From NCBI GenBank assembly GCA_038238015.1, contig JBBRYA010000003.1:14462-78461 (forward strand): a DNA stretch of 64,000 nucleotides, written 5' to 3'. Within the stretch, counting starts at the first letter, position 1. The number at the start of each line of letters is the position of its first letter. Made by a program: the position numbers and the translations under genes. The stretch is from Solirubrobacterales bacterium. Its GTDB lineage: Bacteria > Actinomycetota > Thermoleophilia > Solirubrobacterales > Solirubrobacteraceae. Below, in pieces: positions 1 to 64,000 of the stretch. Under the pieces are notes generated by a model, which was not told where the DNA came from, ran no database searches, and was given only the letters and a program-made list of their open reading frames with translations.

Positions 1-451
1 CCGCGCCGAGGCGGTCGCCGCCGCCAAGGCGCACCCGCTGGCGCGCGCCCTGCGCCTGGACAAGCTCTCGATCGCCGCGCTCGAGGCGACGCTGCGCCTC
101 TACCGCGAGCCCGAGCGCGCGCGCCGCGAGATCCCCGTGCTGGCGATGCTCAGCGTGCCCGAGCCGGTGTTGCGCCAGCGCGCCGAGCGGCTGGCCGAGG
201 GGGTCGGCGAGGTCGTCACCGCGACGGCCAAGGTGGGAGGCGGGGCGCTCCCGCTGCTCGAGCTGCCGGGCCCGGTGGTCGCGGTCACCGCCTCAGAGCA
301 CTCGCCGGACACGCTCGCGGCCCGGCTGCGCGCGGGCGACCCGCCGCTGGTGGGGCGCATCGAGGGGGGCCGCCTGCTGCTGGACCCGCGCACGCTGGCC
401 GACGGCGAGGTCGAGCTCGCCGTCGCCGCGCTGCGCGCCGCCTTGACCTGA
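1..451 (+). CDS. selA: L-seryl-tRNA(Sec) selenium transferase, C-terminal part (5' end outside window)
   Basis: The frame is open from the window edge. The peptide ...HPLARALRLDKLSIAALEATLRLY...PPLVGRIEGGRLLLDPRTL... looks like the conserved SelA C-terminus. selB lies 0.9 kb downstream. Confidence 0.8.
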   Translation, partial: RAEAVAAAKAHPLARALRLDKLSIAALEATLRLYREPERARREIPVLAMLSVPEPVLRQRAERLAEGVGEVVTATAKVGGGALPLLELPGPVVAVTASEHSPDTLAARLRAGDPPLVGRIEGGRLLLDPRTLADGEVELAVAALRAALT

Positions 452-459
452 GCCGCCCG

Positions 460-1365
460 GTGCGGTGGGATCGGGTGGTGGCGAAGTACGACGCGTTCGG
501 CCGGAAGGTCGGGGAGGACACTCTCGCCGGCATCGGCGGTACGCCACAGCGAGGGAGCTCGGAGCCGGTCGCGCGCCAGGCACAGCCCACGCCGGGCGCC
601 GCGCCCGCCTCTGCGTCCGCACCCGACCCGGCCCGCCAGGCGCTCACCGCACGCCTCGAGGGGGCGCTCTCTCAGGTCGCCGCCGCGCAGGCGGCCACGC
701 AGCAGGCCACCACGCACTCGGCCGCCCAGAGGGCGATCCCGCTCGGGCGCACGCGCAAGCGGAGCTCCGGCTGCCTCATGGCCCTCGTGGTCCCCATCGT
801 CATCGCCGCCATCACGCTGGGCGGCGGCATCGCGCTCGTCAACAACAGCCACATGCACGCCGGCCACGTCACCATCGGGAGGGTGCCGCAGCAATCCGCA
901 CCGCCGACGGGCGCCAAGTCCCAGCGCGTGCCGCGCGGCCTCGAGCGCGGGTCGCTCGTGCGCGCGGCGAGTTTTTCCGCCGCGCTGAAGAAGCTGCAGC
1001 AGGCGAGCATCGGCCGCCTGACGGACCTGCGCCTGGCGCCCGAGCGCATCGACGCAACGCTGCTCACCCCCGGCGGGCGCCTGCAGTCGGTGCAGCTGAG
1101 CCCGGGCGGCGCGCTGGAGAAGTTCGGCGGCCCCTCGGGGCCGGGCTTCGACTCGAATCCGACCATCCCCTTCGCGCGGCTCAACCCGGCCGCGCCCGAG
1201 CGCCTCGCCCGGCGCGGCGCGGAGGAGCTGCGCGACCGCACGTCGCAGCTGCAGTACCTCGTCCCCACCTTCACCAGCGGCCAGCTGACCTGGGCCGCCT
1301 ACTTCCCGCACTCACGCTACGTGCTCGGGGACTCGGCGGGGCGCTTCCAGCGGCGCTACCCGTAG
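460..1365 (+). CDS. hypothetical single-pass membrane protein located between selA and selB
   Basis: This 301-aa ORF has strongly G/C-biased third codon positions. It has one hydrophobic helix ([22 protein letters not shown]) and no recognisable family motif. Gaps to selA and selB are 8-10 nt. Confidence 0.6.
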
Positions 1366-1375
1366 CCTGCGGCCG

Positions 1376-2875
1376 GTGGCCGAACCGCCGCCGCTCACCC
1401 TCGGGACCGCCGGCCACATCGACCACGGCAAGACCGCGCTCGTCCGCGCGCTCACCGGCGTGGACACCGATCGCCTGCCCGAGGAGCGCGAGCGCGGGAT
1501 CTCGATCGAGCTCGGCTACGCGGCGCTGGCGCTGCCCTCGGGCCGCCGGCTGTCGCTGATCGACGTTCCCGGCCACGAGCGCTTCGTGCGCACGATGGTC
1601 GCGGGCGCCACCGGCGTCGACCTGTTCCTGATGGTGATCGCCGCCGACGACGGCGTGATGCCCCAGACGCTCGAGCACGCCGCCGTCCTGGCCGCGCTCG
1701 GCGTCGACATCGGAGTCGTCGCGATCACCAAGGCCGATCTCGCCGACCCCGCGCCCGCTGCCGAGCAGGCGCGCGAGCTGCTGCCCGCCGCGGAGGTGGT
1801 CGCGGTGAGCGCCCGCACCGGCGAGGGCATCGACGCGCTGCGGGCCGCGCTGGAGCGCGCCGCGGACCGTGCGCCCGAGCGCGCCGCGGGCGCCGGCGCT
1901 CCGCTGCGCCTGCACGTCGACCGCGCGTTCTCGATCCGCGGCGCCGGCACCGTGGTGACCGGCACGCTGTGGTCGGGCACGGCCGAGGCCGGCGCCCAGG
2001 TCACCGTCCTGCCGGAGGGGCGGCGCGCGCGCGTGCGCGCGGTCCAGGTCCACGACGATCCCGTCGCGAGCGCCGCCGCCGGCCAGCGCGTCGCGCTCAA
2101 CCTCGCCGGCCTGGCGGCGGACGAGGTCCGCCGCGGCGACGTCGTCGTCTCCGGTGAGGACGCCGGCGCGGCGAGCTTCCGCGTCGACGCTGCGATGACC
2201 TGGGTGCAGCGCCCGGAGCCGGGCGCGCGCGTCGCGGTCCACCACGGCACGCGCGAGGTCCCGGCGCGGCTCGTCGAGCTCGGCGGGCGCTTCGCCCAGC
2301 TGCGCCTCGAGCAGCCGCTCGTTCCCGCGGGCGGCGACCGCCTGGTCATCCGCTCGCTCGCCCCGCCGGGCACGCTCGGCGGGGGCGTCGTGCTCGATCC
2401 GGCGCCTTCCCGCCACGGTCCGTCGCGCGACCTGCTCGCGCGTCTGGCCCGGCTCGAAAGGGGAGAGAGCGAACCAGAGCCCGCTGCGGCCCCACAGGCA
2501 GACCCCGCCCCCGCCGCGCCGGCGCCGCTCGCCCCTTCGGCGCTGGAGCTGGAAGAGCGCCTGCGCGCCGCCGGCCACGAGCCCCCGCCCGACGCCGAGC
2601 TCGACGCGGGCGACCTCGCGGCCCTGCGCAAGCACGGCCGGATCGTCCGCCTCGGAGCCTCCGCGCACCTGCACGCCGACGCCCTCGCCGGCGTCCAGGC
2701 GCGGGTCATCGCGCTCGTGGAGCGCGACGGAGAGGTCACGATCGCCTCGCTGCGCGACGACCTGCAGACCTCCCGCCGCTACGCCCAGGCCCTGCTCGAG
2801 CGCCTCGACGCGGAGCGCGTCACGCTGCGGGTCGGGGAGGCCCGGCGCCTGCGCTCCCGCCCAAACCGCCGCTAA
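1376..2875 (+). CDS. selB: selenocysteine-specific translation elongation factor SelB
   Basis: GTPase motifs [16 protein letters not shown] and ITKAD are present, followed by EF-Tu-like domains and a long C-terminal extension typical of SelB. Confidence 0.9.
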
Positions 2876-2887
2876 GCTTCACAACTC

Positions 2888-5296
2888 ATGCCCACCTCAT
2901 TGGTAACGGGTGGAGCGGGATTCCTCGGGTCGCATCTCTGCGACGAGTTGCTGCGGCGCGGCCACCGCGTCGTCTGCGTCGACAACTTCGAGACCGGCTC
3001 CCTCGCCAACATCGAGCACATCCGCGCGCCGGAGTTCGTCCACCTCCACAAGGACATCATCCACCCGTTCTTCGTCGATGAGCCGGTGAACTTCGTCTAC
3101 CACTTCGCCTCTCCCGCGTCGCCGATCGACTACCTGCGTCTGCCGCTGCACACGCTCAAGGTCGGCTCCTACGGCACCCACAACGCGCTCGGGCTGGCAA
3201 AGCAGCACCGCGCCCGCTTCCTCACCGCCTCGACCTCGGAGGTCTACGGCGACCCGCAGGTGCACCCGCAGCCCGAGTCCTACTGGGGCCACGTGAACCC
3301 GATCGGCCCGCGCGGCGTCTACGACGAGGCCAAGCGCTACGCCGAGGCCCTGGTCATGGCGTATCACCGCCAGCAGGGGCTGGACACGGGGATCGTGCGG
3401 ATCTTCAACTCGATCCTCGCCGACGAGCAGGTGCTCTACGACGACGGTCGCGAGCTGCGTCGCGAGAAGGTCTCAGAGCTTGCCGGGCGCCTGGCCGCCC
3501 GGGCAGTGGCCGCCAGCTACGTGCCCAGCAACGCTGCAGGGACACAGTTGATGGACGCGGCTGTCGAAGCGTCCGAATATCCGCTCGAGGGGGTCACCGT
3601 TCCCGCCTTCGGCGAGGGCGGTCACATGGTGGCGGCGCCCGCCTCAGCGCTGATCGCGCACCCCACCGAGGAGCGCTGCTTCGAGGTGAGCACGCGCTAC
3701 GGCCGGTCGATCCGCGTGACCGGTCACCACTCGATCTTCGTCGAGGGCGCCGACGGCGAGCCGGTCGCCAAGCCGGTTGAGGACCTCGAGGTCGGCGATC
3801 ACGTCGCGATCCCGCGGCGGATCGAGGTCCCTGAGCGCGACCGCACGGTAGTGAGCATGATCGAGGTCTGGCGCTGGGCGGAGGAGGACCCGTGGGACCT
3901 CTGCGCCGAAGCCCCGGGACTGGGGGAGCTGGCGTGGCAGCGGCGCTACGACCTGTTCGGGCTGCTGGCCTCGCAGCGCCGCAACAACGGTCCGAACTGG
4001 CGCAACGGGGCGTGGACGAAGATCATCCGCATGCGTCAGACCGGGCGCGTGCCCCTGCCGGCGCTCTGGCGCATCGGCGAACCGCTCCCCGACGACGCCT
4101 GGGTGCGCAGGCGCGGCACCGGACGCAGCGTGCCGATGCCGGCGCGCATCCACCTGAGCGACAAGCTGCTCTGGCTGCTCGGCCTCTGGGTCGCCGAGGG
4201 CTCGTGGCACGAGAGCTCGCACGATTCGTACATCACGCTGAGCGCCGAGGAGCCGCTGCTGTGGCGCGCGGCCGACGTCATTCGCGAGGAACTGGGCCTC
4301 CACTGCGTGTTCGCTCCGGCGAGCGGGGCACGCTCGGCGTCGCTCTTCGTGCACTCGAAGCTGCTGCTGAAGCTGATGGCCTTCCTCGGCTTCGAAGAGG
4401 GCGGCAAGCGGATTCCCGGCTGGATCCTCGGGCTGCCGCTCAGCCGCCTGAAGTGGTTCATCGAGGGCTACCGCGAGGGCGACGGCGTGCATTCCGGCGC
4501 GTGGTTCAGGGAGGGCAAGAAGCACCACTTCGCGACGGTCCACGAGGAGCTCAAAGACGACCTCGTCGTCGCGCTGGCCCGCTTCGGGCTCGTGGCCTCC
4601 ATAGGCCGCTACAGCTCCAAGATCCGCCGCAAGACCGGGGATCGGGGCTATCCCTTCTGGAGGGTGTCGGTCTCGAGCCTCTCCCCGTGGAGCCCGCTGG
4701 AGTGGGACGCGGGCGTCGAGCAGCGGCTCAATGCGCGAACGACCGGCGATCTCGCCTGGGCAATGATCACCGGCATCCAGGAGATTCCCGCAACGAACCT
4801 CGTCTACGACTTCTCCGTCCCAGGGTACGAGAACTTTGTGGCGGGAGCTTGTGTCAATTGTCATAATACCTACGGCCCGAGGATGCGCCCGCATGACGGC
4901 CGCGCGATCCCGACCTTCATGCGCCAGGCGCTCCAGGACCGGCCGATCACGATCTTCGGCGACGGCTCCCAGACGCGCTCCTTCTGCTTCGTCAGCGATC
5001 TGATCGACGGGATCATCGGGCTCGCCGAGTCCGGCCACCATCATCCGGTGAACATCGGCAACCCCAACGAGTTCACGCTGCTCGAACTGGCCGACGCCGT
5101 CATAGAGGTCACCGGCTCGCGCTCGGAGGTCGTGCACGAGGCGCTGCCGACCGATGATCCCCAGGTACGCCAGCCCGACATCTCGCTCGCCCGCGAGATC
5201 CTGGGCTGGGAGCCGAAGGTCGAGCTTCGCGAAGGCCTGCAGACGACGCTCGAGCTCTCCGGAGTCGAGGCGCTCACTGGTGCCGGCCTGCGCTGA
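2888..5296 (+). CDS. UDP-glucuronate decarboxylase (UDP-xylose synthase-type extended SDR) interrupted by an intein
   Basis: Host motifs are [10 protein letters not shown] (Rossmann), STSEVYG and YDEAKR (catalytic YxxxK). The conserved ...VRIFN / TYGPRM... motif is split by a 486-aa insert. The joined exteins total 316 aa, the normal size for this family. Confidence 0.9.
3410..4867 (+). mobile_element. intein (486 aa) with LAGLIDADG homing-endonuclease domain, inside the UXS gene
   Basis: It starts Ser-Ile-Leu-Ala-Asp directly after extein ...IFN. Block B is [11 protein letters not shown]. The two LAGLIDADG motifs are [10 protein letters not shown] and [10 protein letters not shown]. The C-terminal [15 protein letters not shown]...VNCHN is followed by +1 Thr of TYGPRM. 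Confidence 0.85.
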
Positions 5297-5309
5297 GGGC
5301 AGGAAACCC

Positions 5310-5331
5310 CGCGACCATTGAGAAGGTCGCG
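5310..5331 (+). terminator. weak stem-loop downstream of the UXS gene
   Basis: CGCGACC-attgagaa-GGTCGCG forms a 7-bp stem. There is no T-tract, so function is uncertain. Confidence 0.25.
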
Positions 5332-5343
5332 CGTTAGGGCTGA

Positions 5344-6903
5344 GTGAGAGCAACTGTGGCCAAAACGCCGATCCAGACCGAACATCCCACACCGCCGGCC
5401 CGGCCCCCTCTCGGGCAGGTTCCCCTGCCCACGCCGCTGCTGGGCACCAACGGGGCGGTCGACGTCCGGCGCAAGCGCCCGCCCGGCCTGTCGTTCCTCC
5501 TGCGCGCCGAGACGCTGCGCCAGGTGCTGCGGGTGCTCAGCCTGCTGGCGCTGGACTTCGCGGGCCTATTCGCCGCACTCTGGACCGCGCTCATGCTCAA
5601 GGCGGTCCTGCTCGCCGACACCTGGGCGTGGAGCACGTCCTTCCAGGAGGCCAAGAACACCGTGGCCTTCGCCTACCTGGTGACCGCGCTGCTGTTCGCC
5701 CGCTCGAGCCTCTACGCCGAGCGCGCCCAGCGGCCCGGCCTGCCGAAGATCGTCAGCTCGCTCTTCCAGGTCACGGTCGTCGCGCTGATCTTCGCCGTGG
5801 TCAACGGCGAGCACTACTCCAGCTACTACATCTTCTACGGGACGCTGGTGTTCGCGGTCGTCTACGTCGGCTCGATCCGCTGGGCCTACGAGAAGATCAC
5901 CGGAATGCTGCTGCGCGCCGCCGGCTACCAGCGCCGCGCGGTGCTGGTCGGCTCCGGCCGGCACATCGAGGACGTCGCGCACGCGCTCACCGACGAGGTG
6001 CACGCGCCGGTTGAGATGGTCGGCTTCATCTCGCTGACCCCGCGCCCGGACAACGGCCTGCGCTCGCTCGGGCTGATCGGCGACCTCCCGCAGGTGCTCG
6101 ATCGCCACCGCGTGCAGGAGGTCATCATCGCCGACCCGGACTTCCCGCAGGAGCAGGCGGTCGAGCTCGTGGACCAGTGCCATCAGCGCGGCGTATCGGT
6201 GCGCATCGCGCCCTCGACGATGGAGATCCTCGTGCACCGCGCGGAGTTCGTGCCCGGCACCTCGGTCCCGCTCTTCGAGCTTCGCCCGCCGGTCTTCGAC
6301 GGCTTCGACTACGTGATCAAGCGCTCGTTCGACTTCGTCGGGTCGGTGCTGCTGATCCTGCTGCTGAGCCCCCTGCTGCTCGTCATCGCGGCCTCGGTCT
6401 TCCTCTCCTCCCGCGGGCCGGTGCTCTACCGGTCGATGCGCCCCGGCGTCGGCGGCGAGCTTTTCGCCTGCTTCAAGTTCCGCACGATGCGCTCTGACGC
6501 CGACCAGCTGCAGGCCGACATCGAGTCGCTCAACGAGGCCTCGGGGCCGCTGTTCAAGATCCGCCACGACCCGCGCATGACCCCCGTCGGGCGCTTCCTG
6601 CGGCGCTACTCGCTCGACGAGCTGCCCCAGCTGCTCAACGTCGTCTTCGGCCAGATGTCGCTGGTCGGCCCGCGGCCGCTGCCCCAGCGCGACTATGACC
6701 AGCTCGAGGACTGGCACAAGAAGCGCTATCTCGTGCTGCCGGGGATCACCGGCCTGTGGCAGGTCTCGGGGCGCTCGGAGCTTGACTTCGACGACCTCGT
6801 GCGCCTGGACTTCCTCTACCTCGAGCGCTGGTCGGTCAGCCTCGACCTGACCATCCTGGTCAAGACCGTTCCGGCCGTGCTGTCGCGGCGCGGCGCGTTC
6901 TAG
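5344..6903 (+). CDS. large (WbaP/EpsB-type) polyprenyl-phosphate sugar phosphotransferase, priming enzyme
   Basis: N-terminal TM helices and a central Rossmann-like region are followed by the C-terminal bacterial sugar transferase signature FKFRTM...PLFKIRHDPRMTPVGRFLRRYSLDELPQLLNV...SLVGPRP...PGITGLWQVSGR. The start codon is uncertain. Confidence 0.9.
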   Translation: MRATVAKTPIQTEHPTPPARPPLGQVPLPTPLLGTNGAVDVRRKRPPGLSFLLRAETLRQVLRVLSLLALDFAGLFAALWTALMLKAVLLADTWAWSTSFQEAKNTVAFAYLVTALLFARSSLYAERAQRPGLPKIVSSLFQVTVVALIFAVVNGEHYSSYYIFYGTLVFAVVYVGSIRWAYEKITGMLLRAAGYQRRAVLVGSGRHIEDVAHALTDEVHAPVEMVGFISLTPRPDNGLRSLGLIGDLPQVLDRHRVQEVIIADPDFPQEQAVELVDQCHQRGVSVRIAPSTMEILVHRAEFVPGTSVPLFELRPPVFDGFDYVIKRSFDFVGSVLLILLLSPLLLVIAASVFLSSRGPVLYRSMRPGVGGELFACFKFRTMRSDADQLQADIESLNEASGPLFKIRHDPRMTPVGRFLRRYSLDELPQLLNVVFGQMSLVGPRPLPQRDYDQLEDWHKKRYLVLPGITGLWQVSGRSELDFDDLVRLDFLYLERWSVSLDLTILVKTVPAVLSRRGAF

Positions 6904-6927
6904 CCCTGAGGCGTTAGCCTTCGGCGC

Positions 6928-7098
6928 ATGCTCATCCTCGCGCTCAGCGACGCGGCGAAGACCACGATCTCCGCGGTGATCATCTGGTTCGTCGCCTTCC
7001 CGGCCCTGATCGGGATCCTGATCGCCGTCTCGGCGTTCCGCGCCCACGGCGAGAAGATGGAGGACGAGGAGTACTTCCGGCAGCACCGCCGCCGCTAG
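6928..7098 (+). CDS. possible 56-aa small membrane protein
   Basis: ATG...TAG ORF read directly from the DNA (MLILALSDAAKTTISAVIIWFVAFPALIGILIAVSAF...). It has one hydrophobic helix, is below the ORF-track size cutoff, and has no homology evidence. Confidence 0.3.
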   Translation: MLILALSDAAKTTISAVIIWFVAFPALIGILIAVSAFRAHGEKMEDEEYFRQHRRR

Positions 7099-7105
7099 GC
7101 CTGAG

Positions 7106-8065
7106 TCACCGGGCCTGCAGCGCGCGCTCGTAGACCGCCCACGTGGCGGTCGCGGCCTCGCCCCACGTCCACGGCGGGGGGTCGGGCGCGGGCCGCGTAG
7201 CCCGCGCGGCCGCGTGCACGAGCGCGGCCATGTCACCCGACGCCACGTAGGTCGCGCGGTCGCCGACCACCTCGCGAAGGGCCGGAAGGTCACAGGCGAC
7301 CACCGGAGTCCCGCACGCGAGCGCCTCGACGGCCGGCAGGCCGAAGCCCTCGTCGGCGGACGGGACGACCAGCGCGCGAGCGCCGCTGTAGATGGCGGCG
7401 AGGTCGTCGTCGCCGACCATCCCGGTGAGCGTCACGTCGTGCAGCTCGCGCGCCCACTGCCCCGCGTCCCCGACCAGGACGAGCGGCAGCTCGCGCGGCA
7501 CCTCGGCCAGCGGGGCGACCCGCTTGGTCGGCTCGGGATGGCGCAGCGCGCCGACCCACAGGAGGTAGTCCTCGGGCAGCCCGTAGCGCTTGCGGACCGC
7601 GGCGGTCTCCGTCTCCGGGCGCGGCGTGAAGGCGGGAGCGGGCGCCTCGGCGATGACGTGCACGTGCTCGGGGTCGCAGCCGAGCAGCTCGATCGCGTCG
7701 GCCCCCACCACGTCGGTCGGCACGATCAGCTCCGCTGCGCGCTCGACCGCCAGCCAGCGCATCCGCGCCCGCAGGCCCGCGCGCAGGACCTGGCCGGGGC
7801 GCTTGAGCGCCACGAGGTCGTGGAGCGTGATGACCATCGGCAGGCGCGGGCGCAGCAGCGCGCCGTTGAGCCACGGCGAGTGAAACAGGCTGTCGCCGCG
7901 CTGGGGCTCGCGGCCCTCGAGCACTTCGGCGCCCCGGCGCGCGGCCTCCTCGCGCAGGGCGTCGAGCAGGCAGCGCGCGTAGCGGCCGATCCCGTCGGGC
8001 TCGGCCGCCGGGCGAGAGTCGTAGCGCACGCGCAGCCCCCCGTCGCCTGGCCCGCGGTTCGGCAC
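7106..8065 (-). CDS. glycosyltransferase family 4 (GT-B)
   Basis: N-terminal GIGRY motif and C-terminal VPSADEGFGLPAVEALACGTPVV (the E-x7-E region of GT4). Confidence 0.85.
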   Translation of the reverse strand: MPNRGPGDGGLRVRYDSRPAAEPDGIGRYARCLLDALREEAARRGAEVLEGREPQRGDSLFHSPWLNGALLRPRLPMVITLHDLVALKRPGQVLRAGLRARMRWLAVERAAELIVPTDVVGADAIELLGCDPEHVHVIAEAPAPAFTPRPETETAAVRKRYGLPEDYLLWVGALRHPEPTKRVAPLAEVPRELPLVLVGDAGQWARELHDVTLTGMVGDDDLAAIYSGARALVVPSADEGFGLPAVEALACGTPVVACDLPALREVVGDRATYVASGDMAALVHAAARATRPAPDPPPWTWGEAATATWAVYERALQAR

Positions 8066-8109
8066 CGACGGACCATACCCCTCGCCCGGCGCGCACTAGC
8101 CTCGCGCGT

Positions 8110-8727
8110 GTGAAGGACTACTACGAGGACGTCTGGGCGCAGCTCCCCGAGGATCCCGAGCCGTGGGCGTTCGCGCGCCGCCGCGCGCTCCTGCTCGGCG
8201 AGGCGCGGCCGGGCGAGCGGGTGCTCGACCTCGGCTGCGGGGCCGGGCGCTTCCTCGCAGCACTGCGCGACGCCGGCGCGGACCCGGTGGGCGTCGAGCT
8301 CGCCGAGGGTGCGCTCGAGCGGGCCCGGCGCAACGTCCCGGGCGCCGACCTGCGCCCGCTCGGCCCGGGCGGCGAGCTGCCGCTCGAGGACGCCTCCGTC
8401 GATCTCGTGTGGTCCTCGGAGGTGCTCGAGCACGTGCCCGACACCGCGCGCACGCTGTCTGAGGCCCGCCGCGTGCTGCGCACCGGAGGGCGCCTGCTGG
8501 TGACCACGCCGGCGCACGGGCCGCTGCGGCGGACGCTGATCGCGCTCGCGCGCTTCGACTCCCACTTCGACCCGCTCGGCCAGCACGTCCGCTTCTACTC
8601 GCGCGCCTCGCTGGAGCGTGTGCTGGGTGCGTTCGCCTTCGAGCCGGTGCAGGTCAGCGCCGAGGGCGGGCCGCCGGGCCTGCGGGCGATGCTGGTGGCG
8701 CGAGCGGTGAAGGCGAAGCTGGTCTAG
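8110..8727 (+). CDS. class I SAM-dependent methyltransferase
   Basis: Motif I VLDLGCGAGRF and post-I/II motifs DLVWSSEVLEHVPD and LRTGGRLLVT. GTG start. Confidence 0.85.
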   Translation: MKDYYEDVWAQLPEDPEPWAFARRRALLLGEARPGERVLDLGCGAGRFLAALRDAGADPVGVELAEGALERARRNVPGADLRPLGPGGELPLEDASVDLVWSSEVLEHVPDTARTLSEARRVLRTGGRLLVTTPAHGPLRRTLIALARFDSHFDPLGQHVRFYSRASLERVLGAFAFEPVQVSAEGGPPGLRAMLVARAVKAKLV

Positions 8728-10820
8728 CGCTGTTGCAGTGCCCGCGAGGCCTCGAGGAAGTCAGAGCTCGACTGCGCCGGCTGCGGGTCCAGGAAGTAGG
8801 TCGCGCGGAACGCCGCGACCGCGCCCTCGGGATTGTTGAGCGAGCTGAGCCGGTAGCGCCCGAGCCGTCGCCACGCCTCGGCGTTGGCGGGCTGGAGCTT
8901 GACGGCCTGCTCGAGCGCGTGCAGCGCGCCCTGCTTGTCGCCCTTCGCGTCATCGATGAAAGCCAGCTGCCACAGCGGGTCGACCGACAGCGGGTTGCGC
9001 TTCGCGGCCGTTCGCGAGATCGAGGCGGCCGCGTCGTAGGCGCCGATCTGCGCGCGGTCGATCGCCGCGTCCTCGGCGTGGGCCGAGCGCACGGGTTGCA
9101 GGGCCATCCACGAGCCGACGAGCGCGACGGCGAGGACGGCCAGCGCGCCCGCGGCTCCGGTACGCGGCGGGCGCCACGCGCGCAGGCGCTCGCGCCAGGG
9201 ACCGCGCGCAGGCGGCGCCACGACGACCGCGGCCTCGGTCCGCGCGCGCAGCGGCCCGCGGCCGGCGACCCAGGCCGCGCACAGCAGCGCGACCGCGGCG
9301 TTGCCCGGCACGAACCAGGTCCAGTCGATCAGCGAGTGGACCGTGAACACGAGCACGACCGTGGCCATCGTGAGCATGCCGACCCGCTCGGCGTCGAAGG
9401 CCAGCCCGCGGTCGCGGCGGCGCAGCCCGAGCGTGCGGGCGGCCGCGACCAGCCACGCCAGCGCCGCCAGCAGCGACAGGCCGAGGCCCACGAGCCCGAG
9501 GTCCGACAGCGTCTGCACGACGTACCCGTGGGCGTGGCGCACCGACTGGGTGCTGTAGCGGTAGCGCGTCCGCGCGGTGCCGAACGCGCCCGCCCCGGCG
9601 CCGATCCACTTCGAGTGGCGATAGACGGCGAGCGCCTCGCGCCAGTAGGCGGCGCGGACCGAGGAGGTGGCCGTGAGGCGGTCGGGCGTGTTGGTCGGCG
9701 TCGCCGCCTTGGGATCGGTGAGCCGGTGCCAGCTCGTTGAGACCTGGCCGCTCAGCCCGCCCGGAGCAGTCGCTATCGCCACTACGACGACCACGGGGAT
9801 GATCGCGAGTGCGCCGAGGATGCCGCGCCCGGCGAGGCGCCGCAGGCGCGCGCTCGGCGCACGCCTCGCGGCGAGGAAGTTGACCGCCAGCCCGGCCGTG
9901 ACCAGCAGCGCGGCCATCAGCAGCAACAGCGCTCCCAGCTCGTGACCGGCGTCGCCGCGCGCGCTCAGCGGCACACGGTCCAGGGTCAGCGCGTCGCGCC
10001 GGAACGCCCATGCGACCACGGGCGCCGCGCCCACCAGCGAGCCGACCAGCGCCGTTGCCCCGCGTAGCCGCAGCGGCACGACCGCGAACCAGAAGGCGAG
10101 GCCCACCAGCAGCGCCAGCAGCGCGCCGCGCGAGTAGGAGAGCATCATGCAGACCGCCAGCAGCCCGAGGCCCGGCCAGGCGAGCGCGTTGACCGCCGCG
10201 TCGCCGGAGCGGCGGGCGGCGAGCCACAGCAGTGGCGGCACCCCGAGCGCCGCCATCAGGCCGACGGCGTTCCAGTAGCCGAAGGGCTCGCGCAGGCGCG
10301 CGTAGGTCTCGCCGGGGGCGAGCGCGGCGGGGAAGACCTTGGTCGCCAGCGCCCAGGCACAGACCAGCAAGCAGGCGAGGCCCACGCCGTGCAGCACCGC
10401 CGCCCAGCGCTCGGGAGCCAGGCGGACGAGCGCGAGCGCCCCCGCGAACGCGGCGAGGTAGGCGAGCGTCCGGTTGGCCTCCAGCCACGAGTCCGACGGG
10501 GCGAGCGACCAGACGATCGAGAGCGCGGTGAACACCGCGAGCCCCGCGAGCGCCAGCAGCGTCATCGCGCCGGGGATCTCGCCCCGCACGCGGTCGGTGA
10601 GCAGTACCGCCGCGGTCAGGCCCGCGCCGAGCAGCAGCAGGCCGATCTCCGTCCAGGTCGTGCGCTCGAGCCGCAGCCCGCCGTCGGCCACGAAGGCCAC
10701 CGCCGCGAGCGTGAGCCCGACGGCAATCGTCAGGCCCGCGTCAGCGCGCACCCGGTCGAAGGGCAGCGGGCGCGCCTGGGCGCGCCGGGCGGCGCTAAGC
10801 GGCGCGGCGAGCGAGGACAC
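8724..10820 (-). CDS. O-antigen ligase/polymerase-like (Wzy_C) polytopic membrane protein with C-terminal TPR region (copy 1)
   Basis: At least 10 predicted TM helices with a large loop, then a C-terminal soluble part with TPR-like repeats (...GDKQGALHALEQAVKLQPANAEAWRRLGRYRL...). Confidence 0.8.
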   Translation of the reverse strand: MSSLAAPLSAARRAQARPLPFDRVRADAGLTIAVGLTLAAVAFVADGGLRLERTTWTEIGLLLLGAGLTAAVLLTDRVRGEIPGAMTLLALAGLAVFTALSIVWSLAPSDSWLEANRTLAYLAAFAGALALVRLAPERWAAVLHGVGLACLLVCAWALATKVFPAALAPGETYARLREPFGYWNAVGLMAALGVPPLLWLAARRSGDAAVNALAWPGLGLLAVCMMLSYSRGALLALLVGLAFWFAVVPLRLRGATALVGSLVGAAPVVAWAFRRDALTLDRVPLSARGDAGHELGALLLLMAALLVTAGLAVNFLAARRAPSARLRRLAGRGILGALAIIPVVVVVAIATAPGGLSGQVSTSWHRLTDPKAATPTNTPDRLTATSSVRAAYWREALAVYRHSKWIGAGAGAFGTARTRYRYSTQSVRHAHGYVVQTLSDLGLVGLGLSLLAALAWLVAAARTLGLRRRDRGLAFDAERVGMLTMATVVLVFTVHSLIDWTWFVPGNAAVALLCAAWVAGRGPLRARTEAAVVVAPPARGPWRERLRAWRPPRTGAAGALAVLAVALVGSWMALQPVRSAHAEDAAIDRAQIGAYDAAASISRTAAKRNPLSVDPLWQLAFIDDAKGDKQGALHALEQAVKLQPANAEAWRRLGRYRLSSLNNPEGAVAAFRATYFLDPQPAQSSSDFLEASRALQQR

Positions 10821-11382
10821 GTCGGCGCACCATCGGGGCTCCGGCCGCCGCGGCGCACAGGGCGACCAGCACGAGCACGATCAGCACGGTGGTCGGCAGC
10901 CCGTTGCGCGCGGCGCTCGCCGCGAAGCCCGACGCGCCGGGCACGATGCGCTCGTTGCCGAGGGAGATCGCGCCCCCACCCTTGCGCGCCTTGGCGAGCG
11001 CCTTCTCCTCGGCCTTGCCGGCCGGGTAGAGCACCGGGCCGCTGCCGGTGGAGACGCCGCCGGGCGCGTTCGCCGCGCCACCACCACCACCACCGCCGCC
11101 GCTCACGCCGCCACCGCCTGCGAGCCCGCCGCCGCCAGATCCGCCGGAGCGGCCGGAGAGAGACGCGCGTGCGAGCACGTCGCGGCAGTCGGAGTACTCG
11201 TCGACGTCGGTCGGGATGTTCTTTCGCGCGTCTTGCAGCTGGCCGGGCGTGTAGCGCCCGGTGATCGCGCCCGACTGGCACTCGCGCAGGATGTTCTCGC
11301 GCGTCCCGGCGCTGGCCGTCGGCGCGGCCAGCAGCAGGATCAGCGCGCTGAGGCTCAGCAGCCGAACCATGTGCGCGTTCAC
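10795..11382 (-). CDS. secreted Gly-rich protein with C-terminal membrane anchor (copy 1)
   Basis: Signal peptide LLSLSALILLLAAPTASA, then a poly-Gly/Ser tract, then NERIVPGASG, a TM helix (TTVLIVLVLVALCAAAAGA) and a basic tail. GTGA overlap with the upstream GT4 gene and a 26-nt overlap with the downstream Wzy-like gene. Confidence 0.6.
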   Translation of the reverse strand: MNAHMVRLLSLSALILLLAAPTASAGTRENILRECQSGAITGRYTPGQLQDARKNIPTDVDEYSDCRDVLARASLSGRSGGSGGGGLAGGGGVSGGGGGGGGAANAPGGVSTGSGPVLYPAGKAEEKALAKARKGGGAISLGNERIVPGASGFAASAARNGLPTTVLIVLVLVALCAAAAGAPMVRRRVLARRAA

Positions 11383-12470
11383 GCTAGCAACCGGTCGCCG
11401 GGCTGCTGGGAGGATCCGACCGCCGCAAGCGCGCGCGAGAAGCCGGCCGCCCAGGCCGCGTGGGAGAAGGGCCGGACGGCTTCGCGAGCGGCGGCGCCGA
11501 GGCGCTCGCGGAGCTCGCGGTCGCCCTCCAGGCGCACCAGCGCGGCGGCCAGCGCCCCGGCGTCGCCCGCGGGCACGACGAGGCCGGTCTCCTCATGACG
11601 GACGAGCCCGCCGGCGACGGCGCCGACGGCATCGGTGGCGATCACGGGCACTCCCTGGTCGAAGGCTTCGTTGACGACGAGCCCCCACGGCTCCAGGAAG
11701 TCGCGCGTGGGGACCGACGGTAGGACGACAACGTCGCTGCCCGCGTAGAAGTTGCGCACTTCTCCGGCGCTGCGGGGCCCTTCGGCCAGCACCGCGCTGG
11801 TGGCGACGGCCCGGGCTCGGATCGGACCGTCGCCGACCAGTGCCAGCGCGGCGGTTGGTGCTGAGAGGCCCGAAAGACTCCAGGCTTCAAGTAGCACCTT
11901 GATTCCCTTCTCCCCGGTTAATCGGCCGACAAACATCGCCTGAAACGGCGCGCGGCGCAGCGGCGTCGCCGGAGCCGACCAGAACGCGTCGTCGACCGAC
12001 TGCGGGGCCTCGACCACCGTCTGGTGCGCGCCCTTGGCCCGCACGTAGCCGGACACGTGGCTCCCGTAGGTGACGATCGCGTCCGCGCGGCGGTAGAGGT
12101 GGCGCAGCGGCAGGTAGGAGAGCGCGTGCGCCGGCGTGCGCGGATGCGCCCAGATCGTCGCCCACAGCACGAACGGCACGCCGGCGCGGCGGGCGCCCAG
12201 GTAGGCGGCGGGCAGCGCGACGCGGCCCGAGAGCCCGGCGACGACCGCACGGAAGCGCCCCGACGCGGCCAGGCGGGCGATCGCCCGCTGGTCGGGCTGC
12301 AGCACCGGGAAGCCGGCCGGCTCGCCGCCACTCCCACCACCGTGGCGCAGCTCGCCGCCCACGAGCGCGAAGACCACGTTCTCGTGCTCGTGCAGCGCCC
12401 GGAACGCGCCGGCGCGCGCCGGCGGGGCGTGGTTGGTCACGAACAGGACCGGCCGCGGGTCCGCGCTCAC
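11379..12470 (-). CDS. glycosyltransferase family 4
   Basis: GT-B architecture with C-terminal LPSVPTRDFLEPWGLVVNEAFDQGVPVIATD. 4-nt overlaps with both neighbours. Confidence 0.85.
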   Translation of the reverse strand: MSADPRPVLFVTNHAPPARAGAFRALHEHENVVFALVGGELRHGGGSGGEPAGFPVLQPDQRAIARLAASGRFRAVVAGLSGRVALPAAYLGARRAGVPFVLWATIWAHPRTPAHALSYLPLRHLYRRADAIVTYGSHVSGYVRAKGAHQTVVEAPQSVDDAFWSAPATPLRRAPFQAMFVGRLTGEKGIKVLLEAWSLSGLSAPTAALALVGDGPIRARAVATSAVLAEGPRSAGEVRNFYAGSDVVVLPSVPTRDFLEPWGLVVNEAFDQGVPVIATDAVGAVAGGLVRHEETGLVVPAGDAGALAAALVRLEGDRELRERLGAAAREAVRPFSHAAWAAGFSRALAAVGSSQQPGDRLLA

Positions 12471-13636
12471 CGCAGCGCCTCCTCGTACGCGGCGACGGTC
12501 GCGGCGCCGCAGGCCTCCCAGGTGAAGGACGCCTGCACGGTGGCCCGAGCGGCGGCGCCGAGCTCGCGCCGCCAGGCGGGCTCCTCGACCAGGCCGCGCA
12601 GCTCGGCCGCGAGCGCCTCGGGGTCGCCGGGCGCCACGAGGCGCATCCCGCCGCCGGTCGCCGCGATCTCCTCCGGCCCCGGCTCCCCGCGGCTGCCGAC
12701 CGCCGGGAGGCCGGCGGCCATCGCCTCGACGTAGGCCACCCCGAAGGCCTCGTCGATGCTCGGCAGCACGAACACCTCGCCCTCACGCGTCGCCGCCAGC
12801 GCCTCGGCGTGGGGGAGCTGCCCGAGGAAGCGCACCTGGTGCTCGAGCCCCAGCTCACGCGCCTGGCGCTCGAGCGCCGGGCGCTCCGGGCCGTCGCCGA
12901 CCACGGTCCAGACCAGCCCGGGGTGCGAGTCGCGCAGCAGCCACAGCGCGCGCAGCACGTCCGCATGGCGCTTGCGCGCGACCAGGTGCGCGAGCGTGGT
13001 CAGCGCTGGTCCGGCGCCATCGTGCGCGGTGCGCGCGGGGACGTCGGTCCCGAGGTGCACGACCCGCGTCGCCCGGGCGCCCAGCTGCACGCAGCGGCGC
13101 TCGATCGCGCGCGAGTTGGCGAGCACCAGCCGCGCCGCGCCGAGCCCGGCGGCGACGGCGCGCCGCCCGGCCGGCGAGGCGGACGCGAGCGAGAGCACGT
13201 CGCCGCCGTGCACCGAGACCACCAGCGGGCGCCCGATCCGCGCCCGCCGCACCGCGTCCCCCGCCGGCGCGGCGTAGTGGGCATGGACGAGGTCGAACGG
13301 GAACTCACGCGCCAGCCGGCGCAGCGCGAGCGCCAGCGACGGCGCCGCCCACGCGCCCCAGGAGGCGTAGCTGCGCGGCCGCGGTGGGGCGAGGAACGGG
13401 ACGTAGCGGACGCGGATCCCGTCGAGCTCGGCGCTCAGCGGCTGGCGCAGCGGAGCCAGCAGCGCCCGCGGCGAGCGGCTGCGCAGCGCCGCCCGCGGCG
13501 GGATCGGCCGGTGCAGCACGAGCACCTCCACCTCGGCGCCCGCGTCACGCGCGGCGAGCGCCTGGCGGTGCGCCCACACACCGAAGACCGGGTCCTCGGC
13601 CCGCGGGTAGTACTCCGCGACGACGGCGACGCGCAT
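12467..13636 (-). CDS. glycosyltransferase family 4
   Basis: MRVAVVAEYYP... N-terminus and C-terminal [24 protein letters not shown]. Confidence 0.85.
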   Translation of the reverse strand: MRVAVVAEYYPRAEDPVFGVWAHRQALAARDAGAEVEVLVLHRPIPPRAALRSRSPRALLAPLRQPLSAELDGIRVRYVPFLAPPRPRSYASWGAWAAPSLALALRRLAREFPFDLVHAHYAAPAGDAVRRARIGRPLVVSVHGGDVLSLASASPAGRRAVAAGLGAARLVLANSRAIERRCVQLGARATRVVHLGTDVPARTAHDGAGPALTTLAHLVARKRHADVLRALWLLRDSHPGLVWTVVGDGPERPALERQARELGLEHQVRFLGQLPHAEALAATREGEVFVLPSIDEAFGVAYVEAMAAGLPAVGSRGEPGPEEIAATGGGMRLVAPGDPEALAAELRGLVEEPAWRRELGAAARATVQASFTWEACGAATVAAYEEALR

Positions 13637-13643
13637 CAGCCGG

Positions 13644-13970
13644 TCACGAGAGCGACAGCGTGTAGCGGAGGGCGCTGTTCACCTCGACCAGCCGCTGTGG
13701 CGGGATCGTCCCCAGGTGCTGCACGAGCGCGCTGCGGTCAGGGAGCGTGAAGAGGTCGTGGCAGATCACCCAGGAGGAATGCGGCAACTCTTCGAGATCT
13801 CCTGGCCGTAGGGCGACCGCGGTCGGTATCGATCGCTCTCGGTCGACGCTCGTGATCCGAGCGACGACCGGTCGCAGACTCAGCGTCACAACCCGCCGGG
13901 AGACAACGAGAGCGGGCTTCAGACCGACTCCGGGCAGGCGAGCCAGCCACGCATCCCCGCGCTCATACAT
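13644..13970 (-). CDS. mazF: PemK/MazF-family type II toxin
   Basis: 108 aa. The RGD.W...LP.....KPALVVS...........V..ITS pattern is typical of MazF/PemK. It lies 8 nt downstream of a small upstream partner ORF. Confidence 0.75.
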   Translation of the reverse strand: MYERGDAWLARLPGVGLKPALVVSRRVVTLSLRPVVARITSVDRERSIPTAVALRPGDLEELPHSSWVICHDLFTLPDRSALVQHLGTIPPQRLVEVNSALRYTLSLS

Positions 13971-13978
13971 GTCCGCGC

Positions 13979-14326
13979 CTACTCGGAGTGCTGGGCCGCA
14001 GAGCCATCGAGGAACGCCGCCCGCTCCTCGTGGCCAGTCACGTCGGCACGGTCGAAGTCAGCCAGCGCCGGGGCGATCTGCTCGTCCGCGACGGCGTCCT
14101 CGACCGCGGTCACGAAGGCATCCACGACGGAGCGGATGAACGTTCCGTGACTCGCATCCTCGTTCTCCCGGAACCGACCGAGCAACGCGACCTCGAGCTC
14201 ACGACTGATGTGACGGCCGAGCTCTGGATCCTGTGACAGTCGCGCATAGTCGCGCTGGGCCGCTGATAGACGCTCGCCGAGGCTGCTCGGAGCGCGGAAG
14301 GAGTACGTACGGTCGGCAACGGCCAC
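13979..14326 (-). CDS. putative cognate antitoxin of the MazF-like toxin (family not recognised)
   Basis: About 115 aa from an in-frame GTG at 14326, with an acidic C-terminal half and antitoxin-first gene order. The upstream part of the long ORF (to 14599) overlaps the GT2 gene and is rejected. Confidence 0.45.
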   Translation of the reverse strand: MAVADRTYSFRAPSSLGERLSAAQRDYARLSQDPELGRHISRELEVALLGRFRENEDASHGTFIRSVVDAFVTAVEDAVADEQIAPALADFDRADVTGHEERAAFLDGSAAQHSE

Positions 14327-14354
14327 TGCCGCAGTGTAGACGATTCGTCTACGG

Positions 14355-16004
14355 CTACTCCCGATGCTCGGCGAGCACCTGCCCCGCCTGCTCGCGCGTG
14401 ACGTAGGGCTGGCCGGCCAGGAACGCCTCCGCCTCGGCCATCGCCTCCGCCCGCGGGTAGGTCGCCGCCACCGGACGCAGGTGGCGCACCGGCGTCGCGT
14501 CGACGATCCCGACCGGCCAGCCATTGCGCTCGGCGACCGCGCCCCAGTAGGCGTCGAGCCCCCAGCCCATCTGCAGGTCCGGGAACGGCAGCAGCACATG
14601 GAAGGCGTCGGCGCGGATCGCCGTCACCGGGCCGATCTCCACGAAGCGCGTGCGCCGCGCGAGCAGGTCCGGCCGGCGCCGCGTGACCTCCCAGGCGGCG
14701 TGCGACGCGAAGGCGTGCGCGGGCTGGGCGAGGCGGAAGTGGTAGCGCTCGGCGAGCGCGATGAAGGCGTCGAGGAAGCCGCGCGGGAGCACGACGTCGT
14801 CGTCGACCACGAGCAGCCAGTCAAAGCCCCGCGGGACGTCATGGCCGAGCGCGCGGTTGAGGTTCGCCCACTTGCCCGCCCCCGGGCGCGGCGGCAGGGT
14901 GCTGAGGACGACCTCGTGGTGGGAGGCCTCGAGCTCCGCGGCCGTCTTGGCGGCGCGCTTAGCGTTCTCCGGCCGGACGACCGAGGCGACCAGTACCCGG
15001 CGCTTCGGCGTCTCGCTCGCCCAGCGCGCCAGCCCGTGGCGGAGCCGGAACGCGGTCAGGTTCGCGCGCGCATCGCGCACCGTGCCGGCCAGCAGGTCGC
15101 GGCGCCCGAGCGTGCCCGAGCGCCCGCTCAGGTAGTCGGGGTCCGTCGCGCTCGGCGGCACCGGCTTGGGGCGCAGCGCCTCGCGCAGGCGCCCGGCGGT
15201 CAGTGCGGTGAGCACGATCCCGTTCCCGCATCTGTAGCGGCCCGTGTGCCAGACGCAGCCGGCCAGCGTCCGCAGCTCCCCAGCGACCGTCGGCGTGATG
15301 CCCTTGCGCGCGTCGTAGCGGCGCGAGTGGCGCCCGCGGCGGTAAGCGGCGCGCGAGAGCCCGCGCAGCTTCGCGTCCGCGCCCGCGCGCCGGTGCTCGA
15401 CCCCGGCCTCGGCGACGTAGCGAATGCGCCCGCCGGCCGCGCGCAGGCGGCGCTGCCAGTCCTCCTCGTCGCCATAGAGGTCGAGCGTGGGGTCAAAGCG
15501 CCCGGCGAGCTCGAGCGCCGAGCGCCGCAGGGCCATGTTCGCGCCCCACACGAAGTCCGCGTCGACGTCGCGGGCTCCGAGGTCGAGCGTGGTCACCGGC
15601 GGAGGCTCGCGCCCGCACGGATGCAGGTTGGTCCCCTCCAGCCGCGCGCGGATCGGGCCGCCGAGCACGTCGTGCTCCGGCGCCGCGCCGGCGCCCAGCA
15701 GCAGCGCGCCCAGCCAGCCCGGCCACGCCTCGACGTCGTCGTCGAGGAAGCACAGGAGCGCGCCGCTCGCGGCGTCGATCGCGGCGTTGCGCGCGGCGTT
15801 GAGCCCGCGCGTCTCGCCCAGCGCGAGGTAGCGCGCCCCGTGGGCGGAGGCCAGCGCCTCGGTCTCCGCGTCGGCGGGGTCGTCCTCGATCACGATCAGC
15901 TCGGCGCCGTGCTCCGAGGCCTGGGCGGCGACTGAGGCGAGCGCGACCGCGAGGTAGTCGCGGCGGCGGTGGGTAGGGATGAGGATGGAGGCGGCGGGCG
16001 GCAT
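14355..16004 (-). CDS. two-domain glycosyltransferase family 2 (GT-A)
   Basis: The N-terminal domain has SILIPTHRR...LIVIEDDP...FLDDDV (DxD). A second GT-A-like domain has LLVVDDDVVLPRGF. The ATG overlaps the vapC stop by 1 nt. Confidence 0.85.
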   Translation of the reverse strand: MPPAASILIPTHRRRDYLAVALASVAAQASEHGAELIVIEDDPADAETEALASAHGARYLALGETRGLNAARNAAIDAASGALLCFLDDDVEAWPGWLGALLLGAGAAPEHDVLGGPIRARLEGTNLHPCGREPPPVTTLDLGARDVDADFVWGANMALRRSALELAGRFDPTLDLYGDEEDWQRRLRAAGGRIRYVAEAGVEHRRAGADAKLRGLSRAAYRRGRHSRRYDARKGITPTVAGELRTLAGCVWHTGRYRCGNGIVLTALTAGRLREALRPKPVPPSATDPDYLSGRSGTLGRRDLLAGTVRDARANLTAFRLRHGLARWASETPKRRVLVASVVRPENAKRAAKTAAELEASHHEVVLSTLPPRPGAGKWANLNRALGHDVPRGFDWLLVVDDDVVLPRGFLDAFIALAERYHFRLAQPAHAFASHAAWEVTRRRPDLLARRTRFVEIGPVTAIRADAFHVLLPFPDLQMGWGLDAYWGAVAERNGWPVGIVDATPVRHLRPVAATYPRAEAMAEAEAFLAGQPYVTREQAGQVLAEHRE

Positions 16005-16402
16005 CAGGCGACCACGCGCAGCGGCGTGTGGCGCGCGATCGCGTCGAAGTCGCCGTCACGGTGCAGCAGCTCGGCCCCGGCCCTGATGGCCACGACGGCG
16101 ATCAGGCAGTCCGCCAACGCCCGGATCGTCTCGCCGCCACGACGGCAAAGGCGGAAGAGCTCCGCCGCGCGCTCGTAGTCGGCCGCGCCCTCGAGCGGGA
16201 TGAGGGTGCAACGGCCGTACAGCAGGCGTCGCAGCTCGTCTCGCTCCTGGTCGCTGCGGGCGCCCGCCAGCATCTCCATGAGAACGACCTCCGTGGTGGC
16301 GAGATCCGCCCCGCGGTCGAGCAGCCCTTCCAGCTTGGAGTCCTGGTCGCTGCCGGTGGCGCGCAGCAGCTCGATCCACGCCGAGCTGTCAACGAGGATC
16401 AC
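16004..16402 (-). CDS. vapC: PIN-domain ribonuclease toxin VapC
   Basis: [11 protein letters not shown]...TEVVLMEM...DCLIAVVAI...LLHRDGDFD carries the conserved acidic PIN residues. The GTG start overlaps the vapB stop (GTGA). Confidence 0.85.
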
Positions 16403-16644
16403 GACCGCGATTCGGCGTCGCGCGCACCCCACTCGGCGATGTTGTCCGGGGAGCGGAGATCGGCGAGCTCGAGGTCTCCACCCCATCCGCGACCGCGCAT
16501 CGCGAGCGCCTCCTCGCGGCCCATCGGCTCACCGACGAGCCGTCGCAGGGCATAGTCGACGGCCTCGCGCTTGCTCGGCAGCCGGTAGATGCGCATCGCG
16601 CGTTCGATCAGCACCTCGTCGATGTCGATGTTCGTGCGGGCCAT
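16399..16644 (-). CDS. vapB: VapB-family antitoxin
   Basis: [36 protein letters not shown] is a typical VapB N-terminus. Only the last 81 codons of the 542-aa ORF-track entry are credible. Confidence 0.85.
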
Positions 16645-16683
16645 CGACACCAGGCTACACCACGATGTGTAAGGCTCGGGCCC

Positions 16684-17793
16684 GTGATCCTGCTCCTGCA
16701 CAATCGCTACCGCGTGCCCGGAGGCGAGGAGCGCGCGGTCGAGGACCTCGCGTGGCTGATCCGCGAGCACCTCGGCGAGGAGGTCGAGGTCTTCGAGCGC
16801 GACTCGGCCCAGCTCAGCTCCGCCGGCGCCGCCTCGGGGCTGATGCGCGGCGGCCTGGCGCCGGAGGAGGTGGGCGCCGCGGTGCGCCGGACCGGCGCGC
16901 GCGTCGTGCACGCCCACAACCTCCAGCCCTCGCTGGGCTGGCGAGCGCTCGCCGCCGCCCGCGAGGCCGGCGCGCGCACCGTCGTGCATCTGCATAACTA
17001 CCGCCTGGTCTGCGCGGTCGGCACCTGCTTCACCCAGGGCGAGGACTGCACGCGCTGCCATGCACGCAACACGCTCCCGGGCGTGCGCCTGAACTGCCGC
17101 GGCGGCTCGCGCGCCGAGTCGGCCGCCTACGGCGCCGGGATCGCGCTGTGGCAGCGGCGGATCGCCGAGCACGCCGACGCCTTCGTCGTGCCGAGCGCCT
17201 TCGCCCTCGGCCGCCTGCGCGAGCTCGGCGCCCCGCTCGGCGCCCGCGCCCGCGTGATCGGCTCCGTGCAGCGCGAGTTCGCGGAGCGCTCGAGGGCGAG
17301 CGAGGGCCGCCACGCGCTCGTCGTCTCCCGGCTCACGCCCGAGAAGGGCGTCGCCGACGCGATCCGCGCCTGCCGCGAGGCGGGCCGCCCGCTGGTCGTC
17401 GCCGGCGACGGCCCGCAGGCGGCTGAGCTGCGCGAGCTGGCGGCCGGCGCCGACGTGACCTTCACCGGCCGGGTCGGGGGCGAGCAGCTCGAAGCGCTGC
17501 GCCGCGACGCCGCCGTCGCGATCGTGCCGTCGCGCTACGAGGAGATCCTGCCGCTCGCGGCGCTCGAGGCGATGGCGGCGGGTCTGCCGGTCGTCGCGGC
17601 GCGGGCTGGCGGGCTGGCGGAGCTGGTACCGCAGGAGGGGCAGTACGCCCCAGCGGAGGCGGAGGCGATGGTCGCTCGAGTACGAGCGCTCTGGCGCGAC
17701 GCCGGCGCCGGCGAGCGTGCGCTCAACGTCGCGCGTCAGCGGTCTGCGCCCGACGTGATCGCCGCCAAGCTCACCGACGTCTACCGGCTGTAA
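16684..17793 (+). CDS. glycosyltransferase family 4
   Basis: [16 protein letters not shown]-terminus and C-terminal [25 protein letters not shown]. Divergent from vapBC. Confidence 0.85.
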
Positions 17794-17800
17794 TACGCGA

Positions 17801-17826
17801 GAGAGGGGCGCCTCGGCGCCCCTCTC
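17801..17826. terminator. perfect GC-rich hairpin between convergent genes (bidirectional terminator candidate)
   Basis: GAGAGGGGCGCC-tc-GGCGCCCCTCTC forms a stem of about 11-12 bp, between the GT4 stop (17793) and the RTX-like gene stop (17849). Confidence 0.65.
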
Positions 17827-17848
17827 AACCAGCGACTTGCTCGAGGGG

Positions 17849-18556
17849 CTAACCCTTGTTCTTCTTGGCCTTCTTCCGCGGGTAGCTGACCTTCTCGCAA
17901 TTCCTGGCGATCTTGTCGATCTGATCGGCCGACACCTTGTCCTTGCCGCTGCCGCAGTTGATGCGATCGCGCGCGCCGTCGCGGGCGCTGATGGTGTCGT
18001 TACCCGAGCCGCCTTCGACGATGTCACGGCCGTTGCCAGGCGTGAGCCGGTCGTTGCCGGCCTGGCCGCGCAACTTGTCGTCGCCGTCGCCGCCGGTGAG
18101 GAAGTCTCGGCCGTTGCCGCCGCTCAGGACATCGGTGCCGCTGCCACCGCTGATGCGGTCGTTGCCGTTGCTTCCGCGCAGACGATCGTCGCCGCCCTGA
18201 CCGCTGATGCGATCGTCGCCGCCGTTGCCGTCGATGGAGTCATCGCCGCTGCCGCCCTTGATGTCGTCGTCTCCCTCTTGGCCGGGGATGCACGAGTAGG
18301 GACCGGTGAAACTACTGCCCGGAGGGCACTTCCCATCACCGTTGATGGTGTCGTCGTCACTGCCGCCATCGATGGCGTCGCCGCCGCCGAGCCCGTTGAT
18401 GGCGTCGTCGCCGCCCAGGCCGAGGATGGTGTCGGCGGCCTGGGTGCCGTTGAGGTTGTCAGGACCCGCCGTGCCCGTGACGACTGCCGCGACAGCGGCG
18501 CCCGCCAGCGCGAGCGTCAGTACCACGGCGGCAAGAAACACGGTTGCTCTCTTCAA
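17849..18556 (-). CDS. secreted calcium-binding protein with RTX-type (GGxGxD) nonapeptide repeats
   Basis: Signal peptide [23 protein letters not shown], about 15 GGxG(N/D)Dx repeats, and a Lys-rich tail. TTG start preceded by GGAGGA. Confidence 0.85.
17972..18478 (-). repeat. 27-nt periodic coding repeats (RTX nonapeptides)
   Basis: Repeated [51 protein letters not shown]... units. Confidence 0.7.
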
Positions 18557-18562
18557 CGCAAA

Positions 18563-18568
18563 TCCTCC
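18563..18568 (-). promoter_or_regulatory. Shine-Dalgarno sequence of the RTX-like gene
   Basis: GGAGGA lies 6 nt upstream of the TTG start at 18556. Confidence 0.5.
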
Positions 18569-18683
18569 CCTGGGGCGTGATCGCGCCCGGTGTCAACATC
18601 GTCGTCAGGCCGTACAGCGTAGCGTCGTTTCTCCGCGATCGAGATCGGAGAGGACCAGAAGTCTTCCTGCTCTAATCTGTTGC

Positions 18684-19874
18684 GTGCCGCGACATGACGT
18701 CTCCTCCAAGCGTCTGGAGGCACCGGCCCGGCCGTATCTCGGCCTCAGCGCTCCATCGATTGGCGCTGAGGAGATCGAGGAGCTGTTGGAGTCAATCCGC
18801 AGCGGGTGGCTCACCACTGGGCCGAAGGTGCAACTGTTGGAAAAGCGGCTATCGGGATACCTCTCCGTGCCCCATGTGCGGTGCCTCTCCTCGTGCACCG
18901 CAGGACTCAGCATCGGCTTGCGACTACTGGACGTGGGCCCCGGTGACGAGGTGCTGCTGCCGAGCATGACGTTTGTCTCGTGCGCGAATGCCGTTGTCCA
19001 CGCCGGGGCGCGACCGGTCTTCGTCGACTCCGACCCGGCTACGGGGCTGTTGGATCTCGATCACGCCCAGACGCTGATCTGCGAGCGGACCAAAGCCCTG
19101 ATGCCCGTGCACCTGGCCGGGTTCCCCGTCGACATGGATCAGATCAACACGCTGCGCGAGCGCACCGGTGTCGGTGTCATCGAAGACGCTGCCCACGCCA
19201 TTGGCGCCAAGTGGAGGGGGGTGCCGGTGGGGGCGCACGGGAATCTGACCTCCTTCTCCTTCCACGCGACGAAGAACATGACCACGTTCGAGGGAGGGGC
19301 CCTCACGCTCTTCGACGACGAGGCGGCAGAGAGGGCCACGCGACTCTCCCTGCACGGACTCACTCGCTCGGCGTGGTCGCGCCACGCGACGACCGGCCCG
19401 GCCGCGTACGAGGTACCCGAACCAGGCTTCAAGTTCGCGATGCACGACATCGCGGCCGCAGTAGGCATCCATCAACTGGGCCGTCTCGACGGGTGGATTG
19501 AACGACGTGCGGAGCTCGCTGATGCCTACGACGAGGCGCTGGTCAGGCTCGACCTGCCGCTCGAGCTGCCGGCTCGGCCGCCCGCTCACTCGCGGCACGC
19601 CCACCACCTCTACACCGTCCGCGTGCGTTCTGACGCTCGGATGTCGCGAGACGACGTGATCGGACACCTGCAGAGAGAGGGCATCGGTTCGAGCGTCCAC
19701 TTCAAGGCGATTCACCTCTACGACTACTATCGCGTCAGTCTTGAACTGTCGCCCGGAGATCTCCCGGTGGCAACGGATCTCTCAAGGCGCGCCCTGAGTC
19801 TGCCGTTGTATCCGGGTATGTCCGAGAGCGACGTCGACCTCGTGACCTCGCGGCTGGCCGAGATGCTCGCATGA
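18684..19874 (+). CDS. DegT/DnrJ/EryC1/StrS-family PLP-dependent sugar aminotransferase
   Basis: ...GPKVQLLEKRL...SCTAGLSIGL...GDEVLLPSMTFVSCANAV...EDAAHAIGA...SFSFHATKNMTTFEGG carries the PLP lysine motif. The start is taken as GTG 18684; the upstream part of the ORF overlaps the RTX gene. Confidence 0.85.
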   Translation: MPRHDVSSKRLEAPARPYLGLSAPSIGAEEIEELLESIRSGWLTTGPKVQLLEKRLSGYLSVPHVRCLSSCTAGLSIGLRLLDVGPGDEVLLPSMTFVSCANAVVHAGARPVFVDSDPATGLLDLDHAQTLICERTKALMPVHLAGFPVDMDQINTLRERTGVGVIEDAAHAIGAKWRGVPVGAHGNLTSFSFHATKNMTTFEGGALTLFDDEAAERATRLSLHGLTRSAWSRHATTGPAAYEVPEPGFKFAMHDIAAAVGIHQLGRLDGWIERRAELADAYDEALVRLDLPLELPARPPAHSRHAHHLYTVRVRSDARMSRDDVIGHLQREGIGSSVHFKAIHLYDYYRVSLELSPGDLPVATDLSRRALSLPLYPGMSESDVDLVTSRLAEMLA

Positions 19875-20938
19875 TGGGTGTCGTCTGTCGCTTGCTGGTG
19901 GCCCTCTGCGCGAGCCTCGCCCTGATGACCGCCGCGTCGCCGGCTACGGCGAGTGCGTCGTCCCTCAAGGCGATCTGGGGGCCCTCTGAACTGCCCGACG
20001 GGAAATCGGCCTTCCCGCTCTACAAGCGGCTTGGGGTCGATGTGCTGGAGCACCAACTGAGCTGGCGCGACGTCGCGACGGCCCGCCCAGCCAATCCGCA
20101 GGACCCAAACGATCCGGCCTATCGCTGGCCAAAGGCACTCGATCTGGCTGTAGCGGAGGCAGACAGGTCTGGGATCCGGACCGCACTGATGGTGAAGCAG
20201 ACGCCCGACTGGGCAAACCGGAACCGCGGACCCGAATGGGTTCCCGACAACGTGGGCGACTACGGAGACTTTCTCGTCGCGGCGGCCAAGCGCTATCGGA
20301 CCGTCCGGCACTGGATGATCTGGGGTGAGCCGACTCGAGGCGACTCCTTTGAGCCGATGCCGCCAGGGCAGCGCCGTGGGCCGCGGGCCTACGCGGTGCT
20401 GCTCGATCGCGCTTACGCGGCTCTGAAGGGTGTCAGCCGCGACAACATCGTCATCGGCGGCATGACCTACACCGTTGGGGTGGTCGGTCCGAGCGACTTC
20501 GTTCGCTGGATGCGCCTGCCCAACGGCAAGCCCCCCAGACTCGACTGGTTCGGGCACAACCCATTCTCGGTGCGCTTCCCGAGACTGGCCGCGAATCCGT
20601 ACAGGATGTCGTTGAGGGACATGAGCGATGTGGACACACTGCATGCAGAGGTGCGGCGGGCCTATCGTGGGCATCGCACGCCGCGGCTCTGGCTGTCCGA
20701 ATTCACCGTTTCCTCTGATCGTGACAACCGCGCCTTCGCTTTCCACGTCAGTCGCCGCGGGCAGGCCAAATGGCTCGCGGCTGCGTTCCAGATCGCTGCC
20801 GGTCGCTCCTACATCGCCGGGATCGGTTGGTACACGTTGCTGGACGAACCCGAACACAAGAAGGGGCTCACGAGCGGTCTGCTGACCTCCTCGGGCAAGA
20901 CCAAGCCCGCGTTCTACGCGTATCCGCGCGCGCGCTGA
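19871..20938 (+). CDS. secreted clan GH-A-like glycoside hydrolase (TIM barrel, PslG/GH5/GH39-like; family not assignable by eye)
   Basis: Signal peptide. The acid/base-like motif is WMIWGEPT and the nucleophile-like motif is LWLSEFTV. ATGA overlap with the DegT gene. A paralog exists at 47887. Confidence 0.75.
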   Translation: MMGVVCRLLVALCASLALMTAASPATASASSLKAIWGPSELPDGKSAFPLYKRLGVDVLEHQLSWRDVATARPANPQDPNDPAYRWPKALDLAVAEADRSGIRTALMVKQTPDWANRNRGPEWVPDNVGDYGDFLVAAAKRYRTVRHWMIWGEPTRGDSFEPMPPGQRRGPRAYAVLLDRAYAALKGVSRDNIVIGGMTYTVGVVGPSDFVRWMRLPNGKPPRLDWFGHNPFSVRFPRLAANPYRMSLRDMSDVDTLHAEVRRAYRGHRTPRLWLSEFTVSSDRDNRAFAFHVSRRGQAKWLAAAFQIAAGRSYIAGIGWYTLLDEPEHKKGLTSGLLTSSGKTKPAFYAYPRAR

Positions 20939-22131
20939 TCGGCCACACGCTCGAGCAACGCGGCCCAGCGGTCGACCGATGCGTCGCGACTGAAGCGATG
21001 AAGGGCCGCCGACCGGCCGGCTGAGCCGAGCGCGGCACGCAGCGCAACATCGCCGGCCAGCTCCGTGAATGCCGCCGCCAGCGCCCCGGGGTCCTCCGGC
21101 GCGACTGCCAGGCCGGCACCGAGCTCGCGTACGAGCGACCACGCCTCCCCCCTTGCCGAGACGACGACTGGGCGTGCGGCAGCCATGCACTCGAGGAGCT
21201 TCGTGGGCAGCGCATCTGCAAAGAGTCCGCGGTCGCGCAGCAGCACGACTCCCGCGTGCGCTTGGCGGTAGAGCGCGGGCACCGCATCAGCGGGCACCAT
21301 GCCGAGCAGGTCGACGTTGTCGATCCGCTCCTTCGAGACACGTCGCGCGAGAGCGGCGGCCTCGGCACCCTCTCCGGCGATGGTTAGATGAACGACTCCG
21401 GGCCCTGCGAGTCGTGCGGCGGACACAAGCGCATCCAGGCCGTGAGCCAGTCCCACGGTGCCCGCGTACAGGACCCGGAGCGGCGGGCTCTCGGCCTCGG
21501 GCGGCCCGGGCGTGAAGCGGTCGGCGTCCACCGCCGGTGGCATGTGCAGCGTCTTGCCCTTCGCGGGCTCCCGCTCGTTGAGCCTGCGCACCATCCCCGC
21601 CGTCGGAACCGTGATCGCCGCCGCGTGGCGGTAGCTCCATTCCTCTAGCGCCCGGGCCGCCTTGATCAAGCCCGGGTTGCGCAATGCTTCGAGCGCCACT
21701 GCGCTGTCCGGCCACAGGTCCGCGACGTTGAGGACGACTGGCGCCCGCTTGGCCGCCGCGTACGGCACCGCGGCCGCGGCCAGGAACAGTGGCGGCGTCT
21801 CGGCCACGACGACGTCGGCGGGGCCGGTCGCAGCGGCAGTCACGAGCGAGGATCCCGCGAAGCTCGCGTGGTTCATCAATCGTCGACCGAAGCCCGCGTT
21901 CGGGCTGGCATAGACGGCCGACCTGACCACGAGCGTCCCGGCCTGAAGCTCGCGCAGAAGGGGGCGGTTGCGGTAGGGCGCGAGGATCGTGCCTGTGGGG
22001 TAATTCGGAAACCCGGTGTGGACCGTCACGTCCATCCCCCGGGCGCTCAGACCCCGGGCCAACGCGGCGATACGCGTCTGTGGCGCGCCCACCTCGGGTG
22101 GGAAGTAGTGCGTCAGGAACAGAGCCCGCAC
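20914..22131 (-). CDS. glycosyltransferase family 4 (WcaI/WbuB-like)
   Basis: VRALFLTHYFPPEVGAPQTRI...NYPTG...LNVADLWPDSAV is typical of this subfamily. GTG 22131 is preferred over the ORF-track start 22179, which overlaps the upstream gene. Confidence 0.85.
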   Translation of the reverse strand: MRALFLTHYFPPEVGAPQTRIAALARGLSARGMDVTVHTGFPNYPTGTILAPYRNRPLLRELQAGTLVVRSAVYASPNAGFGRRLMNHASFAGSSLVTAAATGPADVVVAETPPLFLAAAAVPYAAAKRAPVVLNVADLWPDSAVALEALRNPGLIKAARALEEWSYRHAAAITVPTAGMVRRLNEREPAKGKTLHMPPAVDADRFTPGPPEAESPPLRVLYAGTVGLAHGLDALVSAARLAGPGVVHLTIAGEGAEAAALARRVSKERIDNVDLLGMVPADAVPALYRQAHAGVVLLRDRGLFADALPTKLLECMAAARPVVVSARGEAWSLVRELGAGLAVAPEDPGALAAAFTELAGDVALRAALGSAGRSAALHRFSRDASVDRWAALLERVADQRARGYA

Positions 22132-22141
22132 CTGGGGCGGC

Positions 22142-24127
22142 TCAGCCCTTGCCGGTCGCAAGCTTCTGCAGACCGGCATCGCGCGGGTTGAGCGCCAGTG
22201 CGCGCCGGTACCAGGCGCGCGCGATCCCGGGATGGCCCGCGCGAAGCTCGAGGTCGCCCAACAACGCCATCGTCACGAAGCTGCGCGGCTCGAGCTCGAG
22301 CGAGCGGCGCAAGACGGCGAGCGCCGCTGCGGGCCGACCGAGAGTCTCGAGCGCACCGGCCTGCAGATAGCGGGGAGTCAGCGCGACGGGGTCGAGCCGC
22401 TGCGCCGTACGCGCGGTGTCCAGCTGCGCAACCGGCGACGTTCTCCCCTTGGCTCGTGCGAGTCGCACGTCCAGGTCGGAGAGATACAAGAAGCCGACCA
22501 GGAGGGCCGCCACAAGTGGGACGAGCCCGCTGACGAGTCGCCACTCGGGCCTGCCCGGCCGTGCCGGCTCGCGGGCATCAGGCAGAGCTATGAGCGCCAC
22601 CCCGAGTGCCAGGCACGTGAGCCCGAGCCCGCTGAGCCCCGGTATCAGCCACAGCCAATCGACGCTTGCCTGCCCGAGCAGGACCGTCCCCGAGGCGAGC
22701 AGGGCCGAGCCCCAGCGGCGCCCGGCCGGCGACGCGCGCCCCCAACCTCGCGCCACGGCCACCGCCGCCGCAATCGGGAGCGTGATGAGAAGCAGGAGGC
22801 CAACGAGCCCCGTCTCGGCGAGCGTCTGCATCGGCAGGCTGTGCGGGGTCGAGAGGTTGCGATCGGTGTGGCGTTGTGCGTAATAGCCGACCGGGTAGCT
22901 GCCCTCCCCAACCCCGGTGACGGGAGCGGAACGGAACTCGTTCAACGCGATCCGCCAGAGGTCGTAGCGCTGGCCGCCCGTCGAGCCCAGGCGCGTCTCC
23001 GCAGGGGCGGCGACGTCGAGCTGCCTGAATTCCTGCGCCTTGTCGCGCACGAGCTTGATCGGGTCCCCGACGGCGATCAGGCCGCCGACGAGCACCGCGC
23101 AGGTTAGGGCCACCAGAAGGCCGGCGGCCACGCGGCCGAGGGCCCGCTGCGCCTCGGCCGACACGCGCAGTCCGCCGTCGAAGAGCGCGAGCAGGAGCAC
23201 GACCGCGAAGGAGGCGGCGGCGAGCACCGCCATGGCCTCCATCGCCTTGGTGATCGCCGGCGCCGAGGTCTGCCCGGTGGCGACTAAGGCGTCGTAGGGG
23301 ACCAGTAGGCGCTGGGCCGCGATGGCGACGCCGGCCACGGCCATCAGCGAGAGCCACGCCCGGCGCACGCGATCCGGCCCGAGTGCGAGCGCAACGACCG
23401 CGCCGAGGCAGAAGCCGATCAGCACGCCGCGCGACTGGGTGAGGAAGGCCAGCCCGAGGGAGGTCGTCGCCGTGCCGAACGCCGCCGCTCGCAGGAGCGG
23501 GTTCAGGCCGCGCTGTGCGGTCATGCAGAGCAGCGGCCAGAAGGCCATCGCGAACAAGGCCGCCGTGGCGTTGCGATAGCCGACGGGGTCGTTCAGTCGG
23601 CCGGCCAGGAAGTGCGGCGCGCCGTCGCTGAGGCAAGCGACGAAGGTGGCCACGACCGCAGCGGCAAGTCCCAGCGTGAGCCCTCCTGCAAGCCGCAGCG
23701 CTGCCTTTCGGTCGGGCAGCGTGACCAGAGGCAGTGTGACGAGCGCGGCGTAGAGCAGGTTGCGCGCGGAGCCTTCGAGGGCGCCGCCCGGGGAATCCGC
23801 CCACAGGGCGCTCAGCAGCGTCCACAGCGCGTAGGCCCAGGCCGCCCCGACCACCACGATGCCGGGGCCCCTGAGCGCGCGGCGGCGTACGCAGGCGAGC
23901 ATGACCAGGGCGAACACCGCGATTGGCCCCCACTGGCGCAGCGAGAACGCGCCGTCAGCGAGGACCGCAATTGAGAGCAACACCAGCACGACTGCCATCG
24001 GGGCGATGGCGACCGCTCGATGCGGGGGTGGTTGGTGCGGATCGACGACCCGCTGCGTCTCGACTCCGGCGCGAATGTCCCTAGTCACGGCGCAGATGCC
24101 TACCATTGTCACGGATGAGATGGTCAC
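22142..24127 (-). CDS. O-antigen ligase/polymerase-like (Wzy_C) membrane protein with C-terminal TPR region (copy 2)
   Basis: Polytopic membrane protein with a C-terminal TPR-like tail (...LELRAGHPGIARAWYRRALALNPRD...). The start is uncertain; internal Met codons lie at 24106 and 23998. Confidence 0.8.
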   Translation of the reverse strand: MTISSVTMVGICAVTRDIRAGVETQRVVDPHQPPPHRAVAIAPMAVVLVLLSIAVLADGAFSLRQWGPIAVFALVMLACVRRRALRGPGIVVVGAAWAYALWTLLSALWADSPGGALEGSARNLLYAALVTLPLVTLPDRKAALRLAGGLTLGLAAAVVATFVACLSDGAPHFLAGRLNDPVGYRNATAALFAMAFWPLLCMTAQRGLNPLLRAAAFGTATTSLGLAFLTQSRGVLIGFCLGAVVALALGPDRVRRAWLSLMAVAGVAIAAQRLLVPYDALVATGQTSAPAITKAMEAMAVLAAASFAVVLLLALFDGGLRVSAEAQRALGRVAAGLLVALTCAVLVGGLIAVGDPIKLVRDKAQEFRQLDVAAPAETRLGSTGGQRYDLWRIALNEFRSAPVTGVGEGSYPVGYYAQRHTDRNLSTPHSLPMQTLAETGLVGLLLLITLPIAAAVAVARGWGRASPAGRRWGSALLASGTVLLGQASVDWLWLIPGLSGLGLTCLALGVALIALPDAREPARPGRPEWRLVSGLVPLVAALLVGFLYLSDLDVRLARAKGRTSPVAQLDTARTAQRLDPVALTPRYLQAGALETLGRPAAALAVLRRSLELEPRSFVTMALLGDLELRAGHPGIARAWYRRALALNPRDAGLQKLATGKG

Positions 24128-24705
24128 CGCTCGCCGCTGCCCCCGTGGCGCTGCTGTTCAGCGCGTCCGCGCCCGCCGTCGGCCATGGGCAATCCACGGA
24201 TCCCGCCCGGGGCAGCCCCCCCGGTGTGATCTACGAGATCCCGCTCGACAACGCCCGGCGCGACGCGGCGCCGTCAGCGCACCGTCGCGCCAGCGGCGGC
24301 CGGAGCCGAAACGGCGCTCCTGGAGCGGGTGGCTCTACGACCCAGGGCACATCGGTTCCGGCGTCCGCCGCAGGGGGCGTCACGCCCTCGTCGATCCACT
24401 CCGAGAACGGCTTCGGCTCTTCGTCGACGGTTCCCGGGGTGTCGGCCGGCGGGAATGGGTCGCAATCGAAGGATCGCCGGAGCGGCGCTGGCGCCGGGGC
24501 GGCTGGCGGCAGTTCCGGAGGCGGCTCGGGCTCGGCCGGAGGCAACGCTTCCCAGGCCGACCACGCCTCGGCCGAGCGGCTGATCGCCCCCGGCACCGCG
24601 GCCGTCACTCCGTCGAAGTCCCGCGCCTACCTGCTGTTGCTACTCGCGCTGGCCGGCGCCGTGGCGATTGGCCTGGCCGGGCGCTACATGTCGCGCAATC
24701 GCTGA
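24115..24705 (+). CDS. secreted Gly/Ser-rich protein with C-terminal membrane anchor (copy 2)
   Basis: Signal peptide MRWSPLAAAPVALLFSASAPAVG, then YEIPLDNARRDA, a long G/S-rich tract, AERLIAPGTA, a TM helix (AYLLLLLALAGAVAIGLAG) and a basic tail. The architecture matches 10795..11382. Confidence 0.55.
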   Translation: MRWSPLAAAPVALLFSASAPAVGHGQSTDPARGSPPGVIYEIPLDNARRDAAPSAHRRASGGRSRNGAPGAGGSTTQGTSVPASAAGGVTPSSIHSENGFGSSSTVPGVSAGGNGSQSKDRRSGAGAGAAGGSSGGGSGSAGGNASQADHASAERLIAPGTAAVTPSKSRAYLLLLLALAGAVAIGLAGRYMSRNR

Positions 24706-24722
24706 CACGACAGTGCCGCGAA

Positions 24723-25529
24723 TCAGAGCGGGGCCGCTGCCTCTACGGCGTAGAGGACGATGAGGGCCAGGAGCAGGCCGACGAGTCCGATCGCCGGCAC
24801 CGCGCGCGGCAGGATCGCCACGGATGCCGGCGGTGCGCCGGCCAGCCGACGCAGGATCTGATGGATGGGCAGCAATCCGGTCTTGAGCAACACCCCGACG
24901 TCCGACAGGACGCCATGGTCGTTGACGTAGGCAAGGTCGATCTCGAGCTTGTAGGGAAGGATCGACTCGCGGTACACGCGTGCCCGGTCGATGGACTGGG
25001 CTCGCGCGAGTACGTCGCCCTCCCACGCGTACTCGAGCTGTGCGAGGCCGGTGAGTCCGGGCGGCACGCTCAGGATGCGCTCGTACTCGTTGGAATACTC
25101 CGCGACGAATTCCTCGACCTCGGGCCTCGGGCCGACGAGGCGCATATCGCCCTTGATCACGTTCCAGACCTGGGGGAGTTCGTCGAGCCGGCTGAGGGCC
25201 AGGCGCCGGCCCAGCGGCGTGAAGCGCTCGTCGCCCGAGACGCTGAGCGGAGGTCCGGCGGCGTCGCGCAGCATCGTTCGGAATTTGAACATCTCGAAGA
25301 TTCGTCCCCCACGGCCGACGCGCTGGGAGCGATAAAGGACGGGCCCGGGCGAATCCAGGAACACGGCCGCCGCGAGGCACAGCCCCAGCAGGACGATCAG
25401 CGGGGACGTGACCCCGATGAGCGCAAGATCGAGCGCCCGCAGTGCGGGAGGGATGCGATCGGCGACCTCTCGGGATCGACGGAGCCGAGCAAGCGCCTCC
25501 ATCGTGTTTCTCCCGTAGCGCTTCCCCAT
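24723..25529 (-). CDS. small (WbaP C-domain/WcaJ-like) polyprenyl-phosphate sugar phosphotransferase
   Basis: One N-terminal TM helix, then the bacterial sugar transferase signature FKFRTM...DERFTPLGRRLALSRLDELPQVWNVIKGDMRLVGPRP...PGLTGLAQ. Confidence 0.9.
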   Translation of the reverse strand: MGKRYGRNTMEALARLRRSREVADRIPPALRALDLALIGVTSPLIVLLGLCLAAAVFLDSPGPVLYRSQRVGRGGRIFEMFKFRTMLRDAAGPPLSVSGDERFTPLGRRLALSRLDELPQVWNVIKGDMRLVGPRPEVEEFVAEYSNEYERILSVPPGLTGLAQLEYAWEGDVLARAQSIDRARVYRESILPYKLEIDLAYVNDHGVLSDVGVLLKTGLLPIHQILRRLAGAPPASVAILPRAVPAIGLVGLLLALIVLYAVEAAAPL

Positions 25530-25594
25530 CCCCGCCGCAGGGTAGCGGTCGACTGCGCGCTCGTCATTGGGTTTCCGACCCGAACGGATGGCGT

Positions 25595-27976
25595 GTGAGC
25601 TCGCTCGACGTGGCGATGTTGCTCCACAAGTCGGTCGTGCACGACTCGCGCGTCCGCCGTGAGGCGCGGGCGCTGGCCGAGGCGGGGCACAGGGTGACCG
25701 TGATAGAGCTCGACGCAGACGCCGCGGGAACCCTCGACGGCTTTCGCCGCGTGTCGGCGGCGCCCCCCGCCTGGTTCAGGCATGCACTGCCGTTCCAGCT
25801 CTACCGCGCGGCGTTCCTGGCCGGGTTCCTGTGGCGGCTGCTGCGCATGCGTCCTGACGTCGTCCACGCCCATGATGCGGCGATGCTGCTCCCCGGTCTG
25901 ATCGCGGCGAAGCTCACGGGCGCAAGGCTCGTCTACGACTCGCACGAGCTGGCGACCGGGGTCCCCTACCGCGACCGCGGGTGGGCGCTCTTCGTCCGGG
26001 CCGTCGAGCGGATCGCGGTGCCGCGGGCGGCCCTGGTCATCACGGTCACAGACGGCATCGCCGGACGGATCGCGACGCTCTACGGGCTCCCCGACCGCCC
26101 GGTCGTGGTGCGCAACGTGTGTGACCTGCCGCGCCCGCAAATGGAGGGCTCGCCATTGCGCGACCGGCTCGGGATCAGCGGCGAGCCGCTTGTCCTCCAC
26201 CAAGGTGCGGCCGCCCCTGCCCGCGGGTGCGAAGTCCTCATCGATGCCGTGGCGACTCTCGATGATGTCCATCTCGCCTTCCTAGGGACGGGCGACTTGG
26301 GCTTCGACGACGCGCTGGCCGACCGAGCGGCCGCGCGCGGACTCGCCGAGCGGGTCCACTTCCTCGACAGCGTCGCGCCTGAGTTCCTCTTGGAGCTGAC
26401 GCGAGACGCGGACGTAGGGGTGACCCTTCTCCAGGACACCTGCGAGAACCACCGCCTTGCGCTGCCAAACAAGCTGTTCGAGTACGTCGCCGCCGGGGTG
26501 CCCGTGGTGGCGAGCGCGTTGCCGGAGATCGTTCGCATCGTCGACGGGCTGGGGATCGGGTGGATCGTCGATCCCGCCGACCCGGTGCAGTTGGCCGTAG
26601 CGCTGCGGCGGGGACTCGGCGCGAGAGGCGACGAGGAAATGAGCCGGCGGCTGGTCGCGGCCGACGCCGATCTCAGCTGGACGGCCGAGTCCCGCCGCCT
26701 CGTGGAGGCCTATGCCGTCGTGGTGGGTGCGCGTCGACCGGACGCGGGCGGCGCGCGCGCGCTCGTTCTCGTGCGTAACACCGTGAGTCACGACGCGCGC
26801 GTCCACCGTGAGGTCGAGGCACTTACGGCCGCAGGCTGGCGGCCCGTCGTCGCCGGAGTGGTCTCCACCACCGTCACCGAGCGCCACGGGCGAGTTGGGC
26901 CGGCGCCGCTGGTGCGGCTGGCCCCTAGGTCGCCGCTCGGACGGGCGCGCGACATGGTGCGTGGTCGTCGGGAAGCAGCGGCGCCTCCCCCGCCAACGCC
27001 GGCTGAAGTGGCCGCCGAGCGGGCGGGCGCCCCGACGAGCGGCGGCTCACCACTGCACGCGGCGCACCGGACGCTCACCGCGCTCGACTTCTACCGCCGC
27101 GGGCTTGGGCTGGTACGGGCGCTGCGCCCGAGGCTGCTGCACTGCAACGACTGGAACACGATGTGGATCGGGGTGACGGCGAAGCTGCTGTGGCGCATCC
27201 CGGTCGTCTACGACGCGCACGAGCTGTGGCCGGATCGCAACGGGCGTCCCGAGCCGCGCTGGTGGCTGATCGCCTGCGAGTCGCTGTTCGTGCGCGCCGC
27301 GGACGAGGTGATCACGACGAGCCCAGGCTACGCGGACACGATGATGCGCCGGTATCGCATCCGGCGCCCGACGGTCGTGCGCAACGTCCCGGCGGAAGCT
27401 TCGCCCCCAGCCGCCGGTCGCCCTCCGGGCCCGCCCGTCCTTGTGTACGTCGGCGGCGTGCTCCGAGGCAGGGGGATCGAGCAGGCGATCTCGGCCCTGC
27501 CGCACCTGTCCGACGTGCGGCTCGACGTGATCGGCCCCGGCGCGGACACCTACCTGCTCGCCCTGCGCTTGTGCGCGGAGGAGAACGGCGTCGAAGACCG
27601 CGTGCGCTTCGTGGCGCCGGTTGCTCCGAGCGAGGTGGTCGACGCCGTGCGCCATGGCTCCGCGGGCCTCTGCCTCATCCAGCCCATCTGCCTTTCCTAC
27701 GAGCTGACGCTCCCGAACAAGCTCTTCGAGTACGCGGCGGCCGGCGTACCCGTGCTCGGCAGCGACCTGCCGGTGATCGCCGCGGTGGTGCGGGAGTTCG
27801 ATGCCGGGGAGGTGGTGGCGCCGGATGACCCGCGGTCGATCGCCGACGGGCTGGCGCGCCTCCTCGACCCCGATCGTCAGGCCGAGTGCCGGCGTGGCGC
27901 CGCGGCGCTCTCGCGCAGCGCTACGTGGATGAGCGAGCGGTCGCTGCTCGAGGCGGTCTATGCGCGGGCGGGCTGA
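25595..27976 (+). CDS. tandem double glycosyltransferase family 4 (two complete GT-B modules in one polypeptide)
   Basis: The first module ends ...LPNKLFEYVAAGVPVVASALPEI and the second ends ...LPNKLFEYAAAGVPVLGSDLPVI. Both begin with (V/L)HDxRVxREaxAL. The start is GTG 25595 or ATG 25616. Confidence 0.85.
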   Translation: MSSLDVAMLLHKSVVHDSRVRREARALAEAGHRVTVIELDADAAGTLDGFRRVSAAPPAWFRHALPFQLYRAAFLAGFLWRLLRMRPDVVHAHDAAMLLPGLIAAKLTGARLVYDSHELATGVPYRDRGWALFVRAVERIAVPRAALVITVTDGIAGRIATLYGLPDRPVVVRNVCDLPRPQMEGSPLRDRLGISGEPLVLHQGAAAPARGCEVLIDAVATLDDVHLAFLGTGDLGFDDALADRAAARGLAERVHFLDSVAPEFLLELTRDADVGVTLLQDTCENHRLALPNKLFEYVAAGVPVVASALPEIVRIVDGLGIGWIVDPADPVQLAVALRRGLGARGDEEMSRRLVAADADLSWTAESRRLVEAYAVVVGARRPDAGGARALVLVRNTVSHDARVHREVEALTAAGWRPVVAGVVSTTVTERHGRVGPAPLVRLAPRSPLGRARDMVRGRREAAAPPPPTPAEVAAERAGAPTSGGSPLHAAHRTLTALDFYRRGLGLVRALRPRLLHCNDWNTMWIGVTAKLLWRIPVVYDAHELWPDRNGRPEPRWWLIACESLFVRAADEVITTSPGYADTMMRRYRIRRPTVVRNVPAEASPPAAGRPPGPPVLVYVGGVLRGRGIEQAISALPHLSDVRLDVIGPGADTYLLALRLCAEENGVEDRVRFVAPVAPSEVVDAVRHGSAGLCLIQPICLSYELTLPNKLFEYAAAGVPVLGSDLPVIAAVVREFDAGEVVAPDDPRSIADGLARLLDPDRQAECRRGAAALSRSATWMSERSLLEAVYARAG

Positions 27977-29361
27977 CCCGCTACCGAGGGCTGCACCAAC
28001 TCGGCGAGCGCGTTGTGCATGAAGCGCTGGAGGCGTGGATCGACGTGGCCCGGGAAGCCCCAATCGTCGAGACCCCACGCGAACTGCATGGTTCCCGTCG
28101 CGAATACCAGCGCCCCCGACGGCAAGCGGTGCCGGACCGCATCCGCGTTTGCGACGTCCCCCTCGTAGTGGAAGAAGACCTGCAGCTGGTTCGGCTCCCA
28201 CCCGGGCTGCAGGCCATCCCATTCGTAGCCGACCAGACCGTGCAGCTCGTCTCCTGGCTCGAACCCAGTTCCCTGCATCCATGGATCGTCCGCTATCTCG
28301 GGCGCGACTCTGTAGTGGCGCGGCGGGAGCCCGGCAGCCGTGATGCCGCCCTGGTACTGCACCCCGAGTAGCTCACATTCGGGGCGTCGTGGGCGCAAGT
28401 CGCGGAAGCGGATGGTCTTGCGCGCCGGGTCGTGCTCGGGATCCCGCCCGGCGTGCCGATACTGGACCAGCGTGCGCTCGCGGTCCTCGTACCGGGCCTG
28501 CCAATAGATCGTGTTTGCTCCCATGCAGGCCAGGTTCGACCCGTACTTCAGCGCGTCGAGCAGCGCGTAGTTCATCTCTGGCGTCCAGTACTCGTCGTGA
28601 CCGGCCGTCATGATCAGATCGTGGCCGACGAGCGACCACGGCTCGCGGTGCGTGTCGACGTCGGTCGTGTAGCCGACGTCGTAGCCATGGCGCTCCAGGA
28701 AGCGAACGAGCTGGTAGTCCCACGTGAAGGGCCAACGGCTGTTCGGGTTGGCCCAGCGCCATGCGGCGTAAGGCCGGTCAAAGGAGACCTTGACCGCGGC
28801 AGCCTGATCCCTGCTGTTCGACGGGTACAGGCTGCGGCCGCCCCAGTGGTTATAGGCCTGGGCGGTGTTGACCCCAGCTTGCACCAGGATTGCCTGGCGT
28901 GTATCGCGCCGCGGTCGGACCACAAAGGGCACGAACGCCATCGTCCCGGCGTGCTTGCCCGAAGTGAGCACCAAGCGGGCGATGTAAATGCCGCTGACCC
29001 AGTCGCCTCCGATCGCGATCCGGTCGGTCACGGGCCAACCCGCGATGCACAGGCCAGTCTGCGGATCGGGGTCCGGCACCTCGCGCGGCATCCCCTGAAG
29101 ATCGCCGCCGGCAAGGGGCAACTCAGCGACGCGCCGCGCGCCGGCGCCGTCGTACCAGCCGAGTCGGTAGATCTGGATTCGATAACGCGCAGCGGGAGCA
29201 GTGCTGATGCACAGCTCAAGGACGTCTCCCGGGCGGACGCCCACTTGTGCCGCATAGCCCTCGATGGACCACTGCGGCGCCATGCTGGTCCACCACTCGT
29301 CGTGGCCTGCTCGTTGGTTCTCGTCTGCTATGGCCGTATCAGAGCTGAGGTCGGGCGCCAC
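27958..29361 (-). CDS. N,N-dimethylformamidase beta-subunit-like family protein (function unknown)
   Basis: 467 aa. The motifs ...ILVQAGVNTAQAYNHWGGRSLY..., HDEYWT and ...LACMGANTIYWQARYE... recall this family. The assignment is from memory of family motifs only. Confidence 0.5.
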   Translation of the reverse strand: MAPDLSSDTAIADENQRAGHDEWWTSMAPQWSIEGYAAQVGVRPGDVLELCISTAPAARYRIQIYRLGWYDGAGARRVAELPLAGGDLQGMPREVPDPDPQTGLCIAGWPVTDRIAIGGDWVSGIYIARLVLTSGKHAGTMAFVPFVVRPRRDTRQAILVQAGVNTAQAYNHWGGRSLYPSNSRDQAAAVKVSFDRPYAAWRWANPNSRWPFTWDYQLVRFLERHGYDVGYTTDVDTHREPWSLVGHDLIMTAGHDEYWTPEMNYALLDALKYGSNLACMGANTIYWQARYEDRERTLVQYRHAGRDPEHDPARKTIRFRDLRPRRPECELLGVQYQGGITAAGLPPRHYRVAPEIADDPWMQGTGFEPGDELHGLVGYEWDGLQPGWEPNQLQVFFHYEGDVANADAVRHRLPSGALVFATGTMQFAWGLDDWGFPGHVDPRLQRFMHNALAELVQPSVAGQPARA

Positions 29362-29423
29362 GGGCGCGCAAGGGTAGTCGCCCGCGATCCCTGAAACTTG
29401 CCTGCGGCCAACGCAGCGCCATC

Positions 29424-31397
29424 ATGGCGAGGCGTGTTCTTGAATCCCCATCACCCGTTCGCATGAGCGTCCCCGCTGCCTCCGGCAACTCGGGCAAGCG
29501 CTCGGACGTGCTGATCCAGTTCGGCAGCCGGATCGGCCGCGACACGGTCGTCTACGCGCTCGGTACGGCGATAGTGCTGCCCTTCAGCTTGGTCACAGTT
29601 GCCGTACTTACGCGGTACCTCACACCCGCTGAGTACGGCCAGCTGGCGGTGCTCTTCGTCTTCTCCGGCCTCCTGACGACGCTCTACAACGTCGGCTCGC
29701 TACAGGGCACGCTGATGTGGGTGTTCGGGAGTTCTGGTGACGAGGTCGAGGCAGCTGCCACAGGCGGCGCCGCCTCGGGCACCAAGCGCCGTGCTCTCGG
29801 ATCAGGACTCGGCCTGACGACGCTGATCGTCACGGTGGCGACGATTCCCATCCTGCTGTTCGCGGTCCCGATTCGCGATCTCCTCCTCGGCGGCGCGGCA
29901 CCGCCTGCGGCCGTGCGTTGGGCTGCCGCGTCGGCGGCCTTCGGATCGCTGTGGCGGCTGGTCATCAACGTGTTCCGCATGGAGCGCCGGCCCCGGACGT
30001 TCGCGACCCTCAATGCATTACGCCCGACGTTCGTGCTCGGGTGCTCGATTCCGCTGGTGGCCACTGGGCACGGTGCTACCGGCGCCGTTGCCGGCACAGC
30101 TCTGGGCACTGCCGTCGGCGTGCTCGTGTGTCTGTTCCTTGGACGCCGCAGTTACGCAGTCGGCCTGCACCGCGAGGACGTTCGTCGCATCGTCTCGATG
30201 GGCTCCCGCTTCGTCGCCCTTGTCGTGGCTCTCTGGGTGGTGCACAACGCTGACGTCTACGTCCTGTCGCGGTTCGAAGCCGAACGCGACGTCGGTCTCT
30301 ACCGGCTCGCCGGCCGGGTTGCCGCGTTCCTGTCCTACTTCGTCAGCTCCTTTCTGATGGCGTGGGGTCCCCTCGAGGCGACATCCCTGTTCCAGGCAAC
30401 TTATGCGCGCCATGGCCGTCCCGGGGTTCGCAGTCGCCTCATCACCTACTACCTCGTCATCGCGCTCACCCTCCTGCTTGCGATGGCGGTGAGCGCGGAG
30501 GTGCTCGTCCGCATCGCCGCACCGGCCTACGCGGCCGCGGCGCCGCTCATCGCGCCCATCGGTTTCGGCTTCGTCGCGTACGGCGGATTCATCGTGCTCG
30601 CGAGGTCAGCGACCATCGCGCATCGAAACCTGGTCTACGGGACTCTGGCAGTCGGGTGCGCCGCGCTCTTCTCGCTCCTCGCCGTTCTCCTCATTCCGCC
30701 CTTTGGGGGATATGGCGCCGCGCTGGCGGTCGCGCTGTCTATGTTCACCGGATGCATCATCTTCATGGTGCTGATCGCGCGGGCCGAGCAGCCGGTGCCG
30801 TTCGAGTACGGGCGCCTCTTGGGGGTCCTGACTCTGGCGTTAGGGGCCTATGCAGCGATGCGTTGGGGCGCACCGGCGGCAGGCAGTTCGCGCTCGCTGG
30901 TGGACGCTGGCATCTTCGCGGCGTTCCTGGTCGCGCTGCTCGGGTTTCGCATTGTGCCCCTCGCGCATCTCCGACCGCTTGGGCGAATGGCCGCGTCGAT
31001 GCTGCCGGCGCGTGGGAACCGAAGCCGCCTGCTCGAGGCAACGGCTCGGCTCGCGTCGAGCGACCAGCTGGCTCTCGAGCTCGTGGCGCGCCGCCACTTG
31101 CCTCCCGAGGAGGCGGCCCAGCGACTGGGCGCGGGCGTCGATGAGCTTCTCGCAGCGCTGGTGCGCGCACTTCGAGGCGTCGAGGGACGCGGGACGTCCA
31201 CGGACGCCGACGCCCGCATCGGCGCATATCTCGTCAGAGAGCAGGCTCCCGCAGAGCGGGATGCACTTGCCCAGCGCCTCTGGGAGAGCGGGGTTGACCC
31301 CCTCGACCTCCACGAGCTCGAGACGACGCTTGCGCAGGTGCGCGCCATCCCGCGGCGCCGCTGGCGCACGGCGACGCCGCAGGCCGCCGCCGAGTGA
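29424..31397 (+). CDS. wzx: Wzx-type polysaccharide flippase (MOP superfamily) with ~130-aa cytoplasmic tail (copy 1)
   Basis: About 12-14 hydrophobic helices and a typical N-terminal region (...GSRIGRDTVVYALGTAIVLPF...). The soluble C-terminal extension has no recognised motif. Confidence 0.8.
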   Translation: MARRVLESPSPVRMSVPAASGNSGKRSDVLIQFGSRIGRDTVVYALGTAIVLPFSLVTVAVLTRYLTPAEYGQLAVLFVFSGLLTTLYNVGSLQGTLMWVFGSSGDEVEAAATGGAASGTKRRALGSGLGLTTLIVTVATIPILLFAVPIRDLLLGGAAPPAAVRWAAASAAFGSLWRLVINVFRMERRPRTFATLNALRPTFVLGCSIPLVATGHGATGAVAGTALGTAVGVLVCLFLGRRSYAVGLHREDVRRIVSMGSRFVALVVALWVVHNADVYVLSRFEAERDVGLYRLAGRVAAFLSYFVSSFLMAWGPLEATSLFQATYARHGRPGVRSRLITYYLVIALTLLLAMAVSAEVLVRIAAPAYAAAAPLIAPIGFGFVAYGGFIVLARSATIAHRNLVYGTLAVGCAALFSLLAVLLIPPFGGYGAALAVALSMFTGCIIFMVLIARAEQPVPFEYGRLLGVLTLALGAYAAMRWGAPAAGSSRSLVDAGIFAAFLVALLGFRIVPLAHLRPLGRMAASMLPARGNRSRLLEATARLASSDQLALELVARRHLPPEEAAQRLGAGVDELLAALVRALRGVEGRGTSTDADARIGAYLVREQAPAERDALAQRLWESGVDPLDLHELETTLAQVRAIPRRRWRTATPQAAAE

Positions 31398-34300
31398 TCA
31401 CGCGGCGATCCGGGTGAGCGAGCCGCGACTCGCGCGTGCGTCGGCAATCGCTGCTAGCAGCACGTCGACGCGATGGGCGAACGTGTGCTCAGCCAGCACC
31501 TTGAAACGGCCCTCGGCTGAGCGTCGCCGACGTTCCTCCGGGTCCGCGAGCAGTCTCTCTACGTGAGCGTGAAGTTCCTCGGGCGTGTCGTACGTGACGA
31601 CCGCATCGCCGAAGTGCTCTTCGAGCCCAGCCACGCGATCGCTGATCACGACGGCACCGCAGGCGACGGCGTCGTACACGCGATTGGAGATGAACCCGTG
31701 GGCACGCATGTCCTCCCAGTGATCGTTCAGGACGATTCCCGCCGACGAGTAGACCTGGCGAACCTCGTCACTCGCGACCCACTCGGCAACTACCAGGCCG
31801 TCCTCGATGAGGCCGTTCCAATTGGAGCCGAAGACGGCAAGATCGTGTTTCGTGGGCAGGAGGTCGGCCAAGACCTTGCGACGGACGAAGCGCGAGTTGC
31901 CGACGAAGACCAGATCGCGGCGGTGCAGTTCGGTGGGCTCCGGGTGAAAGACGCGCGGGTCAGTCGCCTGCTCGAGCAAGACGACCGGGGTAGAGGTTCT
32001 CTGGCTCAGATCGGCGGCAAAGCCGGGCGAGGCCACGAAGACGAGGTCGTAGCCGTCGCACTCCGCGCCGCCGAGGTCCTCTGGATGACTGATGTTCCAT
32101 AGCACGTTGAGCTGGCCCGGCTTGGGGGAGTGCCGGCTCAGCCCCCGCAGCACGATGGCCACATCGCAGCTCAAGCCGGCGGGATCCTCCCACTCCGCCA
32201 GCACCTGGATGAGGCTGCGGTGGCCACGTCGCTGCAACTCGCGTTGGAGCGCAGTAGCAAAGTGAAGATCGCCCCATCGCGCCGCCGCCTCCCAGGTGGG
32301 GGCCCCGATCTTAATGGCGAACGAGAGCTTCTGCTCAGACTCCTCGAGGATCTCCACCAGTCGATCAGCACGGTGCGCATAGGTGTGATGGTTGAGAACC
32401 GTCCGGCGGTACCGGCGTCCAAGCTCGCGGCGACGGTCTCCGTCTTCGAGCAGCGCATCGAGTTGCGCGCGCAGCGACGCCTGCGACGACCAGACCGGAA
32501 ACTCGGTGTCGAACAACTCGCGCACTCCTGACCCGCAGTTGGTGATAACGGGCGCGCCACACGCAAGTGCGTCGAAGACGCGGGCGTTCACCGCACCGAT
32601 CGGGAGTGTGGGCGCTGCGGTGTCGTCAATGACGAGCTTCGCCCATCCGTAGACCTTGCGAAGCTCTTCGTACGCGGCCGTCCCGTTGGCGAAGGGCGCA
32701 AGCGGGCTGTCTTCCCAACCCCGCCCGTAGATCGCGACCTGCTCTCCATCGCGCGGGCGAAGGGCGCGCTCGATGTCGCGCTCGACGCCCCAGCGGTTGC
32801 CGGTGAACACGTAATCCAGTTCACGGACGTTGCGTGGGGGTGGGAAGAAGCGCGCCGGGTTCGTGGCGAGCGGGAACGGGATGCTGGGTCGCCCCGTCCG
32901 CGCCGCGATGAGGTCGCCCGAGATGCCCGAAGACACCAGGAGCAGATCGATGCGATTGAACCACGGGCGTTCGAGCCAGCGCTCGGTCCAGTTGCGGATC
33001 CAGGCAACGGTGACCACGTCCGTCGGCACTCGCCGAGCATCGAAAGGGTCCATGAGCGTGATGAGGTAGTCAAGATCGGCCGGAAGGTCATACCAGTGGT
33101 CGTCCTTGCGCTCTGCGTAGGTGATCTGCCAGCCCTTCTGCACCAGCGCGTCACCGAGCTCATGCGCCGTATACCAATCGCCCCAGCCGTCCGACTGGGC
33201 CAAGCTGGTTAGCGTGATCGCCGCGTGAGGCGGCTCATCGGTCCATGCACGCGCCCCGCGCAGCCGGTCGAGCCGGACCTCGCGCCGGAGCGACGCGCTC
33301 CAGCGCTGAGCGAACAGCGCACGGTTACCAAGCCGGTTGAGGCGCATGAACTCACGGCCCGCGGCTTTCTGACTCGAGGATTCACGATGTAGGAGCATCG
33401 ACCGGCCGCTAACGCGGATTTCGTGCCCCATGCGGCGCAGCTGGAGCCCGAAGTCGACGTCCTCGGTTCCGTACCGGTAGCCCACGGGGAAGCCGCCCGC
33501 GGCCTCGAAGATGACGCGCGGCAACAGCAGGCAGGCTGCGGTCGTTGACGGCTGGCTGCGCTCCACGCCGAAGTGCTGGCCGAAGGCGTCGTCACCATCC
33601 CCGGCGTTGTAGGCGCGCAGCGCGTTTCCGTCGCGCCGGAAGCGGATCCCGGCATGTTGCACGATCCACCCGCTTGGTGCGCGCACATCCGTGACGTCGG
33701 CGTGCAGCAGCGTGGCGCCGACGACGGTGGTGCCGGCCTGCTGCGCCGCAACGAGCTCGTGAAGCCAACCGGGTTCGATCGGTTCCACGTCATTGTTGGC
33801 GAAGAGCAGCAGCTGCCCGGCCGCAACCCCCGCACCCTGATTGCAGGCCTCTGAGAACGACCGGTTCGACTCGTTGGCCTCCATCCGGACGGGGAACGGC
33901 GCTTCGAGCTCCGTGAGCCAGTCCTGCGTCCCGTCGGTCGAGGCGTTGTCCACGACCACGAGCTCCAGCCTGTCGTAGCGCGTGCGCTCGACGAGCCCGT
34001 CAACCAGGCGCTGCACGTGGCTCAATCCATCTCGGGTGACGACTACCACGGACACCAGCGGCGCGTCTTCGAGAGCAGCCGGGGGACCCAGCCGCCTCCG
34101 CGCTTCGTCCCCGAGAGCGAGAGGATCCCGAGTCTGGGGGAGGCGCGCGGCGGCAGGCGGCGCCGGAAGCGCCGCAACCGGCGCACGCGGCGCCGGCAGA
34201 AGTCCCACCGCGTCCTCGAGCCGTGCGATCCGCTCCAGAGCGGTAACGACGGCGCCGCGCGTGCGCGCGGGTCGGGCACGGATCCGGGCCGCGAGCACTG

Positions 34301-34487
34301 CCATCGTGTGGCCCCACCGCCACGTGCGTGATGCAGCGATGCGCTCGAGGTCAGCTCGTAGCGCTGCGACCCCCGTGCGTAGTGTCGAGACCTCCGCCTG
34401 CAGCTCGCGAGCCTGACGGCGCGCCTGCTCGAGCTCGCTGCGCAGCCGTTCCGCTTCGCTTCCCGGTCCCACGCGCTCGTTGGTCAC
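31398..34487 (-). CDS. multidomain glycosyltransferase: N-terminal coiled coil, a GT2 domain, and two CgeB-like (Glyco_trans_1_2-type) domains
   Basis: Coiled coil AERLRSELEQARRQARELQAEVSTLRTGVAALRADLERI. The GT2 domain has VSVVVVTRDG...VVVDNASTDGT...FANNDV. Two repeats resemble CgeB-like C-terminal GT domains (...NARVFDALACGAPVITN... and ...SNRVYDAVACGAVVISD...). GTG 34487 is preferred over 34565. Confidence 0.8.
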   Translation of the reverse strand: MTNERVGPGSEAERLRSELEQARRQARELQAEVSTLRTGVAALRADLERIAASRTWRWGHTMAVLAARIRARPARTRGAVVTALERIARLEDAVGLLPAPRAPVAALPAPPAAARLPQTRDPLALGDEARRRLGPPAALEDAPLVSVVVVTRDGLSHVQRLVDGLVERTRYDRLELVVVDNASTDGTQDWLTELEAPFPVRMEANESNRSFSEACNQGAGVAAGQLLLFANNDVEPIEPGWLHELVAAQQAGTTVVGATLLHADVTDVRAPSGWIVQHAGIRFRRDGNALRAYNAGDGDDAFGQHFGVERSQPSTTAACLLLPRVIFEAAGGFPVGYRYGTEDVDFGLQLRRMGHEIRVSGRSMLLHRESSSQKAAGREFMRLNRLGNRALFAQRWSASLRREVRLDRLRGARAWTDEPPHAAITLTSLAQSDGWGDWYTAHELGDALVQKGWQITYAERKDDHWYDLPADLDYLITLMDPFDARRVPTDVVTVAWIRNWTERWLERPWFNRIDLLLVSSGISGDLIAARTGRPSIPFPLATNPARFFPPPRNVRELDYVFTGNRWGVERDIERALRPRDGEQVAIYGRGWEDSPLAPFANGTAAYEELRKVYGWAKLVIDDTAAPTLPIGAVNARVFDALACGAPVITNCGSGVRELFDTEFPVWSSQASLRAQLDALLEDGDRRRELGRRYRRTVLNHHTYAHRADRLVEILEESEQKLSFAIKIGAPTWEAAARWGDLHFATALQRELQRRGHRSLIQVLAEWEDPAGLSCDVAIVLRGLSRHSPKPGQLNVLWNISHPEDLGGAECDGYDLVFVASPGFAADLSQRTSTPVVLLEQATDPRVFHPEPTELHRRDLVFVGNSRFVRRKVLADLLPTKHDLAVFGSNWNGLIEDGLVVAEWVASDEVRQVYSSAGIVLNDHWEDMRAHGFISNRVYDAVACGAVVISDRVAGLEEHFGDAVVTYDTPEELHAHVERLLADPEERRRRSAEGRFKVLAEHTFAHRVDVLLAAIADARASRGSLTRIAA

Positions 34488-34554
34488 GCCGCAAGCATCC
34501 CGGAAGTCGCTGCCGCGCGGTGGGTCGGGTTCGTGCCTACCATCCGCCCGACAC

Positions 34555-43718: not shown

Positions 43719-43950
43719 GCCGGCCTGTCAAGGGCACCCACCCTCGACACCGGCTGCGAAGCGACCCAGCGAGCTCGCCGACCACCTCAGGGTCGTCAAG
43801 CGGCGGCCGCGGGCACAGGTGGCCGAGCAGGAGATCGCCGAGGCAGGCCGAGTCGTCGGCTCCACGCCCGGCGCCTTCCCGTCGTGGGGATGGATCTGCT
43901 CGAGAAGTACTGGCTGAGCCCGACCAACGGGGTGGATGAGAACGGGAACT

Positions 43951-44670
43951 TCAGCCGCGCGGCGAAGCCCGTTTTGCCGAAGCCTGGCGCGCTGGAGCCC
44001 GCGACGGCGGCGGAGATGCCGCGGATGCGCCGGCTTCTGCCGGCTTCGTCTTGCTCAGCGACGAGAGCTCCCATAGCCCGAGGCTCTTGTCGGAGTGGGG
44101 CTGCGCGGGGTCATAGACCCGCTCGGGGAGCAACATGAGCGGTGGCGGAAAGTCGAACGGCGGCCGCTGCAGGTTGATCGGCCGCCACCCCCCGGTTGAG
44201 CCGGGGCTGTTCTTCTCCTGGGCGTAAAACGTAGTCGCCAGAAGGTAGGCGATGCCGGCCTCGCGGAAGTGCTCGATCGCCTGCATGGCGTCGTCTTCGA
44301 CGAGATGGACCAAGCAGTCCCGGCACAGTGCGAGATCAGCCTGCGGCAACTGGTCGCGCGTGATATCCCCGACCTGAAAGGACACTCGATCGGAGGCGTA
44401 CCGCTGATTCGCGTCGATCAGCGCTGGCACGATGTCAACGCCGATGTAGCGATCGAGAGCTCCGAGCTGGTCCTGAAACCAGTTGAAGTCACCGCACGGA
44501 GCGTCGAGGAGCACGTGCGCGTCCACGGCGCGGAGCACGAACGGGAGCGCGCGCCGGAGGAAGGCGGTCGCGGGAAGCGAAGCCCCGGGTCCAGAGGGAG
44601 TGCCTCCCTTCCACTTGTTCGTCTCGTAGATCGCGGTGAACTGCGCTGCGAGGCCCTCTGGACGACTCAT
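43951..44670 (-). CDS. class I SAM-dependent methyltransferase
   Basis: LLDAPCGDFNW..., DLALCRDCLVHL and ...INLQRPPFDFPPP...DKSLGLW. ATG 44670 overlaps the upstream GT4 stop (ATGA). The low-complexity C-terminal tail may be read-through. Confidence 0.8.
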   Translation of the reverse strand: MSRPEGLAAQFTAIYETNKWKGGTPSGPGASLPATAFLRRALPFVLRAVDAHVLLDAPCGDFNWFQDQLGALDRYIGVDIVPALIDANQRYASDRVSFQVGDITRDQLPQADLALCRDCLVHLVEDDAMQAIEHFREAGIAYLLATTFYAQEKNSPGSTGGWRPINLQRPPFDFPPPLMLLPERVYDPAQPHSDKSLGLWELSSLSKTKPAEAGASAASPPPSRAPARQASAKRASPRG

Positions 44671-45779
44671 GGCGGCGTCGGGCTGCAAGCGGCTTCGCAT
44701 GCGCGCGACACGCCCTCTGCCGCGGTCCGCCAGTTGAAACGCTCGAGGATCACCTCCCTGCCCTTCGCGCCCTTCTCGACAGCTTCCGACTGGTTCGCGT
44801 ATGCGCTCCGCATTGCTGCTCTTGCGGCCGCGGCGTCGGGCTCGTGGTACGTGATGCCGGGCTCGCCGTAGGCGTTTCGGAAGCCCGCAGCGAACGGGTC
44901 GTCGTCGCCAAGCGCCAGCACCTCGAGCTCACGCGTCGGCAGGAGGTAGCCCAGCTCGTCGTTGAGGTACTCGGCCATGCCGGTCGAGTTAGGGGCGACC
45001 ACGGGCTTGCCACAGAGGAGCGCCTCCGTGAGCGGCATGCACCAGCCTTCCCCGCGGCTCATTGTTACGATGCAGTCGACGCGGTTGTAGGTTCGGCACA
45101 TCCACGGGGGCGACTGCGGACGCGTGAGCATCCGGACATGAGCGAGTGGCCGGTGCGCCTGGATGTCACGAAGCAAGTAGTTGAACTCGTCGCCCATGCC
45201 CGTACAAAGGAGCCAAAGCTCTACGGGCTCGCGCTCGCTGAACTCGTCTAGGTACGCCGCAAGGAGTAGATCGACGCCCTTGCGGTAGCTGAAGCTGCCG
45301 ACGAACAGGAACGTGAAGCGGTCCGATCCCTCCGGCCGCCATTCCGGGACCGGTCGGAAGACGGCCGGGTTGGAGCCCTGCGGCGCGACGTGCACGTTCG
45401 GCAGCTCTCGGGCGAATACTTCCAGGTCATACTGACCGGGGACGATGCACCCATCTGCGCGGTGGAGGGCCTCCACCCACTCGCGTCTGAGCCCTCCGAG
45501 CGCGTTCTGCGTGTAGATCAGGCTGGGCGAGCGGAACTGGCGGCTGGCCGCCGGGCTGCCGATCTGGAGCACCAGGTCGGCGTCGGGCGGAGCTGCCGCG
45601 GCGGGGAGCCCTTGGAGGCGCTCCGCATTGCCGGGTTCGATCTGATCCCACGCGCGGTCGCCGTCTTGACGGATCACCTCATGCCCCAGCTCGTGAAGGC
45701 CAAGCGTCAGGTGACGGGCGAGCGCGCCGTACCCCGTCAGTGATCGGTGCCGGAGGCCGTCATGCACGTAGATGCGCAC
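44667..45779 (-). CDS. glycosyltransferase family 4
   Basis: GT-B layout with C-terminal ...MSRGEGWCMPLTEALLCGKPVVAPN. GTG start. Confidence 0.85.
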   Translation of the reverse strand: MRIYVHDGLRHRSLTGYGALARHLTLGLHELGHEVIRQDGDRAWDQIEPGNAERLQGLPAAAAPPDADLVLQIGSPAASRQFRSPSLIYTQNALGGLRREWVEALHRADGCIVPGQYDLEVFARELPNVHVAPQGSNPAVFRPVPEWRPEGSDRFTFLFVGSFSYRKGVDLLLAAYLDEFSEREPVELWLLCTGMGDEFNYLLRDIQAHRPLAHVRMLTRPQSPPWMCRTYNRVDCIVTMSRGEGWCMPLTEALLCGKPVVAPNSTGMAEYLNDELGYLLPTRELEVLALGDDDPFAAGFRNAYGEPGITYHEPDAAAARAAMRSAYANQSEAVEKGAKGREVILERFNWRTAAEGVSRACEAACSPTPP

Positions 45780-45882
45780 GCGCGCACCCTAGCTGTGCGT
45801 GGAGGGAAGGGCGGCCATGAGCCGAGCGAGCTTCGACCCAAGCGCACTGGCACGACCCGCTCCAGACGCCGGGGCCTGTTCC

Positions 45883-46782
45883 TCAGCGGGCATGAGCTGC
45901 TGACGCCAGCTCCTGCTCCGGCAGGTACGACAGAGAGAAGGACGATGCCTGGAGCCGCGCCGGCGGGGACGTGGTGCGCGCTCGCAGGCAGACGTTGATG
46001 ACTTCCGCCCATGTCGCGTCGCCGACGCTGCCGAGCATCTCCGACTCGCGCGAGACGGTCACTGAGACGGTCCGGGCGGGCAGCAACTGAGTCCAGAAGA
46101 AGCTCCGGTGATCCTTAGTGCGAAACAGCAGTTGCGCCTGTAGGTCGGCGCTTTTCGTTTTGACCGCAAGGTCGAAGTGGAAGTGATGCGGGAGCGCGAC
46201 GTTCGCGACCAACGTCAGTTCGTGCCAGCGCTCCGTCTCGGTGAGAGTCAGCCTCGCGGGCTTCGGAAGCAGCTTGCGACTCACGTGGTGCTGTCGCAGT
46301 GACGGCAGGTCGAACGGGATGGGCTGCCGGTCGCTGACGACCGTGGTCCGCGGCCTCGCGTTGGCGTCATCCAGGCGGTAACGGAAGTCTGAGAGCAGCG
46401 GCTCGAAACCGTAGTGCGCGGCGTGCTCAGTGTCGTGGACCACGATGAACTGCGCGTTGCTTCGGAGACGCAAGATCGCCGGGACACGATCATGGCCCGG
46501 GGCCTGGTCGACGAACGCGACGTCCCAGGGCTCGTCGAGCAGCTCGAACCGTCGCCAGTCTTCCACAAGCAGGAGCTCATGGTTCGGCGACTCGAGGTAA
46601 CGGAACCGATCCATCCAGACGCCGCTGTTGTCCGCGGTGACCAGGCGTCGGCCGGCGCACGCGGTGTGGAGGATCGGAGTGCTGCCGTAGCCGCTGCCGA
46701 GCTCGAGCACGGGGCCGCCCGTATGGGCGACGGAGCCGAGCAGGACTGGCAGGTGCGTACCAAATGCTGTCGCTGGGTCCAC
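45883..46782 (-). CDS. hypothetical protein; N-terminal half resembles a class I methyltransferase fold
   Basis: VLELGSGYGST (motif I-like) and ...DVAFVDQAPGH...FIVVHDTEH. The C-terminal ~140 aa has no recognised motif. Confidence 0.6.
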   Translation of the reverse strand: MDPATAFGTHLPVLLGSVAHTGGPVLELGSGYGSTPILHTACAGRRLVTADNSGVWMDRFRYLESPNHELLLVEDWRRFELLDEPWDVAFVDQAPGHDRVPAILRLRSNAQFIVVHDTEHAAHYGFEPLLSDFRYRLDDANARPRTTVVSDRQPIPFDLPSLRQHHVSRKLLPKPARLTLTETERWHELTLVANVALPHHFHFDLAVKTKSADLQAQLLFRTKDHRSFFWTQLLPARTVSVTVSRESEMLGSVGDATWAEVINVCLRARTTSPPARLQASSFSLSYLPEQELASAAHAR

Positions 46783-47183
46783 GAGCGCGGGCGCAGACTA
46801 CTCGAGTTAGCAGCAGCGCGGCGCGATCGGGAAGCACACGTAGTCGGGCCTACGGTGGGGTAGCGCACGACCGTCGCCAATGCGTGAAAGGAGCGGCCGG
46901 CTGGAGCCCAGCGATCCTCGGCCCGACGACCCCCGCGATCCCGATCATGGCGCCCCGCCAGATTCTCGACAACTTCAGCCGTGCCACCCAGACTCACACC
47001 GGGTCGGCGGTCGACTGGCTCGCCCAGTTCCCCGATGCAATTCCAGCCTTCCGCGCTCACCGAGGCCGAGAAGCGTCGTATCGCGGCCAGTCCACCCGGT
47101 CTGGGTCCGTGTATACGCGTCCCAGGCTGCTGTCGCGCGAGGGACCAATTCGTTTGGAAGACCTGGGCTCGTGCAGGCGTGAC

Positions 47184-47873
47184 ATGGTACGCAGGGCCTA
47201 TGCTGGAGCGGCTTTGGAGGAGCCCGGCCGCCCCGACGAGAGCTCGCCCGCATCCCAAGACAACCGCTGGTGTTGCATCTGTAACGCAAGCCAGCGGCGT
47301 GACCATGCGGGCCGGCGACTTGCGCATTGCCCGGTGTGTGATGCGCTCGAGCGCCACCGGGCGCTTGCGCTCGCATTCATACCGGAACTGGACCACGGAG
47401 GCGACCGGCGCTGTTTGGAGATCGCCCCGGTGAGCCCGACCTGCTTCAAGCAGTATCTCCGCGCTCGCGGTTGGCAGCATGTAAGCGTCGACAAGTGGCG
47501 GACCGGGAACCCGCACGACCACCGGGACGTCGGGTTCGTCGACATCGAGGTGGACATTGCCGACATGCGCCTTTTCGCTGCTGGCGCATTTGATCTCGTC
47601 ATCGCACAACACGTCATCGAGGAGGTTCCCGACGCCTATCGGGCGCTCGACGAGGTGCGGCGTGTACTCAGCGCCGGCGGCCTCGCTCTGCTTGAGATCC
47701 CGCACGACAAGGGTCTTGAGAGGTCGGCGTCCCAGACACCGAATCACTTTGGCAACCTGTGGTCCTTCGGCCGCGATCTTCTCGACGAACTCGGCAAGCG
47801 ATTTAACGCGGTTGAGTCTCGCGCCCTACGGGAGGGGGACTACCGAGGCGAGATCTTCGCCTGTCACGTCTGA
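47184..47873 (+). CDS. class I SAM-dependent methyltransferase with N-terminal CxxC...CxxC zinc-ribbon
   Basis: WCCICN...HCPVCD, then LEIAP...FDLVIAQHVIEEVPD...LSAGGLALLEIP. Codon usage is visibly more A/T-ending than in neighbours. An alternative in-frame ATG lies at 46947. Confidence 0.7.
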   Translation: MVRRAYAGAALEEPGRPDESSPASQDNRWCCICNASQRRDHAGRRLAHCPVCDALERHRALALAFIPELDHGGDRRCLEIAPVSPTCFKQYLRARGWQHVSVDKWRTGNPHDHRDVGFVDIEVDIADMRLFAAGAFDLVIAQHVIEEVPDAYRALDEVRRVLSAGGLALLEIPHDKGLERSASQTPNHFGNLWSFGRDLLDELGKRFNAVESRALREGDYRGEIFACHV

Positions 47874-47886
47874 GACGGCTTCTCCA

Positions 47887-48893
47887 ATGCTCCGCCGCTT
47901 CCTCGCCGCCCTTGCCGCCACGCTTCTCCTGGCCGCCCCAGTCGGCGCCCTCTCCTCCCCCAAGAAGGGCATCTGGGGTCCCGCGCGCGTTGGCGGCGTC
48001 TCGCAGTTCCCGATCTACAAGGAGCTCGGGGCCCGAGTCTACAACTCGAGCCTGAACTGGAGCGCGATTGCGCCGAAGCAGCCGGCCGATGCGGCGGCCG
48101 AGGCGCAGAAGTCGGCGATCAAGGTCGCGCTGCTGGTCACGCAGTCGCCGCCGTGGGCGAACGGGGGCAAGCTGAGCCAGTGGGTTCCGCGGGCGGCTGA
48201 CTGGGCGGACTTTCTGGTCGCGGCGGCTCGGCGCTACCCGACGGTGCACGACTGGATCATGTGGGGGGAGCCGACGCGGGCGGCGAACTTCCAGCCGATC
48301 CCGGCGACGCATCCTTCGCGGCCGCTTCCGGCCAAGGGGAAGCGCACGGTCCAGCTCTACGCGGGGCTGCTCGACGCGGGCTACGGCGCGCGCAAGGGCG
48401 TCAGCTCGCGCAACGTCGTGATCGGCGGCAACAGCTTCACCGGCGGGGACATCTCGCCCTTCAACTGGATTCGCTACATGCGGCTGCCCAACGGCAAGCG
48501 CCCGCGGATGGACCTCTACGGCCACAACCCGTTCACGCTGCGCCGCCCGCGGCTGTCGGACCCGAGCGTCAGCGCGGCTACCGGACTTCTCCGACCTCGA
48601 TGCGCTGGCGGGCTGGCTGGATCGCTACTTCGGCAAGGACCCGCGCGGGAAGCCGATGCGGATCTGGCTTGGGGAGTTCGTGCTGCCGACCGACCATCGC
48701 AAACTTCGAGTTCAACTTCTACGTCAGCCGCAGGGCCCAGGCCTCGTGGCTGACCGACGCGCTGAAGATCACGCGGCGCTGGTCGCGGATCGCCGCACTG
48801 AACTGGCTTGGGCTCTACGACGACGCGCGGGGCCCCCGGGGGGCGACGAGGTCACCGCGGGCTGATCGACGCCCAGGGCCGGCGCAAGCCGTC
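47887..48893 (+). pseudogene. frameshifted, 3'-truncated paralog of the secreted GH-A-like hydrolase at 19871..20938
   Basis: An intact signal peptide and IMWGEPT lie in one frame. DFSDLDALAGWLDRYFGKDPRGKPMRIWLGEFVLPTDH lies in a second frame. ANFEFNFYVSRRAQASWLTDAL...[10 protein letters not shown] lies in a third, and [12 protein letters not shown] in yet another. The last ~10 codons are missing. Confidence 0.75.
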
Positions 48894-48896
48894 CTT

Positions 48897-48974
48897 AAGG
48901 CGGCTCATCAGCGATCCGCCTCCGATCCCGGTGAGGCCGACGAAGCTGCCGACGCCGAGGCCGAACATGATCAC
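48897..48974 (-). pseudogene. about 26-codon N-terminal remnant of a TauE/SafE-like permease gene
   Basis: [23 protein letters not shown] is the typical first helix plus GxGGG motif of this family. It then loses similarity at the junction with the hydrolase pseudogene. This is a very short fragment. Confidence 0.3.
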
Positions 48975-48993
48975 GAGCGGGTCCAGCGGGTGG

Positions 48994-49242
48994 ATGCTCG
49001 CCGCCGACGAACTAAGATCGCCCCCCAGCGCGGACGTCGCCCTCACCAGCGAGCCTGCGGCGCTGCCGCACGAGCTGTCGCACCTGCGGACGCTCGAGGC
49101 CGAGGCAATCCACAGCATCCGCGAGGTCGCCGCCGAGCTCGAGCGCCCGCTGTTCTCCGGCGGCAAGGACTCGATCGTTCTCCTGCACCTGCGCGCAAGG
49201 CCTTCCGGCCCGGAGGGCTTCCGTTCCCGCTGATGCACGTCT
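48994..49242 (+). pseudogene. cysD: N-terminal remnant of sulfate adenylyltransferase subunit 2 (cysD), frameshifted and truncated
   Basis: [41 protein letters not shown], then after a frameshift [17 protein letters not shown] (PAPS-reductase-like SGGKDS motif). Similarity ends at about 49242. Confidence 0.6.
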
Positions 49243-49377
49243 CTTGGCGGGTGCCGAACCCTCACAGCACCACCGGACCATCAAACCCACCGCGCATTTG
49301 GTCTAGAGCGTTTGACGATGCTCCGTAACCGCGCGCGCGACTCCTGACCAGCCGTCAGACCCCGCGCGTGACGGGAC

Positions 49378-51300
49378 CTATGTGGCCAGCAGCTTCTGGT
49401 CCGCATCCACCATCAGCCGGATCAGCTCCTCGAAGGAAACCCTCGGCGTCCACCCCAGCTCCCGCTCAGCCTTCGCCGCATCCCCCACCAGCAGGTCAAC
49501 CTCCGCCGGCCGCTTGAACGCGTCGTCGATCCGCACGTACGGCTCCCACTCGAGCCCCACATGGTCGAACGCCACTTCCACGCACCGCCGGACCGTGTTG
49601 GTCTCGCCAGTCGCGATCACGTAATCCTGCGGCGTGTCCTGCTGGAGCATCATCCACATCGCCTCGACGTAGTCGAGCGCGTAGCCCCAGTCGCGCTTGG
49701 CATCGAGATTGCCTAGAGCAAGCGAGTCGCGCAGCCCCAGCTTGATGGCCGCCGCATGCCAGGAGATCTTGCGGGTCACGAACTCCAGCCCGCGGCGGGG
49801 AGAGTTGTGAACGACGAGCCGGCCGATGCCGGCGCAGAAGAGGCCGCTCTCAGTCTCGACGTCAAAGACCCATTCGGAGCGTTCAGGGGCCACCTCGACA
49901 ACGCGCCGCACCTCGGCCGGGTCGCGGCGCAGATGCTGGCCCTTGGCACCGACACGGACAGCGCTTGGGAGATTGAGCAGGTAGTAGCAGCGGTCTCCAC
50001 GGTGCTCCGCATAGACCGACGGCGTCCGATCGCGCAGTCCATATAGCCAGCACAGGCCTTGAGCGAGCACGGGCGAGTTGGTCTTCACGGCTTCGCCGTT
50101 GCCGCGCTTGAGCCCGTCGCCCGCGTAGTAGCCCTTGAGGAAGGCATCCTGCGCCTCTGCGGAGGCGTTGAGCACGAGTGGCGGCACCTGCTTGAGGCCA
50201 GTGCGGGTGTACAGCTGCTGCCTCAACCAGCTGTGCAGGGGCCCGGCGCCGCCCATGAAGGTCTTCGACCAGAGGTTGGCCACGAGCATCTGCAGGCCTG
50301 GGTCGTTGTTGGTGAACTGGATGGCGTGGTCGCCGATGTAGCCGTCTGCGGCCAACAGACCGAGCAGCTCGCCGAGCTCAGGAGTAACCGCGGTCCACTC
50401 GCCGGTGCCCGGCCAGTCGAGTGACATGCCGAGCTTGTCGCCGTCTGTGACCTCGTCGGCTCGCAGGGGGTCGTGTTCCTCGTCGATCATCGTGTGGTGA
50501 GCGGTGGTCTGAACGATGCCGCCGCGGGCTTCGATGGAGAGCAGCCGGTGGTCGGGGTCGGTCACTCGCCGACGGGTCGCCGTGATCGCCTTCAGCTCGG
50601 TCCAGTTTGCGCCGTCCCAGATCTCCAGAAGGAGGTCAGCGGGTAGGGCATGGCTCTGAACGCTTCTTCCCTTGCGAAGGAGCGGTATCAGGTCAGCCGG
50701 TGTGACGACCTGCACCAAGCCCTTGCGGCGCACCATCAACGGGGTCGCCTCCGCCACGCACTCGTGGTTGAAGAGGATCCCGGAGCACAGCGCCATGTCG
50801 TAGGACTCGCGGTAGTTGACCGTGATGTGGTGGCCGTAGACCTTCGCGACGCCATAGGGCGAGCGCGGGTAGAAGGGCGTGTCCTCGTTCTGGGGCGTCT
50901 GGCGGACCTTGCCGAACATCTCGCTCGATGACGCCTGGTAGAAGCGCGCCTCCGGGGCGGCTTCGCGCACCGCCTCGAGCAGCCGCGTCACGCCGACCCC
51001 GGTGAACTCGGCGGTCAGCGTGGGCTGCACCCACGAGGCGGCGACGAAGGACATCGCGGCGAGGTTGTAGATCTCGTCGGGCTTGGCGGCGCGCAGCGTG
51101 TCGACGAGCGAGCGCTGGTCGAGCAGGTCGCCCTGGTGCAGGGTCACGCGCTCGCGGATCTGCTCGATGCGCTCGAACTTCTCCGTCGAGGAGCGGCGGA
51201 CCATGCCGTGGACCTCGTAGCCCTTCTCGAGCAGGAGCTCGGCCAGGTAGGAGCCGTCCTGGCCGGTGATCCCGGTGATCAGTGCGTGTTTGGGCGACAT
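49378..51300 (-). CDS. gmd: GDP-mannose 4,6-dehydratase interrupted by an intein
   Basis: Host motifs are ALITGITGQDGSYLAELLL, QASSSEMFG and SPYGVAKVY. GILFNHE / SPRRG...FVTRKI is split by a 319-aa insert. The exteins total 321 aa. Confidence 0.9.
   Translation of the reverse strand: MSPKHALITGITGQDGSYLAELLLEKGYEVHGMVRRSSTEKFERIEQIRERVTLHQGDLLDQRSLVDTLRAAKPDEIYNLAAMSFVAASWVQPTLTAEFTGVGVTRLLEAVREAAPEARFYQASSSEMFGKVRQTPQNEDTPFYPRSPYGVAKVYGHHITVNYRESYDMALCSGILFNHECVAEATPLMVRRKGLVQVVTPADLIPLLRKGRSVQSHALPADLLLEIWDGANWTELKAITATRRRVTDPDHRLLSIEARGGIVQTTAHHTMIDEEHDPLRADEVTDGDKLGMSLDWPGTGEWTAVTPELGELLGLLAADGYIGDHAIQFTNNDPGLQMLVANLWSKTFMGGAGPLHSWLRQQLYTRTGLKQVPPLVLNASAEAQDAFLKGYYAGDGLKRGNGEAVKTNSPVLAQGLCWLYGLRDRTPSVYAEHRGDRCYYLLNLPSAVRVGAKGQHLRRDPAEVRRVVEVAPERSEWVFDVETESGLFCAGIGRLVVHNSPRRGLEFVTRKISWHAAAIKLGLRDSLALGNLDAKRDWGYALDYVEAMWMMLQQDTPQDYVIATGETNTVRRCVEVAFDHVGLEWEPYVRIDDAFKRPAEVDLLVGDAAKAERELGWTPRVSFEELIRLMVDADQKLLAT
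49804..50760 (-). mobile_element. intein (319 aa) with LAGLIDADG homing-endonuclease motifs, inside gmd
   Basis: It starts with Cys (CVAEATPLMV) right after ...FNHE. Block B is VQTTAHHTMI. The LAGLIDADG motifs are LLGLLAADGYIG and FLKGYYAGDGL. It ends VFDVETESGLFCAGIGRLVVHN followed by +1 Ser. Confidence 0.85.
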
Positions 51301-51449
51301 TCCCGTATCGCATCACAACGGCAGGCGCGACTGCGTGCACAGCGTCAGGCGCGGTCGAAGAACTCCTCCACCTTTCCTGAAAGGCGCGCGCGTCGATTTA
51401 CGGGCTCCCTCCAATGCGACGTCGGATCTGACATATACACTTGCACTTC

Positions 51450-51779
51450 ATGACGCCCGGATCCCTGCTTCGTGACGCGCGTGCGCGCCACCGGCTCTCG
51501 CAGCAGGCCCTCGCCGGCAGGGCTCGCACGACGCAGAAGCAGGTCAGCCGGATCGAGAACGACGAGATCTCGCCGTCCGTGCGCACACTCGAGCGGCTGT
51601 TGGCGGTGATGGGCGAGCGGCTCGAGATCCGGGCGGTGGCCGGTCCTCGCGACAACCGCTCAGACGCCGAGGTGCTGGCCGACGCGCAGGCGCTGACGGG
51701 CTCCGAGCGGGTGGCCGCGGCCGCAGCGCTCAGCCATACGCTGACTGCTGTCGCGGCCGGCCGCGTCCACCGCACGTGA
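51450..51779 (+). CDS. XRE-family helix-turn-helix protein (antitoxin-like)
   Basis: LRDARARHRLSQQALAGRARTTQKQVSRIENDEISPSVRTLERLL is a canonical HTH_3. The stop overlaps the next gene's GTG (GTGA). The ORF-track TTG at 51441 is also possible. Confidence 0.8.
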   Translation: MTPGSLLRDARARHRLSQQALAGRARTTQKQVSRIENDEISPSVRTLERLLAVMGERLEIRAVAGPRDNRSDAEVLADAQALTGSERVAAAAALSHTLTAVAAGRVHRT

Positions 51780-52297
51780 CCGGCGAGGATGACCTCCAGG
51801 TTCCGCCTCTCCAGGCCGAGGCGTTGCTGGCGACGCTGATCGAGCATCGTGTCGAGTTCGTCGTGATAGGTGGCTTTGCGCTGGCCGCCCACGGAGTGGT
51901 GCGCGGCACGAAAGACGTTGACATTTTTCCGGCACCGGAGCCGGAGAACCGCGCCCGGCTTGGGATCGCGCTGCAGGCGCTTCGTGCCGAGGTCCTGCTC
52001 GCCGACGACTTCGACCCTGCCGAGCTGGGCATCGCGCCGGACGCCGACGGGCTGGCCCTCGGCGGAAACTGGGTGCTGCGTACCCGCCTCGGGCGACTCG
52101 ACGTCATGCAGGATGTGGCGGGAGCGGCCGACTACAACTCGCTCGCGGCGGGAGCGGTGGAGCACGAGGTCGCGGGCGCGGGCCCGGTGAAGTTCGCAGG
52201 CCTCGACGATCTCATCGCCATGAAGGTGGCGGCCGGCCGACCTCAGGACGAGATCGACGTCGTCAGCCTCGAGCGCGCGCGCCGCCCTCGAGAATAA
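51776..52297 (+). CDS. nucleotidyltransferase-fold protein (candidate toxin partner of the HTH protein)
   Basis: FVVIGGFALAAHGVVRGTKDVDIF matches the GG..A...G..R.T.D.D minimal nucleotidyltransferase signature. The 173-aa protein is translationally coupled to the HTH gene. Confidence 0.6.
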   Translation: MTGEDDLQVPPLQAEALLATLIEHRVEFVVIGGFALAAHGVVRGTKDVDIFPAPEPENRARLGIALQALRAEVLLADDFDPAELGIAPDADGLALGGNWVLRTRLGRLDVMQDVAGAADYNSLAAGAVEHEVAGAGPVKFAGLDDLIAMKVAAGRPQDEIDVVSLERARRPRE

Positions 52298-52302
52298 GGC
52301 AG

Positions 52303-53136
52303 CTACAGCCGGCCGCGCAGGTGGCGCGCGTACTGCCGCGCGAAGCCGCTCACGAAGCGCGGGTTGTAGAGCAGGTAGCGCTTCCACAGCCGCCGCGGCT
52401 CCTGGGAGAGGCGGAACGCCCACTCCAGCCCGAGGCGCTGCAGCCAGTTCGGGGCCTGGCGCTTGATTCCGGCGTGGAAGTCGAACGCGGCGCCGACGCC
52501 GACGAGCACGGGGACCTCGAGGCGCTCGCGCATCTCGAACATCCACTTCTCCTGCAGCGGGACGCCGAGGCCGACCCAGACGACGTCGGCCCCGGAGGCG
52601 TTGATCTCGGCGGCGATCGCGTCGGCCTCCGCAGGCTCGAGGCGCCGGAAGGGCGCGAAGCGGGTGCCGACGATGCGCAGGCCCGGGTAGCGGCGCGGGA
52701 GGGCCTCGGCGAGCGTGGCGAGCGTGCTCTCGCGGCCGCCGTAGAGGTAGAAGCGCTGGCCGGTGCGGGCGGCGCGCTCGCAGGCGCGCGCCATCAGGTC
52801 GGGCCCGTAGACGCGCTCGTTGAGGCTGTGGCCGAGCAGGTTCATACCCCACACGAGCGGCTGGCCGTCCGGGACCGTGAAGTCGGCGGCGAGCACCGCG
52901 GCGCGCAGCTCGGGGTCCTCCTGGCAGGCCATCACGGTGTGCACGGCGGCGACGCAGACGTACCCGCGGGCCCGGCGCTCGGCGGTCGCCGCGATCCAGT
53001 CGAGCGTGCGCTCGTAGTCGGTCAGCGCGAGCGGGATGCCCAGGATCTCCACGGTGGCCACGGTCGGGAGGGCGAGGGCTTCGGAGGGCGTGGAGAGGGC
53101 GGCCATGACGGGTGTTGCAACGAGGGCCGAAGCCAT
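52303..53136 (-). CDS. WecB/TagA/CpsF-family glycosyltransferase (GT26)
   Basis: ...TVPDGQPLVWG..., ...FYLYGG..., VWVGLGVPLQEKW and ...GVGAAFDFHAG...RAP.WLQRLGLEW.FRL..EP.R are all family hallmarks. Confidence 0.9.
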   Translation of the reverse strand: MASALVATPVMAALSTPSEALALPTVATVEILGIPLALTDYERTLDWIAATAERRARGYVCVAAVHTVMACQEDPELRAAVLAADFTVPDGQPLVWGMNLLGHSLNERVYGPDLMARACERAARTGQRFYLYGGRESTLATLAEALPRRYPGLRIVGTRFAPFRRLEPAEADAIAAEINASGADVVWVGLGVPLQEKWMFEMRERLEVPVLVGVGAAFDFHAGIKRQAPNWLQRLGLEWAFRLSQEPRRLWKRYLLYNPRFVSGFARQYARHLRGRL

Positions 53137-53266
53137 CCGTTGCGAGGACTCGGGTCTCCTCCTACCCGGAGCGCCCGAGCAGGATCACCTGCCCCCACCT
53201 GCCGTGCGCAGCGTACTTGCCGGACATGCGCAGACTACGGCGGCCCCTCGGTCTAATGTCGCCGCG

Positions 53267-54238
53267 ATGCCGTCCGTCCTCTTCCTCGCCGATCCCGGCG
53301 AGGACTACGTCGCCGACACCCTGCTGCACGGGCTGCGCTCGCTGCTCGGGGCTCAGGTCGTCGATGTGCCCAGGCGGGCGGCGCTGTACCGCGACCACCC
53401 GGACCTCGGGTCGCTCTACGGGCGCGGGTTCTCGATCTACGGGCTGCTTGAGGACGTCGAGGTGGACCGGTCGCGCCCGTTGGAGCGCGCGGCGGAGGGC
53501 GAGTTCGACCTCGTGGTGCTCGGGACGATCTGGCGCGACTGGCACTGGTGGGAGCGCGTCTGGGCGGCGGCCGGCGAGCGCGCGCGCTACGCGTTCGTCG
53601 ACGGCGCCGACGTCGAGTGGGCCTATCCCTACGGCCCGACCTGGTGGAAGTCCCCCGCGCGCTGGCGGCTGCCGCGCGCGCACACCCGCGGCCCCTACTT
53701 CAAGCGCGAGTGGACGCGCGCCACCGACGTGCTGGCCGGCCGGGCGCTGGCGCTGCACCCGATCGCGATGTCCTATCCGGCCGAGAAGGTCCTGGCGGCG
53801 GCCCCCGCCAAGGCGAAGGACTTCCCGGCGCACGTGGTCGACGCGGAGCTCGCGGAGCGCCTCGGCGAGGGCGCCACGGGCTACGCCTTCTCCGACGAGG
53901 CGGGCTACCGCGCCGACCTGCAGGCCTCGCGCTTCGGCATCACCACCAAGCGCCGGGGGTGGGACGCGCTGCGCCACTACGAGATCGCCGCCAACGGCGC
54001 CGTGCCGTGCTTCCGCCGCCTCGGGGCCAAGCCGCCGCGCTGCGCTCCGCACGGGCTGCGCGCGGGCGTGAACTGCCTCGCCTACGAGGGTGCCGAGGAC
54101 CTGCTCGCGCAGGTCGCCGGAGTGGGCGAGGAGCGCTACGCCGAGCTGCAGGCCGGCGCGCTGGCCTGGGCGGGGGAGAACACCACGGTGCGGCGCGCCG
54201 AGCGCTTCCTGGACTCGGCGGGTGTGCCGTGGCGGTGA
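53267..54238 (+). CDS. hypothetical protein with CgeB-like glycosyltransferase C-terminal motif
   Basis: The ATG at 53267 gives 323 aa. ...SRFGITTKRRGWDALRHYEIAANGAVPCF...CLAYEGAEDLL resembles the Glyco_trans_1_2 signature. The N-terminal half is not recognised. Confidence 0.55.
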   Translation: MPSVLFLADPGEDYVADTLLHGLRSLLGAQVVDVPRRAALYRDHPDLGSLYGRGFSIYGLLEDVEVDRSRPLERAAEGEFDLVVLGTIWRDWHWWERVWAAAGERARYAFVDGADVEWAYPYGPTWWKSPARWRLPRAHTRGPYFKREWTRATDVLAGRALALHPIAMSYPAEKVLAAAPAKAKDFPAHVVDAELAERLGEGATGYAFSDEAGYRADLQASRFGITTKRRGWDALRHYEIAANGAVPCFRRLGAKPPRCAPHGLRAGVNCLAYEGAEDLLAQVAGVGEERYAELQAGALAWAGENTTVRRAERFLDSAGVPWR

Positions 54239-55698
54239 ACGACCCCGACCTCGACATCCTGGACTCCAACCGAGCGGGCGGGAAGGCGATCCGCGGGGGC
54301 GCGCTGCGGACGCTCTCCTACTTCGCGGCGATGCTGCTCTCGCTGGCGTCGGTGCCGTTCATGACGCGGCACCTGGGGACGGTGGACTACGGCTACTTCG
54401 TCGCGGTCTCGTCAATCATCTTCATCATCGGCGGCTTCACCGAGGCGGGGCTGACCAACCTCGGGATCCGCGAGTACTCGGTGCTCGACGGCGAGGCGCG
54501 CGACCGCTTCCTGCGCGAGCTGGTCGGGCTGCGCCTGGCGCTCACGGTGATCGGGGTGCTCGTCGCCACCGCCTTCGCCTGGGTGACCGGCGCGCGGCCG
54601 GTCGTCGTGCAGGGCACGTTCGTCGCGGGCGTCGGGCTGCTGCTCACGCTGACCCAGCAGACCTACATGGTCTCGCTGACCGCGCGGCTGCGCTTCGGCT
54701 GGGTGAGCGCGCTCGAGCTGATCAAGCACGCGACGATCTCGGTGGGCATCGTCGCGCTCGTGCTGGCCGGCGCGTCGCTGCTGCCGTTCTTCTTCACGAG
54801 CGTCGCCGGCGGGCTGATCATGCTCGCCTGCACGCTGCTGGTCCTGCGCACGGAGTCGGCGCTGCTGCCGGCCTATGACCGCGCGCGCTGGAAGCGCATG
54901 TTGCGCGACGTCGCCCCCTACGCGCTCGCCGCCGCGGTCGGGCTCATCTACTTCCGCCTGGCGATCATCCTCATGAGCTACATCGCGCCGGAGTCCGAGA
55001 CCGGCATCTACGGCGCGGCCTACCGGGTGGTGGAGACCGTCGGGGTGATCCCGTGGCTGGTGATCTCGGCCGGCTTCCCGATCCTCGCGCGGGCGGCCCG
55101 CGACGACGCGGGGCGCCTGCGCTACGCGCTGCAGCGGCTCTTCGACGTCTCCGCCCTGATGGGGACGCTGATCTCGATGTGCGTGGCGATCGGCGCGCCG
55201 TTCGCGATCGAGGTCGTGGCGGGGCCGAAGTTCGCCGCGTCGGTCGGCGTGCTGCGGCTGCAGGCGCTGTCGCTGGTGACGGCGTTCCTGGTGGCGACGT
55301 GGTCCTTCGCGCTGCTCTCGCTCAAGCGCTACGCCGCGCTGCTGATCCCGAACGCCGCGGCGGCGATCGCGGCGGGGGTGCTCACGCTCGTGCTCGTGCC
55401 AGGGCTCGGCGCCAAGGGCGCGGCGCTGGCGACGTTCGGCTCCGAGGCGGTGCTGGCCCTTGGCTACCTGCTGGCGCTGCGCCGCACCGACCCAGAGCTC
55501 GTGCCCTCGCTGGGGATCCTGCCGCGGCTGGCGCCCTCGCTGGCGGCGGGCGCTGCGATCGGGGTGTTCGTGCCGGCGCACCCGGTGATCCTCGTCGCGC
55601 TCGCCGCCCTCGCCTACCTGGCGCTCGCGTTCGCGTTCCGCGCGATCCCGCCGGAGCTGGTCAACGCCGCGCTGCGGCGCGACCCGCCGCCGTTGTAG
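54229..55698 (+). CDS. wzx: Wzx-type polysaccharide flippase (MOP superfamily), copy 2
   Basis: About 12-14 TM helices. The start is GTG 54229 or 54235, overlapping the upstream stop. The upstream 227 codons of the ORF-track entry are an out-of-frame artefact over the previous gene. Confidence 0.85.
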   Translation: MAVNDPDLDILDSNRAGGKAIRGGALRTLSYFAAMLLSLASVPFMTRHLGTVDYGYFVAVSSIIFIIGGFTEAGLTNLGIREYSVLDGEARDRFLRELVGLRLALTVIGVLVATAFAWVTGARPVVVQGTFVAGVGLLLTLTQQTYMVSLTARLRFGWVSALELIKHATISVGIVALVLAGASLLPFFFTSVAGGLIMLACTLLVLRTESALLPAYDRARWKRMLRDVAPYALAAAVGLIYFRLAIILMSYIAPESETGIYGAAYRVVETVGVIPWLVISAGFPILARAARDDAGRLRYALQRLFDVSALMGTLISMCVAIGAPFAIEVVAGPKFAASVGVLRLQALSLVTAFLVATWSFALLSLKRYAALLIPNAAAAIAAGVLTLVLVPGLGAKGAALATFGSEAVLALGYLLALRRTDPELVPSLGILPRLAPSLAAGAAIGVFVPAHPVILVALAALAYLALAFAFRAIPPELVNAALRRDPPPL

Positions 55699-55713
55699 TA
55701 CACAGGCCGTGCC

Positions 55714-55980
55714 GTGGCGTGTAGGCTGGATGTGGTGGAGCGCCTGAACATCACACTCGACGCGCAGCGGTCGGCGAAGCTCGCCCAGATGGCCGAGCGC
55801 ATGCACGTCCAAGCCGGCACCCTCGCCCGGTCTCTGCTGTCAGGAGCGCTCGACGAGGCCGATCCCGATGCGCGCAACGTCGTCGAGCTACTCGACGGCA
55901 TCCCGGGGGCGCATGCGCGGGCCCAGGCGGGCCTCCGCGATGCGAAGGCGGGACGGACCGTCCCGCTCGACGAGCTCTGA
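55714..55980 (+). CDS. ribbon-helix-helix (CopG-like) antitoxin
   Basis: ERLNITLDAQRSAKLAQMAERMHVQAGTLARSLL has a beta-strand/helix/helix pattern. It lies 4 nt upstream of a ParE/RelE-like ORF. The real start may be GTG 55732/55735. Confidence 0.65.
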   Translation: MACRLDVVERLNITLDAQRSAKLAQMAERMHVQAGTLARSLLSGALDEADPDARNVVELLDGIPGAHARAQAGLRDAKAGRTVPLDEL

Positions 55981-55984
55981 GCCG

Positions 55985-56284
55985 ATGCCCTCGGTCGAGC
56001 TGGCTGCGACGGCCATCGCCGATCTCGACTCCCTGATCCTGACCCACAGCCTTCCGGCCGACACGAAGCAGCGCCTTCGCAGGGCGCTGCGCCCGCTCGG
56101 GCAGTTTCCACGCATGGGACCAGAGCTGACCGGTCGCTGGCAGGGCTTCCGGTTCGTGCTCGGACCGTGGCGCTGGCTCCTCGTGGTCTACGTCTTCCTG
56201 GAATCCGAGGACCGCGTCGTCGTCGTCACGATCCAGGACGCGCGCTCGTCCAGCGCCGTCACCGCCGTGAGGGAGCCAGAGTGA
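55985..56284 (+). CDS. RelE/ParE-family toxin
   Basis: 99 aa. A.AD.DSLI......P........L..L..FP..G..L......FR.......L.VY........VVVV.I.D.R is the typical ParE/RelE profile. Its stop overlaps the GTG of the next GT4 gene. Confidence 0.7.
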   Translation: MPSVELAATAIADLDSLILTHSLPADTKQRLRRALRPLGQFPRMGPELTGRWQGFRFVLGPWRWLLVVYVFLESEDRVVVVTIQDARSSSAVTAVREPE

Positions 56285-57408
56285 GCCGCCCGCGCGTCGT
56301 GCAGCTGCGCGGCCACAACGTCAACCCGTGGGACCTGCGGCCGCTGGAGCGGCTGGCCGAGGACTACCGGATCTCGGTGCTGCTCACGGGCTCGAACCTG
56401 CACCGCACCGAGGGCCTTGACCTCGAGCTCGTCCCGGCGCGCACCCCGCGCGACGTGCTGCCGGCGGGACGCGCGGCGGGGGCCGCGGCGTACGCGCTCG
56501 GGGAGCGCTATCTCGGCCTGCGCGAGCGCATCGCGGGCGCCGACGTCGTCCACGCGGCGGAGATCGGCACCTGGTTCAGCGCGCAGGCGGCGGGGCTGCG
56601 CGACGCGCTCGGCTTCAGGCTCGTGCTCACGGTGTGGGAGACGATCGCGTGGCGCGACGCGTACCGCTGGCGGCGCGAGCGCGCCTACCGCCGCGCGGTG
56701 CTCGGCAAGGTCGACCTGTTCCTCCCGGCGACCGAGCGCGCGCGCGACGCGCTGCTGCTGGAGGGCGCGCCGGCGGACCGGATCGAGGTCTGCCCGCCGG
56801 GGATCGAGCTCGAGCGCTTCGCCGCGGCGGCGGCGGCGGGCGGCGACGGCGACGGCGACGGGCCGATCCTCTCGGCGGGGCGGCTGGTGTGGGAGAAGGG
56901 CCACCAGGACGTGCTGCGCGCGTTCGCGGCGCTGCGCGGAGGGCTGTCCGGGGAGCCGCGGGCGGACCTGCGGCTGCTGATCGTCGGCGACGGGCCCGAG
57001 GGCGCGCGGCTGCGCGCCTACGCCGCTGAGCTCGGGGTCGCCGAGCACGTCGACTTCCGAGCGACCGTGCCCTACGACGCGATGCCCGCGCTGTACGCGA
57101 GCGCCCGCTGCCTCGTGCTCGCCTCCCTGCCGGCGAAGGGCTGGGAGGAGCAGTTCGGGATGGTGCTGGTCGAGGCGATGGCCGCGGGCACGCCGGTGGT
57201 CGCGTGCGCGAGCGGCGCGATCCCCGAGGTGCTCGCCGGCGCGGGCGCGCTCGTCGAGCCGGGCGACTGGCGCGGGCTCGCGCGTGCGCTGGCCGACCCG
57301 CCGGCGCCGGCCGCGGACGCCGCTGCACGCCTCGAGCGCTACTCCGCCGCGGCGGCCGCCCAGCGCATCGGCGCGGCGTACGCGAGGGTGCTCGCGGGCC
57401 CGGGGTAG
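56281..57408 (+). CDS. glycosyltransferase family 4
   Basis: C-terminal ...LASLPAKGWEEQFGMVLVEAMAAGTPVVA. GTG 56281 overlaps the toxin stop (GTGA). Confidence 0.85.
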   Translation: MSRPRVVQLRGHNVNPWDLRPLERLAEDYRISVLLTGSNLHRTEGLDLELVPARTPRDVLPAGRAAGAAAYALGERYLGLRERIAGADVVHAAEIGTWFSAQAAGLRDALGFRLVLTVWETIAWRDAYRWRRERAYRRAVLGKVDLFLPATERARDALLLEGAPADRIEVCPPGIELERFAAAAAAGGDGDGDGPILSAGRLVWEKGHQDVLRAFAALRGGLSGEPRADLRLLIVGDGPEGARLRAYAAELGVAEHVDFRATVPYDAMPALYASARCLVLASLPAKGWEEQFGMVLVEAMAAGTPVVACASGAIPEVLAGAGALVEPGDWRGLARALADPPAPAADAAARLERYSAAAAAQRIGAAYARVLAGPG

Positions 57409-57440
57409 ACGCGGGCCTCCCATCCTGGTTGGGTGGGCCG

Positions 57441-59387
57441 ATGCGCCGATGCGTCCTGCTCGCTGCAGTGTTCGCACTGACCCTCCTCGCCGCCGCGCCG
57501 GGCGCACAGGCGGTCACGACCTACCGGGGGCAGTGGCAGTGCAACGACCGCGGGGCGGTGCGGTCCGTACCTGGCGCCGAGCTCGAGCTGTGGGGGCGCG
57601 GGTGGGAGTGGCTGCCGGTCGCAGTCGCCGGCCGGCGGGTTGCCCAGAGCCGAACCGCTGAGGACGGGACGTTCACCTTCCGGAGTCCGAGCGATCCCGA
57701 CAAGTACTTCGCGCGGGTCGTCATGCAGGACAACCGAGGGCTTCACGTCAGGCCCTCGATCGCCTTCACCGACTCCTACTTCGACTCGAGCCTGCTCGCG
57801 AACGACGTTCCGAGCCAGGACTTCGGCGGGATCCTGTCGGGCGGCGGCGCGCACTCGCCCGCCTGCGCGATCTACTCGGCCTTCCATGACGCCGACTCCG
57901 ACTACCGGGCAGTCGTGGGGGCCGCGCCGCCGTTCTCGGCGCTGACCATCGACCTCGTCACGCCGTTGATCAGCGTTCCCGTGACCGTGCCCGGCTCGGT
58001 CCTGCTGCCGTTCAGCTACGACCTCGGCAGCACGCCCGGCCTCTCGACGGTCGCCCCACACGAGTACGCCCACGCCTTCCGGTACGGACTCGACGGGAAC
58101 CTCGGCCACTACCTCCTCGACTTCGCCAGCTACGACTACACGCTCGTGCACCCGGCCTGCGCCCGGACGAACGAGGGCTTCGCGTTCAACGAGGGGTGGG
58201 CGCAGTACTGGTCGCGCGAGATCACCGGCCAGCCGGACTGCCCTGGGGTGGCGAACACCGACTATCGGTACGAGGGGCGCGTGGCCGCGGGGCTCGCCGA
58301 CCTCGAGGCGCGCTGCGCGGGGGGGAGCCGCGCGACGATGGTCGGCGTGCTCAGGGCCAACCCTGGCGTCATCCACTCCTTCGGGGCGTTCCGCGACCGC
58401 CTGACCTGTCCCGCGCCCGCGCCGGCTCCGGTGCTGCCGCACGCCTCGGGGCCGTTCCAGCCGGTCCTCGGCGCGGGGTTCGTGGCCGCGGCGCTGCGCG
58501 TCCAGATCCACGGGCTGAGCAAGGACATCAGCGCGCTGAACGGCCGGCTTCCGGCCGCGGCGCGGGCGGTCAGGCACGCGCCGCCCTGCCTGCACGTCCC
58601 GTGCCTGCGCACGCTCGCGGCCGAGACGCGCGCCCCTGGCCTGCGCGGCGAGATCGCGCTGGTGGGCCTGCAGCGCGCATCGCTTCGCGGGCTGCTGGTG
58701 CCGGCGACCAGGCAAAGACTGGGATCGGAGAGCCCCAACGCGTTGTCGGTCGATCTCACTGCGCGCTCGCGGACCCTGTCACGCGCGGTGGCACGCAGCG
58801 GGCGCTCCATGCTCCGGGAGATCCTGCGCGGTGCGGCTCCGGTGCTGCGCCGCGATCACAGCCGCACCACGCGGCGCTTCGCCCGCCAGATGCGGGCGGA
58901 GCTCGCGCAGCTCGGACGGGCGGTCCACGGCGGACCGCTGCCGCCCAGCTTCGCGGCGTTCGTGGACCTGGCAGGGCCGCCCAAGCACGTCCCCGCGCGG
59001 TCCTTCCCTCCGTACGTCCCGGGCTTCCCGGCTGCACCCTCGCCGGCGCCGAACCCAACCGCGACCCCGAGCCCGACCCCCACGCCGGACAACCGGACGG
59101 CCACCCAGCTCACGCTGAGCTGCCCATCGAGCAGCTCGGGCGCAAAGCCCGTCGACATCTCCGGCAACCTCTCGCCGACCGTCGCCGGCGCGACGATCCA
59201 CTTGAGCTACTCGGCGCCCAAGGCAGGGCAGAGCACCCGGAATGTGACCACCGACGCCAACGGCGACTACCACGACTCGTTCACGCCGACCTCGAGCGAG
59301 ACCTACACGATCCAGGCCTCCTGGGACGGCGACAGCGGTCACAAGCCAGCGAGCTCACCGGCGTGCTCGGTGAACGTCACGCCCTGA
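57441..59387 (+). CDS. secreted putative zinc metallopeptidase (HExxH...NEGxA, gluzincin-like) with Pro/Thr linker and C-terminal Ig-like domain
   Basis: Signal peptide MRRCVLLAAVFALTLLAAAPGAQA. HEYAH is followed about 34 residues later by NEGFAFNEGWAQYW. A PSPAPNPTATPSPTPTP linker precedes a beta-rich C-terminal ~95 aa. Confidence 0.65.
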   Translation: MRRCVLLAAVFALTLLAAAPGAQAVTTYRGQWQCNDRGAVRSVPGAELELWGRGWEWLPVAVAGRRVAQSRTAEDGTFTFRSPSDPDKYFARVVMQDNRGLHVRPSIAFTDSYFDSSLLANDVPSQDFGGILSGGGAHSPACAIYSAFHDADSDYRAVVGAAPPFSALTIDLVTPLISVPVTVPGSVLLPFSYDLGSTPGLSTVAPHEYAHAFRYGLDGNLGHYLLDFASYDYTLVHPACARTNEGFAFNEGWAQYWSREITGQPDCPGVANTDYRYEGRVAAGLADLEARCAGGSRATMVGVLRANPGVIHSFGAFRDRLTCPAPAPAPVLPHASGPFQPVLGAGFVAAALRVQIHGLSKDISALNGRLPAAARAVRHAPPCLHVPCLRTLAAETRAPGLRGEIALVGLQRASLRGLLVPATRQRLGSESPNALSVDLTARSRTLSRAVARSGRSMLREILRGAAPVLRRDHSRTTRRFARQMRAELAQLGRAVHGGPLPPSFAAFVDLAGPPKHVPARSFPPYVPGFPAAPSPAPNPTATPSPTPTPDNRTATQLTLSCPSSSSGAKPVDISGNLSPTVAGATIHLSYSAPKAGQSTRNVTTDANGDYHDSFTPTSSETYTIQASWDGDSGHKPASSPACSVNVTP

Positions 59388-59432
59388 AGGTCCGGCCGTC
59401 CGGAACGGGCGCCGCCTAGACTCGCCGGCCTG

Positions 59433-60080
59433 ATGTCCTCGGTCTCGGCTCCCAAGCCCGCCGGCTACTACGGCCTCGAGCGCGCCGACGTCGTCGCCGA
59501 GCTGCCGCGGCCGATCGGGCGCGCGCTCGACGTCGGCTGCGGCGAGGGCGGCGTCGGCAGGGCGCTGCGCGCGGCGGGCGCGGAGTCCGTCAGCGGCATC
59601 GAGATCGAGCCCGCGGCGGCGGAGCTGGCGCGCGCCGTGGTCGACGACGTCTACGCCGGCTCGGTTGAGGACGCGCTGGCCTCCGGCGAGCTGAGCGGGC
59701 CGTTCGACACGATCTGCTGCTACGACGTGCTCGAGCACCTGGTGGACCCCGAGCCGGTGCTGCGCGCGCTGCGCGAGCGCGCCGCCCCGGGCGGACGGCT
59801 GCACGTCTCGATCCCCAACGCGCGCCACTTCTCGCTGCTCTGGGACCTCGGGGTGCGCGGGACCTTCGGCTACGCGGAGTTCGGGCACCGCGACGCGACC
59901 CACCTGCGCTGGTACACCCGCCGCGACGTCATCGCGCTCGTCGGGCGCACCGGGTGGGACGTGCAGTGGGCGCTGGCAGACACCTTCCGCGGACGCAACC
60001 GCTACGCGGACCGCGCGACGTTCGGCCGCGCCCGCGAGCTTCTGGCGCTGCAGTGGCACGTGCTCGCGCACGCGGCGTAG
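59433..60080 (+). CDS. class I SAM-dependent methyltransferase
   Basis: ALDVGCGEGGVG..., FDTICCYDVLEHLVDP and ...APGGRLHVSIPN. Confidence 0.85.
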   Translation: MSSVSAPKPAGYYGLERADVVAELPRPIGRALDVGCGEGGVGRALRAAGAESVSGIEIEPAAAELARAVVDDVYAGSVEDALASGELSGPFDTICCYDVLEHLVDPEPVLRALRERAAPGGRLHVSIPNARHFSLLWDLGVRGTFGYAEFGHRDATHLRWYTRRDVIALVGRTGWDVQWALADTFRGRNRYADRATFGRARELLALQWHVLAHAA

Positions 60081-61180
60081 TGACGCGCGTCGCGCTCGCC
60101 TCGACGGGGGACCCGCTCGCGGCGGGGGCGTGGTCGGGCGTTGGCCCCGGCGTGGCGCGCGGGCTGCGCGCGCACGGCGTGGAGGTCGTGGGCGTCGACG
60201 CGACGCCGCCGCCGGGGCTGCGGGTGGCGGGGCTGGGTGCGGCGTTCGCGCGCACGCGCTCGCGGGTCGACGCGCAGTACACCGCTGCGCAGCACGAGCT
60301 GCGCTCGCGCGTGGCGGCACGGCGCCTGCGCTCGCGCGGGCCGGTCGACGGCGCCGTGCTCCTGGGCGCCGAGTTCGGGCTCCCCGACGGGGTGCGCTTC
60401 GTGACGCTGTCGGACCTCACGCTGCGCCAGGCGCGGGCCACGCACCCCGTCTTCGAGCAGCTGAGCGAGCACGTCTTCGCCTCCTGGGAGGACCGCCAGC
60501 GCGCGATCTACGCGCGCGCCGCCGCGTGCTGCGCCGCGAGCGCGTGGACGGCGGACTCGCTCGTGCGCGACTACGGGATCGAGCCGGCGAGGGCGCCGGT
60601 CGTCGGCTTTGCGCGCAACCACGAGCCGCCCGCCCGCGCCGGCGACTGGTCGCCGCCGCGCTTCCTGTTCGTCGGGCGCGAGTGGGAGCGCAAGCACGGT
60701 CCCGACGTGGTCGCGGCGTTCACGGCGCTCGGCGTCCCCGGGGCGCGCCTCGACGTGGTCGGCGAGCATCCGCCGCTCGAGGGCGAGGGGGTGACCGGCC
60801 ACGGGCCGCTGCGCCTCGACCGGCCCGGCGAGGCGGCGCGGGTCGCGGAGCTGTTCGCGGCGGCGACGTGCTTCGTGATGCCCTCCGAGGTCGAGCCGTT
60901 CGGCATCGCCTACGCGGAGGCGAGCGCCGCGGGCGTGCCGAGCATCGCCACGGCGGTCGGCGGCGCCGCGACGATCGTGACCCCGGAGTCCGGCGTGCTC
61001 GTCGCGCCGGGGGACCGGGCGGTGCTCGCGGATGCGATGCGGCGCCTCTGCGATCCGGAGCTGGCGCGGCGGATGGGCGAGGCGGCGCGTGCGCGCTCGG
61101 GGCTGTTCACCTGGGAGGCGGTGGCGGGGCGGCTCCTGCGCGCGCTCGGGCTCGGCGGCGAGGGAGCCGCGTACCTGTGA
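60080..61180 (+). CDS. glycosyltransferase family 4
   Basis: C-terminal ...FVMPSEVEPFGIAYAEASAAGVPSIA. GTG 60080 overlaps the previous TAG by 1 nt. Confidence 0.85.
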   Translation: MTRVALASTGDPLAAGAWSGVGPGVARGLRAHGVEVVGVDATPPPGLRVAGLGAAFARTRSRVDAQYTAAQHELRSRVAARRLRSRGPVDGAVLLGAEFGLPDGVRFVTLSDLTLRQARATHPVFEQLSEHVFASWEDRQRAIYARAAACCAASAWTADSLVRDYGIEPARAPVVGFARNHEPPARAGDWSPPRFLFVGREWERKHGPDVVAAFTALGVPGARLDVVGEHPPLEGEGVTGHGPLRLDRPGEAARVAELFAAATCFVMPSEVEPFGIAYAEASAAGVPSIATAVGGAATIVTPESGVLVAPGDRAVLADAMRRLCDPELARRMGEAARARSGLFTWEAVAGRLLRALGLGGEGAAYL

Positions 61181-62067
61181 GCTGGTGGGTGTGCGTGCTC
61201 AACTGGAACGGCCGGGAGGACACGCTGCGCTGCCTGGCGGCGCTGAGGGAGGTCCGCGTCGTGGTGGCGGACAACGGCTCTGGTGATGGGAGTGTCGAGG
61301 CGATCCGCTCGGCGTTCCCGTCGGTGGCGCTGGTCGAGAACGGGGCGAACCTCGGGTTCTCGGGCGGGAACAACGCAGCGATCCGGTATGCGCTTGGGCA
61401 GGGTGCCGAGTGGGTGGTGCTGGTCAACAACGATGCGTCCCTGGAGGCGGGTGCTCCCGAGGCGCTGCGGGCCGCCGCGGCTCGGCATCCGCGGGCGGGC
61501 GTGCTCGCGGGCAAGCTCCTCGACGCCGACGGGGGGCGCGTGCAGTGGGCGGGCCAGCGCGTCGCGCTGCTGACGGGGTACGCGGGGCGCCCGCGCGGGC
61601 ACGGCCGCCCCGACGAATTCCCCTACCGGATCGAGGGCGCCACCGACCGCGCGGTGGGCGCGCTGATGGCGGTCTCGCGCGAGGCGATCGCCGCCGCCGG
61701 GCTCCTCGACGAGGACCTGTTCGCCTACGTAGAGGACGTCGACTGGTCGCTGCGCATCCGCGCCGCGGGCTTCGAGTGCGTCTTCGTCCCGGGGGCGCGC
61801 GCCGTGCACCGCGTCTCAGCCTCGACCGGCGGCGCCGCGGCCTCGACGCACACCGTCTACTACGGGGTGCGCAACACGATCGTCGTGGTCGAGCGGCATC
61901 GGCCGTTGGGGCGGGTGGGGACGTGGTTGCGGCGCGGCGCTGTTTTGGGCGCCTTTGCGTTGCATGCGGGGGTGGTGCTGCGGTCGAACGGCGCATTGAA
62001 GGCGGTCATGGAGGGGTACCGGGATGCGCTCGCCGGGCGGTTGGGGGAGCGCGGAGGAGGGCGCTGA
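61177..62067 (+). CDS. glycosyltransferase family 2
   Basis: WVCVLNWNGREDTLRCL..VVADNGSGDGS...NLGFSGGNN...VLVNNDA...EDVDWSLR. GTGA overlap with the upstream gene. Confidence 0.85.
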   Translation: MSWWVCVLNWNGREDTLRCLAALREVRVVVADNGSGDGSVEAIRSAFPSVALVENGANLGFSGGNNAAIRYALGQGAEWVVLVNNDASLEAGAPEALRAAAARHPRAGVLAGKLLDADGGRVQWAGQRVALLTGYAGRPRGHGRPDEFPYRIEGATDRAVGALMAVSREAIAAAGLLDEDLFAYVEDVDWSLRIRAAGFECVFVPGARAVHRVSASTGGAAASTHTVYYGVRNTIVVVERHRPLGRVGTWLRRGAVLGAFALHAGVVLRSNGALKAVMEGYRDALAGRLGERGGGR

Positions 62068-62962
62068 GCTCGCGTTCGAGGGTCGCGGCGTCCTCGTGGA
62101 GCTGGCGCCAGGTGATGCGGATGACGCGCCAGCCAGATGCCTGGAGGCGGCGGTCGCGCGCGCGGTCGCGCTCGAAGGCCTGGCGGGTGCGGTGGAACGT
62201 GTAGCTGTCGAGCTCGGCGACGAGATTGTGGGCCGGCCACGCGGCGTCGACCTCGAAGCCCTCGACGATCGTGTTGACCGCGGGGCGAGGGAGGGCGGTG
62301 CCGGCGAGGAAGGCGAGGAAGGCGTCTTCGAGGTCGGAGCGGGTGAAAACCGGGTCGGCTCGCGAGATGAGGCTGATGCCGCGGGCTAGTGGGTGGCGAG
62401 CCACGAGCTCTGCGAGCGACAGCGGATCGGTGAGACGCTGGACCTCGGCTTCGTTGACAGCCTTCTGAAGGGCGTGTCGTGGCAGGACGGAGGCGAGGTC
62501 GAGCAGCGTCCTCGGAACGGTGGTGACGGGGATCCCGTTGACAGTCGTGACCTCGTCATCGGGAAGAACGGCGCAGTGAGGATGGATGCCCGGGCGGGGG
62601 TGGAGCTTGCGCCCAGCGGTGACGTCGACCGTGGTGCGCGCGGTCGGACGGATGCCCAGAAGCGCCGCGCCGGCGTGGTGGCTTAGGACCGTCCCGGGGC
62701 CCGAGGCGAGCACCGCCGCCAGCCAGCGCCCGTGCCTGGACAGCACACGATGCCCGACGGCGTAGACGCCCCGGTGGACCGTGTGAAGCCGCCCGAGCTT
62801 GCGCCGGTGGTCGATCGCTCCGCGATCGAGCCCGAGCGCCACGAGCTGCGCCCGCGACACGACGCCGTGCTGGCGCTCCGCGAGCGCCGCGATCAGCCCA
62901 TCCAGACCACGAGACCGCAGTTGTTCATCCATGTCATGAACAAGTGCGGTCTCGCCTCCCAC
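62006..62962 (-). CDS. DUF559 (Vsr-like endonuclease fold) protein with AbiEi-like N-terminal domain
   Basis: ...QHGVVSRAQL...G....I..R...G.L...HRGVYAVG... in the N-terminal part, and C-terminal ...VDAAWPAHNLVAELDSYTFHRTRQAFERDRARDRRLQASGWRVIRITW. This family is common in actinobacteria. Confidence 0.8.
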   Translation of the reverse strand: MGGETALVHDMDEQLRSRGLDGLIAALAERQHGVVSRAQLVALGLDRGAIDHRRKLGRLHTVHRGVYAVGHRVLSRHGRWLAAVLASGPGTVLSHHAGAALLGIRPTARTTVDVTAGRKLHPRPGIHPHCAVLPDDEVTTVNGIPVTTVPRTLLDLASVLPRHALQKAVNEAEVQRLTDPLSLAELVARHPLARGISLISRADPVFTRSDLEDAFLAFLAGTALPRPAVNTIVEGFEVDAAWPAHNLVAELDSYTFHRTRQAFERDRARDRRLQASGWRVIRITWRQLHEDAATLERELSALLRAPPTARRAHPGTPP

Positions 62963-63042
62963 ACCCCGAGAATCCCACCCATCTCGCCACAGCGGGGCGC
63001 GCGGACGTCACAAGACCGCCACGCGACTGCGACAACCTTCCC

Positions 63043-64000
63043 TCACCGCTGCCGTTCGCCGCGCTTCACCTCGACCGCCCGCTCGTACACGTCCGCGGTC
63101 GCGCGTGCCGCGGCTCGCCAGGAGAAGCGGGCGGCCTGGGCCCGGCCGGCCTCTCGCAGCGGCTCGGGGTCCCGCAGGGCGCGGCGGATCGCGGCGGCTA
63201 TGGACGATGGGTCGGCCGGGTCGAGCCAGACCGCCGCGTCGCCGGCGACCTCGCGCAGGACCGGCAGGTCGGAGCAGGCGACCGGGACGCCGCGGGCCAT
63301 CGCCTCGAGCACCGGAAGGCCGAAGCCCTCGAAGCGCGTGGCGGTGACGACCACGTCGGCGGCGGCGTAGAGCGCCTCGAGCTCGTCCGCGCCGACCGCG
63401 CCGAGCAGCCGCACGGAGTCCGCGACCCCGAGCGCGACGGCGCGACCCAGGAGGTCCCCCGTATCGGTCCCATGGCCCGCCAGGACGAGCAGCGGCCGCG
63501 AGTCACCATCGAGAAGAGCCAGCCCCCCCACGAGCGCACCGAGATTCTTGTGGGGCAGATCCGACGCCACGCTCAACACGACCGCCCGGCCACCCGCCTC
63601 CAACTGAACCCCTCCTACCCAGCCGTCGTTGACGTTCGACAGAGCCGCCGGAACCGTCACCCCATTGGGCACCACCTGCACCCGCCCCTGCCCCAACCCC
63701 AGCTCAACCTCGAGGTCCGCCGCCGACGCCCGCGACACCGTGATCACCCGGTCCGCCCGCCGCGCGGCGCCCGCCACCATCGCGTCGGTCCCCAGCCGCA
63801 GCGGGCGCCCGAGCGTGTCGGGCAACCGCCGCCACAGCAGGTCGTGGACGGTCAGCACGCGCGCGAAGTCGCCGCCGAACGGCCCGAAGTTCGCCACGGA
63901 ATGCAGCACGTCGACCCGGCCCGCGCGCCGCGGCAGCTTCACCAGCTCGCCAATAGCCCACGACGCGCGATCAACTCCGCTTGACGCAACGGGCACCACG
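63043..64000 (-). CDS. glycosyltransferase family 4 (5' end probably beyond window)
   Basis: ...VTATRFEGFGLPVLEAMARGVPVACSDLPVLREV... The frame is open to the window edge. Confidence 0.8.
   Translation of the reverse strand, partial: VVPVASSGVDRASWAIGELVKLPRRAGRVDVLHSVANFGPFGGDFARVLTVHDLLWRRLPDTLGRPLRLGTDAMVAGAARRADRVITVSRASAADLEVELGLGQGRVQVVPNGVTVPAALSNVNDGWVGGVQLEAGGRAVVLSVASDLPHKNLGALVGGLALLDGDSRPLLVLAGHGTDTGDLLGRAVALGVADSVRLLGAVGADELEALYAAADVVVTATRFEGFGLPVLEAMARGVPVACSDLPVLREVAGDAAVWLDPADPSSIAAAIRRALRDPEPLREAGRAQAARFSWRAAARATADVYERAVEVKRGERQR

Follow-up and report, generated by a model that had tools for sequence, protein, structure and literature searches.

A predicted LAGLIDADG intein within the UDP-glucuronate decarboxylase gene of a Solirubrobacterales bacterium and its distribution among Thermoleophilia and Acidimicrobiia

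The 64,000 nucleotides analysed here (contig JBBRYA010000003.1 of a Solirubrobacterales bacterium; the whole stretch is called the window) contain a gene for a UXS-type extended SDR, the reading frame of which is interrupted by a large insert (Table 1). The gene lies directly downstream of selB and heads a polysaccharide cluster, in which Pfam recognises a priming sugar transferase (Bac_transf), GT4, Wzy-like and GT2 proteins. The downstream priming transferase gene is conserved in about half of the 80 homologous loci examined, and selB is found upstream in several of them too. Within the window, tblastn detected neither a second UXS nor a second intein, and neither Rfam families nor tRNAs were found.

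Table 1. Features of the interrupted gene and its neighbours (positions are those of the window; residue conservation was counted over 112 full-length homologues)
Feature	Position	Strand	Basis and remarks
selB, selenocysteine-specific elongation factor, directly upstream	1376..2875	+	Pfam GTP_EFTU, SelB-wing_3, Beta-barrel_SelB; context
Precursor ORF, UXS-type extended SDR with inserted intein (predicted)	2888..5296	+	ORF list; 802 aa plus stop
N-extein, aa 1-174	2888..3409	+	NAD-binding GGAGFLGSH, catalytic Y145-x-x-x-K149, C-terminal R-I-F-N
Predicted intein, aa 175-660 (486 aa, about 54 kDa), HINT with nested LAGLIDADG endonuclease	3410..4867	+	Pfam, PDB, AlphaFold, Foldseek, allele gap
N-terminal splicing block, Ser175 as putative residue-1 nucleophile	3410..3448	+	Translation; S1 112/112
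Block B, TxxH (T278-G-H-H281)	3701..3739	+	Translation; T278 and H281 each 112/112
LAGLIDADG motif 1 (block C), putative catalytic E437	4169..4204	+	E437 109/112, G438 112/112
LAGLIDADG motif 2 (block E), putative catalytic D532	4448..4486	+	D532 112/112
Blocks F and G: Asp641, penultimate His659, terminal Asn660	4799..4867	+	D641 and N660 each 112/112
Block F	4799..4846	+	Translation
Block G, ACVNCHN	4847..4867	+	Translation
C-extein, aa 661-802 plus stop	4868..5296	+	Starts with Thr661 (putative +1 nucleophile), TYGPRM
Priming sugar transferase (CoA_binding_3 and Bac_transf)	5344..6903	+	Pfam; context, outside the element

The Pfam Epimerase/GDP_Man_Dehyd match to the precursor falls into two parts (residues 5-176 and about 655-789), and the translation places the interruption exactly where the original prediction had put it: the VRIFN|TYGPRM motif of UXS is split by 1458 nt, i.e. 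486 codons, with RIFN (171-174) followed by Ser175 (nt 3410), and His-Asn (659-660, to nt 4867) followed by Thr661. The flanking residues R171, I172, F173, N174, T661 and G663 are each present in 112 of 112 homologues. Removal of the insert was expected to restore an enzyme of normal size, and the resulting 316 aa are indeed the commonest size among the 120 closest intein-less homologues, 74 of which share it. The spliced extein aligns over its full length with human UXS1 (4gll/2b69; E = 8e-104), unbroken across ARIFNTFGPRM, whereas the best GalE reaches only 1e-39; both the NAD site GGAGFLGSH (residues 8-16) and the YxxxK motif (Y145-DEA-K149) align to the human enzyme. With NCBIfam the extein remains below every equivalog cut-off, the top model being dTDP_gluc_dehyt (119 bits versus 365 needed), and the homologues are named UDP-glucuronate decarboxylase in the JGI annotation. 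By its sequence, the extein is a UDP-glucuronate decarboxylase, or UDP-xylose synthase, as far as predicted activity goes.

The hallmarks of a class-1 intein originally claimed for the insert, namely Ser1, a TGHH block B, His-Asn and a +1 Thr, are present; Ser1, T278 and H281 of block B, Asn660 and the +1 Thr are invariant among the 112 homologues, none of which carries the insert without its splice-junction residues. The window copy has the penultimate His659, although His stands there in only 50 of the 112 homologues, the remainder including K (24), A (15), R (7), S (6) and N (5). The two LAGLIDADG motifs likewise appear intact, as had been proposed, the putative catalytic acidic residues being kept in 109 and 112 of 112 homologues. 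Block F has Glu (ENF) where His stands in many inteins, and the class-3 WCT signature is absent, because position 4 of block F is Asp. A low-GC3 run at the C-terminus of the intein (codons 653-660) is specific to the window copy, and a family-wide rare-codon patch was therefore rejected.

Profile searches for both parts of the element gave scores above the curated cut-offs: 65.1 bits versus 35.8 for Pfam Intein_splicing (PF14890, E = 8e-18) and 28.6 versus 22.5 for LAGLIDADG_3 (PF14528, protein residues 523-584). The NCBIfam models intein_Nterm and intein_Cterm match the insert partially, intein-containing archaeal proteins match it too, and a PDB sequence search returned PI-PkoII (E = 1.8e-14) as well as TFIIB, VMA and DnaB inteins. 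The AlphaFold model of the intein (pLDDT 91.5, pTM 0.90) was compared using Foldseek. Its top matches, 2cw7, 7qsu, 7qss, 7qst, 1dq3 and PI-SceI, are without exception homing endonucleases of inteins, with E = 2.8e-26 for PI-PkoII (TM 0.69), 1.1e-21 for TliVMA and 2.5e-14 for PI-PfuI, followed by mini-inteins (TMt up to about 0.6), I-DmoI (TMt 0.65-0.67) and I-Tsp061I; the LAGLIDADG core fold is matched by the last two and by the endonuclease domains of PI-PkoII and PI-PfuI. Sequence and model together mark the insert as a class-1 intein harbouring a LAGLIDADG endonuclease of the two-motif type, for which splicing and cleavage are predicted.

The best matches in sequence and fold, PI-PkoII (Thermococcus kodakarensis Pol-2, 2cw7), TliVMA/PhoVMA (7qsu, 7qss, 7qst) and PI-PfuI (1dq3), share with the window intein a bipartite architecture, in which a LAGLIDADG endonuclease with two motifs and extra DNA-binding elements is nested in the HINT domain; PI-PkoII moreover has the same 'ENF' block F and FxEGYxxGDG second motif. 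However, the identity to this group is just 15-19%, its hosts are archaeal and not bacterial, being a DNA polymerase or an ATPase instead of a sugar-nucleotide enzyme, and the Ser1/Thr+1 junction sets the window intein apart.

The 120 closest exteins, which are 84-96% identical to that of the window, are all without intein and show the motif uninterrupted. Three intein-less loci (L081, L083 and L084), all adjoined by the same Bac_transf gene, are collinear with the window on either side of an exact 1458-bp gap, and the junction is seamless, as seen in the allele of L083 (nt 421-1371; ...ATCTTCAAC|ACGTATGGCCC...). Such alleles argue against the idea that the insert forms a structural domain that does not splice, or that the gene is a disrupted pseudogene. 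Two of 65 full-length homologous loci (L014 and L063) do have frameshifts or stops, but both come from MAGs, so that sequencing error is possible, and the other 63 are intact. As the insert also breaks a core motif common to human UXS1, and all 112 homologues keep the splice residues, we regard a domain or a pseudogene as extremely improbable. Nei-Gojobori estimates of dN/dS from 63 coding sequences show purifying selection along the entire intein, with 0.30 in the endonuclease and 0.21-0.32 in the HINT parts; the extein has 0.29. These values are approximate since dS is near saturation for many pairs; that of the extein further argues against a pseudogene.

The locus is therefore best read, with a probability of roughly 0.85, as a UXS gene carrying a class-1 LAGLIDADG intein in RIFN|TYGP, where splicing would restore the enzyme and the endonuclease would home. 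The steps presumed for splicing follow standard intein chemistry. Translation would first yield a precursor of 802 aa (89 kDa), in which Ser175, helped by Thr278 and His281 of block B, would undergo an N-O acyl shift; the resulting ester would be attacked by Thr661 (transesterification), and cyclisation of Asn660, helped by His659 and by Asp641 of block F, would release an intein of about 54 kDa. An O-N shift would finally give the 316-aa UXS (about 35 kDa) with VRIFNTYGPRM rejoined. Since this motif is restored only via splicing, active UXS should require it, and the supply of UDP-xylose would probably depend on protein splicing. Once free, the intein or its endonuclease domain most likely cleaves UXS genes that lack an intein at the conserved DNA coding for RIFNTYGP, and recombinational repair of the cut allele would copy the intein in. 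Such homing would account for an element that is widespread and yet patchily distributed in close relatives.

It could also be asked whether the intein is retained as a post-translational switch, conditional splicing gating the supply of UDP-xylose and hence polysaccharide synthesis. The interrupted gene does head a polysaccharide cluster, purifying selection extends over the entire intein, and regulatory splicing has been proposed for other inteins (PMC4760082). However, with Ser and Thr instead of Cys as junction nucleophiles, redox and disulfide traps of the known kind do not apply; neither Cys655 nor Cys658, which lie near the C-junction, is conserved (2 and 23 of 112 homologues), no evidence of a sensing feature was found, and many close relatives manage without the intein altogether. 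A switch of this kind appears improbable.

The same host enzyme is interrupted at the same site in cyanobacteria (Trichodesmium erythraeum, Okeania, Prochloron, Kamptonema and Cand. Cyanaurora), with a junction identical to that of the window, ARIFN|S...(H/A)N|TYGPRM. These inteins are homologous to the window intein (29-33% identity) and likewise contain LAGLIDADG, but form a separate, shorter lineage (about 420-450 aa). InBase lists inteins of Trichodesmium under the name 'Ter Ndse'. The Trichodesmium gene has a second intein upstream, and the LAGLIDADG motifs of the copy at this site are degenerate (FLGFYVARGS, FLKGFVAGNN), unlike those of the Thermoleophilia lineage, where both catalytic acidic residues are retained.

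Among the related genomes surveyed, the insert is present in many and absent from close alleles. Its carriers include more than 1000 protein clusters and no fewer than 123 species genomes of Thermoleophilia and Acidimicrobiia, the matches returned by the genome-collection scan all being at most 69% identical; the JGI annotation of these proteins already has an intein or homing endonuclease label. The element is thus common in soil Actinomycetota and already named in database annotation. The nearest extein to that of the window (96%) is intein-less, whereas the nearest intein is just 82% identical, and on the extein tree, a simple NJ tree of a biased sample in which some intein-less sequences other than the three loci checked may be paralogues, the intein state switches at least 16 times. 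The correlation between intein and extein in pairwise identity is only r = 0.47. Presence and absence are interleaved on the extein tree, a pattern suggestive of a mobile element.

Nevertheless, conserved synteny, host-like GC3 and the co-divergence of intein and extein in close pairs are also compatible with an intein inherited vertically over a long time and lost now and then. The intein would then still splice, its endonuclease would no longer home, and the patchiness would stem from occasional precise loss by recombination with intein-free alleles, the intein persisting since an essential motif would be lost on imprecise deletion. The locus is indeed syntenic across many Solirubrobacterales MAGs, GC3 of the intein is fully host-like (0.89 versus 0.90-0.94 in the exteins), and close extein pairs carry close inteins. 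A co-conversion tract is not significant either: identity to L083 is 0.858 proximal and 0.917 distal to the insertion site (Fisher p = 0.06), and no signal was seen near the site in the comparison with L081. The degenerate motifs of the Trichodesmium copy point in the same direction. On the other hand, the endonuclease has the dN/dS of the extein and keeps its acidic residues, mini-intein derivatives were not seen among the homologue matches, and both the repeated changes of state and the intein-less allele nearest to the window count against this reading. We consider this explanation rather unlikely, though clearly less so than a regulatory switch.

Returning to a homing intein, related inteins also occur in other sugar-nucleotide enzymes of the dehydrogenase/reductase type. 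The corresponding site of other extended SDRs, R-x-(F/S/H/M)-N|(S/C/T)-x-G, holds inteins in a dTDP-glucose 4,6-dehydratase-like protein (P0137; a score of 279 bits across two thirds of the dTDP_gluc_dehyt model) and in the unassigned SDRs P0128, P0142, P0194, P0218 and P0467. Those of P0128, P0137, P0142, P0194 and P0218 are 28-42% identical to the window intein; that of P0467 was found only via a cyanobacterial intein (29%). Eight of the ten nearest diverged intein relatives tested have SDR hosts, but the host subfamilies differ from that of the window, and some of the inteins have Cys1/Cys+1. Tentatively, and at slightly less than even odds in our view, the UXS intein of Thermoleophilia and Acidimicrobiia may be actively homing in a metabolic gene, not an information-processing one, and cycling in soil actinomycetes between alleles with and without it, its lineage having spread across paralogous sugar-nucleotide SDRs (UXS, RmlB-like and others) via the shared R-x-F-N|T-Y-G-P coding motif.

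The host had been described in the original prediction as unusual for an intein, and in part this stands: proteins of categories L and F dominate among intein hosts in the Novikova survey, the tables of which do not name SDR or UXS hosts (PMC4760082). For a sugar-nucleotide enzyme, though, the statement was too strong, because UDP-glucose dehydrogenase ranks within the 15 foremost intein hosts of archaea in the same survey (PMC4760082), the present intein occurs in more than 1000 clusters and in cyanobacterial UXS, and JGI already names it. The archaeal UDP-glucose/GDP-mannose dehydrogenases (COG1004), with 10 inteins in this survey (PMC4760082), are nucleotide-sugar enzymes of COG category M like UXS and catalyse the step immediately upstream of it, but protein fold, insertion site and domain of life are all different. 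A literature search for inteins in UDP-glucuronate decarboxylase, NAD-dependent epimerase or the Trichodesmium epimerase returned nothing relevant.

Automatic annotation labels these proteins of about 800 aa as 'NAD-dependent epimerase/dehydratase' or 'GDP-mannose 4,6-dehydratase' and leaves the intein unflagged, so caution should be undertaken when UDP-xylose or exopolysaccharide pathways in Thermoleophilia are deduced from protein size or domains, and the splice should be reckoned with. The family is a well-populated case of an intein whose endonuclease appears functional, as predicted, in a cell-envelope sugar-nucleotide enzyme. As intein-free alleles occur beside the same neighbour gene, and related inteins in several SDR subfamilies, the set is useful for models of the homing cycle and of target-site transfer between paralogues; should the homing interpretation be true, it would constitute a natural and very large data set on the homing cycle and on target-site switching outside replication genes. 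If active, a Cys-free Ser1/Thr+1 intein from a high-GC lineage of soil actinomycetes may also serve as a redox-insensitive splicing tool.

Translation of the precursor places the junctions (marked by slashes) at GIVRIFN(174)/S(175)ILADEQV and ACVNCH(659)N(660)/T(661)YGPRM. These agree exactly with the original prediction of an insert splitting the motif VRIFN/TYGPRM (see table), and the intein blocks A, B, F and G as well as both LAGLIDADG motifs were all located in the translated insert. Pfam recognises the Epimerase/GDP_Man_Dehyd extended-SDR domain of the precursor in two pieces (residues 5-176 and ~655-789); without the insert, the extein has the anticipated 316 aa and is matched end to end by human UDP-glucuronate decarboxylase, UXS1 (4gll/2b69, E = 8e-104), the alignment running unbroken across ARIFNTFGPRM. 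The precursor should have no activity before splicing, since the intein interrupts an invariant core motif that human UXS1 also has, and production of the UXS enzyme would therefore depend on splicing; that this splicing is conditional or regulatory we consider very unlikely.

Features of the UXS locus and its surroundings in the window
Feature	Position	Strand	Size
selB (selenocysteine-specific elongation factor)	1376-2875	+	
UXS precursor ORF	2888..5296	+	802 aa
Intein within the UXS precursor	3410-4867		1458 nt = 486 codons
Bac_transf priming transferase	5344-6903		
GT4 glycosyltransferase	7106-8065	-	
Wzy_C/TPR protein	8724-10820	-	
GT4 glycosyltransferase	12467-13636	-	
GT2 glycosyltransferase	14355-16004	-	

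Searched alone, the insert exceeds the cut-offs of Pfam Intein_splicing (65.1 vs 35.8 bits) and LAGLIDADG_3 (28.6 vs 22.5 bits), and it is matched by the intein N-terminal and C-terminal models of NCBIfam as well as by models of intein-containing archaeal proteins. Among solved structures, PI-PkoII (E = 1.8e-14) and the TFIIB, VMA, CDC21 and DnaB inteins are nearest by sequence. An AlphaFold2 model of the intein (input alignment of 113 sequences; pLDDT 91.5, pTM 0.90) is confident, with disorder only in a loop at intein residues 42-50. Its top PDB matches in Foldseek are all intein homing endonucleases, namely PI-PkoII (E = 2.8e-26, TM 0.69), TliVMA (E = 1.1e-21), PhoVMA (E = 3.3e-18) and PI-PfuI (E = 2.5e-14), with PI-SceI among the best; lower in rank, mini-inteins match the HINT part, and I-DmoI and I-Tsp061I the endonuclease core. 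We regard the insert as a bona fide class-1 intein with a LAGLIDADG domain (probability about 0.95).

Used as a query, the intein matched at least 1018 protein clusters, the best 120 of which are all UXS-plus-intein proteins or their fragments (97 of the 120 being 800-830 aa long), with 63-82% identity over the intein. When 112 full-length intein-bearing members were aligned, Ser1, Thr278 and His281 of block B, Asp641 of block F, Asn660 and Thr+1 proved invariant (112/112), as did the flanking extein residues R171, I172, F173, N174 and G663, and the LAGLIDADG acidic residues E437 and D532 are retained in 109 and 112 members, respectively. The penultimate intein residue is the only variable one (His in 50, Lys in 24, Ala in 15, others in 23); it is His in the window copy. 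By the Nei-Gojobori method, dN/dS across 63 intact coding sequences (the window and the 80 fetched intein-bearing loci as source) is 0.30 in the endonuclease domain, 0.21-0.32 in the HINT parts, 0.39 in the linker and 0.29 in the extein, ratios that are approximate because dS is high (~1.0 intein, ~0.6 extein). Purifying selection is therefore equally strong on endonuclease and enzyme. Conservation supports splicing and endonuclease machinery that would be in working order; the window intein is very probably splicing-competent, and we put the chance that its endonuclease is currently active in homing slightly above even.

Frameshifts or stops lie within the gene in two further full-length intein-bearing loci, L014 (6001-7894) and L063 (6001-7891), either because these copies are decaying or because the MAGs were misassembled. 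In one related protein (P0095), block F/G is scrambled (PGPQTFCTSHLILVNN). Between the same genome pairs of the 63 coding sequences, dS is consistently higher in the intein (median ~1.0) than in the flanking extein (~0.61). Family-mean GC3 is lower in the intein (0.84 vs 0.93). These offsets would fit inteins older than, or swapped between, host alleles, or a stronger codon bias of the extein.

The best 120 matches to the spliced extein all lack the intein, are mostly 313-316 aa long and 84-96% identical; among the closest intein-bearing proteins, exteins are 89-91% and inteins at most 82% identical. On a neighbour-joining tree of 232 exteins, presence or absence of the intein switches at least 16 times. 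Intein-less alleles at three loci (96% identical in L083 and L084, 91% in L081) are orthologous empty sites rather than paralogues: apart from an exact gap of 1458 bp, their DNA is collinear with that of the window on either flank, and the downstream gene is the same Bac_transf priming transferase. In 80/80 fetched intein-bearing loci the intein is flush with the same junction; the downstream transferase gene is kept in about half of them, and selB lies upstream in several. Intein and extein pairwise identities correlate no more than moderately (r = 0.47), very close pairs co-varying and more distant pairs not, and a co-conversion test beside the junction gave at most a suggestive signal (p = 0.06). 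With a GC3 of 0.89 the intein is on a par with its host gene, and any transfer would therefore have been among high-GC relatives. Distribution, synteny and identity data are those of a mobile insertion and fit a homing cycle in which the intein is gained, resides vertically for a time and is lost.

The final eight codons of the intein in the window copy (ORF codons 653-660, at 4844-4867: GGA GCT TGT GTC AAT TGT CAT AAT) have a GC3 of 1/8, vs ~0.9 for the whole gene, and encode an atypical block G, ACVNCHN vs the family consensus TGVMAHN. This patch is confined to the window copy, and a similar block G (ACIICHN) occurs in the related protein P0009; it could be a short conversion tract from another intein lineage.

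Scanned at one genome per species, a genome collection contained at least 123 genomes that encode the intein. The 80 loci returned are all from MAGs, the window's own genome not being among them, and belong mostly to Solirubrobacterales, Gaiellales, Thermoleophilaceae or Conexibacter; some are from Acidimicrobiia and one is from Rubrobacteraceae. An exhaustive search returned 1078 relatives (50%-identity representatives), and 8 of the 10 nearest diverged full-length relatives tested are extended SDRs with an intein at the equivalent position. These hosts are UXS from low-GC and cyanobacterium-like organisms, a protein resembling dTDP-glucose dehydratase (P0137, which scores 279 bits against the NCBIfam model of that enzyme over a partial sequence) and several SDRs without subfamily assignment, some with Cys1/Cys+1. 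With a cyanobacterium-like intein as seed, named matches appeared in Trichodesmium erythraeum, Okeania, Prochloron, Kamptonema and Cand. Cyanaurora; the junction ARIFN/S...N/TYGPRM is identical in the four copies read (Trichodesmium, Okeania hirsuta, Cand. Cyanaurora and one cyanobacterial MAG). In the Trichodesmium copy the LAGLIDADG motifs are degenerate and a second intein lies upstream, within which the gene call (P0441) begins. InBase presumably lists the 'Ter Ndse' inteins for Trichodesmium.

At least two more insertion sites occur in extended-SDR sugar-nucleotide enzymes (P0441, Trichodesmium erythraeum UXS; P0219, an RmlB-like SDR): one ends '...RNGRAAWCGQ/CYDEGKR', directly ahead of the catalytic YxxxK and with terminal Gln, not Asn, the other '...NGRFVFSGN/TDEVFGP', within the STDEVYG motif. 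The next-nearest relatives of the intein are carried by phage portal and other phage-like proteins, which suggests that inteins may have been exchanged between phages and SDR genes. The nearest non-SDR relatives (P0164, P0150, P0158, P0183) sit in a phage portal protein (Portal_Mu/Phage_portal) and in unassigned phage-like proteins, the latter with the junction ...YNS/ITGDQ...CCKN/TN.

The intein-bearing gene heads a polysaccharide cluster, and UXS most likely supplies UDP-xylose for envelope or exopolysaccharide. GC is 0.64-0.72 at ~2850-7000 (UXS and priming transferase) vs 0.75-0.80 in the flanks, with GC3 there ~0.9. The UXS start codon follows the end of selB by 12 nt, an adjacency shared by several MAGs of Solirubrobacterales. 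Searches of the 64-kb window detected neither an Rfam family nor any tRNA, tRNA-Sec included.

Bacterial intein hosts fall largely into COG categories L (61.5%) and F (21.7%), and SDRs are absent from the top-15 bacterial host table (Novikova et al., PMC4760082); a category-M host is therefore uncommon. The original prediction of an unusual host is nevertheless overstated, given archaeal UDP-glucose dehydrogenase, within the top 15 archaeal hosts (PMC4760082), the inteins at the same UXS site in cyanobacterial isolates, and JGI annotation, which labels many matched clusters 'nucleoside-diphosphate-sugar epimerase/intein/homing endonuclease'; the intein in actinomycete UXS proteins is already recognised there. 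A literature search found no description of inteins in UXS. The window intein is real and well formed, and probably functional. Its general interest is modest; the chief interest is evolutionary, in that inteins of a metabolic gene form a very large population with intact endonucleases and presence/absence polymorphism, to which the same-site relatives in paralogous SDR families add.

Follow-up and report, generated by a model that had tools for sequence, protein, structure and literature searches.

Two inteins two residues apart in a homologous loop of two extended-SDR sugar-nucleotide enzymes from one Solirubrobacterales genome

Two genes in a 64,000-nucleotide stretch of Solirubrobacterales DNA (the window, which denotes the whole stretch analysed) are each interrupted by an intein, and both encode extended SDRs that act on sugar nucleotides, a UDP-glucuronate decarboxylase (UXS) and a GDP-mannose 4,6-dehydratase (GMD). 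Why should two inteins reside at what looks like the same place in two paralogues of one genome? An earlier note had offered two origins, ectopic transfer of an intein between UXS and GMD or independent capture of one conserved loop, and had added that splicing might gate both enzymes together. The features that bear on these possibilities are collected in Table 1.

Table 1. Intein-interrupted genes and their surroundings, in positions of the window.
Feature	Coordinates	Strand	Remarks
UXS precursor gene, intein-interrupted	2888..5296	+	802 aa; ORF and translation
UXS host part, N-terminal	2888..3409	+	aa 1-174, last residues GIVRIFN
UXS intein, 486 aa	3410..4867	+	precursor aa 175-660; Ser1, block B VTGHHS, C-terminal CHN, Thr+1
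UXS intein, LAGLIDADG motif 1	4169..4201	+	columns invariant in intein family alignment A1
UXS intein, LAGLIDADG motif 2	4454..4486	+	columns invariant in alignment A1
UXS host part, C-terminal	4868..5296	+	from TYGPRMRP, stop codon included
GMD precursor gene, intein-interrupted	49378..51300	-	640 aa; ORF
GMD host part, N-terminal	50761..51300	-	aa 1-180, last residues GILFNHE
GMD intein, 319 aa	49804..50760	-	precursor aa 181-499; Cys1, block B TTAHH, C-terminal VVHN, Ser+1
GMD intein, LAGLIDADG motif 1	50338..50370	-	ELLGLLAADGY
GMD intein, LAGLIDADG motif 2	50110..50145	-	AFLKGYYAGDGL
GMD host part, C-terminal	49378..49803	-	from SPRRGLEF, stop codon included
Glycan-biosynthesis surroundings	5344..64000	.	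Pfam scans; context, outside inteins

The Pfam profiles Epimerase and GDP_Man_Dehyd each match the UXS precursor in two pieces, and its intein scores 63.1 bits against Intein_splicing (cut-off 35.8) and 26.8 bits against LAGLIDADG_3 (cut-off 22.5); the junctions read GIVRIFN/SILADEQV ... ACVNCHN/TYGPRMRP, a slash here and below marking the point of insertion. The spliced product, at 316 aa, matches human UXS1 (4gll/2b69) with E 8e-104 and without a gap at the junction, and its T116/S117/E118, Y145, K149 and R275 (spliced numbering) correspond to hUXS1 T118/S119/E120, Y147, K151 and R277, positions that include the Thr/Tyr/Lys triad of SDRs and the UXS-specific Glu120 and Arg277 (roles per PMC3438964). 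T116, E118, Y145, K149 and R275 are invariant in host alignment A3, and an NCBIfam scan of the precursor returned no UXS-specific model at or above its cut-off. Within the intein, T104 and H107 of the block B TxxH motif are invariant in A1, and mean column identity across the family is 76-80%; among the relatives parsed, the terminal Asn and Thr+1 are kept, and the penultimate residue is H, K, A, S, R or N. With its N-terminal nucleophile, TxxH, terminal Asn and +1 residue, splicing-domain profile and a host restored upon excision, the UXS intein has the hallmarks of class 1. In an AlphaFold2 model of the precursor, a strand (167-170) directly precedes the insertion and a host helix resumes 12 residues past the intein.

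The GMD precursor reaches 426.4 bits against NCBIfam TIGR01472 gmd despite its intein (equivalog cut-off 415), and the spliced enzyme (321 aa) matches Pseudomonas aeruginosa GMD (1rpn) with E 7.5e-126, again with no gap at the junction (GILFNHE/CVAEATPL ... GRLVVHN/SPRRGLEF). Pfam Intein_splicing was absent from the scan of this precursor at E <= 0.01, and LAGLIDADG_3 scored 21.5 bits, slightly under its cut-off of 22.5. The GMD intein has Cys1, TxxH, a terminal His-Asn and Ser+1, and both inteins carry two LAGLIDADG motifs, each with an acidic residue. Compared with its own family, the GMD intein has lost 24 endonuclease-domain residues, with the deletion point between KTFMG and GAGP, and because of this loss the copy in the window is perhaps no longer mobile; its endonuclease activity seems doubtful. 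In the AlphaFold2 model of the GMD precursor a helix begins 8 residues past the intein, in a prediction whose N-terminal host part is poorly modelled and unreliable. The same 24-aa deletion, together with the variable penultimate His of the UXS intein family, could be read as a sign that the insertions are decayed, non-functional remnants and the two genes pseudogenes. We assign this reading a negligible probability: both reading frames are open throughout the precursors, both copies retain the N-terminal nucleophile, TxxH, the terminal His-Asn and the +1 nucleophile, the deletion falls outside the splicing domain, and GC3 is coding-like in the inteins (0.83-0.89) and in the host parts (0.92-0.93).

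The two insertion points lie two residues apart in a homologous strand-to-helix loop. BLASTP aligns the spliced enzymes at 24% identity (E 2e-11) and reproduces the two-residue offset. The Pfam Epimerase profile places N174 of UXS and N178 of GMD at position 171, and UXS residue 176, which in precursor numbering is two residues inside the intein, together with GMD residue 180 at position 173. When the profiles of the two host families are aligned with each other (probability 98.8%), F-N pairs with F-N and P-R with P-R. Three alignment methods thus bear out the earlier proposal that the UXS intein (N/TYGP) and the GMD intein (NHE/SP) are offset by 2 in an equivalent loop, as opposed to separate structural elements, and the sizes, first residues and +1 residues that it gave (486 and 319 aa, Ser and Cys, Thr and Ser) are exact.

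Under the transfer hypothesis, one intein would have given rise to the other by moving between UXS and GMD, shifting its site by two residues and diverging afterwards. As judged by pairwise and profile comparison, the two inteins are unrelated beyond generic intein and LAGLIDADG features. BLASTP of one against the other recovers a single LAGLIDADG block (15/50 identities, E 0.004). Family-profile cross scores are <=26 and <=31 bits, with a best single domain of <=21.5 bits, whereas inteins of unrelated hosts reach 46-87 bits: for the UXS intein profile, PI-PkoII gives 86.6 bits and a TFIIB intein 53, and for the GMD intein profile, V-ATPase inteins give 46 bits, one P0384 intein 83 and a RadA intein 50. 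The GMD intein of the window scores <=36 bits against every SDR-hosted intein and 71 bits against an intein of unknown host. A neighbor-joining (NJ) tree sets the GMD inteins on a separate long branch, although the alignment behind it is divergent, the distances are simple and the deep branching is poorly supported. Each intein is thus nearer to inteins of unrelated hosts than to the other, and the two do not represent one allele, as their positions differ by 2 and they are not mutual closest relatives. Both are of LAGLIDADG type, hhalign aligns their families with a probability of 86.6% (limited to the endonuclease and C-terminal blocks), and in the UXS-type lineage there seem to have been jumps between SDR paralogues as well as a two-residue shift, the latter between the sister inteins of RmlB P0256 and P0341. 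Against these points stand, besides the low cross scores, the lack of any cross-match among the 240 relatives listed for the two inteins, and reconstituted target sites identical at 13/30 nt only; direct descent through a UXS-GMD jump is therefore, in our estimation, extremely unlikely. Since all inteins have a common fold, the two lineages may conceivably go back to a very ancient ancestor.

The distribution of the two inteins points the same way. The UXS intein has >1000 matches, and of the best 120, all 118 that could be parsed have the form IFN/S...N/T with Ser1. The GMD intein was found in at least 178 species-level genomes, mainly at FNHE/C or FNHE/S, which is the site in 60 of the 71 loci parsed from GTDB genomes; the first residue of this family is Cys1 in 46 members and Ser1 in 14. 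Intein-free alleles are equally evident. The closest 120 listed homologues of spliced UXS (84-96% identity) all lack the intein and have a contiguous RIFN[TS][YF] loop, and the FNHE-x-x-RR loop is uninterrupted in nearly all of the 80 closest metagenomic loci checked for GMD (64-84% identity). As inferred from these matches, each intein is a polymorphic allele that occurs widely in Solirubrobacterales at a site of its own. Among the relatives listed, neither was seen at the site of the other. Unrelated alleles that are each widespread at their own site are the outcome that the earlier note had named as telling against it; of its two origins, independent capture of a conserved loop is the one supported, and UXS-GMD transfer finds no support, because each intein is widespread at its own site, polymorphic and unrelated to the other.

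Unrelated lineages, each common at its own site, would also be expected if two inteins had come to share a loop by pure chance, with no site preference. Only a handful of conserved SDR motifs offer a native Ser, Thr or Cys, and a rough, uncomputed estimate puts the chance that two independent insertions coincide in one motif at about 1 in 5. This explanation is nonetheless unlikely, as positions -2, 0 and +2 of the loop are used across UXS, GMD, RmlB and no fewer than three further SDR groups, and every SDR-hosted intein found here maps to this loop. Relatives of the UXS intein (25-43% identity) share the N/+1 position in at least four other extended SDR groups, RmlB among them (P0247, P0255, P0261, P0274, P0306, P0313, P0337 and RmlB P0256), and in RmlB P0341 a sister intein sits at TRC/C, two residues upstream. 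Intein and host similarities are out of step: P0337 and UXS P0292 have inteins of 43% identity in hosts of 33%, and P0247 and P0337 have inteins of 26% identity in hosts of 43%. Bootstrap support for the NJ clades behind this movement is 92-100, or 83 in the case of the RmlB pair, and the conflict between intein tree and host tree argues for jumps between SDR paralogues, so that the UXS-type lineage seems to have moved among them; the GMD-type lineage was encountered in GMD alone. The loop is probably a general intein landing spot of the extended SDR superfamily and not a pure coincidence, a generalization that draws on the GMD inteins and on the relatives of a single other lineage, with other sites of the fold possibly used equally often.

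Taken together, the comparisons make it likely that two independent mobile LAGLIDADG class-1 inteins colonized the same F-N-x-x-x-P-R loop of extended SDRs. This strand-to-helix loop connects the Rossmann and substrate-binding domains, and its strong conservation could favor it in two ways, by presenting a stable endonuclease target and by making imprecise loss costly; a native Ser, Thr or Cys is moreover available as the +1 residue. In UXS the first such residue past F-N is Thr (FN/T), and the Ser1 intein with Thr+1 lies after Asn174; in GMD the +1 position is His and the first usable residue, Ser, comes two further on (FNHE/S), and the Cys1 intein with Ser+1 lies after Glu180. Insertion before the first native Ser/Thr/Cys of each loop would thus account for the two-residue offset. 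From their intact splicing motifs, we infer that each precursor is inactive until the intein is excised and the host halves are joined. The presence/absence polymorphism of each lineage is what would be expected of an element maintained by homing, and the UXS-type lineage also occupies the N/+1 position of other SDR paralogues, with the GMD lineage separate.

The surroundings bear on the remaining proposal, that the inteins are retained because conditional splicing jointly sets the supply of UDP-xylose and GDP-4-keto-6-deoxymannose. Pfam scans of the flanking DNA identify ~14 glycosyltransferases, two Bac_transf priming transferases, a WecG, two Wzy_C-TPR proteins, two flippases, a DegT aminotransferase and many methyltransferases. 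The density of glycan genes in the earlier description of a "same ~60-kb glycan cluster" is evident, but the single cluster is not: two priming transferases plus WecG, two Wzy-like proteins and two flippases suggest several adjacent glycan loci. Conditional protein splicing is known in other inteins. Here both genes lie within the glycan-rich region, the insertions split the enzymes at the junction of cofactor and substrate domains, where unspliced precursors would be inactive, and the UXS intein family is strongly conserved. The genes are, however, 44 kb apart on opposite strands and apparently in different sub-loci; the nucleophiles differ (Ser1/Thr+1 versus Cys1/Ser+1), which makes a common redox trigger unlikely; and the nearest relatives of both hosts are predominantly intein-free, so the inteins appear dispensable. 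We thus regard joint gating as very unlikely.

The preferred reading, independent colonization of one loop, has a precedent in the survey of Novikova et al. 2016 (PMC4760082), which, in the portions available to us, describes the clustering of inteins at conserved functional motifs of non-orthologous or paralogous proteins, with emphasis on replisome proteins. The resemblance lies in different inteins occupying the same conserved ligand-binding motif a few residues apart, with target conservation as the explanation. The searchable text of that survey contains no SDR, UXS, GMD or RmlB inteins; in its table passage the sole sugar-nucleotide enzyme is a UDP-glucose/GDP-mannose dehydrogenase of Euryarchaeota, which, unlike UXS and GMD, falls outside the extended SDRs. 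Among solved structures, the best match of the UXS intein family is PI-PkoII, the DNA polymerase intein of Thermococcus kodakarensis (2cw7/2cw8; E 1.3e-23), which at 537 aa is comparable in size and likewise a large LAGLIDADG intein, but has an archaeal DNA polymerase as host and a best-matched stretch confined to profile positions 61-177. The GMD intein family best matches the compact LAGLIDADG inteins of V-ATPase subunit A (7qsu and 7qss; 46 and 43 bits), a weak similarity in an unrelated host, and no close non-GMD relative was identified in our searches. The RecA proteins of Mycobacterium tuberculosis and M. leprae harbor unrelated inteins, which are inserted at different points of homologous hosts and are interpreted as independent acquisitions. 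Those hosts are orthologues in two species with distant sites, whereas the hosts described here are paralogues in one genome with insertion sites two residues apart.

The two intein-bearing genes lie in high-GC DNA (67–76% G+C across the window), and in both ORFs the extended-SDR Pfam families Epimerase and GDP_Man_Dehyd are each split into two separated matches. The UDP-glucuronate decarboxylase (UXS) ORF also matches Pfam Intein_splicing and LAGLIDADG_3; the GDP-mannose 4,6-dehydratase (GMD) ORF has a LAGLIDADG_3 match slightly under the Pfam cut-off and passes the curated NCBIfam cut-off for its enzyme (426.4 against 415 bits). Removal of the inserts leaves 316 aa of UXS and 321 aa of GMD, which align without a gap at the junction to human UXS1 (hUXS1; E 8e-104) and P. 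aeruginosa GMD (E 7.5e-126), respectively. Each insert opens with a nucleophile, contains a TxxH block and two LAGLIDADG motifs bearing acidic residues, and ends in His-Asn, with Ser or Thr at +1 (the first host residue after the intein). Once re-derived, the ORFs, junctions, sizes, and residues agree in every detail with the earlier note's description of both inteins. The UXS host part retains the catalytic Thr/Tyr/Lys triad, as well as the Glu and Arg deemed invariant for the UXS group in the hUXS1 structure paper (PMC3438964); hUXS1 Arg277 was considered as part of the loop's G-P-R and ruled out, as it sits in a separate loop, residues 268–277 (PMC3438964). Genes of this type are prone to mis-calling, with many database entries truncated or labelled dTDP-glucose dehydratase, and their products are predicted to function solely after splicing.

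Features of the window, with the insertion point of each intein, or the deletion point, marked by a vertical bar
Feature	Coordinates (nt)	Strand	Details
SelB selenocysteine-specific elongation factor	1376-2875	+	directly upstream of UXS, left edge of glycan region
UXS precursor ORF	2888-5296	+	802 aa
UXS intein	3410-4867	+	aa 175-660, 486 aa; GIVRIFN|SILADEQV…ACVNCHN|TYGPRMRP
PIN-domain gene	16004-16486	-	inside glycan region
RTX calcium-binding repeat protein	17849-18556	-	amid glycosyltransferases
Fused glycan enzyme	25442-27976	+	844 aa; two GT4 modules
DMFA2_C (dimethylformamidase beta-subunit-like) protein	27958-29361	-	amid glycosyltransferases
Fused glycan enzyme	31398-34565	-	1055 aa; GT2 + GT1-like modules
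Fused glycan enzyme	37642-41838	+	1398 aa; methyltransferase + GT2 + GT1
GMD precursor ORF	49378-51300	-	640 aa
GMD intein	50760-49804	-	aa 181-499, 319 aa; GILFNHE|CVAEATPL…GRLVVHN|SPRRGLEF
GMD intein deletion point	near 50250	-	…KTFMG|GAGP…
DUF6036 nucleotidyltransferase-like gene	51776-52297	+	inside glycan region
AbiEi/MTES_1575 gene	62006-62962	-	inside glycan region

At 24% identity (E 2e-11 by BLASTP), the spliced host proteins are distantly related paralogues, and three alignments place their insertion points in one homologous loop. BLASTP pairs UXS IFNTYGPR with GMD LFNHESPR; position 173 of the Pfam Epimerase profile corresponds to UXS residue 176 and GMD residue 180, so that Asn174 and Asn178 both fall at position 171; and when the two host families are aligned profile to profile (probability 98.8%), F-N pairs with F-N and P-R with P-R. 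The UXS intein is thus inserted directly after the conserved Asn, and the GMD intein two residues further along, which bears out the two-residue offset that the earlier note read from the sequence. AlphaFold2 models the UXS precursor (mean pLDDT 76.8) with the intein beginning directly after strand 167–170 and the next host helix starting 12 residues past it; the corresponding helix of the GMD precursor model starts 8 residues past the intein, consistent with the aligned positions. In the GMD model, the N-terminal host part is unreliable and unusable, because the underlying alignment lacked N-termini.

Proximity of this kind could reflect transfer of an intein between the paralogues or separate capture of the same loop, both of which the earlier note had entertained. 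Direct BLASTP of the two inteins aligns a single LAGLIDADG block (15/50 identities, E 0.004), and hhalign of the two families gives 86.6% probability, limited to the endonuclease and C-terminal blocks. A UXS-intein profile (118 sequences) scores GMD inteins at ≤26 bits, and a GMD-intein profile (47 sequences) scores UXS inteins at ≤31 bits (best single domain ≤21.5). Inteins of other hosts match better: the UXS profile gives 86.6 bits to PI-PkoII and 53 bits to a TFIIB intein, and the GMD profile gives 83 bits to one intein of the multi-intein protein P0384, 50 bits to a RadA intein, and 46 and 43 bits to V-ATPase inteins. When excised inteins are compared all against all by BLAST, the GMD intein of the window reaches 284–347 bits with its counterparts in other GMD proteins, 71 bits with P0384, and ≤36 bits with every SDR-hosted intein; GMD inteins form their own long branch in a neighbor-joining tree (Poisson distances, 200 bootstraps), and the reconstituted UXS and GMD target-site DNAs have only 13/30 nt in common. 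From these comparisons, the UXS and GMD inteins are separate lineages. Exchange between the two genes is therefore unsupported, and independent capture of one conserved loop is the reading that the data favor.

The sequence of the loop offers a rationale for the offset. The residue after an intein must be Cys, Ser, or Thr. In UXS, F-N is followed directly by Thr, which is native in intein-free alleles; in GMD it is followed by His-Glu-Ser, with the Ser likewise native in intein-free alleles, and this Ser, two positions past F-N, would be the earliest residue usable as +1. We infer that the offset may be set by what the local sequence permits.

The UXS-type lineage extends beyond UXS. With the UXS intein as query, 1.84 billion representative proteins yielded 1078 matches at E ≤ 0.001, many of them 670–810 aa long. 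The host parts of these resemble the UXS profile only weakly, and NCBIfam assigns their spliced forms to other extended SDRs: dTDP-glucose 4,6-dehydratase (RmlB; P0341, above the curated cut-off, and P0256, partial), GalE/RmlB-like (P0255), LegB/RmlB-like (P0261, P0274, P0306), and divergent groups (P0247, P0313, P0337). In all except P0341, the insertion point is again directly after the conserved Asn (for example, RPFN|S…HN|T, RPFN|C…HN|C, and GSN|S…HN|SIGPYQYPEK); the P0341 site is two residues upstream (VTRC|C…HN|CNNYGP). Spliced P0341 and P0256 align without gaps to the RmlB structure 6bi4, which fixes the two RmlB sites as TRC|S and TRCSN|N; in these hosts the native Asn or Ser is exchanged for Ser or Cys. 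The loop is thus occupied at three positions (−2, 0, +2) across at least six SDR groups. Further relatives of the UXS-type intein (P0262, P0269, P0277, P0279, P0302, P0312, P0324) reside in another host family whose C-terminal part begins [TS]-x-x-E-[IV] (e.g., HN|TNEEIDME, HN|TYEEVKPI); Pfam finds intein domains alone in these proteins and no host domain.

Within this lineage, intein and host similarities conflict. The inteins of P0337 and the UXS protein P0292 share 43% identity (360 bits) and their hosts 33%, and those of P0247 and the window's UXS share 38.5%, with hosts at 31%; conversely, P0247 and P0337 are 26% identical in intein and 43% in host, and P0292 and the window's UXS 28% and 47%. 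The neighbor-joining tree supports these intein groupings at 92–100% and joins the two RmlB inteins (P0256, P0341) at 83%; the P0256 intein is closest to UXS-hosted inteins (294 bits). There are two intein sub-lineages, each found in UXS plus one further SDR group, a distribution best explained by movement between paralogues. Nucleophiles vary among close relatives: P0337 has Cys1/Cys+1 and the P0292 intein, its nearest relative at 43% identity, Ser1/Thr+1, and P0313, compared with P0292 and the window's UXS intein, likewise differs at both nucleophiles.

Both inteins of the window belong to large families. The UXS intein has >1000 database relatives, the best 120 of which are UXS proteins, mostly ~800 aa, from Solirubrobacteraceae, Thermoleophilaceae, and Gaiellaceae MAGs (intein identity 63–82%), with the site IFN|S…N|T in 118/118 that could be parsed. 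At least 178 species-level genomes carry the GMD intein. Most belong to Solirubrobacterales, and a few bear the labels Chloroflexia, Myxococcales, Polyangiales, or Armatimonas (MAG loci L025, L028, L045, and L074, with inteins of 52–56% identity), reflecting either inter-phylum transfer or binning contamination. Most parsed GMD junctions are FNHE|C (n = 46) or FNHE|S (n = 14); Ser1 is present in 14/60 clean junctions, and a terminal Ser-Asn rather than His-Asn in 22/71. None of the GMD intein loci has a UXS intein within 6 kb, and epimerase genes near GMD on two related contigs, considered as intein-free UXS, were rejected as other paralogues at only 30% identity. Many GMD-intein database proteins (P0121–P0240) are N-terminally truncated, and their lengths are not biological. 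A second insertion was rejected as the source of truncated entries, which come from contigs with fragmented gene calls whose neighbors are also split; on the contigs of L001 and L002, the GMD gene and several neighbors are broken into fragments, probably by assembly frameshift errors.

Intein-free alleles are close at hand for both hosts. The closest 120 relatives listed for the spliced UXS host (84–96% identity, median 316 aa) all lack the intein and have a contiguous loop, RIFN[TS][YF]…, and nearly all of the closest 80 metagenomic GMD loci (64–84% identity) have an unbroken FNHE-x-x-RR loop; three with over-long matches contained no mini-intein on inspection. Several intein-free GMD loci read FNHEG and lack the +1 nucleophile; in L092, L095, and L099 (FNHEGPRRG or FNHEGERRG), Gly replaces the would-be +1 Ser, leaving a site unable to host a splicing intein. 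Intein and host identities correlate only moderately (Spearman 0.41–0.42). Together with the intein-free close relatives, this correlation is the pattern of mobile inteins in cycles of gain and loss, as read from sequence, and not of fixed elements. Compared with most of its family, the GMD intein of the window is missing 24 endonuclease-domain residues, located between its two LAGLIDADG motifs, and in some relatives the second motif has been lost instead; both observations suggest endonuclease decay.

The surrounding region is dense in glycan genes, with ~14 glycosyltransferases (including the three fused proteins in the table), 2 Bac_transf priming transferases, 1 WecG, 2 Wzy_C-TPR proteins, 2 flippases, a DegT aminotransferase, and many methyltransferases. 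Duplication of these core functions points to several adjacent loci, and the scattered PIN, DUF6036, and AbiEi/MTES_1575 genes, with a dip in G+C (0.67–0.70 at ~28–52 kb vs. ~0.75 at both window ends), hint that the region is mosaic and partly acquired. An RTX repeat protein and a DMFA2_C protein also lie among the glycosyltransferases. The window contains no tRNA gene or Rfam match, and the ORFs scanned in it include no UDP-glucose dehydrogenase and no GDP-sugar reductase or epimerase. UXS and GMD are 44 kb apart on opposite strands. The earlier proposal that splicing co-gates precursor supply to this region appears less likely, because intein-free alleles are abundant among relatives of both hosts.

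Taken together, these data show that inteins recur in this loop of extended SDRs, with apparent jumps between paralogues in one lineage. A fuller reading, which we consider somewhat more probable than its opposite, is that the F-N-x-x-x-P strand-to-helix loop is a superfamily-wide landing pad, on which one lineage jumped repeatedly between paralogues (UXS, a UXS-like group with an N-terminal extension, LegB/RmlB-like groups, and RmlB), switched nucleophiles from Ser1/Thr+1 to Cys1/Cys+1, and on one occasion moved its site by two residues; a second, unrelated lineage took GMD. If so, this genome, in which the two lineages coexist, would offer a natural setting for testing homing between paralogues. 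Such homing is frequently assumed and seldom documented, and the disagreement between intein and host similarities yields concrete candidates for it; the closely related Ser1/Thr+1 and Cys1/Cys+1 inteins could be of use in protein engineering.

The intein hosts usually under discussion are replication, repair, and ATPase proteins; here, in an actinobacterial order common in soil, abundant polymorphic inteins occupy sugar-nucleotide enzymes of the cell envelope. The sequences are already public, some auto-annotated as "intein/homing endonuclease," and a search of the available literature library returned no paper on inteins in UXS, GMD, or RmlB. Clustering of inteins at conserved motifs is, in general, an established phenomenon (PMC4760082), and in the extended SDRs the insertion points gather in one loop over several paralogous enzyme families.

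Follow-up and report, generated by a model that had tools for sequence, protein, structure and literature searches.

Host gene and insertion site

Is the long insert that interrupts a GDP-mannose 4,6-dehydratase (GMD) gene of this Solirubrobacterales genome an intein and, if so, are its splicing and homing functions retained? The gene lies on the minus strand of the window, the 64,000-nucleotide stretch of DNA that was analysed as a whole. A 319-aa insert at positions 49804-50760, splitting the loop GILFNHE/SPRRG (the slash marks the junction), had been proposed from the sequence alone, and these coordinates proved exact to the base. The host gene comprises the following features.

49378..51300, minus strand: ORF of the GMD precursor (gmd), 640 codons and a stop, with the intein inside
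50761..51300, minus strand: N-extein, GMD residues 1-180, ending in CSGILFNHE and aligning to approximately residues 15-190 of 1rpn
49381..49803, minus strand: C-extein, residues 181-321 of mature GMD, with Ser+1 (codon 49801..49803) as its first residue and beginning SPRRGLEFVTRK..., from alignments to 1rpn, 2z1m and intein-free alleles

The ORF matched the Pfam family GDP_Man_Dehyd (E = 8e-130), the match being split into two stretches. Even with the intein in place, the whole ORF scored 426.4 bits against the TIGR01472 equivalog model, above its cut-off of 415, which identifies the product as a GMD. In precursor numbering, GILFNHE occupies residues 174-180, the insert residues 181-499 (319 aa), and SPRRG starts at residue 500. 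In silico splicing yielded a GMD of 321 aa, a sum of exteins that the original prediction regarded as normal for this enzyme; in agreement with this, the intein-free GMDs that are 83-89% identical to it in the search table are 314-333 aa long. The spliced protein aligned without gaps across the junction to the Pseudomonas aeruginosa GMD 1rpn (E = 7.5e-126), with SGILFNHESPRRG against SGILFNHESPLRG, and likewise to the solved GMD 2z1m. It was also colinear with seven intein-free alleles over the full length (84-88% identity in the alignment), and the exteins showed neither truncation nor frameshift relative to these alleles. Judged from this conservation of the exteins, the host gene is under constraint.

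The loop split by the insert is contiguous in all the solved GMDs compared. It had been described as invariant in GMD, which holds for NHES, identical in every GMD compared, and fails for the residues that follow: the second position is P or E in close relatives, and both 1rpn and 2z1m have SPLRG. Because the insert divides a loop in the active-site region, the unspliced precursor is expected to be inactive.

Anatomy and homology of the insert

The insert can be divided into a splicing domain and a nested endonuclease domain, as follows.

49804..50760, minus strand: intein, 319 aa, Cys1 to Asn319 (precursor residues 181-499), from the family profile, the AF2 model and Foldseek
50425..50760, minus strand: Hint (splicing) domain, N-terminal part, an all-beta region of intein residues 1-112 (AF2 strands within 8-100; Foldseek matches to the mini-inteins 7oec, 6vgv and 4o1r)
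50758..50760, minus strand: Cys1 codon, encoding the nucleophile of the N-S acyl shift (block A), read from the sequence
50494..50505, minus strand: block B TAHH, intein T86-H89, read from the sequence
49924..50424, minus strand: LAGLIDADG homing-endonuclease domain, intein residues 113-279, with approximate boundaries set from the model (Pfam LAGLIDADG_3; Foldseek matches to I-DmoI)
50338..50370, minus strand: LAGLIDADG motif 1, ELLGLLAADGY, intein residues 131-141, catalytic Asp139
50110..50142, minus strand: LAGLIDADG motif 2, FLKGYYAGDGL, intein residues 207-217, catalytic Asp215
49804..49923, minus strand: C-terminal part of the Hint domain, intein residues 280-319, with block F VFDVETESG (D300) and block G VVHN (H318, N319)

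The initial Cys, the TAHH of block B, the two LAGLIDADG motifs, the terminal VVHN and the +1 Ser are all present as originally described, and the set of class-1 splicing residues (C1, T86, H89, D300, H318, N319 and S+1) is complete. Across the family, T86, H89, D300, N319 and the catalytic D215 were each found in all 72 copies, and Ser+1 in all 71 parsed genome loci as well as in the window copy. Position 139 is D in 70 of the 72 copies and E in two. Position 1 is Cys in 61 copies and Ser in the other 11; at the penultimate position His predominates (50 copies), followed by Ser (21) and a single Lys. These natural Cys1/His-Asn, Cys1/Ser-Asn and Ser1/Ser-Asn variants provide a comparative set for splicing chemistry. 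One feature counts against a canonical reading: block F of the GMD intein is ETESG, with Ser-Gly where the aligned TliVMA intein has His (ETHNF).

Single-sequence searches with the insert (Pfam, NCBIfam and phmmer against PDB) returned LAGLIDADG_3, at 23.7 bits against a cut-off of 22.5, and two weak intein matches (E = 0.44 and 1.9). The curated intein HMMs, including Pfam Intein_splicing (PF14890), the Hint models and the NCBIfam models of intein N- and C-termini, did not report the insert of the window at E <= 1; applied to the family, PF14890 gave E < 0.01 in three of 29 members, all below threshold. Recognition by curated HMMs is a criterion of detection and not of mechanism. After the single-sequence searches had proved not decisive, a family profile was made from 29 sequences. 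Against PDB, this profile matched the TliVMA and PhoVMA inteins and PI-PkoII (E = 4e-14 to 8e-5, the best being TliVMA at 4.2e-14), and the matches to solved inteins span block B, both LAGLIDADG motifs and block G. With the gap-free extein alignment, this profile match bears out the original identification of an intein in GMD.

The fold leads to the same assignment. An AF2 model of the intein built with the 29-sequence alignment had a pLDDT of 90.6 and a pTM of 0.91, compared with a pLDDT of 34.8 for single-sequence AlphaFold. Helices 127-139 and 201-215 of the model are the two LAGLIDADG helices, each with its catalytic acidic residue (D139, D215) at the end. When the model was compared with PDB by Foldseek, ranks 1-7 were all endonuclease-bearing inteins (E = 2e-17 to 1e-6), and mini-inteins and I-DmoI ranked below; the top matches were 7qsu, 7qss, 7qst, 2cw7, 1dq3 and PI-SceI. 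Matches to whole inteins as well as to the mini-inteins 7oec, 6vgv, 4o1r and 2in8 identify a Hint fold. The Hint-domain similarity sought for the insert was thus found by way of both the family profile and the modelled structure.

Hint domains of the BIL or Hedgehog type reside in variable, often secreted hosts, typically have no +1 nucleophile and no homing endonuclease, and perform cleavage, not splicing. Such a domain was rejected for the GMD insert, which has a conserved cytoplasmic enzyme as host, a conserved Ser+1 and terminal Asn, and an endonuclease domain. A mini-intein was rejected on anatomy.

Comparison with known inteins

The archaeal VMA inteins TliVMA and PhoVMA (7qsu, 7qss, 7qst) came first both in the profile search (E = 4e-14) and in the fold comparison (E = 2e-17, query-normalised TM-score 0.65). 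As in the GMD intein, a LAGLIDADG domain with two motifs interrupts their Hint domain, block B is TxxH and the terminal residues are HN, whereas their host (V-ATPase A subunit) and insertion site are different and the sequence identity is only about 15-18%. PI-PkoII, PI-PfuI and PI-SceI (2cw7, 1dq3 and 1vde/1lws), hosted by DNA polymerase, ribonucleotide reductase and VMA1, have the overall fold of the GMD intein (Foldseek E = 6.5e-13, 4e-12 and 2.7e-7) and are larger (454-537 aa), with extra DNA-recognition regions. Splicing and cleavage of the intein-free allele were shown experimentally for these three inteins, whereas for the GMD intein we infer both. The nearest non-GMD relatives among the proteins sampled are family-B DNA polymerase inteins, represented by the metagenomic proteins P0279, P0288, P0340 and P0356, which were found at E = 1e-55 to 6e-34 in a profile search of 1.84 billion proteins. 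Unlike the GMD intein, these are often located in multi-intein hosts and are recognised by Pfam Intein_splicing and Hom_end. The GMD case leaves the understanding of inteins unchanged.

Distribution of the GMD intein and empty sites

Most of the known inteins reside in proteins of replication, repair or energy supply. In InBase, the Trichodesmium 'Ndse' inteins reside in a nucleoside-diphosphate-sugar epimerase. The present analysis documents a large intein family in a sugar-nucleotide enzyme, which comprises thousands of metagenomic proteins and occupies the same site in the genomes of no fewer than 206 species representatives, most of them Solirubrobacterales; the family also occurs in MAGs assigned to other phyla. 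A database search returned 350 matching proteins, and the best 120 of these 350 were all GMDs with the insert at the same site. For the window precursor itself, public assemblies contained no record of an identical protein. The homologous GMD inteins are 337-350 aa long (mode 342), compared with 319 aa for the window copy. Neither a GMD or SDR intein nor this insertion site was found described in the literature searched, including a 2016 survey and a 2020 review.

In all the 80 genome loci that were fetched, one uninterrupted frame runs through both exteins. Because of this open frame, the truncated database proteins of the family, many of which start at MREV or inside the intein, are gene-caller artefacts, and their interpretation as pseudogenes was rejected. 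The family is largely missed by standard intein HMMs, which explains why the genes are annotated solely as GMD. Gene callers also often place wrong internal starts in its members, and soil Thermoleophilia genomes could be re-annotated accordingly.

The intein is patchily distributed among close relatives, many of which do without it. P0121, the closest relative by extein sequence (88%), lacks the intein and shows a syntenic context with wecG upstream, and its empty-site DNA differs from the spliced junction of the window at 5 of 60 nt. The candidate empty gmd target site was reconstructed as CTGTGCTCCGGGATCCTCTTCAACCACGAG/TCTCCCCGCCGCGGGCTGGAGTTCGTGACC, and the empty site around the junction reads ...GGGATCCTCTTCAACCACGAG/TCTCCCCGCCGCGGGCTGGAG... 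in the reconstruction. The family is also a source of candidate LAGLIDADG nucleases with a defined target.

The insert is called an intein because of its precise insertion, its splicing residues, its profile homology, its fold, the family at the same site and the intein-free alleles in close relatives. Its assignment as a canonical class-1 intein of the Hint superfamily, with a two-motif LAGLIDADG endonuclease nested inside, is strongly supported.

State of the endonuclease domain

The original prediction considered the intein compact, apparently intact and hence possibly still active. It is indeed compact, but as a result of the loss of 23 residues; this loss and the substitutions R157Q and R159L speak against intactness. 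The catalytic Asp of both motifs has been kept, so that some activity may persist.

50248..50253, minus strand: scar FMG/GAGP of a private deletion between intein G170 and G171, 23 codons in frame (alignments and DNA comparison with the homologous locus L001)

None of the 51 aligned database homologues lacks these residues, and 70 of the 71 genome homologues have them as well. At this point the homologues read TTRAWEGTSGF....VGQLALT, corresponding to the hairpin that beta3 and beta4 form in the first LAGLIDADG half, and the profile alignment places the counterpart at approximately residues 196-217 of TliVMA. Conserved columns with S (99%), G (99%) and V (92%) were lost with the deletion, and the two substituted arginines, located in the adjacent helix, are 94-96% conserved. 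In the AF2 model, helix 154-167 runs directly into helix 175-183 with no strands between them, and strands 248-254 and 257-263 are present in the second half. The complete alpha-beta-beta-alpha-beta-beta-alpha core is thus not found in both halves, as the first one is without beta3-beta4. In LAGLIDADG enzymes with this core, beta3-beta4 makes up half of the DNA-binding sheet of the corresponding half-site.

Of the columns that are at least 90% conserved, the window copy departs from 13 (family median 4). In a relative-rate test on the window lineage, the endonuclease domain had not decayed faster than the Hint domain, the private substitutions amounting to 18% and 20%, respectively, and the test thus favours neither view. 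Almost the same hairpin is missing from L013, a copy that lost it independently and whose frame is still open; for this reason the hairpin might be dispensable rather than essential. The 23-codon deletion could also, in principle, be an assembly artefact. Together, the deletions in the window copy and in L013 offer a natural experiment on endonuclease decay while splicing is kept. Splicing is probably retained in the window copy and endonuclease activity probably impaired. Most likely, this copy is a splicing-competent intein with a weakened or dead endonuclease, early in the decay phase of the homing cycle.

A second intein in the window

2888..5296, plus strand: UXS-like SDR enzyme with an intein, RIFN/S...CHN/TYGPRM

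The UXS-like host is an extended-SDR sugar-nucleotide enzyme, paralogous to GMD and encoded in the same polysaccharide cluster, and its intein occupies the homologous loop two residues upstream of the GMD site (FN/TY versus FNHE/SP). This intein has LAGLIDADG motifs as in the GMD intein, and consists of 486 aa with Ser1 and Thr+1. Pfam Intein_splicing recognises it with 63 bits, in contrast to the GMD intein. Transfer between the paralogues was rejected, since the BLASTP similarity of the two inteins (E = 0.004 over 33 residues) is confined to the LAGLIDADG motif. By this comparison of sequences, the two inteins of the window are independent invasions.

Proposed splicing pathway and alternative explanations

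Considering all the data, we regard it as highly probable that gmd carries a class-1 intein with a nested LAGLIDADG domain, in which the splicing module is complete and the endonuclease is weakened or dead. Anatomy, homology, fold, distribution and the deletion are the observations on which this explanation is based, and from them we infer actual splicing and the loss of nuclease function. The splicing steps proposed here are based on the residues that are conserved and on the pathway established for inteins. The 640-aa gmd precursor would be translated first. The Glu180-Cys181 bond would then undergo an N-S acyl shift performed by Cys181 (intein Cys1) with the help of Thr86 and His89 of block B, and the hydroxyl of Ser500 (+1) would attack the thioester to form a branched ester. 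Cyclisation of Asn499 to a succinimide, assisted by His498, would release the 319-aa intein, and an O-N shift would link Glu180 to the Ser, giving an active 321-aa GMD. The insertion site is the NHE/S substrate/cofactor loop of GMD. The family presumably spreads by homing, in which the endonuclease would cut an intein-free gmd at NHE/S and repair would copy the intein in; the uneven occurrence of the intein in close relatives is consistent with this.

A fully active mobile intein, in which splicing and the homing endonuclease both work and the 23-residue hairpin is dispensable, would agree with the retention of D139 and D215, with the remainder of the endonuclease domain, which is predicted to fold confidently, and with the absence of excess substitution in this domain relative to the Hint domain. 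The independent loss in L013 with an open frame and the apparent mobility of the family, seen in its patchiness and its occurrence in MAGs of other phyla, point in the same direction. We nevertheless consider such an element unlikely, given that the deleted segment, with its 99%-conserved residues, is present in 51 of 51 database and 70 of 71 genome homologues, that beta3-beta4 is established as half of the DNA-binding sheet of a half-site, and that two conserved arginines of the adjacent helix are gone as well. An in-frame deletion is also the expected survivor if selection acts on splicing alone and not on cleavage. At the other extreme, the insert may be dead, i.e. no longer splicing, so that gmd is non-functional or the insert persists as a permanent domain. 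The failure of curated intein HMMs to detect the splicing domain would be in line with this, yet none of the residues required for the four steps of splicing is missing, and they are conserved throughout the family; moreover, the exteins are full length and 84-88% identical to intein-free GMDs. A permanent insert in this loop would probably destroy the enzyme, and yet the frame is open in 80 of 80 loci; a dead insert is therefore very improbable.

Finally, the intein may have been domesticated as a post-translational switch, with conditional splicing (e.g. redox-dependent by way of Cys1, or temperature-dependent) gating the supply of GDP-fucose or GDP-deoxyhexose, perhaps in coordination with the UXS-like intein. 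The location in an active-site loop, where the precursor should be inactive, would suit such a role, as would the long and wide retention of the intein at conserved length. Two paralogous sugar-nucleotide enzymes within the same 64 kb carry inteins two residues apart in a homologous loop, and conditional splicing is documented for other inteins. Selfish inteins, however, normally insert in conserved active-site loops, and the present data do not distinguish regulation from plain parasitism. That both inteins are kept as conditional-splicing switches on sugar-nucleotide supply, the decayed GMD endonuclease being a step to domestication, is in our view very unlikely: many close relatives live without the GMD intein, and the two inteins of the window are unrelated beyond the LAGLIDADG motif.

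Insertion site in the GMD gene

The window's gene for GDP-mannose 4,6-dehydratase (GMD; gmd) is split by an intein-like insert:

49378..51300, minus strand: gmd precursor ORF, 640 codons
49804..50760, minus strand: insert, 319 residues between GILFNHE and SPRRG
50494..50505, minus strand: TAHH, insert residues 86-89, read directly as ACCGCTCACCAC

In the translation, GILFNHE occupies precursor residues 174-180 and SPRRG begins at residue 500; mapped to the window, the insert lies exactly at the coordinates assigned to it in the original prediction. The flanks sum to 321 aa, the normal enzyme size that had been proposed: the best 120 matches of the spliced sequence among 5.8 billion proteins were all intein-free GMDs of 314-333 aa (83-89% identity, coverage 97-100% of length). 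With the insert still present, the ORF matched Pfam GDP_Man_Dehyd in two stretches (8e-130) and passed the NCBIfam GMD equivalog (426.4 bits; cut-off 415). The protein spliced in silico aligned without a gap at the junction to the Pseudomonas aeruginosa GMD structure 1rpn (E = 7.5e-126), and it was colinear with seven intein-free GMDs, in which CSGILFNHES[P/E]RRGLEFVTRK is unbroken. NHES was the same in all GMDs compared, but the whole 12-residue loop is not invariant as had been claimed. The closest of the seven (P0121; 88% identity) differs at its empty site from the window's spliced junction in 5 of 60 DNA positions, and its gene has a WecG-family glycosyltransferase gene upstream, in the same order as gmd in the window.

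Identity of the intein

The insert starts with CVAEATPL. The initial Cys, TAHH, two LAGLIDADG-type motifs (ELLGLLAADGY and FLKGYYAGDGL) and the C-terminal VVHN followed by Ser were all found in the translation, as predicted. As a single sequence, the insert matched LAGLIDADG_3 alone in Pfam (23.7 bits) and no relevant NCBIfam model, and phmmer against the PDB gave marginal matches only, both to inteins. A protein search with the insert returned 350 matches, the best 120 of which were all GMDs interrupted by this insert at the identical position (48-71% identity). A profile of 29 inserts drawn from GMD-intein proteins bore out the expected similarity to solved inteins: TliVMA (7qsu, E = 4.2e-14; 7qss, 3.7e-13), PI-PkoII (2.4e-6) and PhoVMA (8.1e-5), with an alignment spanning block B and both LAGLIDADG motifs up to the C-terminal block. 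With the 29-sequence alignment, AlphaFold2 modelled the insert at pLDDT 90.6 and pTM 0.91 (pLDDT only 34.8 from the single sequence). In a Foldseek search of the PDB with the insert model, ranks 1-7 were endonuclease-bearing inteins (TliVMA twice, PhoVMA, PI-PkoII, PI-PfuI and PI-SceI twice; E from 2e-17 to 1e-6), followed by mini-inteins and the monomeric LAGLIDADG enzyme I-DmoI.

Across 72 copies, T86, H89, D215, D300 and N319 are invariant, position 1 is Cys (61) or Ser (11), position 139 is Asp (70) or Glu (2), and the penultimate residue is His (50), Ser (21) or Lys (1). Ser occupies position +1 in the window, as it does at every one of the 71 parsed genome loci. Judged from these residues, the insert carries the full class-1 intein set plus the acidic catalytic residues of a LAGLIDADG nuclease with two motifs. 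It is an ordinary endonuclease-bearing intein in architecture and inferred mechanism, its closest solved relatives being the archaeal VMA inteins. Less ordinary are its host, an extended-SDR sugar-nucleotide enzyme, and the fact that curated intein HMMs miss the family. In the searchable literature, no GMD or SDR intein was found described, which is absence of evidence only. Inteins named 'Ndse' were listed in InBase for a Trichodesmium nucleoside-diphosphate-sugar epimerase.

The first residue co-varies with the C-terminus: none of the 11 Ser1 inteins ends in His-Asn, all having Ser-Asn instead; 10 Cys1 copies likewise end in Ser-Asn and one in Lys-Asn (splice-site variants include loci L020, L021, L025 and L027). 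The pattern suggests a sub-clade in which the chemistry of C-terminal cleavage is altered. Third-position GC in the window gmd is 83% in the intein versus 97% and 88% in the N- and C-exteins, consistent with the intein being foreign or under weaker codon selection.

Distribution of the family

With each of 185,579 species represented by one genome, 206 of the genomes scanned encoded a relative. The best 80 were mostly Solirubrobacterales and Thermoleophilia MAGs, with single MAGs labelled Chloroflexia, Myxococcales and Armatimonas. N-extein, intein and C-extein lie in one open frame at all 80 loci. Many database proteins begin at an internal codon, either at MREV (P0002, P0015, P0055) or inside the intein (P0031, P0099, P0112, P0116); because the frames are open at all loci examined, we regard these starts as gene-calling errors and reject the idea that the short proteins are pseudogenes. 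Such calls occur even on megabase contigs. Ahead of the corresponding Val codon (GTG), the window has GAGGCG, which resembles a ribosome-binding site and may lead gene callers astray.

Among 1.84 billion cluster representatives, a profile search found 3754 relatives at E <= 1e-3. GMDs made up nine of ten scanned representatives of ~670-770 aa, and the nearest non-GMD hosts sampled were family-B DNA polymerases, a group-1 glycosyltransferase and a subtilase. The window exteins are 88% identical to an intein-free allele versus 84% to the nearest intein-bearing one (locus L001). Patchy presence among relatives is the pattern that a mobile element would be expected to leave.

Some GMDs contain two inteins. 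Beside NHE|S, the second site is the catalytic Ser/Thr-x-Glu motif, with junctions YQAS|S...HN|SSEMFG in the cluster representative P0263 (1087 aa) and YNAG|C...GN|SSEEFG in P0347 (1043 aa). The latter, rich in Asn, Lys and Ile, comes from a very AT-rich organism; therefore, the intein site is occupied far outside Thermoleophilia.

Splicing and the state of the window copy

By the standard class-1 pathway, Cys181 would form a thioester with Glu180, the N-extein would pass to Ser500, cyclisation of Asn499 would release the intein, and an O-N shift would join Glu to Ser by a peptide bond, giving the mature GMD of 321 aa. The split loop is contiguous in all solved GMDs and lies in the active-site region; therefore, the precursor should be inactive until spliced. 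A dead, non-splicing insert is very improbable: the splicing residues are invariant, the exteins are well conserved and the frame is open at all 80 loci. A domesticated conditional-splicing switch is also very unlikely. Splicing of the window intein is probably intact.

The window intein has 319 aa versus 337-350 aa in the 71 parsed genome copies (342 in 49), the sole exception being L013 (316 aa). About 23 residues are missing between LWSKTFMG and GAGP, a segment present in the 51 database homologues aligned and in 70 of 71 genome copies (in L001, TTRAWEGTSGFSHGAVVGQLALT), including a Ser-Gly (99% conserved) and a Val (92%). By DNA comparison, the missing 69 bp are flanked in L001 by GGC codons, which fits a slippage-type deletion. 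The first LAGLIDADG half of the model runs from helix 127-139 through two short strands and helix 154-167 straight into helix 175-183; in the second half, the corresponding helix is followed by strands 248-254 and 257-263. Given the internal pseudo-symmetry of LAGLIDADG enzymes, the lost piece is the predicted beta3-beta4 hairpin, which forms half of the DNA-binding sheet of its half-site in this fold. The window copy also carries R157Q and R159L (Arg conserved at 96% and 94%) and E181Q, and departs from columns at least 90% conserved 13 times (family median 4), nine of them in the endonuclease domain.

Caution is nevertheless required: the catalytic Asp residues of both motifs are kept, private substitutions show no excess in the endonuclease (18% versus 20% in the Hint domain), and L013 (QHBV01000227.1, a Solirubrobacterales MAG; intein 60% identical) has a 26-residue deletion that takes out almost the same hairpin. 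The different boundaries there (FLARA|SVIPW) point to an independent deletion and thus to repeated loss. On balance, we lean towards a weakened or inactive endonuclease; a fully active homing element is unlikely.

Genomic neighbourhood

The window encodes glycosyltransferases, Wzy-type proteins and flippases and is a region of polysaccharide biosynthesis. Other features are:

2888..5296, plus strand: UXS-like SDR enzyme with intein, 802 aa (Pfam Intein_splicing, 63 bits; LAGLIDADG_3)
~49063..49200, plus strand: remnant of the cysD N-terminus (sulfate adenylyltransferase subunit 2), within ORF 48808..49233
51441..52297, plus strand: two-gene cassette, HTH_3/XRE-type regulator and DUF6036 nucleotidyltransferase, stop and start overlapping
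52303..53136, minus strand: wecG-family gene

A 486-aa intein, the first of the window, splits the UXS-like enzyme at RIFN|S...CHN|TYGPRM; within the homologous loop, its site lies two residues upstream of that in GMD. The two inteins are unrelated, their similarity being confined to the LAGLIDADG motif. About 46 residues of the cysD remnant match 1zun residues 21-68 (E = 2.3e-9), with a stop codon soon after; it is apparently a piece of a truncated gene, running convergently to the gmd 3' end. The cassette, which resembles a toxin-antitoxin pair, lies between gmd and the wecG-family gene. In L081, a syntenic intein-free relative, a VapB/PIN pair occupies the equivalent interval; therefore, the gmd-wecG spacer is a variable islet.
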